Part shown: positions 1 through 64,000 of the stretch, piece after piece
Layout of the letters: every line of letters starts with the position of its first letter
Position numbering within the stretch: position 1 is the first letter of the stretch
Assembly: GCA_973895155.1 (NCBI GenBank)
Contig: OZ316891.1
Location: 17,139,651-17,203,650 of the forward strand
Direction: 5' to 3'
Length of the DNA stretch: 64,000 bases
Source of the DNA: Marsupella aquatica
Lineage: Eukaryota; Plantae; Marchantiophyta
Notes under the pieces: generated by a model
What the model saw: the letters and a program-made list of their open reading frames with translations, nothing else
Database searches by the model: none
Told to the model about the DNA's origin: nothing
Program-made: the position numbers and the translations under genes

Positions 1-175
1 CTAGTGATCGACCAGCCGGTAATGTAGATTATATTTGCGTTGAGGGCAGGTTTGGACTATCCTATCTCACTGGTAGGGCTGTCAAAGTTTTGAAGGACTT
101 TTCTCCAAGTCTCTTCAAATTCCAGATTTTATTCCTACAGATGAACCAGTTCAGATATGGGGTCGCCCTTGGATA

Positions 176-670
176 GTGAAGGCATCCTCTATTGGTCCTG
201 ATATAGGATATGGTCTTTTTGCTTTGGAGGATATTGTGATCCCTCCAAAGCCATGGAGACGTGGTTATGATGGAGAGCACCTCTTTCCTTACATTGGGGT
301 TGTATATAACTCCAAGAGTTGGAATATTTTGTTGTGTCAACACCCAAGTTGGGGGGTGTATGCATTGAGGATGGACTCAGACCTGGATGAGGTCTTCACT
401 AGGCCGTGGCATTGCCGGATGATTGATGGTGACCCTATTCGGAACGGTAATTTAGCAGGGTACATCAATAGTACCACAGGTAGAGATAGAGGTTTGGAGG
501 CTAATGTAGAGTGGATTCAAATGTTTGGTCCACCTAGACATCCATATTTTGTGAAACATATGGACGACCATATCATGACAGTAGCTGTTAGGACCATTAG
601 AGCTGGTGAGGAGTTATTGTGTGAGTATGAGTGGGATGCACCAAAATTGTCCTTGCGTTGTCGTCCATGA
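176..670 (+). CDS. SET-domain protein (putative lysine methyltransferase), probably the last exon or partial; lies directly upstream of the CACTA transposase
   Basis: SET motifs in order: GYGLFA (GxG), NLAGYINS (RFINH-like), ANVEW, AVRTIRAGEELLCEY (IxxGEELxxxY). Possible splice acceptor ctacag at ~140. Confidence 0.8.
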   Translation: MKASSIGPDIGYGLFALEDIVIPPKPWRRGYDGEHLFPYIGVVYNSKSWNILLCQHPSWGVYALRMDSDLDEVFTRPWHCRMIDGDPIRNGNLAGYINSTTGRDRGLEANVEWIQMFGPPRHPYFVKHMDDHIMTVAVRTIRAGEELLCEYEWDAPKLSLRCRP

Positions 671-835
671 TAGTTTCTTGGACTTACATACATGTATATA
701 TATATGTCAGTTTATTTTACATGTTTACATGAGAATGATGTTGTTCAGCAGTGCATGTGTTGATGAGATTAATTAATTGATGTTGTATGATAGAATCAAT
801 ATGTAACACCTGATATTGGGGTAATATCACGAGCT

Positions 836-3800
836 ATGCGACAACACCTTGTTGAGGCCATGGTGGCCAACCGTGGGCATGAACCGCAAAGGCAAGAGGA
901 TGGGGTACAACATGATGGTGATGATCCTATCCAAGACCATCTTGATGAGGAGAGGGCCATGGATGAGCTCATGGACCAATTCTATGATGATCACAATGAC
1001 ATTGGTTTGGAGGACATTGGTTCAACCCATGAAAGGACTAGTCATCCACATCCTTCTAGGGGGTCCCAAGACAAGCAATGGGAGGAGGCGCAACGTCATG
1101 TCCGTACTCACATATTCGAGGGGAGTAGGTTATCTCGGCTCTCATCAATAATGTTGTTGCTCAACTTGCAGCAAAGACATGGGGCAAGCAATCTACTTTT
1201 GGATGATGTTTTCCGTACCTTGCATGATCGTATTTTGCCAGTAGGCAACGCATTGCCAGCCTCTTGGAAAGAGGCTAAACAGGTGTTGAGGTCCATTGGC
1301 CTGAAGTATGAGGTGATACATGCATGTGTGGATGATTGCATTATTTTTAGGGGTGAGCATGAAAATGCCACTACATGTCCTAAATGTCAGAAGCCATGGT
1401 ACCGTGATGACATGTTGACGGGGAAGGTACCGCAAAAGGTTATGAGGTACTTTCCTCTTATCCCTCGATTGCGACATCAATTCCGATGTGTAGAGTTGGC
1501 TGAGATGATGGTATGGCACTCACAAAATTGTTCTAATATGGCTGTACCCTCTAGTGCCATGCGGATGATGGTTGACTCTCCTGCCAATTGATTTGTAGAG
1601 GATAGATGGGGAGAGTTCAAAATTGACCCACGACATGTTCGACTGGGCTTGGCAGCAGACGGTATCAGCCCTTTTGCATTGACAGGAAAAGCCAAACCAT
1701 ATTCGGTGTGGCCAGTAGTGTTGACAAACTACAACATCCCTCCTTGGATGGCCATGAAGAAAGGTCACCTACTACTCTCCATGATTATTCCGGGTCCTAA
1801 GCAAGTTAAAAAGATTGATGTGTACTTGCAGCCATTGATTGATGAGTTGATACAACTGTGGAGAGGAGTGGATTGTTATGATGGACGTCACAACACAGGA
1901 GGTTTATCTCGCGTATTTACTCTAAAGGCCATCCTTATGTGGACCATGCATGATTTACCAGGTTAGTATGGTAAACCCTTATTTCCTCTAGTACCTAAAC
2001 CTTGTATTTAAATTATGCAGATTTTTGCCTTGATGAACCTTATTTTATGAATGTGTTTTCTATGCACTGGGCAGGGTTTGGATATGTTTTTGGATTGCAA
2101 ACATCAGGCTATCGAGCTTGCTCTACATGTGGACCCAATTTGGAGGGGGTGGCCAGGCCCAAGTCAAGTACTCTGCAAAAAATTGTTTACATTGGTCATA
2201 CTAAATATCTTCCACCAGACCATCCTTGGAGGAGTGATCCATTCCTTTATGATACTGACGAGGGCCAACCTGATATTCGTCCCCAACCTCAGCGGAAGGA
2301 TCCAGCATATTGGAGAGAGGTATGGGGGAGAGTTCAGGATCCGAGTGATCCATTACCATTATTCAGATGTGGCATGACCCGTTTGACTGCATTGTCACAA
2401 TTGCCATATTGGTCAGATATGCCCATTAATCACTTGTTAGACCCTATGCACATTGAGGGGAATGTGGGGAAATCATTGATTCGCCATCTATATGGAGAGA
2501 AAAATAACAATTGGAGAGAAAGTTGTGAGTAGATGGGGATGCATGGTCTTTTGGGTTTTTGGCCATCTTTGGACCCCCTGGTGCTCCCCCTAGCATCCAT
2601 CCTCCTTGGGTTTTGACAAGGGCAGAGCGCATTGAGTTTCGCAGACGTATTGGGTTGATGAGGTTTCCCACAGGTTATGGTACCAATCTTCGGAAGGCAT
2701 TTGGGGGGGAGGATTCTCCAAAATGGCCATATTTCTTGAAGACACATGATTATCATTGGTTGTTTGAACATGTTCTTCCAGTTGCTATTATTGGATTGGG
2801 TAGTGAGGAACTTCGTGATGCCCTTTGGTCATTGGGTAAGCTCTTAAGATGGGTATGTCAAAAGGAGGTACAGGAGGATGACATTGTTGCTATGGAGATA
2901 TTTGGAGTAGAGGTTGTCTACAAGTTGGAGAAGGCACTCCCTCCCTCATTCTTTGATGGTCAGGTTCATTTCCTCATACATTTAGTGCGCGAGGTTGCAA
3001 TTGCAGGCCCAGTACATTGTCGATGGATGTATTCGGTAGAGCGTTATATGGGGGTGATGAAATCATATGTCTTTAATCACGCTAGGGTGGAAGGTAGCAT
3101 TGCGGAGCGTCATCTTGGAGCAGAGAGTATGTTTTACTGTACAAACATAGTTGCCACACTAGATCCTAGTGCTCCTAGGGGATGGATAGATGAGGCGGCA
3201 CGAGAGGCTGACTACGAGGATGATAGACTCACTGGGGCATCTGGAGAGCGTCTCATAGGCTCAGCAGAGCGTTTACAGCTCACAACATTTATGTTGTATA
3301 ACTCACCTGAGGTTGTAGGGGAGTGGACAACATTTTATGAGGAGGAGAAGCAAAACAGTCGACGCCCACGGTTATTTCCCAAGTTTCACCCATACATGAA
3401 GGAGAAGTTGTTAGAAGTGGATGCCCTGGTTGGTACCGGGGAGAGTGTATTACACTACCCAAACGTGACAGATAAACTTCGTACCTTGGTTCATGGTCCA
3501 CTACTTATAGTCACGACTCGGACTACCATGTGGTCAAAGGGGAGACATTTTCGTGTGGAACAACTTGATGAGAAGAGGGCAGCTACACAGGATTGTGGGG
3601 TGATGGGTTGGTTCACCCAAGATTCCCAGAGTAGCATGTCAGACATGAATCCCATTCGCTCCACCGTGGCCCATTATGGGAAGATTGAGGAGATCCTAAC
3701 AGTGAAGTACCATGCACATACTACTTTGGTGGAAGTGGTATTCAAGTGCAAATGGTTCAAGATGAATCTTGTAGGCCACAATCGTACTTGTGAAGATGAT

Positions 3801-4034
3801 GCATGCGGTTTTACTCGTTTGAAGACATTCCCAAATAGTGTCATCAGTTCCAATTGGAGGTCCTCAGATCCCTTTGCCTTCCCACATCACCTTGAGCAAT
3901 GCTTTTACCTACCCTATCCCAATGACCCCGAGTGGTCCATTGTCATGCCGTATATTCCCAGATCACGGTCCATAGTCCAAGAGAGACCCAACGTAGTTGT
4001 AGTGGAAGATAGAGACATACCCCCCACGAGTTAG
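836..4034 (+). pseudogene. CACTA/En-Spm TnpD-like transposase (Transposase_21 followed by DUF4218/DUF4216-like regions), interrupted by stops and an intron
   Basis: Motifs IHACVDDCIIF, CPKC, MRYFPLIPRL, LAADGISPF, SVWPV, YNIPPW, IIPGPKQ, DVYLQPLIDEL, WTMHDLPG, DPMHIEGNV, LKTHDYH, FFDGQVH, GPVHCRWMYSVER, VFKCKWF across ORFs 836-1591, 1649-1966, 2002-2532 and 2559-4034. Confidence 0.92.
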
Positions 4035-4239
4035 TATAAATTGTAGACCCCACCATCTTCATGTATATTTTTACCGGCACTATCTTTTTATCGTCATTCT
4101 ACGATTTTTCTCATTGTCCACAATTTCATGCAGTATACATATCTATTGCTTAAAGTATGCCCCATATCTGAATCCATTAATTCCATGCAACCTATACATT
4201 GTAAAACACTAAAGTCCCATACCATATCCCATTCAAATA

Positions 4240-4765
4240 ACATCGGAAACATATCGGACACACATCAGTACTGCCAAAGCAAAAAACCCCTTCCCATCCT
4301 CAAAGTATCGGATTTTCCGATACTATAACAATCGGAAGCCACTATCCAATACTCCACAAATTGGACGCTTAAGCCCGTAGCCGAGGAGGGGTCCGATAGA
4401 AATTTCAACAGATAGTAACCGATACCTCAGCCTTCACAAATTATTTCCGTTGTAACTAGTATTGCAAACATATGTCCGATAAGACTTGTATCGGTAAATG
4501 TTCAAAATCAAATCTATCGGAATTAGCTTTTGATACTATTATTATCGGACGTCTGAAAAACATGTCGGCTCTCAATTTGTGATACAGGATGTTTCGGACA
4601 TTGTCCGATATGTGGGGTATTGGATAAAGTTTTTGATACAAAACATATCGGATAATAATGTCCGATGTTGGTAGTATAGGAAGTTTCGTAGCTGGGAGTA
4701 TCGGACGTTTTCCGTTGTGTTTAGTATCGGGCGCGTTGAGAAACGTGTGTGTTTGAGTATCAGAA
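4240..4765. repeat. CACTA subterminal repeat array (TATCGGA/TCCGATA motif in both orientations)
   Basis: More than a dozen copies of (G/A)TATCGG(A/T) or TCCGATA between the TnpD stop and the TAGTG terminus. Confidence 0.8.
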
Positions 4766-4949
4766 AAGTCCCTAAAATGTACTAGTGACACGAGCCTCGT
4801 GTTGAGGGATACTGATGTGCATGTCTTATCCTGGCAAACCAGGTCAAAACCTATCGTCGTTGCTTTTTTCCTACCGGTGAATAATTCCTGTCTTGTGTCC
4901 ACACGACAGTCGTGTCAAAGTTACTGTCAACCTCAAATCGGTCTAGAAT

Positions 4950-7900
4950 ATGTTTTCCCCTTGGGATTGTGTTCATCTCTTCTTGAACGATGAACCAGTT
5001 GCGGGTGGGACAGTTTTCAGCATTACTCCCTTGGACTCTTGCCACAACATTCTGATTGGGGACCATAGAATCAGTGTTTCTGTTGAGGATGCATTCTTCC
5101 ACCTTGTTGAGTTACCTTATCCAAACGCAGGGGCGGACCTGGTGGGTGAAAGCTTAAATTCAGTAATTCTATGGGATCGGTCCAGCGTGAGCTTGCGGAA
5201 AGCAAATTTCCAGTTTGTGGGCCCAGTTTATCCAAGTGACAACCAAGAGGATTGTCCTCTGGAGTGGGAAGCAGGTTTTGGGGAGCAAGATGCCACGGGA
5301 GACACTGTCCATAGTCAGGACAGTGTTCTCATTAGTGAGGCTTGAGCAATCAAAGTAGGTGGTTCAAGAAGTTTGCTTTGCTTTATGGAGACGATGATGA
5401 GACACTAGGCTCGAGGGTGTATCACCAATCCTCACCCTCAAGCATTGATTAACAATGAGAGAGTTGGAGATGATCATGTCGGGATAAATATTCTCACACT
5501 GGCTGCAGACAGTAACATCTCAAAGATGAGGTTCCCTTATTTTGTTGAGGGAACGCCTTGCACAATCAAATGGCCTTTGCGGAGAACTTGGATCGAGCCT
5601 GGAATGCAATTGTTAAGCGATCTATTGGATCAAAACAAATTCCTCAATCCCAAGCGAGAAATTGTATCATATATTAAACCAAAGCAAGGCTATAATAATC
5701 AACGTCGCAACCCGCAGGATCCTAAGGACAAGGAAAGGAAGAAGATTCATAGAAGGCGTAACAGAAAGAAGACTCGGGAATCCATTGATGCTATCTTCCA
5801 GGTTGAGTGTTGTACAAAGAATTGTTGTAGGAGGCAACAGTGGGTCAATCAGATTAGAGATGAATTTTATGGTCTCTCTCACGCCGATCAATAGACGTAC
5901 ATTTTGACCCATCTACACGGGAGGGATACGGAAACTATCGAGGATGGGATGATTATTTTTTGTGGGACTTGTGTCTGTAAAGAAGGGTTTTGGACCATCC
6001 ATGGTTTCTTGAGAGGAACCTTCTATTCAATCTATAGTCACTATAGGAAGGGGGCAAAGGTTGGCGTTCATGGCAACCAAGGATCAATGAAAACAAAAGA
6101 CTACATCACGCTGTTCGTGGAGTCTATTCGAAGTGTATTCCATAAATGTGCAGAGCCTATGCCTCATCTCCATAAAATTGGAGAGTTTGGTAAGCAAGAG
6201 GTTGTGTATAGGGTTCCCATAAGCTACAAGAGGAAAGATGTTTATGAAGAGGCTTGCAATCTTAACAAGAATCTTGGAGCTTCTTCTCCTGTCATTGCTA
6301 CGTTCTACAAGATACTGGAGAAAAAGTTTCCCAATTTTCAGTTTCCGGATCGAAGCAATTTCGCAAAATGCGATCTTTGTACTACAATCAAAGAGACTCT
6401 TTGAGGCGAGAAGAAACAAGATGTTGTTCTTGAAATCAAGGAAATCAAGGCCAAAAGAGAATGTCACATGCTGGAACAACAGTCCCAGAGAAGCATGTAT
6501 TATGCCGCCAAACTGGCAGCAGATCAAGAGCTAGAGAAGTATTTTTCGGTGATTCGTGACAAAATGGATCAAGCCAAAACAAGAATACCAAAAATGACTT
6601 CCACTCTTAAAAGTCAAGAGGGTAAATCAATTTCGTTACCGATGACGTTGGCTGGAATGCTCACGCATGGACGGGATCCCGGAATCTATGCCCATTTTGC
6701 ACTTGGTGGATTGTGGGCGAGTGATCCTGATTTCGCTGTGTCATCTCTTTCAAAGTTGTTCAGGGATCTTGAGTCATTTTTTGGGGATAAGATTGGAGAC
6801 TTATCGCTGAAGAGCACAGACGTGTCTGATCCTATTTTTGTTGCGCTTTTAGATCGTTGGGCTTTTGAGATTGGCTATCTGGAAAGGAAGAATGTGGATT
6901 TTGACCATTTTAAAGGACTTGAGAATGAGGCTCCGCGGAAGCCTCGCATGGAACCCTCGTCCTCAGATTCCTTTCAACCACTTTCACGACATTTGCACCT
7001 CCAACTTGACAATTCAGGGAAGGACAATAAGAATCAAACCGTGATTGCATATTGTAGTGAGCTTGTTCTTCAAGGAGTGTTTGAGTCCGTTACACTCTCC
7101 TTCTTGATGGTTGGTCATACTCATGAGGACGTTGATCATTCTTTTCACGAGTAGGAATTTGGATTTATAATCGTGAGTTAACAACTTTCTTTAGTTTGAT
7201 GGTTGAAGTTTGGGAGTGTGAGAAGAAGCATCCAGTCCCAAGATTCATCCGGGAGGTTGCCGGATACAAAGCTTATGTTTCTTCTTATGTGAAGAAGATC
7301 CAAGGTTAGACGGTCCCTGTGCAATTCTTGTTTTCAATGAAAGAAAATACACCTGTTTATCAATATTGGGAGAAAATTGATTCACCGTGGCTACCAGCAA
7401 AAGGTCACACCATTTGGAAAACTACTGGAAAGGATCTCTGTTTCCCTCTGGAAATCCTCTTTCAAAACAAATGGAGTTGACTCATAAGCGAGCGAGTGAC
7501 ATTCTTGAATACCTCATTCATTACGTTTCATGGCTAAAAGCCGTCTGGAAAGATGTCACATCAGAGGGATATCGTTTTCGATCCCCGGAAATTGAGTATT
7601 GGGAAAATGTCATCAGGGTTTTTGAAGGTTCCCTATGCTCTGCGCCTAATCTAGAGAGGGACTATCAGCTACTCGATGGGTTTTGGCCAAGAACTAACCA
7701 TGGAACCAAAGATCGAGCTGAGGTTGGGATTTTTGAGAATAACATTGGCTCTGTCAACGATGTCGTGGGCAGCCTTGAACGTGAACTTCAGGATGATCAA
7801 TATGAGAGACAGACAATATTTGTCGGCCACCGCTCAGAGCAAGAAAGGTCAAGATTCTCCCCACTTGAGGATATTAAAAAGGATATGTTTGTTATTCTTT

Positions 7901-8250
7901 GTCCAACAGATGAATTCGAACAAAAAGTTCCCCTTTGATTCTGGCTAGGAAGAGCCATGGATTGCATTGTGCAGGTTCCGGATGATGCTCATGCTGGGGA
8001 GTTTGAGGTGGAACGGTGGAGATCTGTCCATAAAAAATTATCTATCCCAGACTCTGAACAATATCGGGATTGTTTCAATTCTAAATAGTCCTCGGAAGTT
8101 GATCCAAATTACCAAAGTCCTACAATCCAACACGACTGGCTCCTTGCAACGTCTACAATCAATGGCTGGAATTCAAAGGCAAAGGGTAAAGTGAAAGTTC
8201 CAGTTCATGTTCTTGAAAGCATGAATGCATACATTTCCAAGAACTTTTGA
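4950..8250 (+). pseudogene. Sola-like DDD transposase remnant with N-terminal Tnp1/En-Spm-C-like domain(s)
   Basis: FAKCDLC, then DKMDQAKT, HLQLDNSGKDNKN and FLMVGHTHEDVD (typical D..DN..NKN..GHTHxxxD triad); many in-frame stops. 4950-5345 resembles the Tnp1 C-terminal domain (VAGG..LPYP..VGESLNSVILW). Confidence 0.65.
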
Positions 8251-9858
8251 ACGGAGTGTTTGTTTCTGTAGGAGGCTTGCAAAGGGCCTCCTCTTTTTGC
8301 CTTACCAAGGAAGGTTTAGGTAGACGGTTTGGATCTGCACGAGGGTTGCGTAGAGTGGCCTCGCTCTGGTCTCTAGGCTAGGGTCTACTAAAAGCAACAT
8401 GGCCGTAGACCTGAGATTTGCATGCTTTGGCCGTTTCTTGGTCTTGTCCAAATAGGGAACTCCTCACTCTCTTTTCCCATTCTGTGGTTTTTGATTCACT
8501 TTCAATCTGCTGTTGATGCTAGTTTCTGTCGTCATTTGATTTGTGTTAGGTTTCATATTTCTTAATCTAATTTTGAGAGGATCTTGTGAGTTCTCTCGAT
8601 GAATCCACCAGTGACGTCCAAGGACCTAACCGTGACCAACAACTCAATAGAGGTTTCCCTGCCTCATAGCTCAAAGAAGGGGAACGCCCCAAGGAGGTCA
8701 TTCAAGATTTACACGCCTGCGGATGGGTTTGACCGTAATTGCAATTTTGACAAAGAAGGATCTTTTTTAAGAGAGTGTACTCAATGTAAAAGGTTTTTCT
8801 GGTCAGAACTTGATGGAGATACATGTGGCTTTCCCGCTTGCAAGACACCAGGAGAATAAAAAATTAACAATTCAAAGATTAGCCCTGGAGGAAATTATGT
8901 GCCGCCTATGGTGGGGCAAGAGGCATCGAGTGCGAGGAAAGCTGGAAAGATGCCCAGGGAGACTGAGAACAAAAGACGCATGAAGGAAAACGTCAATGTG
9001 TACTATGGGAAGGGGAAGAAGCAGCGGCGGGCTCCAATGGACCCTTGAGCTTGGGCAAAGGAAGCATTCATTGACTGCCGCAAATCCACTCTGGACTCAG
9101 ATGAGTGGATGCCATCTTCTTGGAACGATTAAGATTTGAAGCCATTTGGAAGAGTCTTAAGTTTTTGAAGCATTTTGAGGATAACGCGAGTCTTGCATAG
9201 ATATTCGGTGCCAGAAAATTTAGATTGTGTTCGCTCACATTTATTTCTGCTTTAAGTTGGTAAAGGAGATTTCCTTATCTGAAAGGTGTTTAGGAACCTG
9301 GATGTTGGTTGGAGGAATGCCTCTTGCAATGTGAGATTGTAGATCATTTATTTTACCCAAATCTCTTTCTGCGCTAGTCTCGCATAGAGCGTTGAGGTCC
9401 TTCTGTTCCTCTACGACTGTCTTACCCGCATCTCGTTGCCAGCTTCCTTGGGTAGTTTGGGTGGAGTCATCTTCCCAACAGATTTTCCTTGAAAGGGGGG
9501 TTTTTATAAAATAAAATAAGCCGCAAAAACCCCATGGCGGGGGGGGAGCAAACAGGGAATGTTCCATCATAGACAGAATATTATATACACATCCCGGTAG
9601 GGGTGGTTGTCAAAATCTATGGTCCCAAAGAACCGCCTCATCAATCCTATATACAGTGCCATTCCAAGCATAAGGAGCAATCTTCCTGATGCTCAATCTC
9701 CCTTGTGCTATTACCAGCATAATCTTCTGAACTTTGTTCTAAACCTGGTCCCTATGTCTCTGAGAGTGAACAATCCTAAAGTCATTTCTATAGTTTAATC
9801 TCATCCGTTCTGCGTTCAGCCAATCCCTCGCTCTTTGCAGTCTGTCATACTTCCTACT

Positions 9859-12800
9859 CTACGGGAAACGTTTGTTGACTGCAAACAGGTTGGAAACAGT
9901 TTTTGAAAGCACAAGTTTAAAATCAAAAGCACGTTTATTCAGTTTTTTGAAAACCTGTTCATTCCGTGCTAGCCATAGAGCCCATAGTAGCTGATACGTT
10001 AGAAATAGTCTAGCAGTGTGGGTATGTGCCCATCTGACGGAAGCCTCCAGTAGATCCAGCAGACCATGTCCATAACTGAACAAAAAGCCCTGTCCCACTT
10101 CAAGCCCAAATCTCCAGCATGTGGACGCAAAATAATGGACAGTGAAAGAAAAGGTGGGGGATCGTCTCCAGGTGTTCCAAGCAAAAGGAGCAGATCCCTG
10201 GGTCCGCCCCGATGGTAAGAGCTTGGGAGCCCGTGAAGAGACCTCCCACAATAATTCTCCAGATGAAGGTTTTAGCCCTTGTAGAAAGATCAGATCGCCA
10301 TAGATTTGCCTAGCATTTCATCCATTGTGTCTTCGTGTACTCTGAGCCCCATATCCTGTTCCATCTCTGATAATCAGCCCCTTTTGGCCTCAGCATCTGG
10401 TAAATGCGATGATTGGGTATTTTAAAATACGTTGAAGACCTCTGATCATCAGCCCAGCGCCACATTCTCGCACCTGGTTTGTATCCCCAGTCACAGTTGG
10501 CTTGGTCCCGTATCTTTTGAAGAAAGAGCCTGCTGCGGTCCCGGTAGGCCAGGTCAAACCCACGTAGTCTGTGCCACCTTTCTGTTAACGGTCTCCAGGA
10601 GTGAGTTGCCTCATCCCACAGGTCCATCATAGCCTTAATTCCGAGCTTCCCAAGTAGCTCCGTAGTAATTTCCAAATGGTCCTGCGACCAGGACTGGAAA
10701 CCCACTGTACAGCGGAGAGCATCCCCTATGCTCCAATGACCGGGAAATCCAACAGCCCCAGGGACAAAACATAGATGCACCCGCAGAGAGACCCAGGGCC
10801 TTCCATAGGCCACCCGAGTAGGGCATCCCTCCGCCGTTGCGCAGAGAGCACAAAAGTAACTTGTCTTTGACTGTGTAACCGTTCCTTCTAATCGTTCAAA
10901 AATTCTGCCAGCCCACCAGATTTAGATTCGCCAAAAAGAGACAAGCCCATTCCAAGGCCGAGGAGTCAAGAGCTTTTGTGATCCACTGGGTTAATAGCAC
11001 CTCTAAGTGGCATCTGAAGTCACGAAATCCAAGTCCCCCTTCCACCTTGGGTCACGCCACCAGGGGGAGCTTCTTCTGCTCAGTGCCGAGAAATCCCTAC
11101 ACAAAGCAATCATCTTCCTCTCTAGTTCATTGGAGGCTTTCATAAACATCACATGGTATATAGGGATTGCAAGCAGCACATGTTTGATGAGCAGTGTTCT
11201 GCCAGTAAATGAAAGCATCTTGCTCGACCATGAAGCTAGTCGAGAGGCAATTTTATCTAAACAGAAGCTATGGATATGCTCCATCTGCAGTCCAATACCA
11301 AAAGGGGCACCGAGGTATTTGAGTACTTCTCCTTCTCTACTTATCTTACATCCCGTTTCCACGAGCCAGGCTGGTATTTCCTTCAGAGCCAATGGGACAA
11401 TATTCAATTTGTGCAGATTCAACTTGGCCCTCGAGGCGTTCTCGTAGCAACTGAGAGTCACAATGGTGTCTGCAAAACTCCTTGGATCCGCCAGGATAAA
11501 CATGCCTACATCGTCCGCAAAGAGCCTATAACAAACTGTCATCCACTCAGAAATTTTAATACCAGTAAGTCTATGTCCAGCCAGCTCTGCATCCAGGAAA
11601 TCCATGAGAGGCTGGGTCGAGATTACAAAAAGAAGTGGGAGAGAGGACATCCTTGTCAAACTCCCCGCCTGAGCTCAATAGCCCTGGTCAGCCTCCCGTT
11701 GACGTAAACCTGGGAAGAAGCATTAGTCAATAGAGCCTGCACCAGCTTGGTGAACCATCCACTGAGCCCCATGAGTCTCATAGTTTCCCACAGGTACTCG
11801 TGGTCTTGAACTCTATCGAAGGCTTTCTCAAAATCTAATTTGAGAAAGAGAGTCTCCACCTGCCGTTTGTTCACCCATTCTTGTATCAGCCATGCAAGCG
11901 AGATGTTTTCAAGTATGTTTCTACTCGGGATGAAGCCAGTTTGTTGAGTGCTAATGAATCGGGGTAGAAGTTTTTTGATCCTTAAAGCCACAATCTTTGC
12001 CAAAATCTTGTAAGCCGTGTTCAGCATAGTTAAGGGTCTCCAGTCCTTGAGAAAGCGCTTGTCCGCTTTTTTAGGAATGAATTTGATCAAACCATCTTTA
12101 ATCTCTGCCGCCACTTTCCCTGTTAACCAAAAGTCATGTATCATGCTCATGAAATCCGCCTTCATAAAATGCCAGCAGCATTTGTATACCTCTGCTGTTA
12201 ATCCATCAATTCCGGGGGACTTATCCAAAGGGAGATGTCCAATCACATCCTCTACTTCCTTCAGAGTAGGGAGCGCCTCCATATGCGTGAGTTCACCAGC
12301 TGTAAATGTGTCCCTTGTATTCTTCAGAAGTCTGTCTTTGTCCCTACAAATTATAAGCCATTTTTCCGGTGAGGGGGGAGCGGGAGCATAGAGCTCCGTG
12401 CAGAACCACTCCACTTCTTCCAGTATCTCCTGCCCGTCTGTCACCGTTGTACCCTCCTCCCTTTCTAGGACCCTCATAGCTTCTCGTTCTTGTTTGGCCT
12501 TGATGGTTGCAAAAAAGAACTTAGTAGATTCCTCCCCCTCGCCCAACCATTTTACTCTCGCCATTTTCCTACATTGGTAAGCTTCTTCAAATTCGGTTGC
12601 ATGTAGCTTGTCTTCTAACAGGAAAAGATCGAGAACGTCTGCCTCAGAGTAGTCCTCTGCTATCGTGCTTTTTAAAGCCCTGACTTCCTCCCTTAGTAAG
12701 TGCATCTCTTCCGCTGCTTGTCGTGGAGTAGCCTATATCTCCATATATTGTTTCCTCAGGCTTTTGCTTGCTCTGGAGACTCGTAGGTGCGGGTCCCACT

Positions 12801-13659
12801 CCTCAGCTCCACCTGTCCGCCATGCTGCCTCTAGCAGCTTAAGGTTCGCTTCTGAACGTAGAATAGACGAATTTGCTTTAAAGAATCGTACTCTACCTCT
12901 TTCATCTTCCTTCTACGCCTATTGTAAACAGAATACGGCTATGACAGGGTCGTAGTCCGAAAGGGCAGTACCCCCTTTGTGCGTAATCAATACTATACCC
13001 TCCACCCACCAGCCCTTATTGCTAATGTAGAATCGGTCGAGTCTTGATTGTGTCAAAGAATTGTTGCGCTGCCTTCTCCAAGTATACCATGACCCTATTA
13101 TGCCTCGGCTGAGCTCTTTGGCATCGATCAGATCCAGCCTGACCTTTAGGAATCTCCAATACTCCGCTTCTTGCCCTTTCAGTAAAGAAGCGCCTCCAGA
13201 TGAATCCGTCCGGGATTCCGTCATATTGAAATCGCCACAAAGAATCCAGTTGGCTTGTGGCAGCTCCAGTTTTAGATCATGCCATAGCAGAGCTCTCAAT
13301 CTTGGAGAGTTAGGAGCGTAAATGCTTACCACCCCCAACATGTAGGAAGGCATCTCAATTGTTACCCATGCTGCTTTCCCCAACGCAAGTTTTCCCGATG
13401 TTATGATCCGTAGTGAGGGATGAATCAGTAAGGCTGTTCCGCCACGTCCTTCATCCGGTTTTGCCGAAAAATACTGGTATGACGGTAGGATTGTCCGAAG
13501 TGCAATGTCAAGTCTAAATTGGTCTACTTTGACATCTTGTAATGCTAGAATCCAAAGTGAGTCTTTCAAAGAGCTCACCCAGTTTTGTACTACATATTTC
13601 CTGTTGGGTTCCCCGAGCCCACAAACATTCCACGAGGCAATTGTTAGTGTGTTATCCAT
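9859..13659 (-). pseudogene. LINE ORF2: APE endonuclease, reverse transcriptase, zf-RVT-like C-terminus
   Basis: IASWNVCGL, ALQD, SIYAPN, CGDFN, SRLDRFY, SDYDPV; KSPGIDG, DWRPLTM, QTGFIP, KLDFEKAFDRV, LFADD, KYLGAP; several frameshifts and stops. Confidence 0.93.
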
Positions 13660-13696
13660 TCGTGTAAAACTGAAAGCCTGTGATCTTTCTGCCAGA

Positions 13697-15830
13697 TTAT
13701 ATCCTGAGACGGCCCCCAGGTGAGGGGTTAACTGTGTGTCGTTGGGCATCGCTACTGTAAAGTCCGGGTGAGGCAATTGGTATCACCATGCCACTTCCTC
13801 TAAATTCCGGAAGGTTTCCCTGATTGCCCGTTCTGGTATGTGGGTGGGGTGGTGGTTGTACTTCCTCAGTTGGTTGTGCCTCGTGATCCTCCATCTCCTT
13901 CCCTGCATCAATCATTGGATCATGTGAGAAACTCAATGCTCGTTGTTTCTTACCTTCCCTTTTCTCCCAATCCTTCTCTTCTAACGCTGGCGACCTCAAG
14001 TCTTGTTTTTGGGCCCTTGACTTCATTTGACTGCGTGTGATGTATTCCTCATATTCTGACATTTCAGCATCTGTATCACCATGAAAGGAATAGAGGTCAT
14101 CTGCGTCGTTATTGGAAGGCAGTGGTCTTGGTGAATCAACTTCTGCAGTATGCACTTGGGCTTGTGGGGTAGGAGGTGTCGCCCATTCAATCACGTCCTC
14201 CACTGCATCTGGCCTTACTTATTGATTCCCTTTACTTCTCTCAGTGACCATTGTTAGTGGGTCAACATTAGCTGACGCAGGCCTAAAAGCTCTACTCTTG
14301 GCGGAGAGTCTCGATGCGTGTTCTGCCTCAGCCCAGCCATCCTTGGGGCTCTCCATTCCCCCCAGGTTCAGGGCGGGGTCAAGGAAGAGAGGATTCTCAA
14401 TGATGAGGACCCCATCCGCAGACGTACTCCGCGCCAGTTTGGCGCCATGTGCACTATCCTTCGTCTCCTCCACAGTTGTAGCGTCTGCTGCTACATGCCG
14501 CTCTTGTGCCCCACTCTGTTCTCTCTGAAGGCCCTCCTCATTGGCCTCAGGTGCTTGGGTATCATCCTCTTGTTGTTCCGCTGTGTTGGCCTTGTTCTCA
14601 TACCCTTCCCTGCAGTCTCGTGCCAAATGCCCTTTTTTATTGCATTTGAAGCAATGGTTCGGGATATTCCTAAAAATCACCGGCTGCCAAATAATGATGT
14701 CCTCTCGCACCCGTATTCGTGCACTGGTAGGAATCTCCCTTTTGGTGTCCCAGAGAATACAAGCCTGATCATGGGGATAAGAGCTGAATTCATCACCTTG
14801 TATATAGTAGAGTAGCTTCCCAAATGATTCAGCAATTTTCCATTTGCAGCCTTCCAGCTTCAATGCTCTATAGGGAATCTCGATCCATACTGGGAGCTTA
14901 GTGAACCGGTCATTCTGCACATCAAATGACCGTTCCCAAGCAAAGGTATACACAAACCTCCGCTCCATAAACCAGGGTGCTACTTCCAGTGCGGCATCTC
15001 TATGATCCGGGTTGTCAAAAACTACGAGGTAGAAGTTTTTCCCAACAAATTTAATTTGTAGGACCGGCCAATTCATCTCCTTAACCATTGTTTCCTCGAC
15101 CCACTCTCTGAATGCTGGTAGTAGCGGTGTTCTATCCGTGAAGTAGCAAATGATGGCGCAATTGTGTAATTGCCTGACTGTAGTTGCTACGTCTTCAATG
15201 TTCCACTCAACCGTGGTGTACAACTTTTCATGCCAATCCCCGTTAGACTTTAAGGCCAAGTCTTTAAGGATTGTAATGCATTCCTCCGAGGTTTCTTTTG
15301 GCTCCTCTGTTGCACGCATTTCCGTGTCTCTGTTTGATCCTCTAGGATTTGTGGAATCATCATTGCTACTCTACCCTTTGAACTGTCGATTGCTCCATAG
15401 ATCTTTGTTGTTATGGGGCCCAAACCCAAATTGTTCATCCCCAAAGGGTTGCCGTCGCGCTGCGTTCTATTGAAATTTGCCATTCTGCTTGTGAGGGTTC
15501 CTTTCCGCTTCCCACTGCTCTTGGGCAAGCTGAAACGAGATTGGTTTTTGTCCTTGGCCATCAGTCCTCCCTCTGTTGGTGATATCATATGGTGCTTGCG
15601 GCTCCGTCCATCCTAATGTTCGAGCATCTTGGGCTGTATATTGTTGGCGGTAAGCATATGCCATTCCACTGCGTCCTCATCCTCTTCCATTTGAGTATCG
15701 TTGTGTGCCCCATCTTTCGCCTTGCATTTCCTTCCCATTCCCATACTCCTGTCTGTTCTCATTGTGAGCATACCCTCTTCCGCCATTGGTACCCAAGGGT
15801 AAAGCGCCATTTCGAGGGCCGTAATGGTCC
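13697..15830 (-). pseudogene. LINE ORF1 (RG-rich N-terminus, DUF4283-like domain, CCHC zinc knuckle)
   Basis: KNFYLVVF, APWFME, LPVWIEIP, CFKCNKKGHLARDC in ORF 14219-15319; continues in 13697-14203; start is approximate. Confidence 0.85.
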
Positions 15831-16984
15831 ATGATTATATTGAATGGGCAATCTCCTATTCCCAAATTTGGGTATGATCAAAACCTGCACAATTACTAAT
15901 CTAAGCTCGTCTCTCTTCCATTTGCATTCTGTTGTTTCCACTATCAATACCTATCGTTGAGTAAGAGATCTTCACCTTATTTGATGCTTTTAGAATTTGC
16001 GCCTGGTTTTAAGCAGGCTGTAGTTTGTGAAGCCTTGTATCTTGCAGTACACGTATTGCTCAGCTTTTTGTCCCCGTCGTTGATCCGTTGGTATTCCGCA
16101 CAAACTCCAACCCCCAGCCAGAAACAATCCTGCTCATGTATCTTGTCCACACATGCAGCAGCAGTCTCTGAAAGTGGATTCAGCCATCCCACACAGCTCC
16201 ACGCCTGTCCTCGTAGGCAAAGTCCTTGCTAGTGCTCCTGGTACATTTGTTTAACTTGCCACAATCCCCATGACTATACCCCCGCAATCCATGTTCATAA
16301 ACCCTGAACCCCACAGACTCGATCCCTAAAGACGTTTTGTCACACAAGTCATTCCTCCATTAACCAAATCGCTCGTGAAGACACTCAATTAAAGGCCTGC
16401 CGCCCAGAATCCATACCCAATAGCAAGCTGGCCAGAAAAGCCAGCCCAGCAACCAAACGATCCCCCCTTACAAACGATGCCTTAGTCGAACCTGTTAGCT
16501 CAGCTCCGCCCCTTCTCTCAGCTCTCTCCAATCAGCGGTCCATCTTCCCAACAGATTTTGAATTCAGTTTTGGCATCGATGGCATTGGTTTGAGGGATGC
16601 CTCTTCCAACATCAACTATTTTTGTGAATAATGAAAAGTTTTCCTTTCCAAAATCATGTGCACGTTGTCAATCACTTGCATGGTATCTTCAGCTCTCATG
16701 TATCTTGTTTTTTTGTGTCACCTCTTTCCTAAAACTTTGGAGGACACGATTATTGCGTAGAGTACATCGAGCAAGTAGACTTGATTTCAAGTTACCCAAT
16801 AGAGCTCAGCTTAGCGCAGATTTCTCGTCCGACGGCTATCTAATCCTTGGGCTCTGGAAGTCCCCCCTTTGGGTCAAGCTTCTAACCCAGAGGCCTTCCT
16901 CTTGAGATTTGTTAACATTCTGAATCATCTATGGGGTGATTAGAGAGGTCGAGTGATTCACAGAATTGGTCTAAGGAGGGCTCC

Positions 16985-17157
16985 TTTCCAAGCCCATAAT
17001 AACCTTGCCCCGACCAGTCCCTATTAAAGTTTAACGGGCCTCCTCCTCATTGCATGTTTGCTATTCAATATTCTTTCCAAGCCCATACCCTGCCCCAACC
17101 AGCCCCCATTAAAGTTGCAATAGGACTCCTCATCGCAGGTTTGCTATTCAGTATTCA
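16985..17157. repeat. Two-copy ~88-bp imperfect tandem repeat
   Basis: tttccaagcccata...tgcccc..ccag..attaaagtt...ctcctcat.gca.gtttgctattca.tattc occurs twice. Confidence 0.75.
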
Positions 17158-17404
17158 AATGGGTGACCTCAATTGCCAAACTGGAATTTCAATTTCAATG
17201 GTGCCCTTTGTGTTCATTCCAAAACTCTAAACTAAATATTCCAAAACCTCGTTTTAGAAATTCCAAAACCCCTTCTCTAAATTTCCAAAAAACACTTTTC
17301 AATATTCCATTCTTGGGAGAATTTTCCAGAATTAGTGAAATGTCTGATATTTAGTTCCTGTTTGCTATTTGCTGTTTGTTTTTTGTTTGCTAGTTGTTGT
17401 TTGT

Positions 17405-18475
17405 TGTCAGGGTGAAAAGCCCCGTGCATTCAACATACTCTGAATTCCAGAAGTGGAGAACACCACAACAAACCACGAGTAGTTTAAAAATACGTGCACT
17501 TGAATCTTTACTTGCAATGGGTTAGATGCTATCTCGGTAACATGTCTCGGTCCCTCAACTCACAATGGGAGTATATGCTTTACAACGCCCTTCATTAATT
17601 AGGATAAGAGAGGGTATTTTCCTCCCACTCATTTTCCTAGTACAACTGAGTTATATACTTTACAATGCCCGTCATTAGGATAAGATAGGATCTTTTCCTC
17701 CCACTCATTGTCCTAATACAACTATCGCAAAAACTTAGGTGTTAGGAATTGACTCAAGTTCCCGGCTTTAGTTAGTTTGGCCTTACTAGGGTTAGTTGAC
17801 CCTTGGTTAGTTTAGGATAAGATTCACTTATTTGGGCCCACACATCTTAGTCCCCCTTGGGGGGTATAGGCTGGAGGGAGAGCATTCTCTTCCTTATTCG
17901 TCACATATTCTTTCGCATGAGCTATGGATCTTTCAAGAGTTTCTCCATCATTGGTGTCTTGTAGGTGTAGTATGAGATTGTGTGCATTCTCATGTTCCGC
18001 ATTGCTGCCTAGTCTAAGTTTCCAACAAGTGGTATTAGAACTTTGTGTTTGACATTTGGTTGATTGGGTAGTGGGGAGAATGTTTTGTGTGATGGATCGA
18101 GTGAAAGATTGAATCATTATTGATGATTGCATGACTGGGCGCTTTGCGCTGGAGTTTTCATGTTTGAAAGAAGTTACGGTTCTTTCTATCATGGTCGCTC
18201 GGCTGTGGTGGCCGGAAGTTTGTTTAAATGTGACGTTTGAATCAACTACTGAATCTGAGAAAGAAGTTGCTTTATAGATAGCTTGCAGAGTTTTGGCTTC
18301 TACGGAGCTGTTTTGCGGGAGTTATAGCCACTTTAAGATTGCAATTTTTTTCTAACGGTTAGTTGTAGTTCTGCGATGGAGATTTGGGTGCAACATCACA
18401 TCTTGAATTTTTGCATGAAATTGGGCTTCTTCTTAGAGCTCATGGTTGAAATCCATGAGGATTTTCACGGTGACA
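17405..18475. mobile_element. Solo-LTR-like or TIR-bounded 1.07-kb element
   Basis: Termini TGTCAGGGTGAAAA ... TTTTCACGGTGACA (TG..CA with inverted repeat); internal ~75-bp duplication at 17579-17725; no direct TSD. Confidence 0.5.
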
Positions 18476-20508
18476 ACAAACAGCAAACAGCAAACAACTA
18501 ATAGTAAAGCTCATAACAACAAATGTTTGCACCAAAAAAATCTTCCCTAAACCTACATCTCTCGCAAAATGAAATTGAAACCTCTAGGTCATGCCATTGT
18601 GTCATTGGGCACAAAGTTTGGCTCGCCCACTATGGCTGATTTTGTGGGTGGCAGGATTGCGGGCAACTAAGCATTATGGCTGTGCGCTAAAGATGGCGCG
18701 TTGAGGGCTCATGGTCTGTGTTACTGGCTGGGGCTAGCTCTATCTCGGCCCCGTGATGATTTGGGGCTTAAGCTTCTACAATCAAACTGGAGTGGCGACT
18801 GATTAACTCGACTGAGCGCATCGTTGCTGGTTGACACGAATGCTAACTGGAGGCCTACTGGAACTTTGATCGATCGGTGGGGTACTATACCAGGATCATA
18901 GAGGAGTACGCTTGGTGCCCCACTGGGATTGTGGTGGAGCATTCCATCGCTGTCTCGCATGGATCGCGAGGACTGTCATGAATACATGCAAGCCGGTAAG
19001 GGGTCATTGTGATGCAAAATTTTATTGGCAGCGATTGAAGTTTTCATGAGTGCCTAGCACTAGTTGGTGTGAGTCTGCTGTTGCCTGCTACTGCAGAATT
19101 ACATTGGTGGCACAACGTTGGATTCAGGGCTGAATGCACTATAACCTTTCACTCTGCGACTACTGAGTCGGTGACCTGGGGGACCCTCGCTCAACTGGCA
19201 AGGCGCTGCTGGACCACACTACTACGACACCCCTCATGGGCAACGTAACTGGGCTGGAGCAGTGAGTACCCTAGGTTGGATTGCTTTCTAAAGGGTGGAT
19301 AAAACTGAACGACCTTTGCACAACGATCAAGGTGAGACTGAAACCCTAGTCACACTTTCTTTCGCAAAATTGTTCTTTGAAGTGGGTAGGCTCATGGAGT
19401 ATGGAAGATCGGGTGGATGGGGGGAAGAGACTTCCTTGCGTGCTGCTGGATATCAAAATGCACGACCTTATCAGGATCCTCAGGGACGGGAATTCTATGG
19501 CAATGAGTAATTCAGCAGATAGGACTTTCAGAGCTCGACACTGCGTGGGGGCGGACGTGGGCCTTTCTCCACTCGGTTGGGGGAGCCCACATTTGTGGCC
19601 CAGCCAACCTATGACCTTTTTGCGGATCAGTCAGGAGGCTACAACAGTACCAAGAATCTGCAGCGCCCACACCCTACAGAGGGAATTGAGAACAAGGAAA
19701 ATGAACAGCCAACTACTTCTAGCAACCCCACTGAGGCTGGATTGTCGCATGCTCCCCCGCGAGCTTCGGTGGCACCCAACCCCACGCTGGGCCGACCACA
19801 ACCCTTTTCACAGGAGAAGCCTGCTTCATGGAAAAATGTCACTTTCGGATCAGGGATGGAATAAGAAGCTGTTACTGAAGATTGTATTAATATATTAAAG
19901 GAGATTGGTGAAGTCACCAAAGGGGACTGGCATCATAAACTATTTACGATAGTGGAATGGACCCTGGAAGAAGCAGCCAACAATGTCCGTCAACTATACA
20001 ATAGCGCTCTACTCTGCTACTTCACAGATAGGCCTCCAATGCTTCCTACCTTCCGTGCTTGGGTTGAAGAGGTAATGGTACGGGGAAGAGGATGGTCGGT
20101 GCTGCAGGTCAAATTTGTTGGCAAAAATTTCTACTTAAATTGTTTTTGCAAATGCTGATCATAGGGATCTTGCTCTATCTGCTGCTCCATGGTTCATTGA
20201 ACGCAAACTGATATTCACATTCCCATGGGACCCTACATTTGACATCAGAACTGAAAAATACACAAAACTACCAGTCTGGATTGAGCTTCCTTTCCGTGCA
20301 CTGGTGCTAGAAGGATGCAGGATTAAGATTGCGGAATCACTAGGCAAGTTGCTTCACTACATTCAGGGAGATGAGTACAGCTCATATCCGCATGATAGGG
20401 CTTGTATCCTCTGGGACATGGAAAGAGAGGTCCCCTTTAGTGCTCGTGTGAGGATCCGGGAGGACATTATCATTTGGCAGCCAATTCAATTCAAGAACAT
20501 ACTGTTTC

Positions 20509-20643
20509 TGTTACAAACCATATACTCCAACAATGTAATGAATCTTATTCATGTGTCCAATATATATACATGAGGTAGTTGAGTTAGATCTTGGTTAGAT
20601 CTTAACTCGGGTTAAGATATCTAATCCTATTTAGGGTATAACA
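20509..20643 (-). repeat. 3' LTR of copia element (135 bp)
   Basis: Differs from 26783-26917 at one position by eye; adjacent PPT GGGGGAG (plus-strand ctccccc, 20644-20650). Confidence 0.95.
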
Positions 20644-21084
20644 CTCCCCCTTGGGTGTTATAGTTTTTGATGAAATTATAACGACCAATCTAAGTTGCTA
20701 TCAGTTAGATATCTTCTACCTATGTTATATTGTGAGATGATGGAGGTGCAGTCTCATTAAAACCTTCCCTACTAACATCATGGAAGGAAAGAGTATTGCC
20801 ACCTTCCATCTCTTTTGTATGATCTATTTTGTATGTATGTTAGGTCTAGAGTACAATATTGGTTTTATTTGTGTTTTCTATGTTGTTAGGCTCCATGGAG
20901 GTTGTTGTCTCCATTGTCTTCATTGTACTGTATTTGAGTTATTGGTGTTCTTGAGGATGTCTTGATCTCCTTTGTGGTAGTATTGATGGTTTGCTTCTTC
21001 ATAGTAAGTAGTCATTCTTCTTCAATAGTGTTGTTGTAGAAAAATCCATTCTCCCCCTCAATGTTAGAATCCTGCATCAGTTTC

Positions 21085-24000
21085 TTAAGACTTCGCATCC
21101 CCAAGAGGTGAGTTAATTAGTGTTCTATGAGTAGATGGGGGTAGAGATTTTGTTAGGATGTCGGCCAGGTTCTTGTCTCCTGAAATCCATTGTATGTCGA
21201 TGTCTTTTCCTTGTTGTTCATGTGAGAAAAAGAACTTGGGTGCAATATGTTTTGTGCGTTCACCTTTTATAAATCCTGATATGATTTGAGTGATGCATGA
21301 CATATTGTCTTCAAATATAGTTGTAGGCATGGTTAAGTTTTGTTTACCTGTTTGAATAAGAATATGGTCTATTACTTGCCTTAGCCATAAACATTCTCTA
21401 GTAGCCTCATAAAGGGCAATAATTTCTGAATGGTTTGAAGAAGTGGTTGCAAGTGTTTGCTTAGTACTTCTCCAAGATATTGGTGTTGATCCCATTAAGA
21501 ATATATATCCTGTTTGAGATCTACCGTCATGTGGATCAGAAAGGTATCCGGCGTCAACATATCCTTTCAACTTATGGTTATCCTCATTAGGAAAATATAG
21601 GCCGAGGTCGGATGTACCATTAAGGTATCTGAAAATCCGTTTTAGCCCGTTCCAATGTCTTATAGTGGGTTGAGAACTATGTCTCGCCAGTAGGTTGACA
21701 GAAAATGCTATGTCTGGTCTTGTTTGATTGGATAAAAACATAAGAGCACCGATAGCCGAAAGGTATGGCATATCTGAACCTAATATAGGTTCGAATTCTT
21801 CTCTTTTTCTAAACATATCCTTATCCTTATCAAGGGTACGGATGTCCATGGGGGATTTAACAGGCTTCAACATATTCATTCTGAATTGTTGTAATATTTT
21901 CTTTGTGTAAGTAGTTTGGTGTAAAAGAATGCCTTTTTCCAAATGTTCAAATTGGAGTCCAATGCAATAAGAAGTTCTGCCCATGTCTCTCATTTCAAAT
22001 ACGCTTTTTAGTGTTTGCATTGACTCATTCATCATCTTTTTCGTACCAAGGAGGTTGAGGTCATCAACATATATAGCGATGATTATGAATTCAGGTCCTT
22101 CATGCTTTATAAATAAGCAAGGAGCTATTTCAGAATTCTTATATCCCATGGATATCATTTGATTTTTGAATCTGTGGTACCATGTACGTCCACTCTGTTT
22201 GAGTCCGTAAAGGGAACTAAGGACTTGAACTGCATACCGGGTCTTTGCTCCGGTTGCCTTATGATCCTTTCTAGGTTCTTGTAATGCAATTGCTTTGGAA
22301 GCATTGTGGAGTACCAATTTGTTCATATAGTCAAATGATTTTGCACTATTATCATTGTGCATATGTGGATTATGTTTTGAATTTGCATGGAAGTTTACTC
22401 TCTCAATGAGTTCAGGCGGGGCTTCCATATAAATCACGTTGTCCAATTTACCATAAAGGTAAGTGGTAACAACATCCATTTGTTGCATTAACAGTTTGTT
22501 GTGTATAGCAAATGCTATCAAATAGCGGTATGTGGTGACATCCATGACAGGTGAGTATGTCAGGGCATAGTCAGTTCCATAAACTTGTGTGTAGCCTTTA
22601 GCAACCAGCCTAGCTTTATATCTTAGTATTTCTCCTTGTGAGTTTCGCTTTTTAACAAATGTCATCCTATATCCCGTGAGGTGTTGGTCTGGGGAAGCTA
22701 CGGTTATAGGTCCAAAGACTTTTCTAGATATCAAGGAGTCTAATTCGGAGTTCATGGCCTCTTGCCATTTGCTCCAATCTATTTGTTTTTGTGCTTCGGT
22801 CACTGATTTGGGATCTGGTAGGTTGTTAATATCATTTGCTACATGAGAGGCAAATATGAGATCAGGGTTGATCATCATTCTATCTAGTATGTTACCAGTG
22901 GAGTTGTAGTTAATGGCTATCTCTGGTTGGGATGGTGGTCTCGTATGGTTGGTTGGTGTAGGAGGTCTACGCTTGTTTTTAGGTTGTTTGTCGACTGCTC
23001 CTAGTGGTCTCCCTCTTTTGAGTTGTGGGAGTGTGTCAGAGGATAGTCTCTGATCTTGTATGCGGGATGGTGTATTAGCCGCTGGTATATGGGATTTAGT
23101 TACGTGTGTAGCATCAGCAAATGAGTCGGGTAAGGACTCCATGATCTTGGTTAATTGAAGTATCCTATTGACTTCTAGTTCAGTTTGGTTAGTCGAGGAT
23201 TTGGGCAAAGTGCCGGGGAAGCTTGCCATGTGAGTGTTTTGGTGTATGACTTATGTTTTCCCTCTTGCGTGTTAATGGTTGGGAAAATGTTTTCATAGAA
23301 ATGGCAATCGCTGAAACGGGCTTTGAATATGTCAGTGGTTGTAGGTTCCATGTATCGTATGATAGATGTTGAGTCAAATCCTACATAGATGCCTTTCCTC
23401 CGTTGTGGTCCCATTTTGGTTCTATGAGGACCTAGTATGGGGATGAGGACTTGGCATCCAAATATTCTTAGGTGTGAGATATTTGGTGGTTGCCCGAAAG
23501 CTAGGTGATAAGGTGTGTTGCTGTTAAAGGCTGATGGTCTATAAAGGAGTAGGGTTGCAGCATGTAATACTGCATGGCCCCATGCTGATGTTGGGAGTGA
23601 TGATTGCATTAATAGTGGTCTAGCAATCTGTTGTATACGTTTAATAAGTGACTCCGCTAGTCCATTCTGGAAGTGGACATGGGGTACATTATGTTGGGAG
23701 TCAATTCCATTTATTGTGCAGAATTCATCAAAGGTTCTAGAAGTGAATTCACCAGCTCCATCAGTTCTAAGGGTTCTAATTGGATTTTCAGGGAATTGTG
23801 ACCTTAGTCTTAAGATGTGTGTAAGGATTCTGGGGAAGACTAGGTTGCGGGTTGATAATAAGGATACTCTGGACCACTTAGAACTGGCGTCTATCACTAC
23901 CAAGAAGTATCAAAATGGTCCACTTGGTGGGTCGATTGGTCCACATACGTCCGCATGGAGTCTCTCAAGGAATGCGGGGATATGGTTTTCGGTTTTTGGG

Positions 24001-25618
24001 ATGGAGGGGGCGGTAATCATCTTGCCCTGGGAGCAGGCAATGCATGGTTTTTGGAATGACCTTGGGTGACAGGTCTTTGGTATTCCTGTTGAGTTGTTGA
24101 CTATCCTATGGAACATGCTGGTTCCTGGGTGTCCCAATCTCATGTGCCATGTCTCGGTGATATCTTTGGATTCAACCCCTAGGTTATAACATTGGTTTTG
24201 GGTGATGTAGAACCCTGAAGGGTGGGTCGAGATGGTTTCTCTAATGATTATCCCTCCTGGTGAGTGTGATGTTATTTGCAGTACTTCTTGTAAGTTTTGG
24301 ATGTTTGTTTGGATATGGTAGTTGTTGGCTCTAATATCTTGGAAACTCAGAAGGTTCCTTCTTGCTTTGGGGGCATATATGGCTGATGGGCATCTAATTA
24401 TTGTGCCTCCAGGGAGAGTTAAGGTGGCTCTTCCGTGACCTTCTTCTATTTGGCTTTCTCCGGTTATAGTGATTATTTGTCTTTGGGAAGGGATAATTTC
24501 ATGGAAATATTTTCTATTTCGGAGGATGGTGTGTGATGTACCGCTGTCTATAATGCATACATCTATATCCTCTAGCTCAGGTGGGGGGTCTACCATATAA
24601 ATTTCTGGTATAATCTCAGGTGATTCCAGGTAAACTCCATGGGTTTCAAGTTTTGATCCATCTAAACTTTGTTTGTAGAGTTTCACAAGATGGGCTGGGG
24701 CATGGCATACCTTTTTGGTGTGACCTTTTGTACCGCACCTGAAGCATGTGATTGAGCTGTTTAAATTGTTTCTTGGCTTCTCTTGGTAGTCGTTGCGGCC
24801 TCGTTTCCATGTGGTCCTTCCAGGGAAATTGTTTCTTCCACGGCCCCTTCCGCGGTTGCTGAATCCTCCTCTGGGTCCTCCTCTGTAGGAGTAGTTCGAT
24901 CGTCCTCCCTTCATTCCTCTTCCCCTATATGAGCCTCTCCCCCTGAATTTACTTGTATTTCTATCATAAGGTGTGGTCAAGTTAGCTTCTCTCAGTTTCT
25001 CGTTTATAATTAAGTTCGTCTCAGTGGTGGCAGGTATTGGGAGTGTACCCGGGGGTCTATCCTTGCATTTGTCATGAGTAGGATTGAGTTTTGTTCTGCC
25101 AAGAGCATGTGTGCTATTAGTGCTGAGTATTTAGTGAATGCCATGTTTCTATACTGGTTTGAGATTACTAAGTTTGTAGGGTGAAATGTTGCTAGTGTCT
25201 TTTCGATTTGTTGTTTATCATTCACTGGTTCACCGCACATTTGGAGTTCGTTCGAGATGCGGAACATCTCGCTGTTGTATAAGTCTACCGTTTTGAAATC
25301 TTGCACTCTTAAGGTTACCCATGCTTGTAGCGCATTTGGTAAGTTTATAGTTGTTATGTGTTCAAATCTCTCTTTCAATGCATCCCATAGGAGCCTTGGG
25401 TTGTATATCGTCTTATATTGATGTTTTAATGGTTCTATTAAGTGGTGTCTTAGTAGGACTAATGCTTGGGCCTTCTGGTATTGGTCCACCCCAATGTCGG
25501 TATGTATTGTTTCTGGGATTCTTTTTGCGGTGAGGTTAACCTCCACGTCTATTGTCCAATCATTATAGTTCTTCCCGTCAATTCTTAGTGCTGGGAATAA
25601 TAGTTTCTCCATTGCCAT
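21085..25618 (-). pseudogene. copia gag-pol (gag, zinc knuckle, protease, integrase, RT, RNase H) with a few disruptions
   Basis: ALRIDGKNYNDW (Bianca-like gag), CFRCGTKGHTKKVC, IIDSGTSH, WHMRLGHPG, HADVCGP, LRTDGAGEF, QNGLAE, YKARLVAKG, LYGLKQSGR, YVDDL, YVDAGY, EDNMSC. Confidence 0.93.
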
Positions 25619-26768
25619 CTTGGGCTAATATGGGTTCACCTTGTAAATGTATGCAATTAAGGAGGGTTCAATGGAGTTTTGCACTTAGCTATTATTTTGT
25701 GGTGGATCAGCTTCGCTTGCTCCTTTCTTTTGGTATTCACTATTCTTCAGGTTTGGTCCCGGTATGATTGGATTCTTCCTTCTTAGGTGGGTGGAAAGGA
25801 GAATTGGGGGTCGCTGCCCTTGCTTGTACGTTTTCGGTCTGGGGCTCGCGTTTGCTCTCTTCGCTATGGTGTGCTTGGTCTTTCTCTCTCAGTCCTGCGG
25901 TGCTCTATTGCTCAGGTCTTCTTTCGTTCTCTGTGGATGGTGCTGCTTTTTTTTTTCTTGAACCCAATTCCTTCGGCTCTCTTCAGTGTGTTAATTTGCC
26001 TGGGACTCTTCTGTGTTCGCGTTTTATCTCTCGGAGTCTTCTCTGCAATTTCTGTGTATTTCTTTATTCTGCTCTTCTTGTGTGGGATCGATCCGCTTTG
26101 ACTTCAGTCAGGGTCCCTATACGGGTGGTTTCAATTCGGTGAGGGATGGTGTGCCGATGAAGTCCTTATCGATCTTCTGTTTCGTTTCGTCTTGTTTCAA
26201 CGCTGCGCTGTCTCAAGTGTGGGTCTGGGAGTCAGTGGCTACAGGCGGCGAAGCGTTGAATTGTGAATTCAGTGGCTACATGCGGCGAGCGTCGAATTGT
26301 GTCTGAATTGTGTCTAGATTGTGTGGTGCTATCTGTGGAACGACGCCTCATGGCTTTGTCCGGGGCTTGGTCTTCGTGTTGAGTTGGCGCTATCGTTCCT
26401 TCGTGTGTGCTATGCGTCGTCTGCGGGATTTGTCTTGAGTTGCTGTGGGTTTCAAGAAGTTCTACTCTTCTGTCGATTTCCTTTCGTTTCAATTCCTTCG
26501 GATTAGACTGCAGCTGGCCCTTCGTGTTTCTGTTTTCGTTCTGTCTCTATGGTCCTACTGTTTGCCTATTGCTGGCTGGCTCACGAGATCTCTTGATGGT
26601 GGTCTATCGTTCTCAAGCCATAGACGAACAGAGGCCCATATCATTCCACTCGAGGTTTCTATCGAGAAATGGCCCTCAAATGTGGCCAAAAGTGCTCATC
26701 TTTTGGGAAAAACTCTTCGGATCTCCCCTTATGGTTTAGCACCTCTTCGTGGAGAAAAAAAATTGCAT

Positions 26769-26782
26769 TCGTGCTGATAACG
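26769..26782 (-). promoter_or_regulatory. Primer-binding site CGTTATCAGCACGA (Bianca-type)
   Basis: Immediately internal to the 5' LTR; lacks the canonical TGG start, as in Bianca-lineage elements. Confidence 0.7.
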
Positions 26783-26917
26783 TGTTACAAACCATATACT
26801 CCAACAATGTAATGAATCTTATTCATGTGTCCAATATATATACATGAGGTAGTTGAGTTAGATCTTGGTTAGATCTTAACTCGGGTTAAGATATCTAATC
26901 CTAGTTAGGGTATAACA
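26783..26917 (-). repeat. 5' LTR of copia element (135 bp)
   Basis: Direct repeat of 20509-20643. Confidence 0.95.
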
Positions 26918-27138
26918 GTTTCACTATTTTAAATGCAATAAGAAAGGCCACTTAGCCAGAGAATGTAGGGAAGGTTTTGAGGAAGCGGCCGCCACGCTTG
27001 CTGAGCACATTGATGGGGAGGAGGATGGACATACATCCAAAGAATTGGATGGGGTGGCTGAAGGCGATCCCAGCGAGGTCCTACGGACACAATTGGCAAT
27101 GAATTTGCGTTGTCGTGGTAACTTTGGTGCAAATAGTA

Positions 27139-28861
27139 CACCTAAGTTACACGGGTATATTTTGGGTTTGCAACATCTCGACTTAAGATGACAAATTCGA
27201 CCATAAGTCGGGTACCTATGCTTGTAGCGGGTTGCCGATTCATAAAGAAACGAGGAACGAGAGGAGGAGGCAACAACTCTAAGGCAAGAAAGCAACAATG
27301 GACGGAGTGCACGGGGCGCCAGTTGGATTTCCAAATCACGTTGAATTTCAGTTTCGGGTTATGGAGAAAGTTCATTTTCGGCAATTCATCGTGCATCACT
27401 TTGGTGTGCGATTCCTTCGGGAGGTTGAAGAATCCGCTCAACCTTTGTTCTTACCCACGCTTACATATACACATAAGTGGGTTATATGTTTTTATATTTT
27501 AACATAATAGCTAGTTTGGTGATTCATCATGCCTAGTTACAAAATTTAGGCATCCTATGATGGGTTAGAGTGACGACAAAGCACTTCTAAATAAAGTATT
27601 GTGGGCTATATGAATAATTATCATAAACTAGAGTATAGGCCTACTAGGTGGCTTTACTTTTCCACTAGATTTGTGACATAGCAAAATATATAGGGATACG
27701 TGGCATACATGTGTAAAAAGGCCTTGCATGGTTGCATGTCCATTTAGAATCAAACACATGGCCAATTAGGTGTCGAAAGGAGGATACGCATGGAAACATG
27801 CCCAATAGCATCCAAACACCTTGTTGTTTACATGTTCAAATATTATTGGACCATGTGTACCAAAGGGGTGAGTCATTACCCCTCCAAAGCACTATAAATA
27901 AGAGGCCTGCCCCTCGGGGGTGGCATGGTGAGTTTCTTTGTTATTCCAAACTTATGTGCAAGAATAGTGTGGGGAGTATAAGAATTCATAGAATGTGCTT
28001 GGAAGCTAGAGATGTGACATTGTTAGAAAGTTATTAAATAGTAAAGGTTGTACTATATAGGAAATCATTATGATATATTTTCTTAGGGAAATAGTATTCT
28101 AACTTTGATCACCTTGATGAGCACACCAAGTTTGCTTTTGGAATCACTTGATTTTGGTATAATACTAGAAAGTTATGATGACTTGAAGGTTTAGATTATG
28201 CTCAAATAGAACCATATTTTTCTGAGTTTGAATATTGCTTATAATATTTTCCTAGAATAAGATGCATATTTAAATTTTTTTCCTGGAAATAGATAAGAAG
28301 CTATGTCATGCCTAGGAAAGTTTTTTGAGGGTATATCTATCTTTAAGTGAGATATAGAGTATGGTGACGGTGACAGGGTCTTCGTAGCCTGCAATCTAGA
28401 TAGGTCCACCATTTTTCTTTGTACCTGTTGATGGAGATAGAGTTTTGACTCAAACCTTTGAGGGATGATAGGATAGTAAATACTTGGCTTGTTTGATATG
28501 GTACAAAGGAAATTGACAACCGTAGGTGAATTTCCTATGTTCAAGAAGCTTGTACCGTGATTCTGAATTACAAGATGGACCTCAATAGAGTTCCTAGGCC
28601 TAATTTTAGTATAGATTGTAATGTTCGGGTGATATGTCGCCAAAAAACTGAGTTTCGAGCCTTCATCATCAGAAACTTTGGAGAGTCGGCATATACCATG
28701 ATCATTTCATCCCCGATTCCATTCGTTGTTCCCATGACAATTGAACGATTTCGGGCAATGATCGTAGTGTTTTATTAGCACGTCGTAGCGCATTATTCTT
28801 CCGACAGACAGAAGTCCGGGCTTTCCCGACATCGCCCATGAACTTCACGACAGCGTGCTAG
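27139..28861. other. Unclassified ~1.7-kb AT-rich non-coding insertion within LINE ORF1 (boundaries approximate)
   Basis: LINE ORF1-like coding stops at ~27138 and resumes at ~28862; the insert has an AT-rich core and GC-richer ends, ending CACGACAGCGTGCTAG. Confidence 0.5.
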
Positions 28862-31557
28862 AGGTTGGGACACGCTTTTGCCTCGCTCTAGAGGCCCATC
28901 GGTGGCTGCGGACCTTAATACGGTGGAGTTATTACTGGAACACATTGAGGTGGGGACTGAAGCTCAAACACCGACTAACAGCCCTGAACGGGAACGAGTG
29001 ATTGTTGCGGGAGAAATTTCTACCTCTCCGAAAACTCTGACCACCCTGCCTACTGAGAGGCTTGAGAACCGGCTTCTCTTATCTTATGTGCCTGCTCCTA
29101 AAATACTGGCTGGAGCAGGCATCTTTGTTCCGGCTGGAGCTGTTAGCTTGCCATTGATACCAACGGGGGCCATGGTTGTGCACTCTCAGAATGCTGACCC
29201 GAAGGCATTTTTGTACCATGGAGATTCTGATGTGGACCTAGAGATGTCCGAGTATGAAGAATATGTCTCGGGTAAAGGGAAGGAAAGAGTCCGGAAGCTG
29301 GATAAGCGGACGCCACCGCCTGCAAAGAAGGACAAGAACACTCAGGATGCTAAAAAGCAACATTCCCTACATTTCTCACCCGAAATTGTGTCGGATGCAG
29401 GGGTCATAAAGGGAGGGGAAGAGAGCGGAATGGAGGTTGAGCGGTCTACTGGATGGAGGTCTGTCCCTCAGGGGGGCCTGCTACTCCCCTATGATGGCCG
29501 GACTGACACAATGATGGAGGAAACTATTGCGGACACTCCACGACATTGGCAAGGCATAATCACTGTAAGAGATGGAAATGGTTCCTCTCCGGGAGGACGT
29601 GCACGCATTTAAGGATTGGCAACGTGCTATGCTTGTGGGTCGGAGGTGAGGTATAACAAGCCTGCTTCAGATTGCTTCCTGGAATGTCTGCGGGTTGTGT
29701 GAACCTAACAAGAAAATGGTAGTCAAGAACTGGATTGAATCACGGAGAGAGAAGATAGATATTTTGGCGTTACAAGAAATCAAAGCAGACCAATTCCGAC
29801 TTGATATTGCTCTTAGGGCTATTCTGCCGACATATCACCACCTCACTTCTGTACCGGATGAGGGCAGGGGAGGGTCTGCTCTGCTAATCCACCCTGACTT
29901 GAAGGTACTGGCAACGAGAACAATTGACTTGGGAAGGGCTGTATGGGCCATGGTCGAATCAGATGGAGGCAAATTTGGTATGGTCAGCATCTATGCTCCT
30001 AACTTGCCTAGACTAAGGGCTTGCTTATGGCATGAGCTGAAATCACTCCTCCCCCAAGGGAACTAGATACTTGGTGGAGACTTTAACATGACTGAATTCA
30101 TAGAGGACTTGAGTGGCCTATCACCTCTGCTTAAAGGTCGGGAAGCTGAGTTTTGGCGTTTTCTGAAAGTTTGACTGGACCTAGCAGATGCACTGATGAT
30201 CAAAGGTGAGGTCACTGGCTCTCGATTTACTTGGCGCAGATGCAGGAACGGGGTAATTGTGCAGTCCCGTTTGGATCGTTTCTATTTCAGTGAAAAAGGG
30301 GAATGGTTGGAGGACTTACTAGAACCGATACATGATGGAGGGTCAGCACTTTCTGACCATGATCCTGTGGTGCTACAACTTTGACTGGGAGCCAGAGAGA
30401 TTACCAGTTGTCCTCCGGGTGGGCAGGTGTGGTTTAAAGCAAACCCGGCAGTGGTCAAAAACAAGGATCATTTGAAGGCATTGGAAGGGGCCTGGAAGCT
30501 AGAGAAAGGTGAATGTGCAGAGCCGTTGCTGGCATTTGAATGGGCGTCCTATCAAATGCGCAAAATGTACCGTTTAAAACATGGCTCCCCTAAAGCCAGG
30601 GTGGAAGAGATGAACGCCCTATAGGATCGATTATGGACTCTAAAGGAGTCCATGTTGGAGGACAATTCGAAGGAAGATATGAGAGAATACATAGATGTTG
30701 AGGACCTCTTGCATGCAGCGGAACTGGAAGAGGCACATGCTGGACGACGACTAGCACGGATCAAATGGTTGGGGGAAGGAGAGGAACCCACCAAGTTCTA
30801 TTTTTCTACGGTAAAAGCTAAGCGAAGCAGGGAAGCTATGAGATCTCTTATCACTGAAGGAGGAGTGGAGGTCACTAAGCCAGTTCAAATCCTGAAGGAA
30901 GTAGTACGACACTGCCTAGAGCTGTATGCCCCCTGATCTTACTGAAGGCGAGCGTGGGGAGATGAGGCGAGCTAGGAGTTCACTCCTTGCTCACACTCAT
31001 CACACATTAATTTACGCTGAACTGACCAGACTAGAAGTGCTCCCCAGTGGCAAGGAAATTAAGGATACTCTCTGGCTGATGCCTTCTGATAAGGCCCCCG
31101 GCCCTGATGGAATGACGGCCGAGGTCTATCAGGCTTGCTCGGACTTTATGGAGATGGATCTCATAGCCATGATGCAAGTGTTCTGGCTGTCTGGTAACTT
31201 AGTTGCTAGCATCAAAGATGGTATCATCAAATTTATCCCCAAGAAACTGGATAAGCAGTTCTTGAAGGACTGGAGGCCCTAACAATGTTGAACACCATTT
31301 ACAAGCTCATTGCCAAAATATTGGCTAATAGGCTAATGGTTCTCCTCCCTAAGCTGATTAATGCACAGCAGATAGGATTCATTCCTGGCAGGAATATTTT
31401 AGAAAACATCTCATTGGCCTGGTTAACCTGTGACTGGGCAAAAAACAAGAAAAGGGAATCCTTGTTTCTCAAATTAGATTTCAAAAAAGCATTTGATAGA
31501 GTCAATCAAGAGTACATCTGGGAGACCATGCACTTGTTAGGGATTGGCAGGACTTCA

Positions 31558-34500
31558 TGTGGTGCGTCCCATGGCGCCCAAAACCCAAGAAACCCCCCGG
31601 CACAAGGCGATTCCCGTAGGTTTCGTCCTCGACGAGGCCGTTTCCACGGCTTAGCAGCATGGGACGCTGCTAATCTCCTCTACTACTACGATTAACATTT
31701 TACACACATATACTGGACAGATCCTTCATCGGGTCATGAGATACTTAGCCGGCCTATTCTAGGCCCTCCCTTGTATTCCTCTCCTAGTCTTCCATTAGGT
31801 ATGTTTGGATTCCGCCGCCGGAATGATCCCCAATTGGCTTGGTTAAGCCGCTAAGACCTCTCTCAGCTCGACACATCCATCTCTCACTCCCTTGCTACTT
31901 CCCTTCATTGATGTGGGCACTCTTCACACAAGTTAATGCGACACACAAATAGCAAAATGACTCCTTCTAACTGAGTTATACCATGCACTTGCCATACAAA
32001 CAGTACATCTCATACACAAGCTCTGCGAACTAAGCCATGAGGCCAACTCTATTCAGTTCTTAGGTATGAGGAAACATGAATATACACAAGGGTCACTGTA
32101 TAACTAACCGAGAGCTTCTCTTACTACTTGATCCCAGCCCTGCTGGTGCAACTAAAAACTTGCTAAAGAAGAGGCCCTTAACTCCCCGCAGCCCAGGTAC
32201 TTATCCTGGTTGTGATCCGCCTGATTCCTTGTAGCGTAAGCCTAATCTACTTACTGTAATCTACCTAACTATAATCTACCTATGTACAGCGAGATAGGAG
32301 CACAAGTGTCGCCCTCACTCGTGGATCCGCAATCCCTCTAATCTAAGTGTCAGGGCCGTCTCCTGGTCCTGATCCTTAGTCTAAACTTGGAGATCAGCGC
32401 CCGCCCTGCCCACTCACGCCTCCTACCTCCACGTCCGCCCTCCCTAAAAGGGACGGCTCCCTTACACCATCACGACCCTGGTGGCTGGTCCTCAATGGAC
32501 GCCCCCAACGCTTCCTCTGCAGCCACTGCCGTTGGTCAGTCCTCTAACAGATTACCTGCCCCGGACCGAGTCAACTCTTCATCGGCTTGACTGGGTCCAC
32601 CCTCGGCTTGGGCCTCAGCATCGGCCACGGCCTCCCCGACATGTTCTAGTGGAGGATCTGGTACCTCGGCTTCATTATTGGTTGTCCTGGCCTCGGCCTT
32701 GCCATCCCCACTTCCTAGGACTGGTGGATCCACCGCCGTGCCGATGCCGGAGGTTGGTGCCGGGTTTATCTTCTCGGTCACAACGGCTTGAGAAGCAGTA
32801 TAACTCCCAAACCTAGAAGGTTTCCGCTTCTTCTTCTTCCCTATTTCGACAGCCGGTTCCTTCCCCTTGCCACTTACCTCCGGCACCGGGGTGAGTGTCT
32901 CGGCTTGTCCTTTGGCCAATACTACCCCTGGTAACTAGGTTGCCCCAATTGGAGTTGGACCTGATGAAGCCAAGCATTTAAATACTGCGGCTTGTTTCTT
33001 CAGCCGCTCCGTTTGGTTGTCGGCCCGCCGCTGTAGGTTCTCCATCTTCCTCGTGATTTCCTCCAACTCCTCCTGGGTCTCGTCCAGGTCCTTGCGCGCC
33101 TCCTCCAGCTCCTTTCCGGCTTCCTCCAATTCTTTCTTTAAGGTAGCCCTCTCCTCCTGGGTTGCTCTTAGCTCCTTGTCAAGCTCTACTACGACCATAG
33201 ACTTCATCTTATTCATCTTGGCATAAGTCTGGTCGAGCTGGTTGTCCTTTTCATGCAGGTCGGCCTTGAAGCTGGCCGTCAGGGATGCAAGCTCCTGCTG
33301 CAGTGCAATAATCCCTTGATAGGATTTCCCTAACTCTGCTTCCTTCTGCTCAAGGGCTCCGCGGATATCTTCGAGCTCTCCTTTCAACGCCCTCTCCCTT
33401 CTCTGAGTCTCCGCCATGGCCCGGTTGTTGGCGGTTAAGTGGGCCTCCTCTGCGTCCCTTAGCTCCCGCTTCCATTTCTCTCTTTCCTTGACTGCGCCGG
33501 CCAACTCTCCTTGGGTCCGAGTTAGTTTTTCTTTGATAATCTGATTGTCAGACTGAGCGGTATCCAACTACCCCTGCATGATGTTTAGCTCATGCCGCTT
33601 AATCTGCAGCTCATCTTGGGCTTTCTTGGCCACCTGCAGGACTTCCACCTCGGCTTCCTTCTCCCTAAGCCGTCGGATGACCTCGTCCTTCTTGCTTCTC
33701 TCCAAAGATGGCTTCTTCTAATCGGTGCTTCTCCAACCTCTCCCTCTGGAAGAAAGGTCCCTGCTCCAACTCCTCCCCAAAGCTGCTGAGCGCCAGGTCC
33801 CCACACATCTCCCCGTACTCCATGGCTCTATCTTTAGCATAGGTGGAGTAAGTAGAAGTCATCGGCAACAACCACCTCGGCCTCTGTTCCCAAGCTGCCT
33901 TGCGAATTTCTTCTACGGTGGCAAGAGGGTTGCTTTTTTTTTTCGGCAAGCCGCTTGATGTCCTCCGGCCAATCTCCTCCTGGTAAATCTTTCTCTAGCC
34001 AGGGCTGCCCTCTCTTCCTCCCTGAGTCGCTCCTGAAAATCTTGTGTCGTCTGCTTTATGCCGTCAAAGCTCGGGGGAGCAACCTCTGGTGGGGGAGACT
34101 CGGGGCTACTTTGCTGGGTGGGGTCCCCTCGAACTACTTTTGGAAGCATGGGGATAAATCGGCCATAGGTCCTTACTCCTGGAACATGATGATCCGACCC
34201 ATAGCTGGAGTTATCATTACTGTAGTCCTCCACCGCCTCCTCCACTGCTTGGACTCCCTGCTTCCCCCTCTGTTCCCCTGGTCCTGCCGTGAAAATGGCC
34301 TCACAGATCCGGGCCCTTGTTCCTCCTCTGGGTTCCAGGCTGTCCTCTCCCTCTGCTCTCCGTGGGAAGGAGCCTTAGGCTGCTCTGCCTCCGATTCAGG
34401 GCTTGAGGCTCCCACATACATTCGCACTCCCGGCTTGTGTTCCGGCCTCCTTCTCTCCTTGGCTCCGGTAAAGGGGTTTTCCCTCCTGAGTCGGCTTAGG

Positions 34501-36273
34501 CCGGCCTCTGGGGCAGTGTCCTGTACCGGTGCCGGTGCCGTTGCCGTTGCTGGTGCCGTTCTCTCCTTCTCCAGCATTTTCAATAGATTCTGCATGCCTG
34601 ATTGCTGCATCGGCAAGTCTTCTTTCCTTGCCCGAAACACCTGCTCGATCATAGGACTGACAGGCTGGTTGGGCTCTTCTGTTGTCGGCCTTTGCTCCGG
34701 AACCTCCTCCGGTGCCCTTGCCGATAGGGGAAGTATTGGGGCAAAGATTTGACTTCTGGCATACCGGCACAACAGCGGCATGTGATAGCCAAGTTGGGAC
34801 ACGCTTCCCACGCCGATCACCTACTGTTCCTCCTTCAAGATTTTCTTTAGTTAGTTGAGGAGGTACCCGTTGTAATCCCGACTTGGGTCTAGCCTTTCTG
34901 CCAGGTAGACCTGAGCCTTGCCGATCTCTGCCCTCGGCAAGTTACAATGCATGGTCACCCGCAAGAAATCAATCATCTCTCCGATGTGCGGGTTGGTGCA
35001 GGTGTTCCGGAAGAATCCATTCTTCATTGATGGTCCTGGGAACGACCGGAACTCCTTGTCAGGTAAGGTCTTCCTGGTATCAACCTTGGTCTTATTACCC
35101 ATCGGCAAGCCAAACACCTCGGCAATCACCCAGGGAGTGAGATAGAAATCCTTCCCATACACCCTCGTGGAATTGGTCTCGGGTTCCCATGATCCCACGA
35201 ATTCTAATAAGTCTAAGTCCGGCACCTCCGGCTTCAGCCATGGTAATCTTACGAAGGCTTCCAAGCCGGATCCGGCCATGAAGCCCTGGTACTTCTTGGT
35301 CTGCATGGCCGTAAAGCATGCATCCTCCTCCCGTGCAAAATGTAATTGCACTTCCTCTGGTAGGGTCGCCGCCCAGCCTTTCCAGGTGTCATCATTTGTT
35401 GGAATGGCATTGATGGGATCAACCTCCTCCTCTTTGGCTTCTCCCTGCCTCCTGTTCTGCTACTCTGCTGGATTCCTTGGTGCCGCTGACCTCATTTTTT
35501 TTCCGGGGTGGCCTCTTCGTTGTTGTTTCCTTTCCTCTCCATCTCGGCTGCCGTGGATGTTTCTCCTAGCACAGTTGCCTTTGTCCACCCTTCCGTGCTA
35601 CCCTTCAACTCCCAGTGCACGTCGTTGCAGCGGTTGATGGCTTCCTGAATGCCGACGATTTTGTCTTCACAAAACAAAAGGTCATCGAGCTGATTGGCAG
35701 TAGGAGTCCACAAGAACTCAGCCTTGATGAGTTCTCCTCCTAAGAAGGCAGACTTCTGCAACTCCCATAGTCGAGCGAGCTCCTGCCATTCTCAAGCTGC
35801 TCTCTCCGATTCTTCGTCCTCGTAAGTCCCAATGTACTCAGTTGCCCGTTCGAACAGGCATCCCCAAAAATGTGTCGCTTGATTGACGTTGCTCATACCC
35901 TCCTTGACTCGATCGTTGGTATCTGTTCCCACCCAGAGTGCTTGCATAAGTAGGTGACAATATTTGGCCTCTCGTAGTCGTCTGCCCAGTTTGTGCTTGC
36001 AAATGAGCCACTATTCCTCAAGAGCGGTCCTTACCCCACTCCTCCTCTGGTCTTCCTTCCCGTTGGTCACCCCTAGCCGCCGACGCTTAGCGCACCCTAA
36101 CCCTAATCGTGTTCTCTCCCCCGACGTCCTTACTTCCGGCCTCGGCCCGGGTTCCATAGTCACCCTTAATTGTTTATATTTTCCTTGTCTTGTTACTATA
36201 CTAAGGTGTTTCCAGGGTACACTCCTGCTTTTACCATGTAAACCGGCCTAGTGATTCCTGGCTAGGCATCACA
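31558..36273 (-). mobile_element. 4.7-kb TG..CA element with 5-bp TSD (giant solo-LTR-like) inserted in LINE RT
   Basis: Ends TGTGGTGC / GCATCACA; TSD CTTCA at 31553-31557 and 36274-36278; LINE RT continues on both sides. Confidence 0.85.
32536..35896 (-). pseudogene. Long decayed gene: plant-mobile-domain-like region plus long coiled coil
   Basis: GLEAFVRLPW..LLEFV..LTPWVIAEVFGLP..KNGFF (34851-35351); heptad-rich 32935-33567; fragments collinear on the minus strand. Confidence 0.6.
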
Positions 36274-39200
36274 CTTCATTTCATCATGTTAGTCTAGGCC
36301 CTGCTAGCTGAAGCATCATCGCGGGTACAGGTAAATGGATTGATGTCTGAAACCATTGGGCTGAAAAGAGGTGTTTGACAGGGTTGCCCACTTTCACCCT
36401 TACTCTTTGTCATTTCCACACAGCCTCTTATGGATCTCATGGATGCAGAACTACTGGCAAGGACTAATGGGGATACAGATATCGGCGGAACTGACCCTTT
36501 GTTATCGATTTTTTGCGGATGATCTAGGAATGCTAATCCCGGCTGCAGAGGAGAGCTTTCACATGGCCACAACAGTGTTGCATTGTTATGAATCTGCAAC
36601 TAGTGCTAGACTTAATCTACGCAAGTCTGTGGTCATACCATTGGCAATGATTGCTATTCCTAGGTGGTTAACAAACACTGGATGTGTGATTAGTAAGCAA
36701 GGGGAGCTGCAAAAATACTTGGGTGCTCCACTGGGGGTGGAACTATGGACCGATCATCTCCACCGCTTTGTTCTTGATAAGATTGGTGCTCGCTTGTCAT
36801 CTTGGGCAAATAAGCTGTTGTCATTTTCTGGGAGGGTCCTCTTGATCAGACATATCCTACGGGCCATACCCGTCTACCATTCGATGTTTCTGAAAGCCTC
36901 GGAGGGCCTGGCGAAGAAATTGATAGCACTCTGTCCGGATTTTCTGTGGGGCTACAATTCTGAAGGAGGCAGAAGAATACCTCTGGTTTCTTGGGCTAGA
37001 ATGGTTAGGCCTAGGATGGAGGGGGGCTTGGGGCTGAAAGACTTTTGCTGCCACTCGGATGCTCTTCTCTCGAAATGGTTCACTGGAGCATTGGACTCCC
37101 CTCACTCGGAATGGGCCTGCCTCTTTGCAGAAAATCTGAAACTGGTCAGTTGGCTGAATTATAAGTGGATCAGGAGGAACCAGTATTCTTTCAAGGATAA
37201 GATGTTGCTCTGCTTTCCCCGAGCATTCAATGGCCTCACATACACTGGAGGGTTATGGAAGCTTGGATACAATTACGCCCTAATTTGGTCTTTGCCCCCA
37301 TGGATCTTATGCCTGGTAGGTGGAATGTAATGGACACAATTCGCTGCCTTCGGGGCTTTCAGTCTTGGCCGAATGCGGACTTCACAATGGTAACCGTGAT
37401 TTGTGGCCGTTTGGGCATTTGCTGCCTCCAAGATCTATGGTCAGCTGAGTTGAGAACATGGCAGGATTTGTCTGTGCAACTGGCACATATTAGAGGATTC
37501 ACTACACGTGAGCGTGGCTGTTGCAGAGAGTTTCTGGAGAAGGTCTCAGAAACTGATGGCTGTAGCATGCACTATGTTACTAGAGCCCGCTGTTGGCGAT
37601 GGGCGGACCGTCCGGCCCTGATGAATGCTTTTAGACTCACCAATAGGAGGGCCTACTCTATCCTTTGCCCTACTGTAGAGGATTTTCTTAGCTTGAACCG
37701 CACTTGGGGCAACACAAAATCAGCTGAGGAATGGAAGGAGGCCTGGACTGGACTGTGGAGGTCTAACCTATCCTCACGGGCTAAAATTTTTGTTTGGAGA
37801 GTCCTGGCCTCAAGATTATTTACGGGAGTCCAAGCGGTTCGCATAGGCAAGGGAGATGGATTTTGCAAGCTGTGTCACGGTGTCACTGAAACCATCCCCC
37901 ACCTCTTTGCTCAGTGTGAGCATGCGCACAAATGCTGGGCCCTAGGTGCTCGGTGCTTCCACGACACCTTTCCTGATTACTCGAGTAGGCTACTAGCCAT
38001 GTTGGATCTGACAGTTGGCAGAGAACACAGCACAATTGCTAATCTTTTCATCTTTTACCAGATCCTCTGGTCATTATGTTTAGGACAGAATGTGCATGAG
38101 TTTCAGACAAATGGCTGCAGGAAATTTGATCTTCAATTTATACTATCGGAAGCAGCTGACCATGTTACTGCGGTGGGTGTGAGCTTGCCATTTGGCAGGC
38201 GTCGCACCAGATTGATGCGTGTCAAAGAACTTATCAATCAAGAGCGAGTTGTGTGGCTAAATAGCCGTTAGGTGCGGATCACGTCTGGCTGAGGTTATCT
38301 TTGGACCTCATGGATGTAGTCTATTGATGCCTTGGCTCATGACTGTTAGCGTGGACATTTGTGATAATTTTATAGCTGATTAGTCTATCGTGCTCAGTAC
38401 TGGCCCCTGGTTTCTGGCTGCTGGCCCAGGCATATGAGAGCTTAGTTTAGTTGGTTAGTTCGCCTTGCTAGGTATTGGCCTCTGAATTCTGGTCGCGCAT
38501 GGCATGCTTGGCTTGTTGCTGGCACTTGTCGCCGATTTTTGGCAAACACAGTTTGCTTCACTGGCTGTCCTTTATGTGGCGCACGACTGCTTCTGGTTCT
38601 TTTGGTGTTGTTTGCGGTGTCCCCCTGCCATGGGGTCTTTCGTGGCTACATTAATAAACAAAAAACAAAATTTCAAGGAAAATCCGTTATTTTCTATCCG
38701 AGCCCCTTTTGAGCCTCAAGCCTTTGCTTTCCCAAGTCAGCATTCTCACAGAATCTGTCTTTTGAGCAGCCTTTTTTGCATAAGAAGGCAAGACAAACGG
38801 CTTCTCCGGGGTTTCCATTGCATTCCTAGCAACTTTCCTCCGTAGTTGAAAGCGCTTCCAAAGATTCCACTCAGACCTGGAAAGTTGAATCAGATATCTT
38901 TAGTCGGATCCGAGAAAATGGTGGAATTTTGGAGACACTAACGTCACCCTTAAAAAGAAAAAAAAGACAAGGAAGCTAAAGATCATTACTCAGAAGACTC
39001 TTCACTATCTTCAGATTTAGAAGACCCGAAGTTCACCATTTTCTTGGAGGCATCATCATCTTTGGACTGTTGAGTACCATTGCCTCCATCATTGTCCTCG
39101 TTAAAATCAAAATTAAGAACAGCACGGAGTCTGTCTTGCTTCTTACTCCCCACCTGCCGGTGCAGAGGCATGGACGTGGAGGCCTCTTTGTTCTTGAGAA

Positions 39201-40937
39201 GTCCAAAGAAAACTTTTGTGGCAGTGTCAAGAAACTCTTTACGATTTTCAATCCCGACTACAAACCTCCCACAATGATCTCGAGCAACAATGTACTTCCG
39301 GCCCCGACAATCCAGTCCATGACAATATCCCCAGGGAGGGTAATTAATTCTAAAACTGACTGCATGAAACCCACAGGCAGCCTTGAATTCCTAGCAAACG
39401 CAAGCTCCGGCAGAGGATCATTTTTTGGCACGGGAAAACCAATGAGATTGGTTATCGAAGGATCCTCTGTATGTGAAAGAGGGCAAAATTTGGGATCCTT
39501 CGGGACCCTACCTTTGGGCAAAACATGCCCAAAAACATTGAGAGTGAGCGTAAAAATCTGCACATCAAATAACGTTTTGTTCAGAATAAACATCAGATAC
39601 TTCGTCAAGAATATGGAAACCATTCATGAAGAGGATATGCCACACTAGCGCCTGGCGCTAGTGTCACCGTCAATCTCCAAAGGAGGACACAAAACAAAAA
39701 CTCTAGAATAGCTCCACGCGCTATTATATGTACCTGCATATCCGAGCAAGGCCTCTACATTGGAGTGCCCATCACAACATTGTGTGTCGAGATACACTGA
39801 AATTTCTATGAATCTTGACAAGCTGCAATGACTTTAGAGACTTGGTCATAGTCGCCCCTGTGCAAAATCGCTAGCAATCCATCATCCGCTAGGAAAGGAT
39901 CCATTGTTCTGAAGAAGGCACTTGGAATCGTATAATCTTGAAGGTTCCATTTAGGAACCTTCCTATCCACAAGTGTTGGTTTTAACCCAGTCGGAAGATA
40001 TATGAAACCAGCATCAACTCCAAAAGCTCTTTCCTTTCCCCCTCGGACAACCCCTTTTGCTCGATCCCTAGACTTCACCAGCTCTTTCCCCCAACCTTCA
40101 ATATTAGAAACCCAATCCGGCTTTTCTCCCTTGTTAAACAGGGGATCAAAACATCTGTAACACTCGACTCCACAAAACAATGTTGAGTACACTTTTGTTT
40201 GAAATTCTCCACATCTCTCTGCAATCCAGTAGACGCAACTGAATCTCGGGAAGAAGATCCAAGCCTATCATCAAGTGGTCCTCTCTTTTTCTTCTTCTTC
40301 ATACTTGCCGCGTCCACTGGAACCACTGCCTTTCCACTCTCCCCAGGGGTTCCCGAATCTGGTGTATTTTCTGCACCAGTGTTAGCTTCAGAGGCCTGAG
40401 GAGTAGCATCATCTTTTACATCAGCGGTGGCATCCGACTTCCTTCCCCCTGAAAGACAGAGATACGTTACTAAATGGAACTAGTTCTCATAATAGCGCTC
40501 GGCGCTAGTATCAATTGGAGAGAAATATGTCATACGAACAAGAGCGAGAATCCCTTACTGAATCCTATGAGGCATACTTATGTTTTTTAAGAGATCGAGT
40601 TGATTCACTGGGAGCTGCAGATTCATTCTTGGCCTTCACTCTTGGCTTTCGGCTCTGATCAACATGCATGACATCTGTCTCGCATTTCTTCTGCAGCTCA
40701 GTTGTCAACACGTCCACTTCAATCGCAAGACCCTACTTCATTTCCAAGACATACCTTGCTGGGATTTGCAACTTTTGCAACTTCATGAAAGCGTCTTTCT
40801 CCACCTTGTCGAAAGGCAGATCCCATTTGTCAGTGTCTAAATACCATGGGCAGTGGAGTCTCTCCCACTCTAACAAGGCTTGGGGTGGAAAATTTCCCTC
40901 AGTTCGGTACATCGAATACAGATCAACAAGATGGTCA

Positions 40938-40990
40938 CCATCTTTTATCATCACCCATCTTTTATCATCACCCATCTTTTATCATCACCC
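40938..40990. repeat. 3 x 17-bp tandem repeat CCATCTTTTATCATCAC
   Basis: Read directly; sits at the deletion junction of copy A. Confidence 0.9.
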
Positions 40991-41750
40991 ACTGGTCTTG
41001 TGGCATCTTGTGTGTATACCAAGAACCCTTGCGAGTCTTCTTTCAAATGGCTTCAAACTTTGCATAACTTGTAGCATCAATGAGGGGTTTGTAGTGCTCT
41101 AGGTTGCGTGATAAAAGACAAGAGATTTTGTCGGCATCAAGAATCCAAGACGGCTCGACCACAACTTGTCCCAAATTACGTCAAAATCTAAATGGAAATT
41201 AGCAGCGTCGGGCACTAGTAAAACACCAAATATAATATCACATCAAAAACCCATCTTGAACTAGTAAGTCATATTAAATGAGGTTGTCCTGAACAATGAC
41301 TTACTGGTTGACAGCGTGCATGGCAGCCTCGAGCTCCACGAGGGAACCTTTATCTCCATTGAAAACAATGCAAGTCACACGAGGGTGGTACTTAATGTTG
41401 TCCGGATGCTCTGCTGTCACAATCAACCACGAATACAAATGGTGATTTCCATCAAAGACACAAAACATCTTGTCTTTCAAAAATTTGAAATCAAGATCAG
41501 CGTCACACTCTTCCTTGAACTTGTCATTCTTGGCCACCCAAATTGGGTCCCAAGAGGCTCTAATCTCATTAGTGCAAATTTGTGGAACCCCATCCGTATT
41601 TGTTGGCTGTACGTAAAATGGCATGCCCATGCGCGAATTGTATCTAGAAATCCGGAATGACTCCTTCAATTTGTCGATGGAGGCACTTTGCTTCTACAAC
41701 ATCCGCACCACTTCCATATGAATCAATCGACATAGAGGAATTTGTGGAGG

Positions 41751-44700
41751 TGTGACGCCGCCGGTACCGTGGGTAATGAGTGATTCGGCCTAACAATGCT
41801 TAGCACGCGCGTTAGGGGTATCTTAGGCCATAATTATTAGCATAATGATAGTATTTAGGTAGCCATTATGAGTAGGAAATCATTAGTCAATAAGGGGCAT
41901 TCGTGTTCGGGCTGGCGGCGGGTTGCCATCACATGCCCGGGTTGCAAGCGTGTAATGGGCCCTCACCTTTCCCCCTTGGGTCCGTATAACAAAGGCAGAC
42001 ACTGACACGAGCTGACCCGGACCGGCAGAGTGGCCGGGACACTACAAGCGTGAAAGGCTCGGCCTATAAGCGACGAGGAGGCGTCAGGCAATCGACGAGC
42101 TCTCAGGGTATAAAAGGGGGCCAATCCTTTGCACTGCACCAGTTATTCAGTCCACGCGCCAGCTTCGACCCCAGTTCTCTCGCTTATCCTTAGTCGCCTT
42201 CTATCTCCTCTGAATGTTGCACACAATCCTTTCCAGTTTGGCCATACGATTCTGGACGCAGTTCCTGTCTATCGGAGGGCACTTGGCCGACTCATTGAAA
42301 CACGCCAACCCGCGCCAATACAAAATCGAATGCAAATATGAGAGAGCCATCCGCCTAGCAGGCCACCACCACTATCTCCTTAACTTTGATTACCCATCCT
42401 AGAGCAAGCTTTACCGACCCAAAGAGATATCAAGGTACTTCTTCAACAAAGGCAAATATATCGGCTTCTAGGAGGCACTGCTTCGGCTTCCGGACCAGGT
42501 CTTCAATATCCCGGGCACGATCGACTTACAGCGACACCACTTCAACCACATCCCCGCTCGGGTCCGGGACATCATCAACAGCGAGTCCAGCACTACCCAG
42601 TCTACAAGGGCATCTACACTTGCTTCGGAAAACCTCTACCAGCACCTGCAGAATTTCATGGCAACCGTACCATCGACTACCGGTGCCAGCCCAGTCGTGC
42701 CCATGCCCGCACCAGCACCAGCTCAGGCTCAGGCTCCGCCTCAGCCTAGCCAAACCCCACCACTAGTTGCCCCACCCATACAGGTGAGATCCGTTGTCAA
42801 CGCTGTAGATCTCAGCAATGACGAAGGGGCTACGTTACCCCTATTCAGGCGTCCCAAAGGAGCAAACACTCAGGGAGCCGGGACTACATCGCCCCCTCCC
42901 CAGGCCCGGACCCGAGTAACGGCTCCAGCGGACAACATGGTGACCGTAGCCGCTCCGGCCCCAATACTAATGGTGGTGGCACTACCTATACCCGATCGAG
43001 AAGATGGGGAGGTGTCACCCTCCCCGAGCCAGTCTCGGGGAAAGAAGAGGAAGGAACCCACAGCTATATCCGGGTTACCCATGACCACCGTAGCCGCAGC
43101 CAAGGTGACAATGCACCGCATGGGGGAGAACGTGCATAAGAACATCCTCCACCCCAAACATGCGGTGTACTTGAAGACTCAGGGGTTTGAGCACCTTGCC
43201 TCTCTCCCCTGGAACACCTGCAGGTACTACGGGGAGGACATGACATAATTCGTCAAGAATTATGACAACGTCCGTCAACATACTCGGCTGCGGGGGAGGA
43301 ATATGTCCCTCACAGAGGAGCGGCTCAGGATGATATTCGGGCTACCCAAGGGCTCCCGGGGGCAAAGGAGCCAAGTACCAATCCTCGAGTTTTCCCTCCA
43401 AGGGGTCAGTGGACAAGGGGTTCGTGATGAGGACCTGCCTCATCCCCGAGATAGCCGACCGACTGGAGTTCCAGAGGTACGCCCTCCACATGATGGAACC
43501 CCAGGGCGAGATCTCCACTGCCCAAGTTATCCAGGTTGAGAACTATCAACCTAGGAAGTGGGCGTCGTACTTCGCTAAGAAGTTCCATGAAGAGATGGAG
43601 CGGCGAAGGAAGTTGCTATACATCGGTGGGAAGGCGTATTTTGCAAGCCACATCGAGATCATTCTTGAGTGGTACACCCGGTTTGATCGACAAACCCTTC
43701 CCCGGGTCAACGTAACTAAGTTGGTCCCAGCTAGGTGGGTCTTCCCGGCCCTGGACAGACGGCCCCAACCCGAGGCCCAAAGTCTGGCGGCCACGCAGGC
43801 CTCACCCACCCCACCTCCACAAGTAGCCATAGCCATGGCCAAAGTGATACCAGACGAGGCAGTAATCGCAACCTTAAACGCGATCAACCAGGCCGGGCCG
43901 AGCGCAGAATTCAAAGCGGTAGAAAACTTGGCCGAGCCTAAGGGTCCAAAAAATCCACCAATGGCTATTCCGGAGGAAAGGATGATGATGGAGGAGGACA
44001 CTCCAGCCCCTTCCAACACTACATCCCCAGGGTTGGATGTCACTACCCCGGCCCCCGCGCGAGTTGACATCTGCCCGTGCCCAAATCCGCACGGGCATAC
44101 CTGGACCACCCGGAACTCTTCGTACCGGGTACATTTATGAACGGGCTTTTGGGAGATTTCTCCCAAAAGATTGCCCGGGATACCGGGGAGTTCATGGCCC
44201 GGAAGGTAGCCTACTTCTTTAATCAGGAGTTAGTTACCACGGTAAAAGCAGGTCGGGCCCAGTCAAAGGCCCTTTAGAGGATAGAGCGGTACCGGGTTGA
44301 GTCCGTGTTCCTAAAGGACAAAGTTGCGGCTCAAGAGGCTGAGCTTCTGCAACTATGACCCAAGGTTGCAGCCGCCAATGAGTTGTTAGCAAATGCGCAC
44401 GCCCTTACCGCCCTAGCCAAACAGGCCAAAGCTGGGAAGGAGGCCGAGATTGCACGGCTCTGGACCCAGGTTGACAGTTTGAAGAACCAAACTGTCATTT
44501 GGCAAAAAGACCCGGAGGAGGCCAAAGAGCGGGCCCAGCGTGACACTACGGAGATTGCCACCCTGCAGACCGAAGTGGCACAGCTTCAAGCCAAAGCCAA
44601 GAAACAGACCTAGGTGGTGGACAAGTTGACGAGCAACGCCCAACAACTGGAAGAGGCATGCCAGGAGGCAACTGAGGAGACGGACGTGGCAAAGCGAGAG

Positions 44701-45690
44701 AACGAATCTCTACTAGACCAAGTCCAACTCCTCAAGATGGACAACGACAGACTCTGTAGGCAGCGGGATGGCCGCTCCCACTCGGACGGCTTTGGCAAGC
44801 GCACCAGGCATTAGCGGAGGGTTAGGCTTAGAATAGAACTAGGAGTAGCTAAAACAGGCTATTAGGACAAGCGCCAGCCAGAAGATAGCGGCACTAACAC
44901 ATTAGCTAGCCTGTGTAGAATAGATTAGACTAATAGGACAAACCGTAACCAGCTTAACAAGGATATAAGTTAGCGTAGATTCGGGCACGAGGCCAGGCTG
45001 GTCCTCAGCCCTTAGTATTTAGCAGCCCCCCAGTAGAGGCAAGGGGGGATTTTAGACTCAAAAGTTGGCCATTCGCGGTATGCGTGGGGAGTCCCAAACT
45101 CGGTGAAGTACCGGAGTGCCAAGGGGAGGGTATACGACTAAGCTCGTTGGGCGAGTGCGGAGCCGGGCTCCATTGTAGTGTATACTCCTCGACCTTGGGC
45201 CCATGCGTTCACAAGGTGTCGGGTCAACCAATCGTAAGTGTATGATCATAAATGAATGAAATCCTTTCCCCTCAATTCCTTCGTGTAAATCAAGATTTAT
45301 GTTTATGTGTAAATGCATGTATGAGTCTCGTGTGCAAGTATCAATGTCGGGCCAAACACGTTATGCCAAGCATGCACGGGGTGCAGGTTACGGATATGGG
45401 GTTGCAAGCCGGGGTTGAGCACTTGTACTAATGGATCCGGATCGAAGGCGGTAACACAAAGGCTTAGAAGTCCGTAAGCCGGGGTCGACCCCGTGTCAAC
45501 TAAGGTACGTTCCGGCAGAACACAAACTATACCTAGGAGGTGTCTGTACATAACAGTAAACACACTTAGCGCTAGTTTACGTGAGTTAGGAGCATTCCGT
45601 GCGTCCCTCCTTGCCCGAACCCTCATATTTACAAAGGATGTGCCTGTCTAAGCCAAACCCCGGGTTAAGGCCTAGGCTGACGACGTGACA
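41751..45690 (+). mobile_element. 3.9-kb TG..CA element with 5-bp TSD (giant solo-LTR-like)
   Basis: Ends TGTGACGCCG / CGACGTGACA; TSD GGAGG at 41746-41750 and 45691-45695; removing it restores the copy A frame (KEPP-QIPLCRL); TATAAAA at ~42110. Confidence 0.88.
42658..44814 (+). pseudogene. Decayed gene related to 32536-35896 (PMD-like region plus coiled coil)
   Basis: GFEHLASLPW..FVKNY..LTEERLRMIFGLP..KGF, followed by coiled-coil fragments 44077-44814. Confidence 0.6.
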
Positions 45691-47021
45691 GGAGGCTCCT
45701 TCTCCAATCCTCTAAAATCTTTGCCAAAGGACAAGACATGCTTGGATATGTAATCGTCCATTGAAAGTCCAGCAACACCAAAATAAACTTGTGCAACTTC
45801 CTCAATCGTGTCCATTCTCCCCCTTCTTGATTGCGCGGTTGGAAGAGTTGAGCCAATGTCTGAATGTGAATGAGACGCAGCCGACCGAGTCACGCGATGG
45901 GTGTACACAAAACCTAAAAAAGAGGATTGTGAGGACTCGAAATGACCGACATGACTATCTCCCATCCTTGTATTACCCCATTGAGAGATATGGCGATTGC
46001 GTTGAACAAAACGTCAAACAGTATCGTACAACTCTCCTAGAGCCCCTGAGCCAATACGGAGTAACAGACTTAGGTACAAAATGTCACGTTCGAACAGGCT
46101 GCTCCTAGAGAATTACGTATCTCCCATGAGCGCCAAGTCCCCATAGAGGGTTAAGAGATGGAGTCTCTAGCACATTAGAATGTTGCTCAATAGTAACACC
46201 AACAGAGCCGAACACTTGGAAGATTACCATTGGACCAACAATGGTCTTATACTTTGGCAGTGTGATCAGCAATCTTCAATGTTACCGTTAAAATATGACC
46301 GTTGATTGATTTAGCCTTATTGATAGCGCCAAGCGCTAGCAAAAACAACTCTATATTACCCAATTTAAACTACTAATTTCAATAGCGCCGAGCGCCAACA
46401 AATCGACCACATATGTGTTTTTACACAATTCAAATGGATTTCCAGCCTTGAGGGACCAAATGGATGTTATTTAGAACATTTTATCCTTAAAAGTTTATTA
46501 GCGCTCGGCGCTATCATAAATGATATCCAATTCAAAGCTAATCATCACGCAAACATAATACAAACTCATCCATATCCAAAAATATTTTCAGAATTCCACT
46601 GGTACCAGAAGGATAATTTTGAGCATTCCAATGATAGCGCCAAGCGCTAATATGGAATGTGTCACGGGTAAGATCCCTCCATCGAAAACTACATGCATTT
46701 TCAAGACTTCCAAATGACATTTGGTACAAAGATTGACTCATTCCCATAAGATAGAACATCAAAAAACACGAACTGACTCATGCAAACTTCGGCAAGGGGA
46801 TGTCTAAGAGTTTGGAACTCCATTTACGGTCATTGGATTTACTTCACCAAGTCTAGAAACATCAAGTGTACACTTCAAGATTTTTTAAAAACTGGGGAGT
46901 AACCTCCCACTAGATTCCGAGACTACCATGTAGGCAAAAGATTGACTACCATTACTACCATTACTGCAACAACTGGTCGTGGCTGTCAACATCGGACTCC
47001 ACCAAATAGAGTGGGCCCGAC

Positions 47022-47290
47022 CTCCGTGACAAGAAACAGGAAACAGTGATGATCATAACAGGAAAAATAGTTGAACAAAACAGGAGAATTTGTACTATCA
47101 TTGACAAAAAACGGCTTAATTTTGACCCAAACCAAAGAGGTCAAATTCAACATCAACTCAAAAAGATGGGGAAAACGACAATTATCGGAAGATGCCTTTA
47201 CTAGCGCTTAGTCCTAACCAAGCGTTCGATACCGTTACAAAATATCATTAACAAAATACCCGCTCAACATCTACCGGAATGATCAAAGGA
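47022..47290 (+). repeat. Left TIR (~270 bp) of the MULE
   Basis: Inverted homology to 62855-63123; its inner part is duplicated again at ~47555-47635. Confidence 0.72.
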
Positions 47291-50261
47291 TAACGGTTTC
47301 TAAGGCAAGAAAAGGTCATCCTCGAGAATGCATGTGAAAGAAATCCACACGTTCAGACTTGGAAACTACAAACTGAAACCAAGTAAGGAAATGAAGTCTA
47401 GCGCCGGGCGCTAACAAAACTGAAGTCCAAGTGACAAAACTGAAGTCCAAGTGACCCGTACAATGAAATTTACACATCCGTAAAATTGTAAAAACAAATT
47501 TAGTTTTTTGTGCAACCCACAAAACATTGAGCCGTGTTGAAAAGAAACCAAATGTTGTTTACTAGCGCCAGGCGCTAACCAAAACAAGGTTACCGTTACG
47601 AAATGACAAGTCCAACATACCCGTTGAACGTAAACAAGAATACTAAGCCTTCCTATAAACCATCAGCATTATGCCTCGCTAGAATATAACGCAGTTCCGC
47701 AATGGTAAGAATCGGTTGGCTTGGGAGGATATTGTCCACAGGATCAAGCTTGCAGATAACTTTGTAAACCCAGTACAAGTGTTTACATGGCATGAAAGGT
47801 TTCCCTCGAGAATGTCAACGAAAGAAATCTTCACAAGAGCAACAAGGGAAAATGCAAATCTGCACCCAGTAAGTATTTGCAGTTCGTAAATGTGCATGTG
47901 TGCGTATCTGGAATTGTTTTCCGTATGAATTTCCCGATGAAACTTCCATAGTTTTGATCAAAGTCATTGTTTCTTTCGTTGCTGATTCAATCCTTTTATG
48001 ATATTCCTGAGTGAGATTTGATCTGGAGATCATCGCACGCCCGTTTCTTGTTTGAAAATGGATGTTGACTTGTGCAAGATCGATCTTTTCAGGGAAAATG
48101 TCAATGTTGATTCTCAGTTCAAATGGAGAAGGACAACGTGAAATAGCACCTCCTCTCGAGACTTCAATGCCCTGCTCGTGAAGGAAATTCAACTCCAGAC
48201 TTGAAAGATGAGTGCCTTTCTGTACTGGCAAAAAGTCTGGGCAAGTAGGGAGGTTCACAATACCTCGACGAGGGCGGCTCTTCCAGCAATCACGAGTGGG
48301 GCAGAACCAGATAAGCTCTGGATGGTGTTCACCTCTGAATAAGCGGTAACCTTTGATGACTATTCCGACAACCCCTGCATTTGAAGGATATCCGACCTTC
48401 TTAATTCGATTACGACACTCATCTCGATCACAACTTCCAGACAACGTCCCATTACACTGAGGTCCAGCACCGTGTCTGGAAACTCTCCGCAAATGCCACA
48501 ACCTGGGTACAACATCCACTTCAAAAAGCGAAGTGTCTACAAGAATGAATGGAGTGGTGTTCGGAACACTTTCTGGAACTTTGGAAGATTGAGTGACATG
48601 ATGGGAAACTGGAGAGCCACTTTCAGACAAATCGATAACTGGATTCGAAGGAGGAGTTCTAAGTATCGGAATGTGCTCAAACTCGACTGAGGTCAAATTT
48701 CTCCTCTTGCAACCTCGGGTGTTTGGCGTAGTTATGAGAACCGTGTCATGTCAATGGGAGTCTTGTGGAGAGACATTCTCGGTCGCCGGACCTTTTCTTT
48801 TCATAGACTTCGTCACAAAATCCCCATTCAACGGAGAATCCCTCTCCAAATCAAATTCTGCTGCATTTGCGAGTAACATATTAGAGGCTTCTTTGAAGAG
48901 TTTTGGGGACCCTGCTTGGTCAGCTGAACGAAAAGCCAATTCAAACACTGTTGGACCGGTACCCCGATGGAGCCCTTCACGATATGCTATATAGGCTGCT
49001 ATTTGTGAGATTGCTCTGTTGTGATCGGTCTTACATCCTTCGAACAAACCAACTGTTTTCTTTCCCTGCCATGCTTTCATGATTCCGTGAACAGCTTCAG
49101 AACCAGTGCAATTGGGAATCATCCCCCCTTCAAGTGCACTTTTGCTCTGAAAAAGAGTTTTGTCAAATTCAGTACAATATAGCGAATAAAAATAAAGTGG
49201 AACTTCAAAATGGGCGGACGAAAGGTATGAATGTTTTCATGATTATTGTGAAGATTGAAGAAGCTATCAAGCTATTCGTACGTTAGCGCCCGGCGCTGGC
49301 AAAAACATCAATAAATATCACAAGTAGAAAAGGGATATTAATACTAGCTGTAGTTTGCTATGAAGAACCAAAAACACACTTAAAGGTCTTCAAACTCGGT
49401 ATTCGTTCCCATAAAGAACAAGATGGGGTTGGTTTGATAGATTTAATCAATAATAAAGAACTAAAAATGTTTTCCACACATAGTAATCAAGTTTGATTAC
49501 TTTAATAAGGTACTTTGAAGATCGCTCCACAGCGGTGAGTGGTTTTCAATGACAACTCAGCATCATGTAACCATAAATTAATGAAAAGGGAATGATTAAC
49601 AAAATACAAGGAAAATAATCTCAAAGTATGCTAAGGGAGTCTGGAATTGACCAAGGTTGCTCCTTAGACATAAGTCAAAATGAAAAGACTTAAGGATTCA
49701 AATCCACGTTTGCTTTTCAGATCTAAAATGCTTACTAGAGTACCTTTTAAAATGCCGTAAACATGTCTTATCCTTTCTTTCTAAGTGGTACTCAGATTAA
49801 ATCTAAAAGGTAGCTACTTCAACATTTAGATGGTACTAAGCAACATGAAAGAAAATCCATCAATTCCAATAAGACTTAAACTCAATGAGTTAACTTTAAG
49901 AACTCAGGAGATTGCAATGAATCACCAAAAAGGAATCTATCATCACAAGATCCAAAGATTTCTTACAAATGGATTTTACTTCTTGTGTTTATAATCAGAG
50001 GTAAAAACACAAGAAGGAGGTAAGTCTCTCCAAATGTTAAACCTAATCTCGAACTCATAGATTCATGATCAATGGGTTTAACACAAGGTAGAGGCAAAAA
50101 TGCAAAACTTAACCATACTTCTACACTAGTGGTGGAGGGGTCTTATAGTAAAAACCTACAGGGTAAGAGGTCATAGGGTCGAAGAGACATGCCTCTTCAT
50201 ACTCCTCAAAAAGTCAAAACAGCGATTCAGTAAGTGAAAAGCCGGAAAATGGCTAAGTAAG

Positions 50262-50325
50262 AACCCGTAAAAGCGTAAAAGCGTAAAGACGTAATCGCGT
50301 AAAAGCGTAAAAACATAAAGGCATA
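50262..50325. repeat. CGTAA-core minisatellite (7-8-bp period)
   Basis: ccgtaaaagcgtaaaagcgtaaagacgtaatcgcgtaaaagcgtaaaa. Confidence 0.85.
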
Positions 50326-50554
50326 ATCTGGTGAATGCGGTAGACTTAAAGACTTACCGAATTCAACTATTTTTAACTTTCTACTCCTGGCTCGGAAAAT
50401 TCTGAAAATTTTCCAGTGAGTTTCTCTATGTATAGACTACATACTAAAGAAGTTTCATAGCTTTTAAAGCTCTATAACACATTTTAAAAAATAGGGAAAG
50501 ATGCACTACTCTTAAAACTAACTAAAACACTTGGTTTCTTCCTTAAGCTTGTTG

Positions 50555-52972
50555 TCAGATGTCGTCTGGTTCGAGTAGCTCCACGAGGGTAACAGTCCAA
50601 GCTTGAGTAACTTCCATCAGCTCACCCTGGCGTGGGGATCCTCGAGAGTAGGGTAGGCATCTCAATTGCCTTTCAGGATACATCAGGGGCATTCTTCTCC
50701 TTAGATAACATATGTCTATTCGAAGAGCTTCTCTATATATCCCAATCACGTCATAATTATTGCAAGTAGCAGCATATACTTGGGGATAATGGTATAGAAA
50801 TTCATCAGAGTTCAGCATCCTGGAATAGAAAGGGTGAAGCCTCCATTTGACATCTCTGAAATACCGGTTGAAGTTGGCTAGAGTTTGAGAGGTGACATTG
50901 TTCCAGATTCTCTGTTTCTCAGCTAATGAACTGGTTGAAACAAGGGTAACCTTGGGCTCTCGAGGAAGGTAAGCGTTCTGGGGAGAAGTAGATTTCTTAC
51001 TCTGCATGAGAAAAGAAACCACAAAATCTAGGGCATAAGCTGCCAAATTTCCAAAATATGCCAGAACTAAATCTGGATCCTCCACCTCTACATCACCCTG
51101 AAGTAGCATCACAGCAAGAATGGGCCGGAAATAGAGAGAGTCAGTCCAGAACTCATCAAATTGTGTCATCTCCAGTCTGGAAGTTCCAAAACACCTGAGG
51201 TCGAAGATATAACTGGCCTCTGTCTTCTTGAGATAGTAGTATTTCCAAAATTCTCCAACCAGTGGTCTGTTGGCCTGCATAATCTTACAGGTCTCCACAT
51301 ACCTGTGCACTTGGGACTCTGGATGTCTCGGGTATCTACTCTCGATGGTGGCATTCCGAGGTGTTTGAGTAGATGAGGTGACAACTGCTACTAAGTTTGG
51401 ATTGGATCTTAAGGCAGTATCAACATCTTCAAATCCCTGCCTTGGGGATAACTCAAGAGAATTATCATAAGATCTATAAGTTTCACCATCTGAGGGTGGA
51501 TCAGAGTCTTCAGGTATATCCTCTCTGACGTAAGGGTGTTCATATTGTGACCGATTGTAGGTGGGTCTTTTTGTGGGTTCGTAGTAAAAATCAGGGCTGT
51601 AAGGTTGCGAACCTGGGCTAGGAGTGGGACTAGTAGTTGGACATTGTTGGATCAAGTTGCTGACCACAGATGCTATCTGTCGAGGTTCACACTGTAGTAT
51701 TTCTAACAAGTCATCCACAATGGCCACACAGCTGATACTATCTGTTACTGGAATAGGCTCACTTGTTTCTAGGGGAGGGGGCTGTACAGTGACAGGAGTA
51801 CAGATCACAAACTCCATTGGTGCTAGTTCTCTTGGGGAAGAGGTCATTCTGACAGGACTTAGCTGATCATGAAATGGTGATCTCAAACTAACAGCCTCCA
51901 TTCTCAAATTATTAACAGCGTCATATAGTCCATCATTACTGCAACTGAGGAGAGATGTCAACTTATCAATAAGCTGCTAATTTGACTCTGCCTTCGAAGG
52001 AGTGGACCTAGTGGTCTCATGAGGAGTAGCATCAGTTGGTGTAGCAACATCGTCTTGTTGATGAATGCTCCTTACTTCTTCAGCTTCTAGTGGATCTGCA
52101 TCCATAGTCCGGCTAGGGAAATTCTCATTACTTATTGATTGGCAAACAACTTCCCTGCTATGCATAGGAGAATGTGTAGGGATTTCTAATGAAGTATCCT
52201 CCATAGGAACATCAGTATTCTCCTCAACGTTCTGATCATTCGAATTCAATGGGGTGACATGTACAATGTCCTCCATAGGAATTTCTTCTTCAATACCCAA
52301 GTCAATCAGGAGTAACCCCCTCTCTGTCTCTTCCTCCAGATATAAACAGTCATGAGTATAATAGAGCTGAGAGAGATAATTTTGTAAACAAGTGGTCCTC
52401 CCTGCTTCCAAGCTCCTTACTTGATCCTTCATTACATTAAACAGAAGTAGGGCCCAATTTACTTTTATAGCTCCACTGTGAGCAGCTACAATGGTGTTAG
52501 CCAAGGCCATAGGACAGAGAGTTGGCTTTTTCGGATGAAGAATGGGTACCAGAAATTCCATGAGCACTCTCAATTTAGGATAAGTACACTGGGACAAGTT
52601 CCAACCATTCTTGGCATTTCGAGTTCCTGAGAAGTATGGAGCAGATAAGTCCTGCTTCTTGGAATATAACGCCTCTCCTTCTAACGGGCATCCAAAGGCG
52701 TAAGCAATTTGCTCAACAGTCCACAGGCTGGGGTGAGCTCGAATCGTTTGCCTGAATTCAATCGGGATGATAGTCCCCTTCACAAAATCCTGCAAGTAGG
52801 AGTCGAGCTCGACATTCCAGGAGATCCTGAGCAAGCGCTCCAATCCTAAGTGTTGTAAAGAGTCTTGTAAATTAGAAAGACTATCAGGCGCTCGTGGTAT
52901 ACGAGCTGCCACTACTTTTGAGACTGCTAGAGCTTCAATTTGATACTATTCCTCAACACCCAGGTTCGCCAT
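50555..52972 (-). pseudogene. ~800-codon gene with two in-frame TAG stops; N-terminal domain related to the genes in 31558-36273 and 41751-45690
   Basis: ORFs 52946-52972, 51977-52912 and 50555-51961 are in one frame; LGLERLLRISW..LQDFV..WTVEQIAYAFGCP..KNGW..LMEFL. Confidence 0.7.
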
Positions 52973-53139
52973 AGCTGCAATGGTGATTTGCGTGCTGCGA
53001 AGGTTGCTTTCGAAGAGAAAGAGCAAGTGAATAGGGGTGGTGAAAATACAGGAGTGAGCGCCTGAACTCTGTGCTTGATTCCTATCAAGGTATGAAGTCC
53101 CCAATTTGTTTCTAAGTCCCGTTGCAAAGTTAGTCGTAG

Positions 53140-53265
53140 CGCCGTAACGTGAACTTTCCTTAAACGCGTAAGGCGTAAGCCGTAATCCCGTATTGGCGTA
53201 AACTCGTAACAGCGTAAACCCGTAAACCCGTAATGCTCTTATGCGTAAATGCGTAATCCCGTTAT
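53140..53265. repeat. CGTAA-core minisatellite (7-8-bp period)
   Basis: gcgtaaggcgtaagccgtaatcccgtattggcgtaaactcgtaacagcgtaaacccgtaaacccgtaa... Confidence 0.85.
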
Positions 53266-56200
53266 AAAGTATATCCATAGTTTACACTTGGCATTTTAAC
53301 AGCAACAGCAGGCTTAAATACTGTAAAAAGTTTAAATTTTTCAGTAATTTCAGGTTTTTGATATTACCCAATACTCACACTAGCGCCAGGCGCTAGTATA
53401 CATTGACTCACCAAAGTATGAAATTTCCCCACTGATGCCACCTCACAACCCACCAAGCGATCCATCTTTGCAACATTCTAAGTTTCCCAGGAATACAATT
53501 TCCAGATCTCCACGATGAATCAATCTCTCGTGATACCCTGTAGGCTTCCACAAATGAAGCGGCATTCCGCAACTTGTCCCAAAGGATTCGATGTTCAACA
53601 CGTTTTTCGTCAAGTACTCCTTCGATAGAGTGCCGATGCAAAGACTGATAAAAGTGGAATGCATCCGATCGCTCTCTCTCCTGGTTTGGATGGCAGTCAA
53701 AGAAGACATTCCTAACCGCTATCCATCCCGCCTGAGCGTTATCCGCCATGAAACCATGGATTTCCACACCGTTTAAACCGTTCTCCAAAGCGACTTTGAT
53801 CATCAACCTCCAAGCTTTCTCAAGCGATGCAGTGTCCTCTGCTTTGAGTTCACAAGTAAATATTGTGCACAAAGCTCGATAGTTATGGTCATACACATGT
53901 GCACTAAAAGTACTCCATTCTTTTGACATCCTTTTCATCACGTCAAAGCTCACCCATGCTCCTTCTAGAGGCCCCCCTTTCTTCATCTGACGCAGTAAAT
54001 CTACTCCCGATCCATGACCTTTGATAGTCATTTTGAAAATATGCGCTCTATCACCTTTACAACCCTGCCCAGGAAGAAGATATCTTTGGAGAAAAGGAAA
54101 CGTAACATTCTTCTGCATGCGAACCAGATATTCCAAATCACCTCGACCAACCTGATCTTTGCGAACGCTCTTAAATAACGCAAAAACTTCTGAGGCGTTG
54201 AAACGAGCATAAGTGATTTCCAGATTTCTGATTCTTCTAGCTTTGAAATGTCATCCACAGACTCACCTACGGCATCCATTAAAGATCCAGTGATCTCATT
54301 TTTCAAAACGCACGGTGTAGAAGAAGGAGACTTCTCATGTTGTCTCCGTATTTCTTCTATTGCTATTTTCTCAGCACTTCTAGACCAGACCTTCCGACAT
54401 GGATGGTTGTGCACTCCCATATGGATTGCAAGTCATGACATGTGTTTTGCAGTGTCATTTTTGATCAAAACTTGCGGGTACATATAAAACATTTTTGCTG
54501 GACAAGACTCAACACAAAATGGAACTTGAAGGCAATAGCAACAAACAATTCCTCCAGCATCGATAAACCTCCCAGGACAATGCTGACCAGAGAGCTTGGG
54601 GGTCCCATCCCATCCATTACAGTTTCTAACTTGAGTCCTGGTGTAAAACTCACATGCTCTATTTTGGCATTCGAGAGAACCACTACAGCTTACTTTCCCA
54701 AACTCCCACATCTTCTTCGGAACGACATTAGCAGAAGTAGGAAGGATTCTAGTCCAGAGGTAGCAGTCCTTGCATCGATCCATGTTTCGCAGACGATCCC
54801 CTTTCGAGCCAACACCTTCAACAGGTGGAAGCTCAAATATGGTATTCCCATTGTACTCTATAGGTAAGCATTCAACCTGTTTGTGAATGAATGCCTTGGA
54901 CCTAACAAAGCGCAATAACTCACTTTGTCCAGTTGACTTCAACAAGGCATCAAGTGCGCTTCTTCTCTACACAACCAGAACAGGACGAGTTAGAGTGTCT
55001 CCATCATCAGACTTCTCCGACGCAATCAATACGGGGAGTACCTGGGGCGTCAACAAATTGGTACTTCCGCCCTCCTTATTGACCTCACCGCCCTTTGAGA
55101 TTGGTGGAGAACCCTCAGAGCATTCAGCGTCGGACGTAAGGTCAATGACATCGTGAGCGACCTGATGCGTCTCCACCTTGACATGAACGATGTCCCTTAG
55201 TTGAATGAAAATCAAGTACTCCACGCCATATTCGAGATTCCAAACAACGTCCTCCGCTTCAGTATCAAAATGAGCGGGCCCATCGTTCAAAGTTCTGATA
55301 CTCAAAATATGTTTTCTCGTCACCCCAAATCTTCCACACAGGTAATTATCACTAACACGTTTCTTGGTTTTGAAAATCGACACAGGGATCGTCACAACGT
55401 CACCTGTATTCGGACACGTTATTCCAATAATGCGAGACATTCTAACTCCCCAAAGATAACCGACTACATAAAATAATGATACATTGTAAAATGAAACTAG
55501 TTTGGATGGTTGAGGGTTTCTTCTAAATCCAAGTCTCAAACGGAAAGAGCCGTCGAGCGGTTATAGGATCCGTTGGGTACGGATTTTCTTACCATTCAAG
55601 AAACGACAAAACCATAAATTCGGCGGATAGTTACTGTTGAATTAATGGTTTTGACATTGTAACCAAAGGGGTAATATAGTAGCGCCAGGCGCTAGCATTT
55701 TCCACATCTGAAAGAGCCCAAAAAATGAACAACAAAAGCAAAGATCATCGGCCATTTTGGTTACTGACACAGGTTAACATTCTACGATAGGTTTCGGGTT
55801 TCCTTGGAAATATATCGGGTTTCCATGGAAATAGCCCCTTATTTATGTCAGACGACAATATTACCCTCTGCTTATATTAAAATCGATCCATTTGAGATCG
55901 AGTAGAAGCTATCACAATAATAGCGCCAGGCGCTATCATAAAATTTCTTTAAAATGTCAAGATGTACTCGTACATTATTTATAGAAACTTACACATTTCG
56001 TGTCCAAACATCTACCATTTTGAGGTGTCTCGTTACTAGCGCCGAGCGCTATTATTGAAATCTACACATTTGTTCCCTATTTGAGACTAAAAGAAAAATA
56101 GCGCCTGGCACTTTCATATACTTTATAGAAATAGAAGCCGTTTATTACAAAATCTTTCTCGCTTTAGTCCAATCATTCGCATGATTTTTTAGTACAATGT

Positions 56201-56673
56201 TACTAGCGCCAGGCGCTATTATTAAAATCCTTCATTTTAAGATATATTTTAGTCTAGCATAATAATAGCGCCAGGCGCTAATATTAGATCGAAGTAGAAT
56301 AATGACATAAACGGTCTTTTTAAATGGTAACTTTGACCATTTATCGTTACAATTTATAACGAATTCCTGGATAAATATATTCACGAGTACCTATAAACTA
56401 GTTAAAATGTGACAAGTGTCAACCTTTAGTAGGTCTGCTTTTGGATGCTCATGCTTTTCGATGTGTACTTGTGATACATGTCGGTCTGCCACAGGGTATA
56501 TCAGATAAGATCTTTTCGCGATAGTATCTTTCTTGATCGTTAGAACGACCTTTGCGCACGTTTAGGATCGTTGTCAATCATTTGTCCATATCGGTATAGC
56601 ACCACAAGAAACGTTGCATCACGCAAGAAGCACGTTGAGGTGCGGGTTCCCCGTGTGTGCATCTTAAACAGAC

Positions 56674-59600
56674 ATGGAAAATCATTCTCCTGGCCATTCT
56701 GAAACATCCGAGTCCTCATTCTCCGGATCAATTTATACTCGGAGAGTCACTCGTTCGTCTGCATCGAACTCTTTGCGAAACATTAGTCAGTCGATTCCAA
56801 AGCCAAAATGAGGCATCATGGAGTCATACGGAGATTTTGCGATGGAGGACGGTGGCGAGGGAGTCCTGTCCATGGATGCTGTGATCAAGAAATATGCAAT
56901 GTCATTTGGAGTCGATTTCAGAGGGGAGAAGAAAGAGCCGCCGCGTATCCCTCTTTGTCGGCTTATTCACATGGAAATCGTTTGGACTTTATAGAAAAAT
57001 AGTGCATCTATCGATAAGCTCAAGGATTTGTTTTGGAGCTCTGGGTACAACTCTTCAATTGGGATGCGGTTTAACGTCCAGCCCACGGATTCAGAAGGAG
57101 TCGTTCAATTCTGCACGCCTGAAATTTGGGAGACATGGGATGCTGTTTCGGTTGCCCAGAATGACTTGTTTGAAGCAGAATGTGCTACTGATCCAGATTT
57201 CCACATTGTGAAGGATAAGATGTTCTGTGTTTTTGACGGGAATCATCGACTCTACTCGTGGACCCAAGTAACAAATGAGAATCCAGACAATATCAAGTAC
57301 CATTCGCGTGTTCAATGCACTGTTTTTAAGGGAGATCGGGGTTCTCTAGTTGAGCTTGAAGCGGCTATGCACACGGTGAACCAGTAAGTATTCCTCAAGT
57401 TGCATAAACGCTATTGAGTTTGGTCAATTGCGCTTGATTTTTGCAAAGTTAGTTACGGCCAGGCGCTAATATTTGCCATTATACCTTACAGGTTAGGGCA
57501 AGCTGTGGTGGAACCATCGTGGATTCTCGATGCCGATAGAATCAATCGGATTTTAACTCATGACTTGGAGGCCTACAAGCCGATCATCGACCCCGGAAGC
57601 TTCAAGTGATTTCAAACTGTTCATGCCAAAACAAGAAAGGGGTCTTGGTATACCAAGCAGATGCCATTGGAAGCATTGGTTTACATCTTGTGTGAAAACA
57701 AGATTAAGTCGTATTCACTTCAATTTAAGCTTGACTTGGCTGCTGCAAAAAATCAAGGTCGTCCGTGGTCATCTGAAGAGACTGGTAAGCGGTATGCTGC
57801 CATGATGAAGGAGGCAACGAAGGAGTGGAGCATAAAGACATCCAAGATTACCCCCTGATAAGCCCAGAGTTTGGTGATTTTTTGTCAACTTGTGCAAAAA
57901 TGTACATTCTTACGGAGAGGAACAAACGAGAAAAGAAGCCGGACTCTGTAGTATGTACAATAGACTGCGCGCGTCTATTCACTACTGTCTCCTACTTGGA
58001 TCCACAATTGCACTGTACTCTTCTTGTTGCTCACTGTACACCCGAGCTCAGAAAACAATTTTACCATCCCCCGAGTGTGAATGATGACCCTGTTAAACAG
58101 TGGTGTCATACATGGCACATGTGGAGTTTGGTGGAAGGAATTGCAATTGCAATGTTACAGACATCTCTTTCGCAAGTCCAGTCGATCCTACCTGCTGATC
58201 GTCTGACACTAGGAGGAGTGGAGACGTTTGAAGCTTTGGTCTTGAACATCACCAATGATTTCAAGACATACGGTGAAACAGTGAAGGCAAAGTTTTTTAG
58301 CACAATTTGGCAGTCCAAGTACGGAGACAAGGAAGACTATACCATTCGCAACCAGAAGCGAGCCAAGAGATATCTGTATCGCTTCTACATGGCGATGGAG
58401 ACCAGTTCTCCAAAGTATTTTTGGGCTTACCCTCTTGCATTCCAAAAATGGTCCGTTCTAGAGGGGGATGCTTTTAGCAAAGTTTACTCAATGTACCCTG
58501 CCGAAGGGGACGTTCCACCATGTGACATTTCATTGTGGGAGATAACCCACTGTCCATGGTATCTTGACACAGATAAGTGGGACACCCTTTCAATGAAGCT
58601 GAAAAGGATGCATTTCTGAAATTATCAAAGTCTTTAGTCCCTCGGAAAGTTCTGTCTGAAATGAAACAAGGTTTATCGGAAGATGTAGATGCCTCGGCGA
58701 GCGAGCTGCAGAAACATTGCGAAACAGAAGTTTTGCATGTAGACAGGAGTCGAAAACCCCGGGCAAAAGCAAAACTAGACACTGGAGTAACCAGCCCATC
58801 AACGAGATCCAGGAAGAAACGTGAGATTCTTCTATTTTTCATCGGCATTCCGTATTTCCCTTCACTAGTTTGGATATTTAGGTGTCTTTTTGTTTAGCGC
58901 CACAGATGTTGGTGTCCATTTATTTCTTGATTTTTGTGCAGTTTGGTTAGCGCCCGGCGTTGGTGTTATTTTCCATTGGCATTCTGTATTTTCTCTCCAC
59001 CAACTTGATTATGCCAGTGACTTTTGAGGAGCGCTGCAGATCAAGTTGTCTATTTATCGGTTGATTTTTTGGGCAGTTTGGTTAGCGCCCGGCGCTGGTG
59101 TTATGTGGACCGTAATCTTGGAAACTTTTGTTTCTTTTTCTAGGTGGACGGAAATCGGATGGAGAAGAAACACAAGATGCAAAGACGAAAATCACTCCTG
59201 GAGTCTCTAAAGCTGATACGGAGGAACAAGATGTCCCTGATGAACAGACTCCTCCCAACACGGAGAAGATGGTGCGACCTGCAGATGCCACCAACACGAA
59301 GAAAAAGAAAAAGAAATCTTTGGATCATGGATTTTCCTCTCGGGATTCAGTCGCTTCTACTGGTGTTCAACGAGATGTTGGACAGTTCAAGTCTAAGACT
59401 TCTAGGCATGTTTTTGTTGAGTCCAGCGTAATGGACTTCTTTGAGAGTGTGTTCACGAAAGAGCAGAAACCGGCTTGGGTGTCAAATGTGGAGAAGTGGG
59501 TGAAAGACCTAGTCTTGCTTGGTCTAAGGGAGAAAGGAGTCATAAGAGGAGGGAAGATAAGATCATTTGGAGTTGATGTTGGATTCGTTTACCTCCCAAC

Positions 59601-61023
59601 TGGACTGCGCCCATCCCTTTTAGAGAAGAAGTCTCCAAAATGGAATTCCCCAGATCACAGAATTGTTGGTTCATTCTTTCGCGCAATGGACCCCTTTCTA
59701 GCAGATGATGGTATATTGGCCATTTTGCATACCGGCGAGTATGATCAGATCTCGCAGGTCATCGCCGCGAGCCAGGAGTCTCAAAAGTTTCAGTGTGTGA
59801 AAACCCTGAACGTGGTTATGGGAGTTCCAATGTACATGGCCCGAAGTGATTGCTAGGTAAATTCTCTCACTCTTCGTGCTGTCCTTTGTTAGCGCCGAGC
59901 GCTAGCTAAAAATGTTTTCATATACCTTTCGGTTAAGGGGATATTCTTTGTTAGCGCCTGGCGCTATCCAAAATTCATTGTTATGCCGTGATTTAAATGA
60001 TTTTCTGGTTGGATCGTCGACATCTTAACAATGGACTTTGTTGGGATTTCACAGGTTTTCACATTGAGATTGGATCTGTTCAGTCGTGTTTCGTCAAAGG
60101 TTAAAGTTCCAAAGGACCCCAAGTTTCGACCCCTCTTTGCAACTGAAGATCCTTCTATGACTAACCTTATTGGTCTCCCAAGTGTGAGGAAGGATCCAAC
60201 TCCTTCAGCAGCGTTTGCTGGCAATGGACGCTTGTCCGTTGGGTTCATGCAATCTGTGTTAGAGTTAATCACTCGGCCGGGTGACATTGTCATGGACTGG
60301 ACTGTGGGTTCAAGAAGTACATTTGTTGCTGGTGACTATTGTGGTCATTTTATTCTTGGTATAGAAAACCGAAAAGAGTTTGTTGAGATTGCGGAAAAGA
60401 CATGGATGGATTTATTGATTCCAAAGGATGTCAGTTCCTCATCTCCCGCTAAAGATGTGGGAAGAAAACAAAAAGATAAAGTTCGCTCTGTCTTAAATTT
60501 TGACTCTGAAGATGAAGAGGATGGAGATGCTGTTGGAGATGATGCTTCAGGAGGACAAGGAGAGGAAAATGAAGGAGACGAGAAGGAGAGGCATACGATG
60601 AAAGAAACAAAAGATTTGGATTCTTCTGAGTAATGCCCGTAAGCTACTTCACTTTACATTATCGATTCTGTTACTGTCCCATTTTCATTTTCAACTCTAA
60701 TATGGTTCCGTTCCTCTTCCAGATCGGAGTGGAATCTTCAAGAACGTTTTAATCTTAGGAGGAAATACTCGAGAAAAGTTCTCGTTTCTCCTCAGAAGCC
60801 TTTTGTGTTGCCCTCGTATGCAGAATATGCTGCACGCAAAGAAGAATAGAGGAGAACACTTACTTGGGAGAGTAAGGGCTTAAGGTTAAGAAGAGGTTCA
60901 GATAGGAAATTCATCCACCAGCCTTTACTCAACGATGGACCTAGAAGCAAATTTATAGATGATGAAGCTGAGTCTACAGATAGGTCTGGCAGTAGCGAGT
61001 CCGAGTCTTCTGACTTGGAATAG
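56674..61023 (+). pseudogene. ParB/Sulfiredoxin-like plus N6/N4 DNA-methyltransferase-like fusion gene, copy B (5 predicted exons, several nonsense changes)
   Basis: ParB-like: IPLCRL..IDKLKDLF..GY..MFCVFDGNHRLYSW. MTase-like: VDVGFVYLPTG, FFRAMDPFLADDGILAI, LITRPGDIVMDWTVGSRSTFVAGDYCGHFILGIENRKEFVEIAEK. GT-AG introns at about 57384-57491, 58821-59143, 59857-60054 and 60630-60722. Confidence 0.78.
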
Positions 61024-61320
61024 GTTGAGTGGGAATTTCTAAGGTTTTCTTTAGAACCTTGTACTAGCGCCCGACGCTATTAAACAGGGTGTTCGGATCT
61101 GAGACTTTAAAGGAGATAGACGCACCAGGAGTCTCTTTCCTGAGTGCATATTTGTGTAGATATCAGAAATGCATGTACTCGTATAGTTGTACGGTGAATA
61201 ATTATACCTTCAGTCTGTACGTATTTTTGTTTGTGGTTGATATGATCGTTTGGACTCTCTCAAAGTGTAGTGCGTGTTTGTTCAACTTCATGATTGTTCA
61301 ACCCTAAACTCATTTCTCCC

Positions 61321-61436
61321 TTTCATTTCTGTTAGGCGCTGACTCTCCTCTTCCTTTTGTTTCATTTTTGCACTGCCCAGACTCACCTCTTCCCTTCGTT
61401 TCATTTCTGGTCTGCCCGGACTCACCTCTTCTCTTC
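61321..61436. repeat. ~39-bp tandem repeat, about 3 copies, pyrimidine-rich
   Basis: tttcattt...gactc(t/a)cctcttc repeated. Confidence 0.75.
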
Positions 61437-61472
61437 TCCCTGAGTTTTGCATCCGTTGTTTCCATCGACTCA

Positions 61473-62072
61473 ATGGATAAGGGAAAGCAAATAGCGAAAT
61501 CGAAGAGCTGCAATCCGCCAAAGGTGATGGTTTGGAGGTCAATTAGAGATCCAGGTTTAGATTTGACTCCATCTTTTACGCAGTGCCCAGAGACGTCGAC
61601 CGAGAGGAACAAGTTGTGGCTGGCCCCGGATGAGGGTATTAGCCACAAAATTGGACACCTTCCATCGCGTGATCCTTCGCCTCCACTTCCTTTCCGAGAG
61701 AGGTTCTCTGTTCACGACCCGGATCCTTCCAATGTGTATCGGGTGGAAAGGACAGCTTTTTTCAGAGACATCCAAGCAGACACCGGACGTGTGAACTTTT
61801 CAGATTCGAACATCCCGAACGACCGGAGTCGGAGTCGCTATCCCGGACCTCGTTTTTTTCTGGATCGAGAGGATGGGTTTCGACAGGATGAGGATAGGTT
61901 CAAAGCTGGATTGGACGACGACTGCATGTGGGCATCACCACCGAGACAGGAAACAGGAAAACAGGATTACTGGTACCAGCAAAAGGTTTCCTGTTACCAG
62001 GAAAATTTTACTATTACCAGTAAAAAACACGATCTAAAAATGTACCATTTAAAGTCTTATTTTTCAGAATAA
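61473..62072 (+). CDS. Hypothetical ~200-aa ORF inside the MULE (MDKGKQIAKS...)
   Basis: Uninterrupted ORF with an ATG after a pyrimidine-rich leader; no family recognised. Confidence 0.35.
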   Translation: MDKGKQIAKSKSCNPPKVMVWRSIRDPGLDLTPSFTQCPETSTERNKLWLAPDEGISHKIGHLPSRDPSPPLPFRERFSVHDPDPSNVYRVERTAFFRDIQADTGRVNFSDSNIPNDRSRSRYPGPRFFLDREDGFRQDEDRFKAGLDDDCMWASPPRQETGKQDYWYQQKVSCYQENFTITSKKHDLKMYHLKSYFSE

Positions 62073-62854
62073 TTAAAATCATGGGTTTTTTTTGCGAGCG
62101 CCAAGCGCTGCTATTGTTAGCTCCGGGCGCTAGCAATATGATGATGACAAACCAAAACCAAAAAAACTTTTTTTCCCCAAAAAAACATTTTCCAAAAAAA
62201 ATCCAAAAAAAAAATCCAAAAAAATTACCACTCACTTTCCTGTTACTGTTTCCTGTCGTTTGTAAATACCCCACTGCATGTCTTCTACTTCCTAGAGAGT
62301 GTGGATTTCTTCTTCGACACTAGCGCCGGGCGCTAGCTTTCATCTCATCTTTGGAGTCGTTCATGAGTTTGATTCATGTCATCTTTTTGAATGGGGGCTC
62401 CGGTTCGTCCGAGTTAGCTTTATTCCTTCCATTTTATTATCACATTAGGTTTTTTGAGTATGTTATTAGGGTTATTTCTTTTTCTCGAAGGTTATGGACT
62501 TTTATTACCTTCTGGATATCAATGTAATTTCTTTTTCAAGTAGCGCCTGTTGCTAGCGCTTGGCGCTACTATTATATGTTCCATTCTCCTCCACAATTAT
62601 GTAAACCCGCCTCTATAAAATTGTGTCTTTCATCTCTCTTTTTTCTAGTGTCCTCCAAATATGTTGCGAATACTATTAGTGGCTCTTTTATTGTTGAAAT
62701 TGGTTGTTTCCTGTTACTGGAATTGGGTTCCTGTCAAATGGAAAGCCCTCTGACAAAACGATCTTTAAGCTTCATCCGATGTATTCGGTCTTACCGAGCC
62801 AGCCAGTTTTGAATGTCGGAGAACTCTAGTTCATCGTAGGAAGGGAGAATCTGC

Positions 62855-63123
62855 ATGGTTCATTCGACGATACGTTGAACGGACATTTTGTTAATGTTGT
62901 TTTGAACGGCAACAAACTCTTGGTTAGCGCTCGGCGCTAGTAAAACTTGTCTTTCCATAATTACTGTAGAGAACGCTAAACATATTGGAGTTCCTATTGA
63001 AATTGGCCTCCTTGTTTGTCCAAAATTATGTCATCTTTTGTGTATGCTAGTACCAAATCTCCTGTTTTGTTCCTCTCTTTTTCCTGTTATGATTGTTATT
63101 GTTTTTTGTTTCCTGTCACGGGG
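62855..63123 (-). repeat. Right TIR (~270 bp) of the MULE
   Basis: Inverted homology to 47022-47290; contains a palindrome copy at 62925. Confidence 0.72.
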
Positions 63124-63807
63124 AAAAACCTCATTTTAGGACTGGAAAACTTCCTGTGCTCTGTTTCAAAATATACTCCTCAGCTCAAGTCGACACCCGA
63201 AATTCGTATCGGATCTCTATGTGTCGTTCCAAGGCTGCATCTTCATGATCTTATAAAATTTTGTTATGATCATTTTGATGTGATGGTCTGGTCTATTCTC
63301 GACGATAAACTGGTTTATCAGATACTTTCAGAAGTGTTGTCGAGCACCGACCTGTCGCAGCTGATATATGTGTTCACGCGGGATCATTGCTGGAATCTTG
63401 GTTATGTGAAGAAAAATTATAAGACTGTTGTCTTCAAATCTATCGAGAGACTACGTGATATGTTTCAAGATTATCGACCAGACAATATAATCCAGATTGA
63501 TGTCTGTCCTTCCCATACATGCCAGACAGCTGTATGCGGATTATTGTTCGCTAAGTCGTTTCAAGGATCGTTGGATGATGTCTTTTTGAGGGATGACCTC
63601 ATTCCATATTTACGAAAGCTATCAAATTCAGGGCTTTGTCTTTCGTTCGCTAACAAGTTCGATTATCCCATCTGGTTGATTAGAAATCTACATCGAGATT
63701 GGGATCTGAACGAGGATATATGGGAGCATCTATACGTGCAGAGACATGCGGATCAAGTTCTTATCAAGCACTTCAACAGACATCACTTATCAATGGCCAG
63801 AGTGTAG
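63121..63807 (+). CDS. FCP1/NIF-like HAD phosphatase homolog with a degenerate catalytic motif
   Basis: KNLILGLENFL (position of KxLVLDLDxTL), VVPRLHLHDLIKFCYDHFDVMVWS, FTRDHC, VFKSIERL, DNIIQIDVCP; homology begins just outside the TIR. Confidence 0.65.
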   Translation, partial: GKNLILGLENFLCSVSKYTPQLKSTPEIRIGSLCVVPRLHLHDLIKFCYDHFDVMVWSILDDKLVYQILSEVLSSTDLSQLIYVFTRDHCWNLGYVKKNYKTVVFKSIERLRDMFQDYRPDNIIQIDVCPSHTCQTAVCGLLFAKSFQGSLDDVFLRDDLIPYLRKLSNSGLCLSFANKFDYPIWLIRNLHRDWDLNEDIWEHLYVQRHADQVLIKHFNRHHLSMARV

Positions 63808-64000
63808 AGGATGTTGTCTCTATAATATGTGACGCGACCATTCGCGTGACTACATCCATACGGGCTCATGCATCTTCTTGTGTTTCTCTACAGGAGATTC
63901 ATTGCAGCAGAGAAAATGGGCTCATAGTTTTAGACGTGGAGCATCTACTCTGTTACACTGCACCGCATTCCCGATTGATGGCGGTCTCAACTGGAATTTG

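Follow-up and report, generated by a model that had tools for sequence, protein, structure and literature searches.

Three gene-bearing insertions in a liverwort genome: possible solo LTRs of Gypsy retrotransposons carrying a gene for a predicted VANC-like protein

What kind of mobile element ends like an LTR retrotransposon and carries a single long gene in place of the retrotransposon's own? The question is raised by three insertions, here called units 1 to 3 (Table 1), in a 64,000-nucleotide stretch of the genome of the liverwort Marsupella aquatica (the window). The units have integrase-type ends, 5-bp target duplications, empty sites, and dispersed copies; they share one protein domain and contain neither gag-pol nor an LTR pair. 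The window consists of nested plant transposons, among them a CACTA remnant, a pair of L1-type LINEs, a Copia element, and palindrome-rich DNA-transposon-like elements. The Copia element (20509-26917) has 135-bp LTRs that are 99% identical and is therefore young, and a structure at 17355-18507, with inverted arms of 33-48 bp lying ~1 kb apart and internal 76-bp repeats, is possibly a small non-autonomous DNA transposon. Unit 1 is inserted in the reverse transcriptase of an L1-type LINE. Units 2 and 3 interrupt diverged members of one large family of elements (38700-63800), in which 20 TAGCGC..GCGCT palindromes occur. This family carries an ORF with a DGNH(R) motif (56995-57387), a match to the C-terminal part of N6/N4 DNA methylases that lies just below the cutoff (60001-60633; E 1e-5), a NIF phosphatase-like ORF (63001-63807), and pieces that read as Mutator-like transposase and have no Pfam match (53408-54966 and 47815-49236); it may be a plant DNA transposon with a methylase.

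Table 1. Features of the three insertions, in window coordinates
Feature	Position	Strand	Description
Unit 1	31558..36273	-	4716 bp; GC 53%; ends TGTG..CACA
Unit 1 target duplication, left	31553..31557		CTTCA; right copy 36274-36278
Unit 1 accessory gene	32539..36247	-	eight pieces (stops, frameshifts); low-complexity middle
Unit 1 gene, coiled-coil end	32938-33567
Unit 1 shared domain	34761..35300	-	model pLDDT 91.5; best fold match VANC21
Unit 2	41751..45690	+	3940 bp; GC 54%; ends TGTGAC..GTGACA
Unit 2 target duplication, left	41746..41750		GGAGG; right copy 45691-45695; empty-site joint found
TATA-like box, unit 2	42105..42120	+	upstream of gene; motif only
Unit 2 accessory gene	42250..44808	+	broken by stops and frameshifts; coiled-coil end
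Unit 2 shared domain	43150..43666	+	split by one stop and one frameshift
Unit 3	49349..53379	-	4031 bp; GC 41%
Unit 3 target duplication, left	49344..49348		CTAGC; right copy 53380-53384; within host palindrome
TATA-like box, unit 3	50130..50150	-	downstream of gene, ~800 bp before unit end; motif only; candidate LTR promoter
CGTAA array, unit 3	50258..50337	+	8-bp period; downstream of gene; candidate binding sites
Unit 3 accessory gene	50558..52972	-	805 codons; two stops
Unit 3 shared domain	52343..52876	-	model pLDDT 95; best fold match VANC21
Second CGTAA array, unit 3	53143..53256	+	same direction; upstream of gene; candidate binding sites

The ends and 5-bp duplications given in a preliminary description of the locus matched exactly in position and in letters. 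This signature is worthless here by itself, because the window contains 699 TG..CA pairs at 3- to 5-kb spacing with a matching 5-mer, 47 of them with TGT..ACA; host continuity was therefore tested, and the claim that each unit interrupts a host sequence was borne out. Both halves of the reverse transcriptase split by unit 1 align to a paralogue in the window, and the empty site (31553-31557/36274-36285) exceeds the paralogous LINE by 4 bases, which may reflect an older small duplication. The halves of the host ORF around unit 2 rejoin in frame against a paralogue at 56.9 kb, and the host of unit 3 is one of the 20 palindrome copies. Empty sites were found in contigs of related public runs, which join 41745 to 45691 with 5 shared letters for unit 2 (runs X3 and X4) and 49342 to 53379 with 6 shared letters for unit 3 (X1 and X4). 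Unit 2 belongs to a dispersed family with a fixed right end, since 13 contigs in X1 and 17 in X3 depart exactly at 45690 into mixed flanks. In X1 the host sequence had a summed contig depth of 900-8,100, compared with 30,000-251,000 across unit 2 and 11,600-59,700 for the greater part of unit 3; this measure gives no copy number and was therefore read as high repetitiveness and nothing more. Two features expected of solo LTRs were found. The units occupy genuine insertion sites with TG..CA ends and 5-bp duplications, and dispersal as families with fixed termini was seen from the right end of unit 2 and from the empty sites found for units 2 and 3.

No LTR pair was detected inside the units by self-alignment and three shuffle-controlled tests, which recovered the window's Copia element as a control. 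A hidden short pair, of the TRIM or LARD kind, had been named in advance as evidence against the original interpretation; with no two direct LTRs within the duplications and the Copia control positive, assignment to either class is ruled out. The short terminal inverted matches described earlier are present, at 11/17 positions in unit 1, 10/14 in unit 2, and 3 bases in unit 3. No inverted ends of ~100 bp or more occur in units 1 to 3; in unit 3, an inverted match that barely exceeds shuffled sequence (score 37 against a shuffle maximum of 34) is not terminal. The units are free of gag-pol, as had been reported, and their ORFs match no gag, pol, or transposase family, nor was there any Rfam match in 30-55 kb. 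Among 18 rows listed of loose contig ends beside other copies, no clear primer site or purine tract was seen, and none of the listed rows fell at 49349. An ATAGTC beyond 45690 that is common to two runs may be a purine-tract tail or simply reflect shared loci, and rows at 49370 (1-2 contigs per run) look primer-site-like, yet begin 21 bases inside unit 3.

We consider it somewhat probable that the three units are solo LTRs of three Gypsy families of Athila/Tat type, whose LTRs have grown to 4-5 kb with an accessory gene. Of the two possibilities offered at the outset, solo LTRs or a non-autonomous class mobilized by integrase, we lean toward the former. As members of the latter, the units would be whole elements that move singly with only an accessory gene, and their mobilization in trans would fall to an integrase or to a DNA transposase resembling one. 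Duplication-flanked copies were indeed seen only singly, and a CACTA-ended family with a transposase remnant, described below, sets a direct precedent for DNA elements that carry only a helper. DNA transposons with TG..CA ends and of similar size also exist, namely, Ginger and GingerRoot (PMC6839031). According to the same paper, GingerRoot has terminal inverted repeats of 100-150 bp and 6-bp duplications and Ginger1 has 4-bp duplications, whereas the units have no such repeats and 5-bp duplications; these differences, together with the lack of a transposase family in the ORFs, exclude membership in Ginger/GingerRoot. The units have no end sequence in common beyond TGT..ACA, and therefore three separate mobilizers would be required. 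We regard single-piece elements of this kind as rather unlikely.

Each unit carries one related long gene, as proposed, but all three copies are broken. The gene of unit 2 is collinear with that of an intact relative (P0158, 906 aa). The unit 3 protein is 66% identical to the intact P0003 (808 aa), with conserved end domains and a variable linker (142/181 identical positions in the shared domain, 45/115 in the linker, and 200/265 in the C-terminal domain). This C-terminal domain (~265 aa; 50558-51350) has two relatives among those fetched, P0003 and P0083, and belongs to no family. A lack of similarity among the three proteins had been named as a result that would count against the original reading; the pairs 1-2 and 1-3 score above 1,000 of 1,000 shuffles, and the pair 2-3 is weak (17/1000 and 45/1000 shuffles reach the score). 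A profile built from 140 relatives, with window sequences excluded, matches units 1 to 3 (E values of 9e-56, 1e-21, and 7e-10 plus 3e-15) and has no other match in the window. The motif GLExxxxLPW..FV..LTxxxIxxxFGLP..KNG, first put forward as common to all three, is only approximate in units 2 and 3.

Profile searching recovered 205 relatives at an E value of <=0.001, the best 150 of which were listed. No Pfam cutoff was reached by any of the 63 relatives scanned or by P0001-P0003. Two of the 30 relatives looked up come from the liverwort Calypogeia fissa and are the only named ones. In a quick tree of 84 rows, which left out the 62 of 140 relatives shorter than 160 aa, units 1 and 2 cluster with the Calypogeia proteins and unit 3 clusters with proteins encoded by the Gypsy and CACTA elements described below. 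A word-based protein search returned no match for unit 1 and a single relative for unit 3; it also returned no long fused form (908-2590 aa), which is weak evidence of absence. No relatives were found in viral contigs or prokaryote genomes, and a sequence search of solved structures gave no match (best E value of 0.036, on low-complexity parts).

A scan of metagenomes for the domain yielded 36 loci. One of them, L001 (1-10852), is a complete, circularly assembled Gypsy element, in which capsid, reverse transcriptase, RNase H, and integrase are followed by the domain gene in sense. Past this gene lie a purine tract at 6565, ~1 kb bounded by TG and ACTACA, and, at 7576, a primer-site-like sequence, which we take to match tRNA-Asp. 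L001 is called Athila-like because of its layout and primer type, and tRNA-Asp is the primer given for Diaspora and Calypso in PMC1142308. A second, nearly identical purine tract with the same core, at 3762, separates pol from the domain gene, and 11 same-direction AGCGCTA motifs are present. The domain gene itself sits outside the LTR. A homologue between pol and the 3' LTR, as expected of a Gypsy 3' accessory ORF, is thus found in L001 and for the unit 3 clade only. Homology between the C-terminal domains of the unit 3 and L001 proteins was rejected (hhalign probability of 0.1).

The layout of L001 bears on the origin of unit 3, which on the minus strand consists of a 400-bp head, the gene, and a 1.2-kb tail with an ACTACA terminus. 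The units may be old Athila/Tat deletion derivatives, some of them amplified, each composed of a 5' LTR head, the internal gene, and a 3' LTR, so that the gene was never in an autonomous LTR. L001 is laid out in the ordinary way, and its ~1.1 kb after the gene resembles the tail of unit 3. Unit 3 also has CGTAA arrays in both head and tail, contig depth is lowest at its head, and 1 of 12 tests gave a weak alignment between its first 150 bases and the tail (2/60 shuffles reach the score). However, such a derivative should show a near-identical repeat of the LTR head, which the other 11 tests did not find, and the one weak match overlaps a CGTAA array. An element without an LTR pair would moreover undergo no renewed reverse transcription, but the family of unit 2 is dispersed and has a fixed end. 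We consider an origin by deletion unlikely.

The other 35 loci (L002-L036) represent one family with a CACTA left end near 9089-9100 and 16 distinct flanks; a search for its right end found none. Here the domain gene lies opposite a DUF4216 transposase remnant that is just below the Pfam cutoff. The domain is present on both L001 and the CACTA-ended family and is therefore carried by class I and class II elements alike; PMD has likewise been reported from Tat and Mutator elements (PMC4408406). Travel of the domain on CACTA elements is compatible with each unit being an ordinary short solo LTR that was later hit by a gene-carrying DNA transposon. We consider this very improbable: none of the 15 joints listed excises the whole gene from unit 2 or 3, the gene regions are covered as deeply as the ends, and one rare gene would have had to enter three LTRs independently in a span of 22 kb.

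These loci also qualify the preferred reading of the units as gene-bearing solo LTRs of Gypsy elements. The link to Gypsy gains support, but the gene is internal in L001, a protein of the CACTA-ended family is just as close, and element context is lacking for units 1 and 2.

Structural models of the domains of units 1 and 3 have VANC21 as their best fold match over the whole domain, at 6-12% identity and with moderate scores. The VANC21 domain has been reported to be PMD-like, and the accessory gene is predicted from these models to encode a DNA-binding protein of VANC/PMD fold. An earlier suggestion that the domain relates to PMD or to Athila/Tat accessory ORFs agrees with this fold and with the homology to a Gypsy 3' ORF but not with Pfam, in which the family matches none of PMD, Transposase_28, and Athila ORF-1. 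The unit genes resemble VANC of VANDAL transposons (VANC21, PDB 9lnj/9lnk; PMC5735166) in combining a conserved domain with a variable linker and, in unit 3 and L001, in the same-direction short motif arrays of their non-coding DNA. Such dense motifs stand out in unit 3 and L001; in unit 1 they are weak, and unit 2 has none. In contrast to the unit genes, whose named relatives are from a liverwort, VANC rides Mutator-like DNA transposons and is called dicot-specific in PMC13547354.

The LTR status of the units, a shift of priming, and the function of the protein are the parts of the solo-LTR model that we infer. Plus-strand synthesis would come to be primed at a purine tract that precedes the accessory gene, such as the second tract of L001, whereby the gene would join U3 and be copied into both LTRs. 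Central purine tracts occur in plant elements (PMC7466625, PMC12885004, and PMC7197481). Two long LTRs would then recombine, with loss of gag-pol, leaving one LTR and the target duplication. Finally, the protein may bind short same-direction motifs of its own family, such as the CGTAA arrays of unit 3, and counter silencing, so that intact solo copies could act in trans; the copies in units 1 to 3 are broken and would therefore not do so.

The MMTV sag gene is a retroviral gene in U3, and it offers a parallel for a gene that lies inside an LTR and survives in solo LTRs, as proposed for the units, although MMTV is an animal retrovirus with a much smaller LTR and its protein is unrelated. The units resemble solo LTRs of large-LTR Gypsy elements in their TG..CA ends, 5-bp duplications, 4- to 5-kb size, and lack of gag-pol; PMC1142308 gives LTRs of over 5 kb for Ogre and 4.2 kb for BAGY-1. 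They differ in that 60-80% of each unit is a long conserved gene and in that we infer their LTR status. With accessory ORFs of OTA Gypsy elements, units 1 and 2 share a conserved domain, a low-complexity linker, and a coiled-coil end. Such ORFs include the env-like ORF of Athila, PMD with a coiled coil in Tat/Ogre, and Transposase_28 in Retand (PMC6317226, PMC4408406, PMC11963269, and PMC7264820). They are described as lying in the internal region, whereas the gene of the units lies in a duplication-flanked piece without pol. LTRs of up to ~5 kb and accessory ORFs are thus both known, with the ORFs placed internally in PMC6317226, PMC7264820, and PMC11963269. No report of a plant LTR enclosing such a gene was found in a literature search that had most subscription journals outside its reach. 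The novelty is firmer for the domain family and its predicted VANC-like fold than for the proposed placement of the gene in an LTR.

Solo-LTR formation is the host's main way of deleting retrotransposons. If the gene does lie inside the LTR, solo LTRs would be more than inert remnants, and repeat annotation, in which LTRs count as non-coding, would overlook such families. Tentatively, several retrotransposon lineages of non-seed plants might have moved a VANC-like anti-silencing gene, of a family shared by Gypsy and CACTA elements, into their LTRs, in which case solo-LTR formation would leave behind a gene and motifs that protect full-length copies. Accessory genes of plant LTR retrotransposons have been described without known function in PMC7264820, PMC11963269, and PMC4408406. 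A family of 205 proteins outside Pfam, present on Gypsy and CACTA elements, with a VANC-like predicted fold and a candidate motif in unit 3, makes an anti-silencing role testable. If that role is true, such systems would extend to retrotransposons and to non-seed plants.

What the first reader, a model, noticed from the sequence alone, without database searches (positions are those of the whole stretch)
39646..63123. Candidate ParB/parS-like system in a plant Mutator-like transposon: ParB-MTase gene plus ~30 cognate 15-bp palindromes
Seen: 18 exact and ~13 near-exact copies of TAGCGC-YNR-GCGCTA. They lie in non-coding DNA of the ParB-MTase-bearing elements: introns 1-3 of both gene copies, the divergent promoter 55680-56280, upstream of copy A, the transposase intron and 3' flank, and the TIRs. 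I saw none in 1-39 kb, inside the nested elements or in the exons of these genes. The CpG-containing arms stay largely intact while neighbouring exons have collected CGA>TGA and CAG>TAG stops, and variation is concentrated in the 3-bp spacer, as expected for a dimeric protein's site. Known: bacterial ParB is a CTP-dependent clamp that loads at 16-bp palindromic parS sites and spreads; Arabidopsis VANDAL MULEs encode VANC anti-silencing proteins that bind motif arrays in their own non-coding DNA. Inference: the element encodes a protein that recognises or loads at its own palindromes and coats or marks the element (anti-silencing, self-marking or transpososome assembly). Alternative: the sites bind the GCM-like domain of the transposase.
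Basis: partly seen in the sequence, partly recalled or inferred. Interest (0 to 1): 0.92.

Follow-up and report, generated by a model that had tools for sequence, protein, structure and literature searches.

The report
Plant transposon with ParB-type palindromes
A decayed jumping gene, likely from a plant, carries about 30 copies of one 15-letter palindrome in its non-coding DNA and a second gene predicted to have the folds of bacterial ParB and of a DNA methyltransferase, which likely grips those palindromes to keep the element active; a similar design was proposed for seaweed transposons in 2025, with no test in the passages read.

Summary
TAGCGC-N3-GCGCTA occurs 18 times exactly, plus 13 degenerate copies, at 39.6-62.9 kb; shuffles give 0.02. 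All sites lie in non-coding DNA of one Mutator-like family. Two cargo-gene copies are saturated at synonymous sites (pS 0.77), yet introns 1-3 of both keep the site; in introns 1 and 3 it is their best shared stretch. A liverwort homolog folds as a ParB/Srx domain plus helical domain (KorB Z 7.5) and a beta-class N6/N4 methyltransferase (CcrM Z 14.6) whose catalytic motif is degenerate. A relative carries a different palindrome array in the same intron. Best reading: the cargo protein binds the palindromes and shields or activates its element; binding, dimerisation, CTP use and genome-wide distribution are untested. The idea is in print for algae: ParB-like PAG3 with inverted-repeat arrays (Bostrychia) and a ParB-MTase fusion in Sola1-1 (Ectocarpus). 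New here: a land-plant Mutator host, dispersed polar sites, likely dead catalytic motif. New variant of a known kind; interest 0.6.

The parts
47013..63132 (.). Element B: Mutator-like DNA transposon, transposase and cargo gene divergent, imperfect inverted ends
   Evidence: Inverted similarity 47024-47268 / 62874-63121, 73%; termini resemble those of the TSD-flanked MITE; no TSD found; whole stretch covered by many divergent contigs in 4 of 4 runs
47013..47270 (+). Left inverted end of B with ACAGGAAA repeats and degenerate palindrome 47202
62874..63132 (-). Right inverted end of B with ACAGGAAA repeats and palindrome 62925
47692..55446 (-). Broken transposase gene: exon 1 55446-53414 (Cys/His-rich N-terminal part, D..D..DxFH), exon 2 49128-47692 (E, SWIM-like end)
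   Evidence: tblastn of relatives P0187/P0189/P0191; alignment; 14 homologs; SWIM only E 0.17
49349..53379 (.). 4,031-bp TG...CA insertion in the transposase intron, 5-bp duplication CTAGC that is the left arm of palindrome 53381; no sites inside
   Evidence: joint 49342-53379 in 3 of 4 runs
55460..56670 (.). Divergent promoter with six palindromes (55680, 55921, 56037, 56099, 56204, 56266); CpG o/e 1.23 with sites masked
56674..61023 (+). Cargo gene B (pseudogene): ParB/Srx-like domain (exon 1), helical domain (exon 2), beta-class MTase-like domain (exons 3-4); introns 57384-57491, 58821-59143, 59857-60054 hold sites 57454; 58948, 59083; 59890, 59952
   Evidence: collinear with Riccia P0154; PF01555 E 1e-5; folds of homologs; stops and frameshifts
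61065..61079 (.). Palindrome just 3' of the cargo stop codon
61930..62272 (.). 343-bp non-coding MITE of the same family, 9-bp TSD, with two degenerate palindromes (62096, 62118)
   Evidence: TSD and termini; empty site seen as joint 61920-62273 in 3 of 4 runs
62321..62568 (.). Subterminal palindromes 62321, 62541, 62554
38690..46100 (-). Cargo gene copy A (pseudogene), 63-67% amino-acid identity to B in three blocks; introns hold sites 41203; 40493; 39709, 39646
41751..45690 (.). 3,940-bp TG...CA insertion in exon 1 of copy A, 5-bp duplication GGAGG; no sites inside
46324..46649 (.). Four palindromes upstream of copy A (46324, 46383, 46499, 46635)
47399..47577 (.). Two exact palindromes in the transposase 3' flank (47399, 47563)
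49284..53395 (.). Pair of palindromes in the transposase intron (49284, 53381), 61 bp apart before the insertion

Best explanation
This is a decayed Mutator-like DNA transposon family, likely of a plant, whose non-coding DNA holds about 30 copies of one 15-bp palindrome, and whose cargo gene is predicted to encode a ParB-fold DNA-binding protein that likely docks on those palindromes to shield or switch on its own element. Shown: the sites, their confinement to non-coding DNA of this family in the window, their survival in introns of two copies whose synonymous sites are saturated, and purifying selection on the cargo gene. Predicted from models of a liverwort homolog: N-terminal ParB/Srx domain, helical domain partly superimposable on the KorB DNA-binding part, C-terminal beta-class methyltransferase fold. 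Inferred: a dimer reads the two TAGCGC arms; occupancy of promoter, introns and ends counters host silencing as VANC does for VANDAL; the methyltransferase domain, with DLP[ST]G in relatives and YLPTG here, likely acts as a DNA-binding or base-flipping module rather than as an ordinary N6A/N4C enzyme; the separate ACAGGAAA repeats at the ends likely serve the transposase. Whether a nucleotide closes a sliding clamp is open.
For: 24 sites at <=1 mismatch vs 0.02 expected. A vs B: pS 0.77, dN 0.27 over 392 codons; best local match of intron 3 is the 15-mer alone, of intron 1 the site plus its 3' flank. 0 of 435 site pairs share >=60% of ungapped flanks. Top 6 of 48,161 chains are all ParB/Srx fold; KorB Z 7.5, rmsd 6.1, 184 aligned over model residues 26-390; 9 of the top 10 Foldseek ranks are Noc/ParB, E 0.36-2.5. 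G 140 of 147, R 117 of 145 in GNHR. MTase fold: CcrM Z 14.6, rmsd 3.5, 185 aligned; Foldseek E 1e-9. Relative L001 (59% identity) has 11 copies of another palindrome, RGCTT-N6-AAGCY, in the same intron (0.03 expected), absent from the window. A second motif is confined to the ends. B promoter CpG o/e 1.23 with sites masked, above all 1.2-kb windows of 1-38.6 kb (max 0.92). Sites sit in introns, intergenic and terminal DNA as VANC21 targets do (PMC5735166, passages).
Against: No binding data of any kind. ParB Z of 7.5 is under the tool's caution line of 8, and Foldseek gave no E <= 0.001; models are of Riccia homologs, not of the window's broken proteins. No genome was held, so sites outside the family could not be counted. 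Intron 2 of A and B share no site-centred alignment. Only 1 of 4 plant-like loci showed an array: L003 (about 270 bp upstream, 100 bp of intron) and the degenerate L004/L005 showed none. Copy A's promoter is CpG-poor (0.49). The MITE, which has no gene to de-silence, keeps two degenerate sites, which fits a role in transposition as well. A Mutator transposase alone binds its motif and activates cognate copies (bioRxiv 10.64898/2026.08.24.746577, section 7). Linkage of cargo and transposase was seen only in element B.
Confidence: 0.42

Rival explanations
1. The cargo protein binds the palindromes but serves transposition mechanics: it loads, bridges or compacts the 12-16 kb element so that the transposase can pair the ends.
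For: Sites lie in both ends and in a gene-less MITE; pairs 59-63 bp apart recur six times; ParB-fold proteins bridge and spread on DNA (recalled; intro of 10.1101/2025.10.10.680097).
Against: Most sites are in promoter and introns, far from the ends; both MITE sites are degenerate; helical phasing is weak (p 0.014 for 16 spacings, 0.12 for the 13 distinct ones).
Confidence: 0.2
2. The palindromes are bound by the transposase's Cys/His-rich (WRKY/GCM-like) domain, which activates its own family; the ParB-MTase gene has another target.
For: AtMu1 transposase binds a motif and de-methylates cognate copies; MULE transposases carry WRKY-GCM1 domains (PMC1702500, passages); sites flank the transposase gene and lie in both ends.
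Against: AtMu1 peaks were at TIRs, whereas these sites crowd the cargo gene's own introns; a separate end-restricted repeat exists; in algae inverted-repeat arrays follow the ParB-like gene across different transposase types.
Confidence: 0.18
3. The sites recruit a host transcription factor or form hairpins that aid splicing or promoter opening; no element protein reads them.
For: Each site folds as a 6-bp hairpin (z -2.1 to -3.1 in 4 of 4 tested); the polar spacer is odd for a symmetric dimer.
Against: Stems stop at 6 bp: 23 of 30 sites have no extra flank pair, and the arm sequence, not just pairing, is kept; a relative uses a different palindrome; no Rfam match.
Confidence: 0.12
4. The cargo is an active methyltransferase that writes 6mA or 4mC at or near the palindromes as a self mark.
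For: Beta-class fold and a SAM-binding motif are kept; proposed for Ectocarpus Sola1-1 (PMC12477816); liverwort 4mC enzymes exist (10.1101/2021.02.12.428880).
Against: None of 20 relative sequences with a readable motif IV has [DNS]PP[YFW]; both window copies have Y at the D position.
Confidence: 0.05
5. The array is a by-product of local duplication or gene conversion with no function.
For: A few sites are duplicates (58948/59083; 56037/56204; the two ends) and L001's array is tandem.
Against: Flanks unrelated for most pairs; sites kept at matching introns across saturated divergence.
Confidence: 0.03

Closest known systems
Sola1-1_Ec32 accessory gene of Ectocarpus (PMC12477816; passages read; supplements not read)
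   Same: DNA transposon with a second gene on the strand opposite to the transposase; about 1,100 aa; ParB-like domain plus N4C/N6A-type methyltransferase; proposed to bind and modify its own element.
   Different: Brown alga, Sola host; here a Mutator-like host with liverwort and fern relatives. The passages read name no binding site and do not discuss the catalytic motif. Sequence homology to this protein was not tested.
PAG2/PAG3 of red-algal Plavaka, Mutator and Zisupton elements (10.1101/2025.02.11.637652; section 8 and passages read; supplements closed)
   Same: ParB-like accessory protein (best HHpred hit 7BNR, also among my Foldseek rows), PF01555 methylase on the element, inverted-repeat arrays beside the ParB-like gene, self-binding proposed.
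   Different: There ParB is fused to a 2OG oxygenase and the methylase to SET in a separate gene; repeats are tandem arrays beside the gene; here one fusion and single sites dispersed through introns, promoter and ends.
VANDAL/VANC of Arabidopsis (PMC5735166; passages read)
   Same: Mutator-like element with an accessory protein and family-specific motifs in introns, intergenic and terminal DNA; motifs differ between families.
   Different: VANC motifs are 8-9 bp, non-palindromic as written and tandem; VANC binding and anti-silencing are shown by experiment; no sign here that the cargo is a VANC homolog (no such Pfam hit).
Bacterial ParB/Noc/KorB with parS/NBS/OB sites (structures 8qa8, 7ol9, 6sdk, 7bm8; 10.1101/2025.10.10.680097 passages and section 7)
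   Same: ParB/Srx fold, GxxR Box II, following helical domain, palindromic site of like length (site lengths recalled).
   Different: No parA gene; Box III divergent; long helical inserts; methyltransferase in place of the C-terminal dimer domain; eukaryotic introns.
Phage ParB-N6/N4-methyltransferase fusions (PMC4738411 passages)
   Same: Same domain order; PHROG methyltransferase hits E 7e-9.
   Different: About 500 residues of helical domain between the two; degenerate motif IV; no close phage or bacterial relative found.
DUF3723 (PF12520), conserved Starship cargo (10.1101/2021.12.13.472469 passages)
   Same: Best ESM Atlas look-alike of residues 1-480 (0.97, 197 of 256 features; DUF3723 on 22-99% of members of the top three clusters); also carried by mobile DNA.
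   Different: A lead only: no alignment, no Pfam DUF3723 hit on any of 27 + 11 proteins scanned.

Membership tests
ParB/Srx superfamily fold | ParB/Srx N-terminal fold | tested here: met
   Top 6 VIA rows all of this fold, Z 7.5-4.8; 9 of top 10 Foldseek ranks, E > 0.3; model pLDDT mostly > 85 there. Homolog model; moderate scores.
ParB/Srx superfamily fold | Box II GxxR motif | tested here: met
   G 140 of 147, N 144 of 147, H 135 of 147, R 117 of 145; B has DGNHR, broken copy A has DGNHH.
Canonical ParB/parS (ParABS) system | Box III acidic residue before the Asn (consensus recalled) | tested here: not met
   Asn 105 of 108, preceded by L/I/V/M; alignment to ParB by eye.
Canonical ParB/parS (ParABS) system | Central HTH DNA-binding domain | tested here: inconclusive
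   KorB alignment runs to model residue 390 at rmsd 6.1; SopB 155-272 Z 4.0; no separate fold of this part.
Canonical ParB/parS (ParABS) system | Partner ParA ATPase gene | tested here: not met
   No ParA-like hit among 52 window ORF pieces.
Canonical ParB/parS (ParABS) system | CTP binding, clamp closure and spreading from the site | not testable with these tools
   Nucleotide choice is not predictable from sequence.
Canonical ParB/parS (ParABS) system | Homodimer | not tested
Beta-class N6A/N4C DNA methyltransferases (PF01555) | Permuted Rossmann fold, motif IV before motif I | tested here: met
   CcrM Z 14.6, MboIIA 13.9, N4CMT 13.0; PF01555 E 1e-5, 26.0 bits against cut-off 26.7 in the window, 31.7 in P0158.
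Beta-class N6A/N4C DNA methyltransferases (PF01555) | Catalytic [DNSH]PP[YFW] motif | tested here: not met
   DLPSG 8, DMPTG 4, DLPTG 3, DMPSG 2, three others; YLPTG in both window copies.
Mutator-like elements (MULE) | DDE transposase with D..D..[C/D]xxH..E and SWIM | tested here: inconclusive
   Pattern conserved in 14 relatives by inspection; no MULE or GCM library hit, SWIM E 0.17.
Mutator-like elements (MULE) | G-starting long TIRs and 9-bp TSD (recalled) | tested here: inconclusive
   Met by the nested MITE (9-bp TSD, GGG ends); B has matching ends but no TSD.
VANDAL/VANC anti-silencing system | Family-specific motifs in non-coding DNA of the element | tested here: met
   31 of 31 sites non-coding; another motif in L001.
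VANDAL/VANC anti-silencing system | Accessory protein homologous to VANC | tested here: inconclusive
   No direct comparison; folds point to ParB and MTase.
VANDAL/VANC anti-silencing system | [quoted passage not shown] | not testable with these tools
   Only a proxy: CpG o/e 1.23 at B's promoter, 0.49 at A's.
Algal transposon ParB-like accessory proteins (PAG3, Sola1-1_Ec32 type) | ParB-like domain fused to a DNA-modifying fold on a DDE transposon, with inverted repeats nearby | tested here: met
Algal transposon ParB-like accessory proteins (PAG3, Sola1-1_Ec32 type) | Common ancestry with the algal proteins | not tested
   Algal sequences were not in hand; 15 cargo clusters looked up gave 13 names, all Riccia or Adiantum.

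The most novel reading that the evidence does not exclude
Land-plant Mutator elements carry a true nucleotide-gated ParB clamp: it loads at element-specific 15-bp sites, slides over the whole transposon and strips or blocks host silencing, site and protein co-evolving per subfamily; the fungal Starship cargo DUF3723 is the same kind of protein, so a bacterial centromere device became a pan-eukaryotic transposon self-recognition module.
Probability: 0.15. Interest if true: 0.9.

Novelty: new variant of a known kind. Interest (0 to 1): 0.6.

Why it matters
Two 2025 papers proposed that algal transposons carry ParB-like proteins that bind and modify their own DNA; the passages read give no test and no defined site. 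This window supplies a precise candidate site, evidence that it was kept under selection, a relative with a different site, and near full-length protein homologs in a sequenced liverwort, so one DAP-seq or EMSA experiment can test the idea. If true it adds a second, independently built anti-silencing or self-recognition system to plant Mutators beside VANC, may explain a conserved Starship cargo, and would give a site-loaded DNA-coating tool for plant chromatin.

Tried and rejected
No genome held, so no genome-wide map. No RNA holder listed among 6 runs: no evidence on expression. Per-base conservation of sites across family copies could not be obtained; one search lists only 40 of 3,052 differing places. 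Complex prediction: not available, no verdict. Pfam, NCBIfam, PHROGs and PDB sequence searches give no ParB hit and no MULE/GCM hit; absence there is no evidence. Metagenome scan: 7 loci, of which L001, L003, L004, L005 are relatives, L002 an AT-rich short match, L006 and L007 chance matches on inspection of L006 and the same-sequence L008. Viral scan by protein 1 locus and genome scan 1 locus, both off-frame chance matches. Viral scan by motif: 85 stretches, 80 listed, no array; one contig with two sites 1.3 kb apart. Helical phasing weak. 'CpG arms intact' rejected as strong evidence. No TSD for B. No Rfam family. Relation to Marchantia DN4MT1 rejected at the motif level: TSPPY there, D/YLP[ST]G here. 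Paper searches that found no land-plant report: (open-access library only; Iyer 2011, cited as ref 50 in PMC12477816, not read; bioRxiv supplements closed, and Supplemental Table 6 of the Bostrychia preprint may bear on Mutator-borne cases).
Full report
1. Observation. The 15-mer TAGCGC-N3-GCGCTA is in the window as described: 18 exact, 6 one-mismatch and 6 two-mismatch copies between 39,646 and 62,939, and one three-mismatch copy at 41,203. The first 38.6 kb hold one two-mismatch match only. Dinucleotide shuffles give 0.02 matches at up to one mismatch against 24 seen. Among spacer lengths 0-10 only 3 occurs. The mismatch counts 18/6/6/1 fall off the wrong way for chance (0/0/1/8 in the left part). 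The spacer is polar: 29 of 31 read CRR or its complement YYG, and all 10 sites that changed one inner base did so on the polar side (p about 0.002 if independent). A few sites are duplicates of each other (58948/59083, 56037/56204, the two ends), but 0 of 435 pairs share 60% of their ungapped 50 flanking bases (median 34%).

2. Anatomy. Element B runs from about 47,013 to 63,132. Its ends are 73% alike over 250 bp and have no target-site duplication. A 343-bp non-coding element at 61,930-62,272 has ends of the same kind, a perfect 9-bp duplication, and is absent in other copies (joint in 3 of 4 runs). B holds a broken transposase gene on the minus strand (55,446-53,414 and 49,128-47,692) whose 14 relatives keep D, D, DxFH/CxxH and Cys/His clusters, with the E and the SWIM-like end seen in the two full-length ones. 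I file it as Mutator-like by inspection; Pfam and PDB give no MULE or GCM hit. Facing away from it is the cargo gene (56,674-61,023), collinear with the 1,207-aa Riccia sorocarpa protein P0154. A second cargo copy, A, lies on the minus strand at 46,100-38,690. Two 4-kb TG...CA insertions with 5-bp duplications interrupt A and the transposase intron; they hold no site. Every site lies in an intron, promoter, 3' flank, end or the MITE. A second motif, ACAGGAAA, has 9 of its 10 exact copies in 38-64 kb in the ends of B and the MITE. Contigs of 4 of 4 runs cover the stretch at 80-100% likeness, so the family has many copies.

3. Selection on the sites. The stronger test is A against B. Over 392 codons synonymous sites are saturated (pS 0.77) while dN is 0.27, so the copies are old and the protein was conserved. 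Yet introns 1, 2 and 3 of both carry the site; for intron 3 the best local DNA alignment is the 15-mer itself, with a second site 62-63 bp away in both; for intron 1 it is the site and its 3' flank; for intron 2 it is an unrelated 10-mer. A relative from a metagenome contig, L001 (59% identical in the ParB-like exon), has intron 1 at the same place, filled with another palindrome, RGCTT-N6-AAGCY (11 copies, 0.03 expected), alternating with AAGCY-N4-RGCTT; that motif is absent from the window and the window's from L001. Three other related loci (L003 short; L004/L005 degenerate) showed no array. B's promoter keeps CpG (o/e 1.23 with sites masked; maximum 0.92 in 1.2-kb windows of the left part) but A's does not (0.49).

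4. The cargo protein. A profile of the two exon-1 pieces finds 184 proteins; the 13 named clusters among 15 looked up are from Riccia and Adiantum. An AlphaFold2 model of P0156 (81-sequence alignment) matches the ParB/Srx fold: the top six of 48,161 chains are KorB (Z 7.5, rmsd 6.1, 184 aligned, residues 26-390), PadC, Pnob8 ParB, sulfiredoxin, SerK and Atu1540, and 9 of the top 10 Foldseek ranks are Noc or ParB at E 0.36-2.5. Scores are modest; the agreement of ranks carries the case. GNHR is conserved; the residue before the later invariant Asn is hydrophobic, unlike the acidic residue of canonical ParB (consensus recalled). The C-terminal domain is a beta-class amino-methyltransferase fold (CcrM Z 14.6; E 1e-9), but motif IV is DLP[ST]G-like in 20 of 20 readable relatives and YLPTG in both window copies, not [DNSH]PP[YFW]. 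The ESM Atlas places residues 1-480 nearest fungal DUF3723 (0.97), a conserved Starship cargo: a lead.

5. Mechanism. Most likely (0.42) the cargo protein binds the palindromes and shields or activates the element, working like VANC on VANDAL, whose motifs also sit in introns, intergenic and terminal DNA and differ between families (PMC5735166, passages). The same binder with a mechanical role in transposition (0.20) is favoured by sites in the MITE and recurring 60-bp pairs, though phasing is weak. The transposase as binder (0.18) has a precedent in AtMu1 (section 7 read). A host factor or hairpin (0.12), an active methyl mark (0.05) and a by-product (0.03) fit worse. No binding, dimer, nucleotide or methylation step is shown; nucleotide choice cannot be read from sequence.

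6. Prior art. The Bostrychia preprint (section 8 read) reports ParB-like PAG3 with tandem inverted repeats and a PF01555 gene on red-algal transposons, Mutators included, and proposes self-binding. PMC12477816 (passages; reached through an earlier scan note) reports a 1,104-aa ParB-like plus N4C/N6A methyltransferase gene in Ectocarpus Sola1-1, opposite the transposase. Phage ParB-N6/N4 fusions are common. Five searches of the open library found no land-plant report. Earlier scan notes describe like arrangements in fungi, protists and animals (51 notes, 8 shown, unchecked); they are leads, not support.

7. Verdict. Real feature, new variant of a recently proposed kind: not a canonical ParABS system (no parA, Box III divergent) and probably not an ordinary methyltransferase, but it may work like ParB on parS and like VANC. 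Interest 0.6; 0.9 if a nucleotide-gated clamp is shown (probability 0.15).

Noticed in passing
window 77-4031: A SET-domain ORF (PF00856, E 3e-6) lies just upstream of CACTA/EnSpm transposase pieces (Transposase_21, DUF4218, DUF4216) on the same strand: possibly a SET-carrying CACTA element.
   Followed up: no
window 5409-7938: Broken ORFs with DUF7869 (E 4e-26), likely another DNA transposon.
   Followed up: no
window 10300-38270: Nested LINE pieces (DUF4283, endonuclease, RT, zf-RVT) and a Copia element 20509-26917 with 135-bp, 99% identical terminal repeats.
   Followed up: no
window 63133-63804: NIF/FCP1-like phosphatase ORF (PF03031, E 6e-9) begins at the right end of element B; its relation to element A is unclear.
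   Followed up: no
window 49344-49348 / 53380-53384: The 4-kb TG...CA insertion landed exactly on the left arm of a palindrome, duplicating CTAGC.
   Followed up: partly
window 46660-46678: A stretch resembling the family terminus, 28 bp beyond the last site upstream of copy A; A may be a transposase-less derivative.
   Followed up: partly
window 50258-50337 and 53181-53265: Two arrays of an 8-bp CGTAA-core repeat inside the 4-kb insertion, around two ORFs (322 and 473 aa) without Pfam hits.
   Followed up: no
window 61308-62069: 254-aa open frame between cargo stop and right end, no family hit, interrupted by the MITE; possible third gene.
   Followed up: no
window 39646-59952: Site pairs 59-63 bp apart recur six times; contig joints in other copies give 57-62 bp as well.
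   Followed up: partly
L001:335-1152: Intron 1 of a related cargo gene is an 818-bp array with 44 of the locus's 51 AAGCY/RGCTT half-sites, sharing the AGC...GCT core with the window's site.
   Followed up: yes

Follow-up and report, generated by a model that had tools for sequence, protein, structure and literature searches.

The 64,000-nucleotide stretch of Marsupella aquatica DNA analysed here (the window) is densely packed with transposons. Near its right end lies a gene in which a preliminary description had seen a ParB/Srx-like domain fused to a prokaryote-type DNA methyltransferase (MTase), and the question is what such a protein could do in a plant, and for whose benefit. The known ParB-type CTP clamps come from bacteria and archaea and from mobile elements of these. 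The eukaryotic example in the accessible part of a 2025 survey is sulfiredoxin.

The region 56674-61023 holds a gene of five exons that has decayed into a pseudogene (Table 1). It is spliced, as had been proposed: its introns (57384-57491, 58821-59143, 59857-60054 and 60630-60722) are all GT-AG with compatible phases, and the position of intron 1 is common to four of four distant loci (L001-L004), with the same donor. A donor for intron 4 at 60639 was rejected because it would take in an in-frame stop and because the 60630 donor is also present in the second copy of the gene (copy 2). All the motifs quoted in the preliminary description were recovered, including PFLADDGILAI and PGDIVMDWTVGSRST..GHFILGIE from 60277. 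The frame is interrupted by 4-5 internal stops and by two frameshifts, both in exon 2. Copy 2 shares 66-72% DNA identity and 46-68% protein identity with copy 1 in the better-matching pieces; synonymous sites are saturated between the two, and all six exon pieces bear the mark of purifying selection. Exon 5 matched copy 2 with 68% identity over 62 aa (pN 0.195, pS 0.76), and its match to relative P0161 was not significant (E 0.15). The insertion in exon 1 of copy 2 appears to be LTR-retrotransposon-like, and a run of lysines in the exon 3 linker is a possible nuclear localisation signal.

Table 1. Features of the window (positions in the 64,000-nucleotide stretch)
Feature	Position	Strand	Remarks
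Second, more decayed gene copy (copy 2)	38689..45960	-	exon 2 largely deleted; ends prematurely in exon 5
Span of 30 palindromes TAGCGC-N3-GCGCTA	39646..62939	.	consensus TAGCGCCNGGCGCTA, up to 2 mismatches
TG...CA insertion in exon 1 of copy 2	41751..45690	.	5-bp duplication
Candidate left terminal inverted repeat	47024..47282	+	starts CCGTGACA; 73% identical to right arm
Mutator-like transposase, second exon	47653..49150	-	catalytic glutamate region, SWIM-like finger; broken
Nested insertion in transposase intron	49343..53378	.	palindrome-free
Mutator-like transposase, first exon	53408..55440	-	Cys/His-rich N-terminal domain, first two catalytic aspartates; broken
Divergent intergenic region	55560..56673	.	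six palindromes: 55680, 55921, 56037, 56099, 56204, 56266
Exon 1	56674..57383	+	low-complexity N-terminus, then predicted ParB-type nucleotide-binding domain (~56938-57383); in-frame stops 56809, 56992
DGNHR, ParB box II (GxxR) motif	57235..57249	+	read in sequence; conserved in alignment A2
Intron 1	57384..57491	+	phase 2; degenerate palindrome at 57454
Exon 2	57492..58820	+	helical domain aligning with ParB/KorB/Noc DNA-binding domains (relative's model), then more helical region
Exon 2 lesions	stop 57607; frame changes near 57857 and 58600	+	
Intron 2	58821..59143	+	palindromes at 58948, 59083
Exon 3	59144..59856	+	charged linker, then N-terminal half of predicted beta-class MTase fold; last codon is an in-frame stop (59854)
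YLPT	59590-59601	+	within exon 3, in VDVGFVYLPTG
Intron 3	59857..60054	+	palindromes at 59890, 59952
Exon 4	60055..60629	+	SAM-binding half of predicted MTase fold; DWTVGSRST 60295-60321, GIENR, acidic tail
Exon 5	60723..61023	+	in-frame stop 60847; support from copy 2 only
Open frame, 199 codons, inside candidate element	61473..62072	+	no family match
Candidate right terminal inverted repeat	62860..63121	+	ends TGTCACGG

A phmmer search returned 210 relatives at E<=0.001, which occur in liverworts (Riccia, Calypogeia) and in a fern (Adiantum). Judged from sequence, the fusion is real, since both domains are matched in nine Riccia sorocarpa gene models, the fern model P0197 carries both the ParB and the MTase motifs, exons 1, 2 and 4 of the window map in order onto relative P0153, and exons 3 and 4 are joined in the Calypogeia models. 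A word search with exon 3 among the longer proteins gave no match, and the gene family was not found described in our literature search. Riccia harbours many broken copies, dispersed over 8 different contigs. The preliminary description had viewed the gene as a bacterial or phage-derived module domesticated by a plant transposon. The transposon part of this view gained support from the window and from the dispersal in Riccia. Transfer of a ready-made phage ParB-MTase fusion gained none, as no relative of the N-terminal domain turned up in prokaryotes or viruses. Scans for this domain with a single pattern, which are weak negatives, gave 0 of 30 candidate stretches in viral contigs and 0 of 24 in GTDB genomes; the domain had no match in PHROGs, and the fern protein had none among plasmids. 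A metagenome scan yielded 4 of 42 stretches, all on contigs of less than 2 kb, too short to test linkage. A 50-row tree of this domain, rooted at the midpoint and without an outgroup, contained several deep Riccia lineages and gives neither donor nor direction.

The ParB assignment of exon 1 rests on the predicted structure of a relative, P0028, rather than of the window's own protein. Exon 1 had no sequence match to ParB in Pfam or PDB: neither it nor its relatives matched Pfam ParB_N (PF02195), and exon 1 or its profile gave only noise against PDB. An Atlas cluster with 11% PF02195 scored 0.93 and serves as a lead only. The P0028 model (N-terminal half to residue 576; pLDDT mostly >90 over residues 160-550) was compared with 48,161 chains, of which the best 7 were all ParB/Srx proteins; Foldseek alone gave E>=0.19 for this half. 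After re-alignment, the top 13 entries were ParB, KorB, Noc, PadC and the like (Z 6.9-9.3), led by Caulobacter ParB (7bm8; Z 9.3, 99 residues, 2.4 Å), against a background of Z<=5.9 for Srx/SerK and Z<=4.5 for unrelated chains outside the Srx/SerK/SbnI group. The best alignments with clamp-type ParB, KorB and Noc (Z 8-9) spanned both the nucleotide-binding and the DNA-binding domains. Coverage was nearly complete (KorB 206/209 residues over model positions 172-547 at 6.1 Å, ParB-parS 190/190, Noc 210/221) but at rmsd of 6-7 Å, and two-domain alignments of the helical domain ranged from 6 to 15 Å. Isolated DNA-binding domains scored Z 4.3-5.5, within noise for helical bundles, and no helix-turn-helix was identified at residue level in the P0028 model. 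What the P0028 model predicts is a ParB-like order of domains, with the nucleotide-binding domain placed ahead of a helical domain that would bind DNA.

The putative ParB motifs are near-invariant in the family. In alignment A2, whose rows were chosen by similarity to exon 1, the GxxR motif of box II is conserved at G (48/51), N (50/51), H (49/51) and R (44/50). A conserved arginine (39/42), GNHR and a conserved asparagine (48/48) follow each other in the order of ParB boxes I-III; we take the arginine and the asparagine to be those of boxes I and III by the usual pattern, not by residue-level superposition. A ParABS system would have a linked parA, and the 84 window frames scanned gave no ParA-family Pfam match. 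Having a ParB fold does not always mean binding CTP or clamping DNA: of 28 purified proteins, 11 bound any NTP in the data available from PMC12704722.

In the C-terminal half, exon 4 matched Pfam N6_N4_Mtase with E 8.8e-6, just under the curated cut-off, and the DpnA sequence in PDB with E 0.0016; a profile search reached DpnA with E 7.7e-7. The model of relative P0003 (pLDDT 85), again not the window's protein, resembled the beta-class amino-methyltransferases CcrM (Z 18.7 over 213 residues), M.BceJIV (18.0) and MboIIA (17.2), as well as N4CMT (16.9), and predicts a permuted Rossmann fold with motif IV before motif I, as in beta-class N6_N4_Mtase. Both folds named in the preliminary description were therefore recovered by structure searches with relatives' models. 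The SAM-binding motifs are kept (motif I D 43/50, G 40/48 and G 37/48; motif II E 36/42), the last G of motif I being R in window copy 1, where copy 2 retains GAG. Motif IV, (D/N/S)PP(Y/F/W), was canonical in none of the 38 rows, out of 73 aligned, that have letters at this place: position 4 was aromatic in 0/38 and position 1 lacked D, N or S in 29/38. It reads DLPF, DLPY, DIPY or DPPY in the nearest phage enzymes, and within the family DLPF in the fern model alone, which stands outside that alignment, DLPT or DMPS in Riccia, and YLPT, ALPT or FLPN in the window clade, where the HPTQKP motif is also lost. YLPT is found in copy 2 too, and purifying selection acts on the domain (pN 0.21, pS 0.81). 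Since no row is canonical and the exon is selected, YLPT is a family trait and not decay, as had been suspected. We class the domain as an MTase fold and not as an active enzyme because the canonical catalytic motif IV is absent, and it is likely non-catalytic. Replacing S and Y of SPPY abolished N4CMT activity, according to the accessible text of PMC8885841.

The ParB-MTase gene stands head-to-head with a Mutator-like transposase, whose second exon aligns with an intact single-ORF relative, P0183 (24% identity over 487 columns, E 3e-28). Its relatives conserve FD, AD.A, C.FH (DAFH in the window), SE and SWIM-like Cys/His, which we take to be Mutator motifs. There was no Pfam MULE match (SWIM reached E 0.17 in 1 of 16) and no match to PDB. 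Candidate terminal repeat arms of ~260 bp enclose the gene pair. Because a third copy of the 8-bp end lies at 46660, the element's ends are ambiguous, and no 8-11 bp target-site duplication was seen around 47024/63121 at <=2 mismatches. We call the element Mutator-like for this reason, without classing it as a MULE, and its candidate ends may be wrong or eroded. Contigs from three of four runs jump from 49342 to 53379, and the depth of 49343-53378 is several-fold higher, in keeping with a nested insertion. The whole region is multi-copy in all four runs, with the gene's depth in the same range as the transposase's; no contig bridging the two was present among the pieces listed. No divergent transposase accompanies copy 2, and the sole Riccia transposase relative found is not adjacent to a family member, being 25 locus tags away. 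The link with a transposon is supported in the window, where both gene copies are broken, and by the dispersal in Riccia.

The palindromes, like the transposase and the ParB-like DNA-binding region, came in addition to the preliminary description. At <=1 mismatch 24 were counted, compared with 0 in 30 simulations. All 30 palindromes are non-coding, outside modelled exons, a concentration of a short motif that recalls the VANDAL/VANC systems and supports a similar way of working, not membership. For both copies of the ParB-MTase gene, their density is highest in the introns and upstream, and they are kept in homologous introns despite the saturated synonymous sites; the transposase intron and 3' end also have them. 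The first 38 kb of the window contain none except one two-mismatch match, and both nested insertions are free of them. A CCNGG core is present in 18/30. Intron 1 of a distant subfamily also contains a palindrome, of another sequence: that of L002 holds two copies with perfect 8-bp arms (1/300 simulations), and that of L003 one degenerate copy (13/1000 shuffles). The two short introns of L004 lack such a palindrome, and the intron of L001 is cut off. The palindrome ends resemble the KorB operator, a likeness that we did not count as evidence.

Several known systems share part of this design. KorB (RK2), VirB (Shigella plasmid), BisD (ICEclc) and ParB/Noc have the nucleotide-binding fold predicted here, followed by a helical domain with which that of the family aligns, and the repeated palindromic sites on a mobile element recall KorB, VirB and BisD, with no parA in the window. 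The window gene differs from these in being eukaryotic and spliced, with large insertions, ~10-14% identity and a C-terminal MTase-like domain; its clamp activity is predicted. Phage and prophage ParB-N6_N4_Mtase fusions, as far as they are covered in the accessible parts of PMC12704722 and, for ParB-Tls loci, PMC4738411, have the same two folds in the same order, whereas in the plant-family protein (~1200 aa) they are set apart by a large helical domain plus a long linker, and the catalytic motif is altered. VANC of the Arabidopsis VANDAL elements is, as proposed for the window gene, an accessory gene product of a Mutator-like element, associated with short motifs that lie in introns, between genes and in the non-coding termini and that seemingly differ between subfamilies (PMC5735166, available text). 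It is, however, an unrelated protein: its domains DUF1985 and DUF287 had no Pfam match in the window or relatives, and its sites are tandem non-palindromic repeats instead of dispersed palindromes. Sequence-specific loss of DNA methylation, a mark of the VANC systems, would be a prediction for the window family. MpDN4MT1 of Marchantia and N4CMT of bdelloid rotifers are eukaryotic proteins with the same prokaryotic-type beta-class amino-MTase fold, but they keep (T)SPPY and are active host enzymes, whereas the window family is never SPPY, ParB-fused and multi-copy; by its motifs, the window protein is not an enzyme of this type. Eukaryotic MTase domains that derive from ParB loci or are borne by transposons, sometimes inactive, are described by Iyer et al. 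(PMC4738411): chlorophyte-type Dam with a ParB-type HTH, Emiliania clade 6 and an inactive DIRS1 MTase. These belong to other MTase groups, architectures and hosts, and none in the accessible part of that paper joins a ParB nucleotide-binding domain to a land-plant DNA transposon.

We tentatively prefer to regard the gene as a decayed accessory gene of the Mutator-like transposon, whose intact product, a ParB-type clamp with a likely non-catalytic MTase domain, would have loaded on the element's palindromes and countered silencing; this may be right, but with considerable doubt. A dimer would recognise the two half-sites of TAGCGCC-N-GGCGCTA. An NTP would then close the clamp, CTP by analogy, although NTP specificity of ParB folds is not predictable from sequence (PMC12704722, available text). 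Starting from its loading sites, roughly one or two in each intron and several at the promoters and ends, the clamp would slide along the element. The MTase-like domain, keeping its SAM pocket, might act as a DNA or methyl-base reader, a shield or a dimerisation module. Cognate copies would in this way be protected, sequence-specifically, from methylation or repression by the host, and the transposase would be expressed. Precedents are VirB (PMC10770331) and VANC (PMC5735166) for anti-silencing, and KorB (PMC11790492), as presented in the accessible texts. A bolder statement, which we consider doubtful, is that DNA transposons of land plants encode the first nucleotide-gated sliding clamp of the ParB type in eukaryotes, loading at subfamily-specific parS-like intron palindromes and spreading a pseudo-methyltransferase as an anti-silencer, a counterpart of VirB.

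Against the accessory clamp, the transposase region has palindromes too. The palindromes could be sites of the transposase, through its Cys/His-rich N-terminal domain; the ParB-MTase protein would then help transposition or act as a chromatin factor without reading them. They flank the transposase gene and sit in both candidate terminal repeats, and a transposase can itself be a site-specific activator, as reported for AtMu1, which activates cognate copies sequence-specifically (10.64898/2026.08.24.746577, available text). Their greatest density around both copies of the ParB-MTase gene, the different palindrome in intron 1 of another subfamily, and perfect dyads that suit a ParB-type dimer (PMC12704722, in part) nonetheless make this reading unlikely. 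The clamp might instead load on the palindromes and repress, as a self-limiting regulator that acts, like KorB, on the divergent promoter of the transposase. No structural match surpasses KorB, which is a long-range silencer (PMC11790492, available text), and six palindromes lie in the divergent promoter region. We find repression rather improbable, since the sites spread over introns and ends like those of VANC (PMC5735166, available text) and a second gene strongly selected in many lineages would be more easily explained by aiding transposition.

That the MTase domain is an active, non-canonical enzyme (4mC, 6mA or another substrate), delivered by the ParB half to mark the CCNGG/GCGC core as self, would fit the conserved SAM-binding motifs, the DLPF that the fern relative shares with phage enzymes, the frequent CCNGG core and the active 4mC enzymes of bacterial origin in Marchantia and rotifers. 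The uniform loss of the motif IV aromatic, the usual loss of D/N/S at its first position and the N4CMT mutants cited above (PMC8885841) make it improbable. It is very improbable that a host gene or passive cargo came to lie beside the transposase by chance, with the palindromes an unrelated small repeat. The window is indeed crowded with transposons and the element's ends are not fixed by a target-site duplication, but against this stand the dispersed broken copies in Riccia, the multi-copy depth shared with the transposase, and palindromes missing from nearly all of the first 38 kb and from both nested insertions.

If the accessory clamp is borne out, a clamp-type ParB selected in liverwort and fern transposons would extend this molecular switch to chromatin. 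How an anti-silencing protein with short motifs acts over many kilobases is a standing puzzle of transposon biology, for which load-and-slide would offer a testable mechanism, and subfamily-specific pairs of protein and motif could serve epigenome editing as programmable tools that spread. Even with the function wrong, the family is undescribed, old, multi-lineage and invisible to Pfam, and displays a graded loss of the MTase catalytic motif, from DLPF through DLPT to YLPT.

Three-frame translation of 56674-61023 recovered every motif quoted in the preliminary description, and its claim of a spliced gene was borne out: the gene comprises five exons (about 1209 codons in total) and four GT-AG introns with matching phases. 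This copy, hereafter copy 1, is a pseudogene, with two frame changes in exon 2 and stops at 56809, 56992, 57607, 59854 and 60847, four within exons and one, at the end of exon 3 (59854), at a junction. Copy 2, on the minus strand from 45960 to 38689, shares 66-72% DNA identity with copy 1; its exon 1 is interrupted by a TG...CA insertion of 3.9 kb with a 5-bp duplication on its flanks, and its exon 2 is mostly deleted. Near the C-terminus, an acidic F-[IV]-D-D-E-A-type motif recurs at 60946-60970 and in the Riccia models P0051, P0161 and P0039. This is possibly a short binding motif; the BLAST match of the region was not significant.

Exon coordinates of the ParB-MTase gene, copy 1
Feature	Position	Strand
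Exon 1	56674-57383	+
Exon 2	57492-58820	+
Exon 3	59144-59856	+
Exon 4	60055-60629	+
Exon 5	60723-61023	+

The ParB-MTase gene is real, and both the fusion and the family are well supported. A phmmer search of 1.84 billion representatives returned 210 relatives at E<=0.001 (150 among the matches listed), and the 30 representatives looked up included 10 from Riccia sorocarpa, 3 from Calypogeia fissa and 1 from Adiantum capillus-veneris. The full-length Riccia model P0153 used as query gave 24 matches, all in R. sorocarpa, where family members are spread over 8 contigs. The N-terminal and MTase parts were both matched in nine stored models, and the fern model P0197 holds both motifs. The order of exons 1, 2 and 4 is preserved on P0153, exon 3 having no direct match to it; in the Calypogeia models exon 3 is joined to exon 4. 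In an alignment of 51 rows, the frame ends at most one residue from the terminal motif in 33 of the 39 rows that have it. GTAAGT stands at the same phase-2 position in four of four metagenome loci (31-47% identity). The host is thus probably a liverwort, or else a member of another early-branching group of land plants. The exon-2-like P0087 and the exon-3-like P0063 each come from an ENA contig of 7196 bases, probably one contig carrying another gene copy.

Sequence searches of Pfam, PHROGs and PDB gave no match for the N-terminal half. Structure comparison of the AlphaFold model of a relative, P0028 (confident over residues ~160 to 550), by Foldseek and whole chains sustained the ParB assignment made beforehand. 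Foldseek placed ParB/Noc chains on top, yet with E>=0.19. The seven best of 48,161 chains were KorB, PadC, pNOB8 ParB, sulfiredoxin, SerK, a ParB DNA-binding domain and Spo0J (Z 8.0-5.4), and when 504 Foldseek chains were re-aligned the best 13 entries were of ParB, KorB, Noc and PadC types (Z 9.3-6.9). Over 99 residues, Caulobacter ParB superposed at 2.4 A. Because KorB (206/209 residues), ParB-parS (190/190) and Noc (210/221) align almost whole to residues ~155-547 of the model, at 6-7 A, the predicted helical domain of exon 2, which goes beyond the preliminary description, appears to resemble the ParB DNA-binding domain, a likeness that is suggestive, not proven. Conserved N-terminal residues (R 39/42, G 48/51, N 50/51, H 49/51, R 44/50 and N 48/48 over 51 rows) follow one another as ParB boxes I-III do, to which we presume them equivalent residue by residue. 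The boxes are as defined in the accessible part of PMC12704722. By its Atlas features, the exon 1 region 56995-57384 lies close (0.94) to a fungal cluster of which 31% of the members have DUF3723. DUF3723 is a Starship accessory gene; our literature search found no paper combining DUF3723 and ParB, and ParB-like proteins may be recurrent in eukaryotic transposons.

For the C-terminal domain a beta-class amino-MTase fold is predicted, one that lacks the catalytic motif. Relative P0003, as modelled (pLDDT 85), matched CcrM (E 6e-12; Z 18.7 over 213 residues) and further beta-class enzymes, in agreement with the fold proposed earlier. Motifs I and II are retained in the alignment and HPTQKP is missing in plant rows. 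The proposal that YLPT is a conserved non-canonical motif, not random decay, also stood: motif IV is canonical in 0/38 rows and its position 4 aromatic in none, these rows including near-identical Riccia paralogues, and the two window copies show a purifying pattern, with pN at 0.19-0.25 and pS at 0.76-0.89 in each of the six exon pieces, which argues that the altered domain is kept by selection. In plants the motif reads DLPF (fern), DLPT/DMPS/DPPT (Riccia) and YLPT/ALPT/FLPN (clade of the window copies); the best phage matches, which are weak (E 0.002-0.007), have DLPF, DLPY, DIPY and DPPY. MpDN4MT1 has TSPPY (10.1101/2021.02.12.428880, accessible part).

The palindrome TAGCGC-N3-GCGCTA occurs 24 times at <=1 mismatch, always within 39,646-62,925; 30 order-2 Markov simulations did not produce it once. 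Allowing <=2 mismatches gives 31 sites in the window, 30 of them within 38.6-63.2 kb and none in modelled exons or the two nested insertions, the non-coding share of the element's own sequence being 35%; in this exon avoidance the sites are non-independent and the motif contains a stop in one frame per strand, so that the probability calculated for it is overstated. Palindromes are retained in introns 1-3 of both copies although synonymous sites are saturated. A different palindrome, with arms of 8 bp and a spacer of 7 bp, is present twice in intron 1 of L002, a distant-subfamily locus (a perfect one arose in 1/300 simulations), and L003 has a degenerate copy of it (13/1000 shuffles); two introns of L004 showed no such palindrome, and L001 entered the comparison as a shortened sequence. 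At its ends, TTAGCG...GCTAA, the consensus looks like the KorB operator TTTAGCGGCTAAA (PMC11790492, accessible part), which may be coincidence. In the divergent spacer 55560-56674, CpG observed/expected reaches 1.28 vs 0.46-0.79 in other segments measured, partly from the palindromes and possibly as a sign of long-term low methylation.

A broken two-exon transposase-like gene stands head-to-head with the ParB-MTase gene. It matched 14 relatives, some of them intact proteins in a single frame, whose N-terminus is rich in Cys/His and which have D, D, CxxH, E and a SWIM-like finger, motifs from which we take it to be Mutator-like; Pfam and PDB searches gave no confirmation of this call. The family (P0177-P0190, P0200-P0203), widespread among assemblies and missed by Pfam MULE models, would be an unclassified Mutator-like lineage. 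Both genes lie between two arms of ~260 bp, at 47024 and 63121, that are 73% identical; no target-site duplication was found around them. The ParB-MTase gene is likely transposon-borne. The 372-bp stretch 46660-47031, bounded by TGTCACGG and CCGTGACA, either separates the ends of two elements or is itself a small insertion, and a NIF (FCP1-like) phosphatase domain (63127-63627, E 6e-9) begins just past the right arm.

We tentatively favour, at a little under an even chance, a clamp that loads on the element's palindromes: a protein dimer would read the palindrome, close on NTP and slide along DNA, carrying the SAM-binding pseudo-MTase over the element, which would thereby be protected from silencing. 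In the accessible parts of the sources, VirB slides after loading at virS and opposes silencing by H-NS (PMC10770331), KorB does likewise, but to repress (PMC11790492), and VANC binds short motifs, different between families, in VANDAL introns, intergenic and terminal regions (PMC5735166). Self-repression is quite unlikely here. That the palindromes are transposase sites, for which the accessible part of 10.64898/2026.08.24.746577 can be cited, is simply unlikely.

An active non-canonical methylase is rather improbable: motif IV keeps D/S at position 1 in only 9/38 rows, and SPPY to APPA abolished the activity of N4CMT (PMC8885841, accessible part). That the gene is a chance neighbour of the transposase is very improbable; in run X3 the transposase exon (251-396) and the ParB-MTase gene (251-511) have depths in the same range, read depth here not equalling copy number. 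No single contig among the pieces listed bridges the two. In 4/4 runs many variant contigs cover every one of the 30 bins. Other copies are hinted to be less broken than the window copy because one-base insertions in sister contigs, near 54181 and 58584, sit close to two frameshifts. Depth over 49.2-51.7 kb is several-fold higher than over both genes, and contigs of three runs jump from 49342 to 53379. The high-depth nested insertion 49343-53378 has 8-bp tandem repeats (50258-50337 and 53181-53244) and frames of 473 and 322 codons that matched nothing in Pfam.

No description of the ParB-MTase family was found in the literature covered, subscription journals lying mostly outside it. ParB-N6_N4_Mtase fusions are common in phages (PMC12704722); in the accessible main text the words plant, Marchantia and transpos- are absent. 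According to Iyer et al. (PMC4738411, accessible part), chlorophytes and chytrids have ParB-HTH-Dam fusions and DIRS1 has inactive MTases, and their supplement may name further eukaryotic clades. The accessible part of a MULE survey (PMC6446971) does not mention methyltransferase. Elsewhere in the window, a broken CACTA-type element (77-7154; Transposase_21, DUF4218, DUF4216) is preceded by a SET-domain frame (E 3e-6), another chromatin-enzyme domain adjoining a DNA transposase; a DUF7869 frame comes after the element. LINE copies, several of them and all decayed, occupy 10.3-15.4 kb, 19.9-20.6 kb and 28.8-38.3 kb, and a single copia-type retrotransposon 21.1-25.6 kb.
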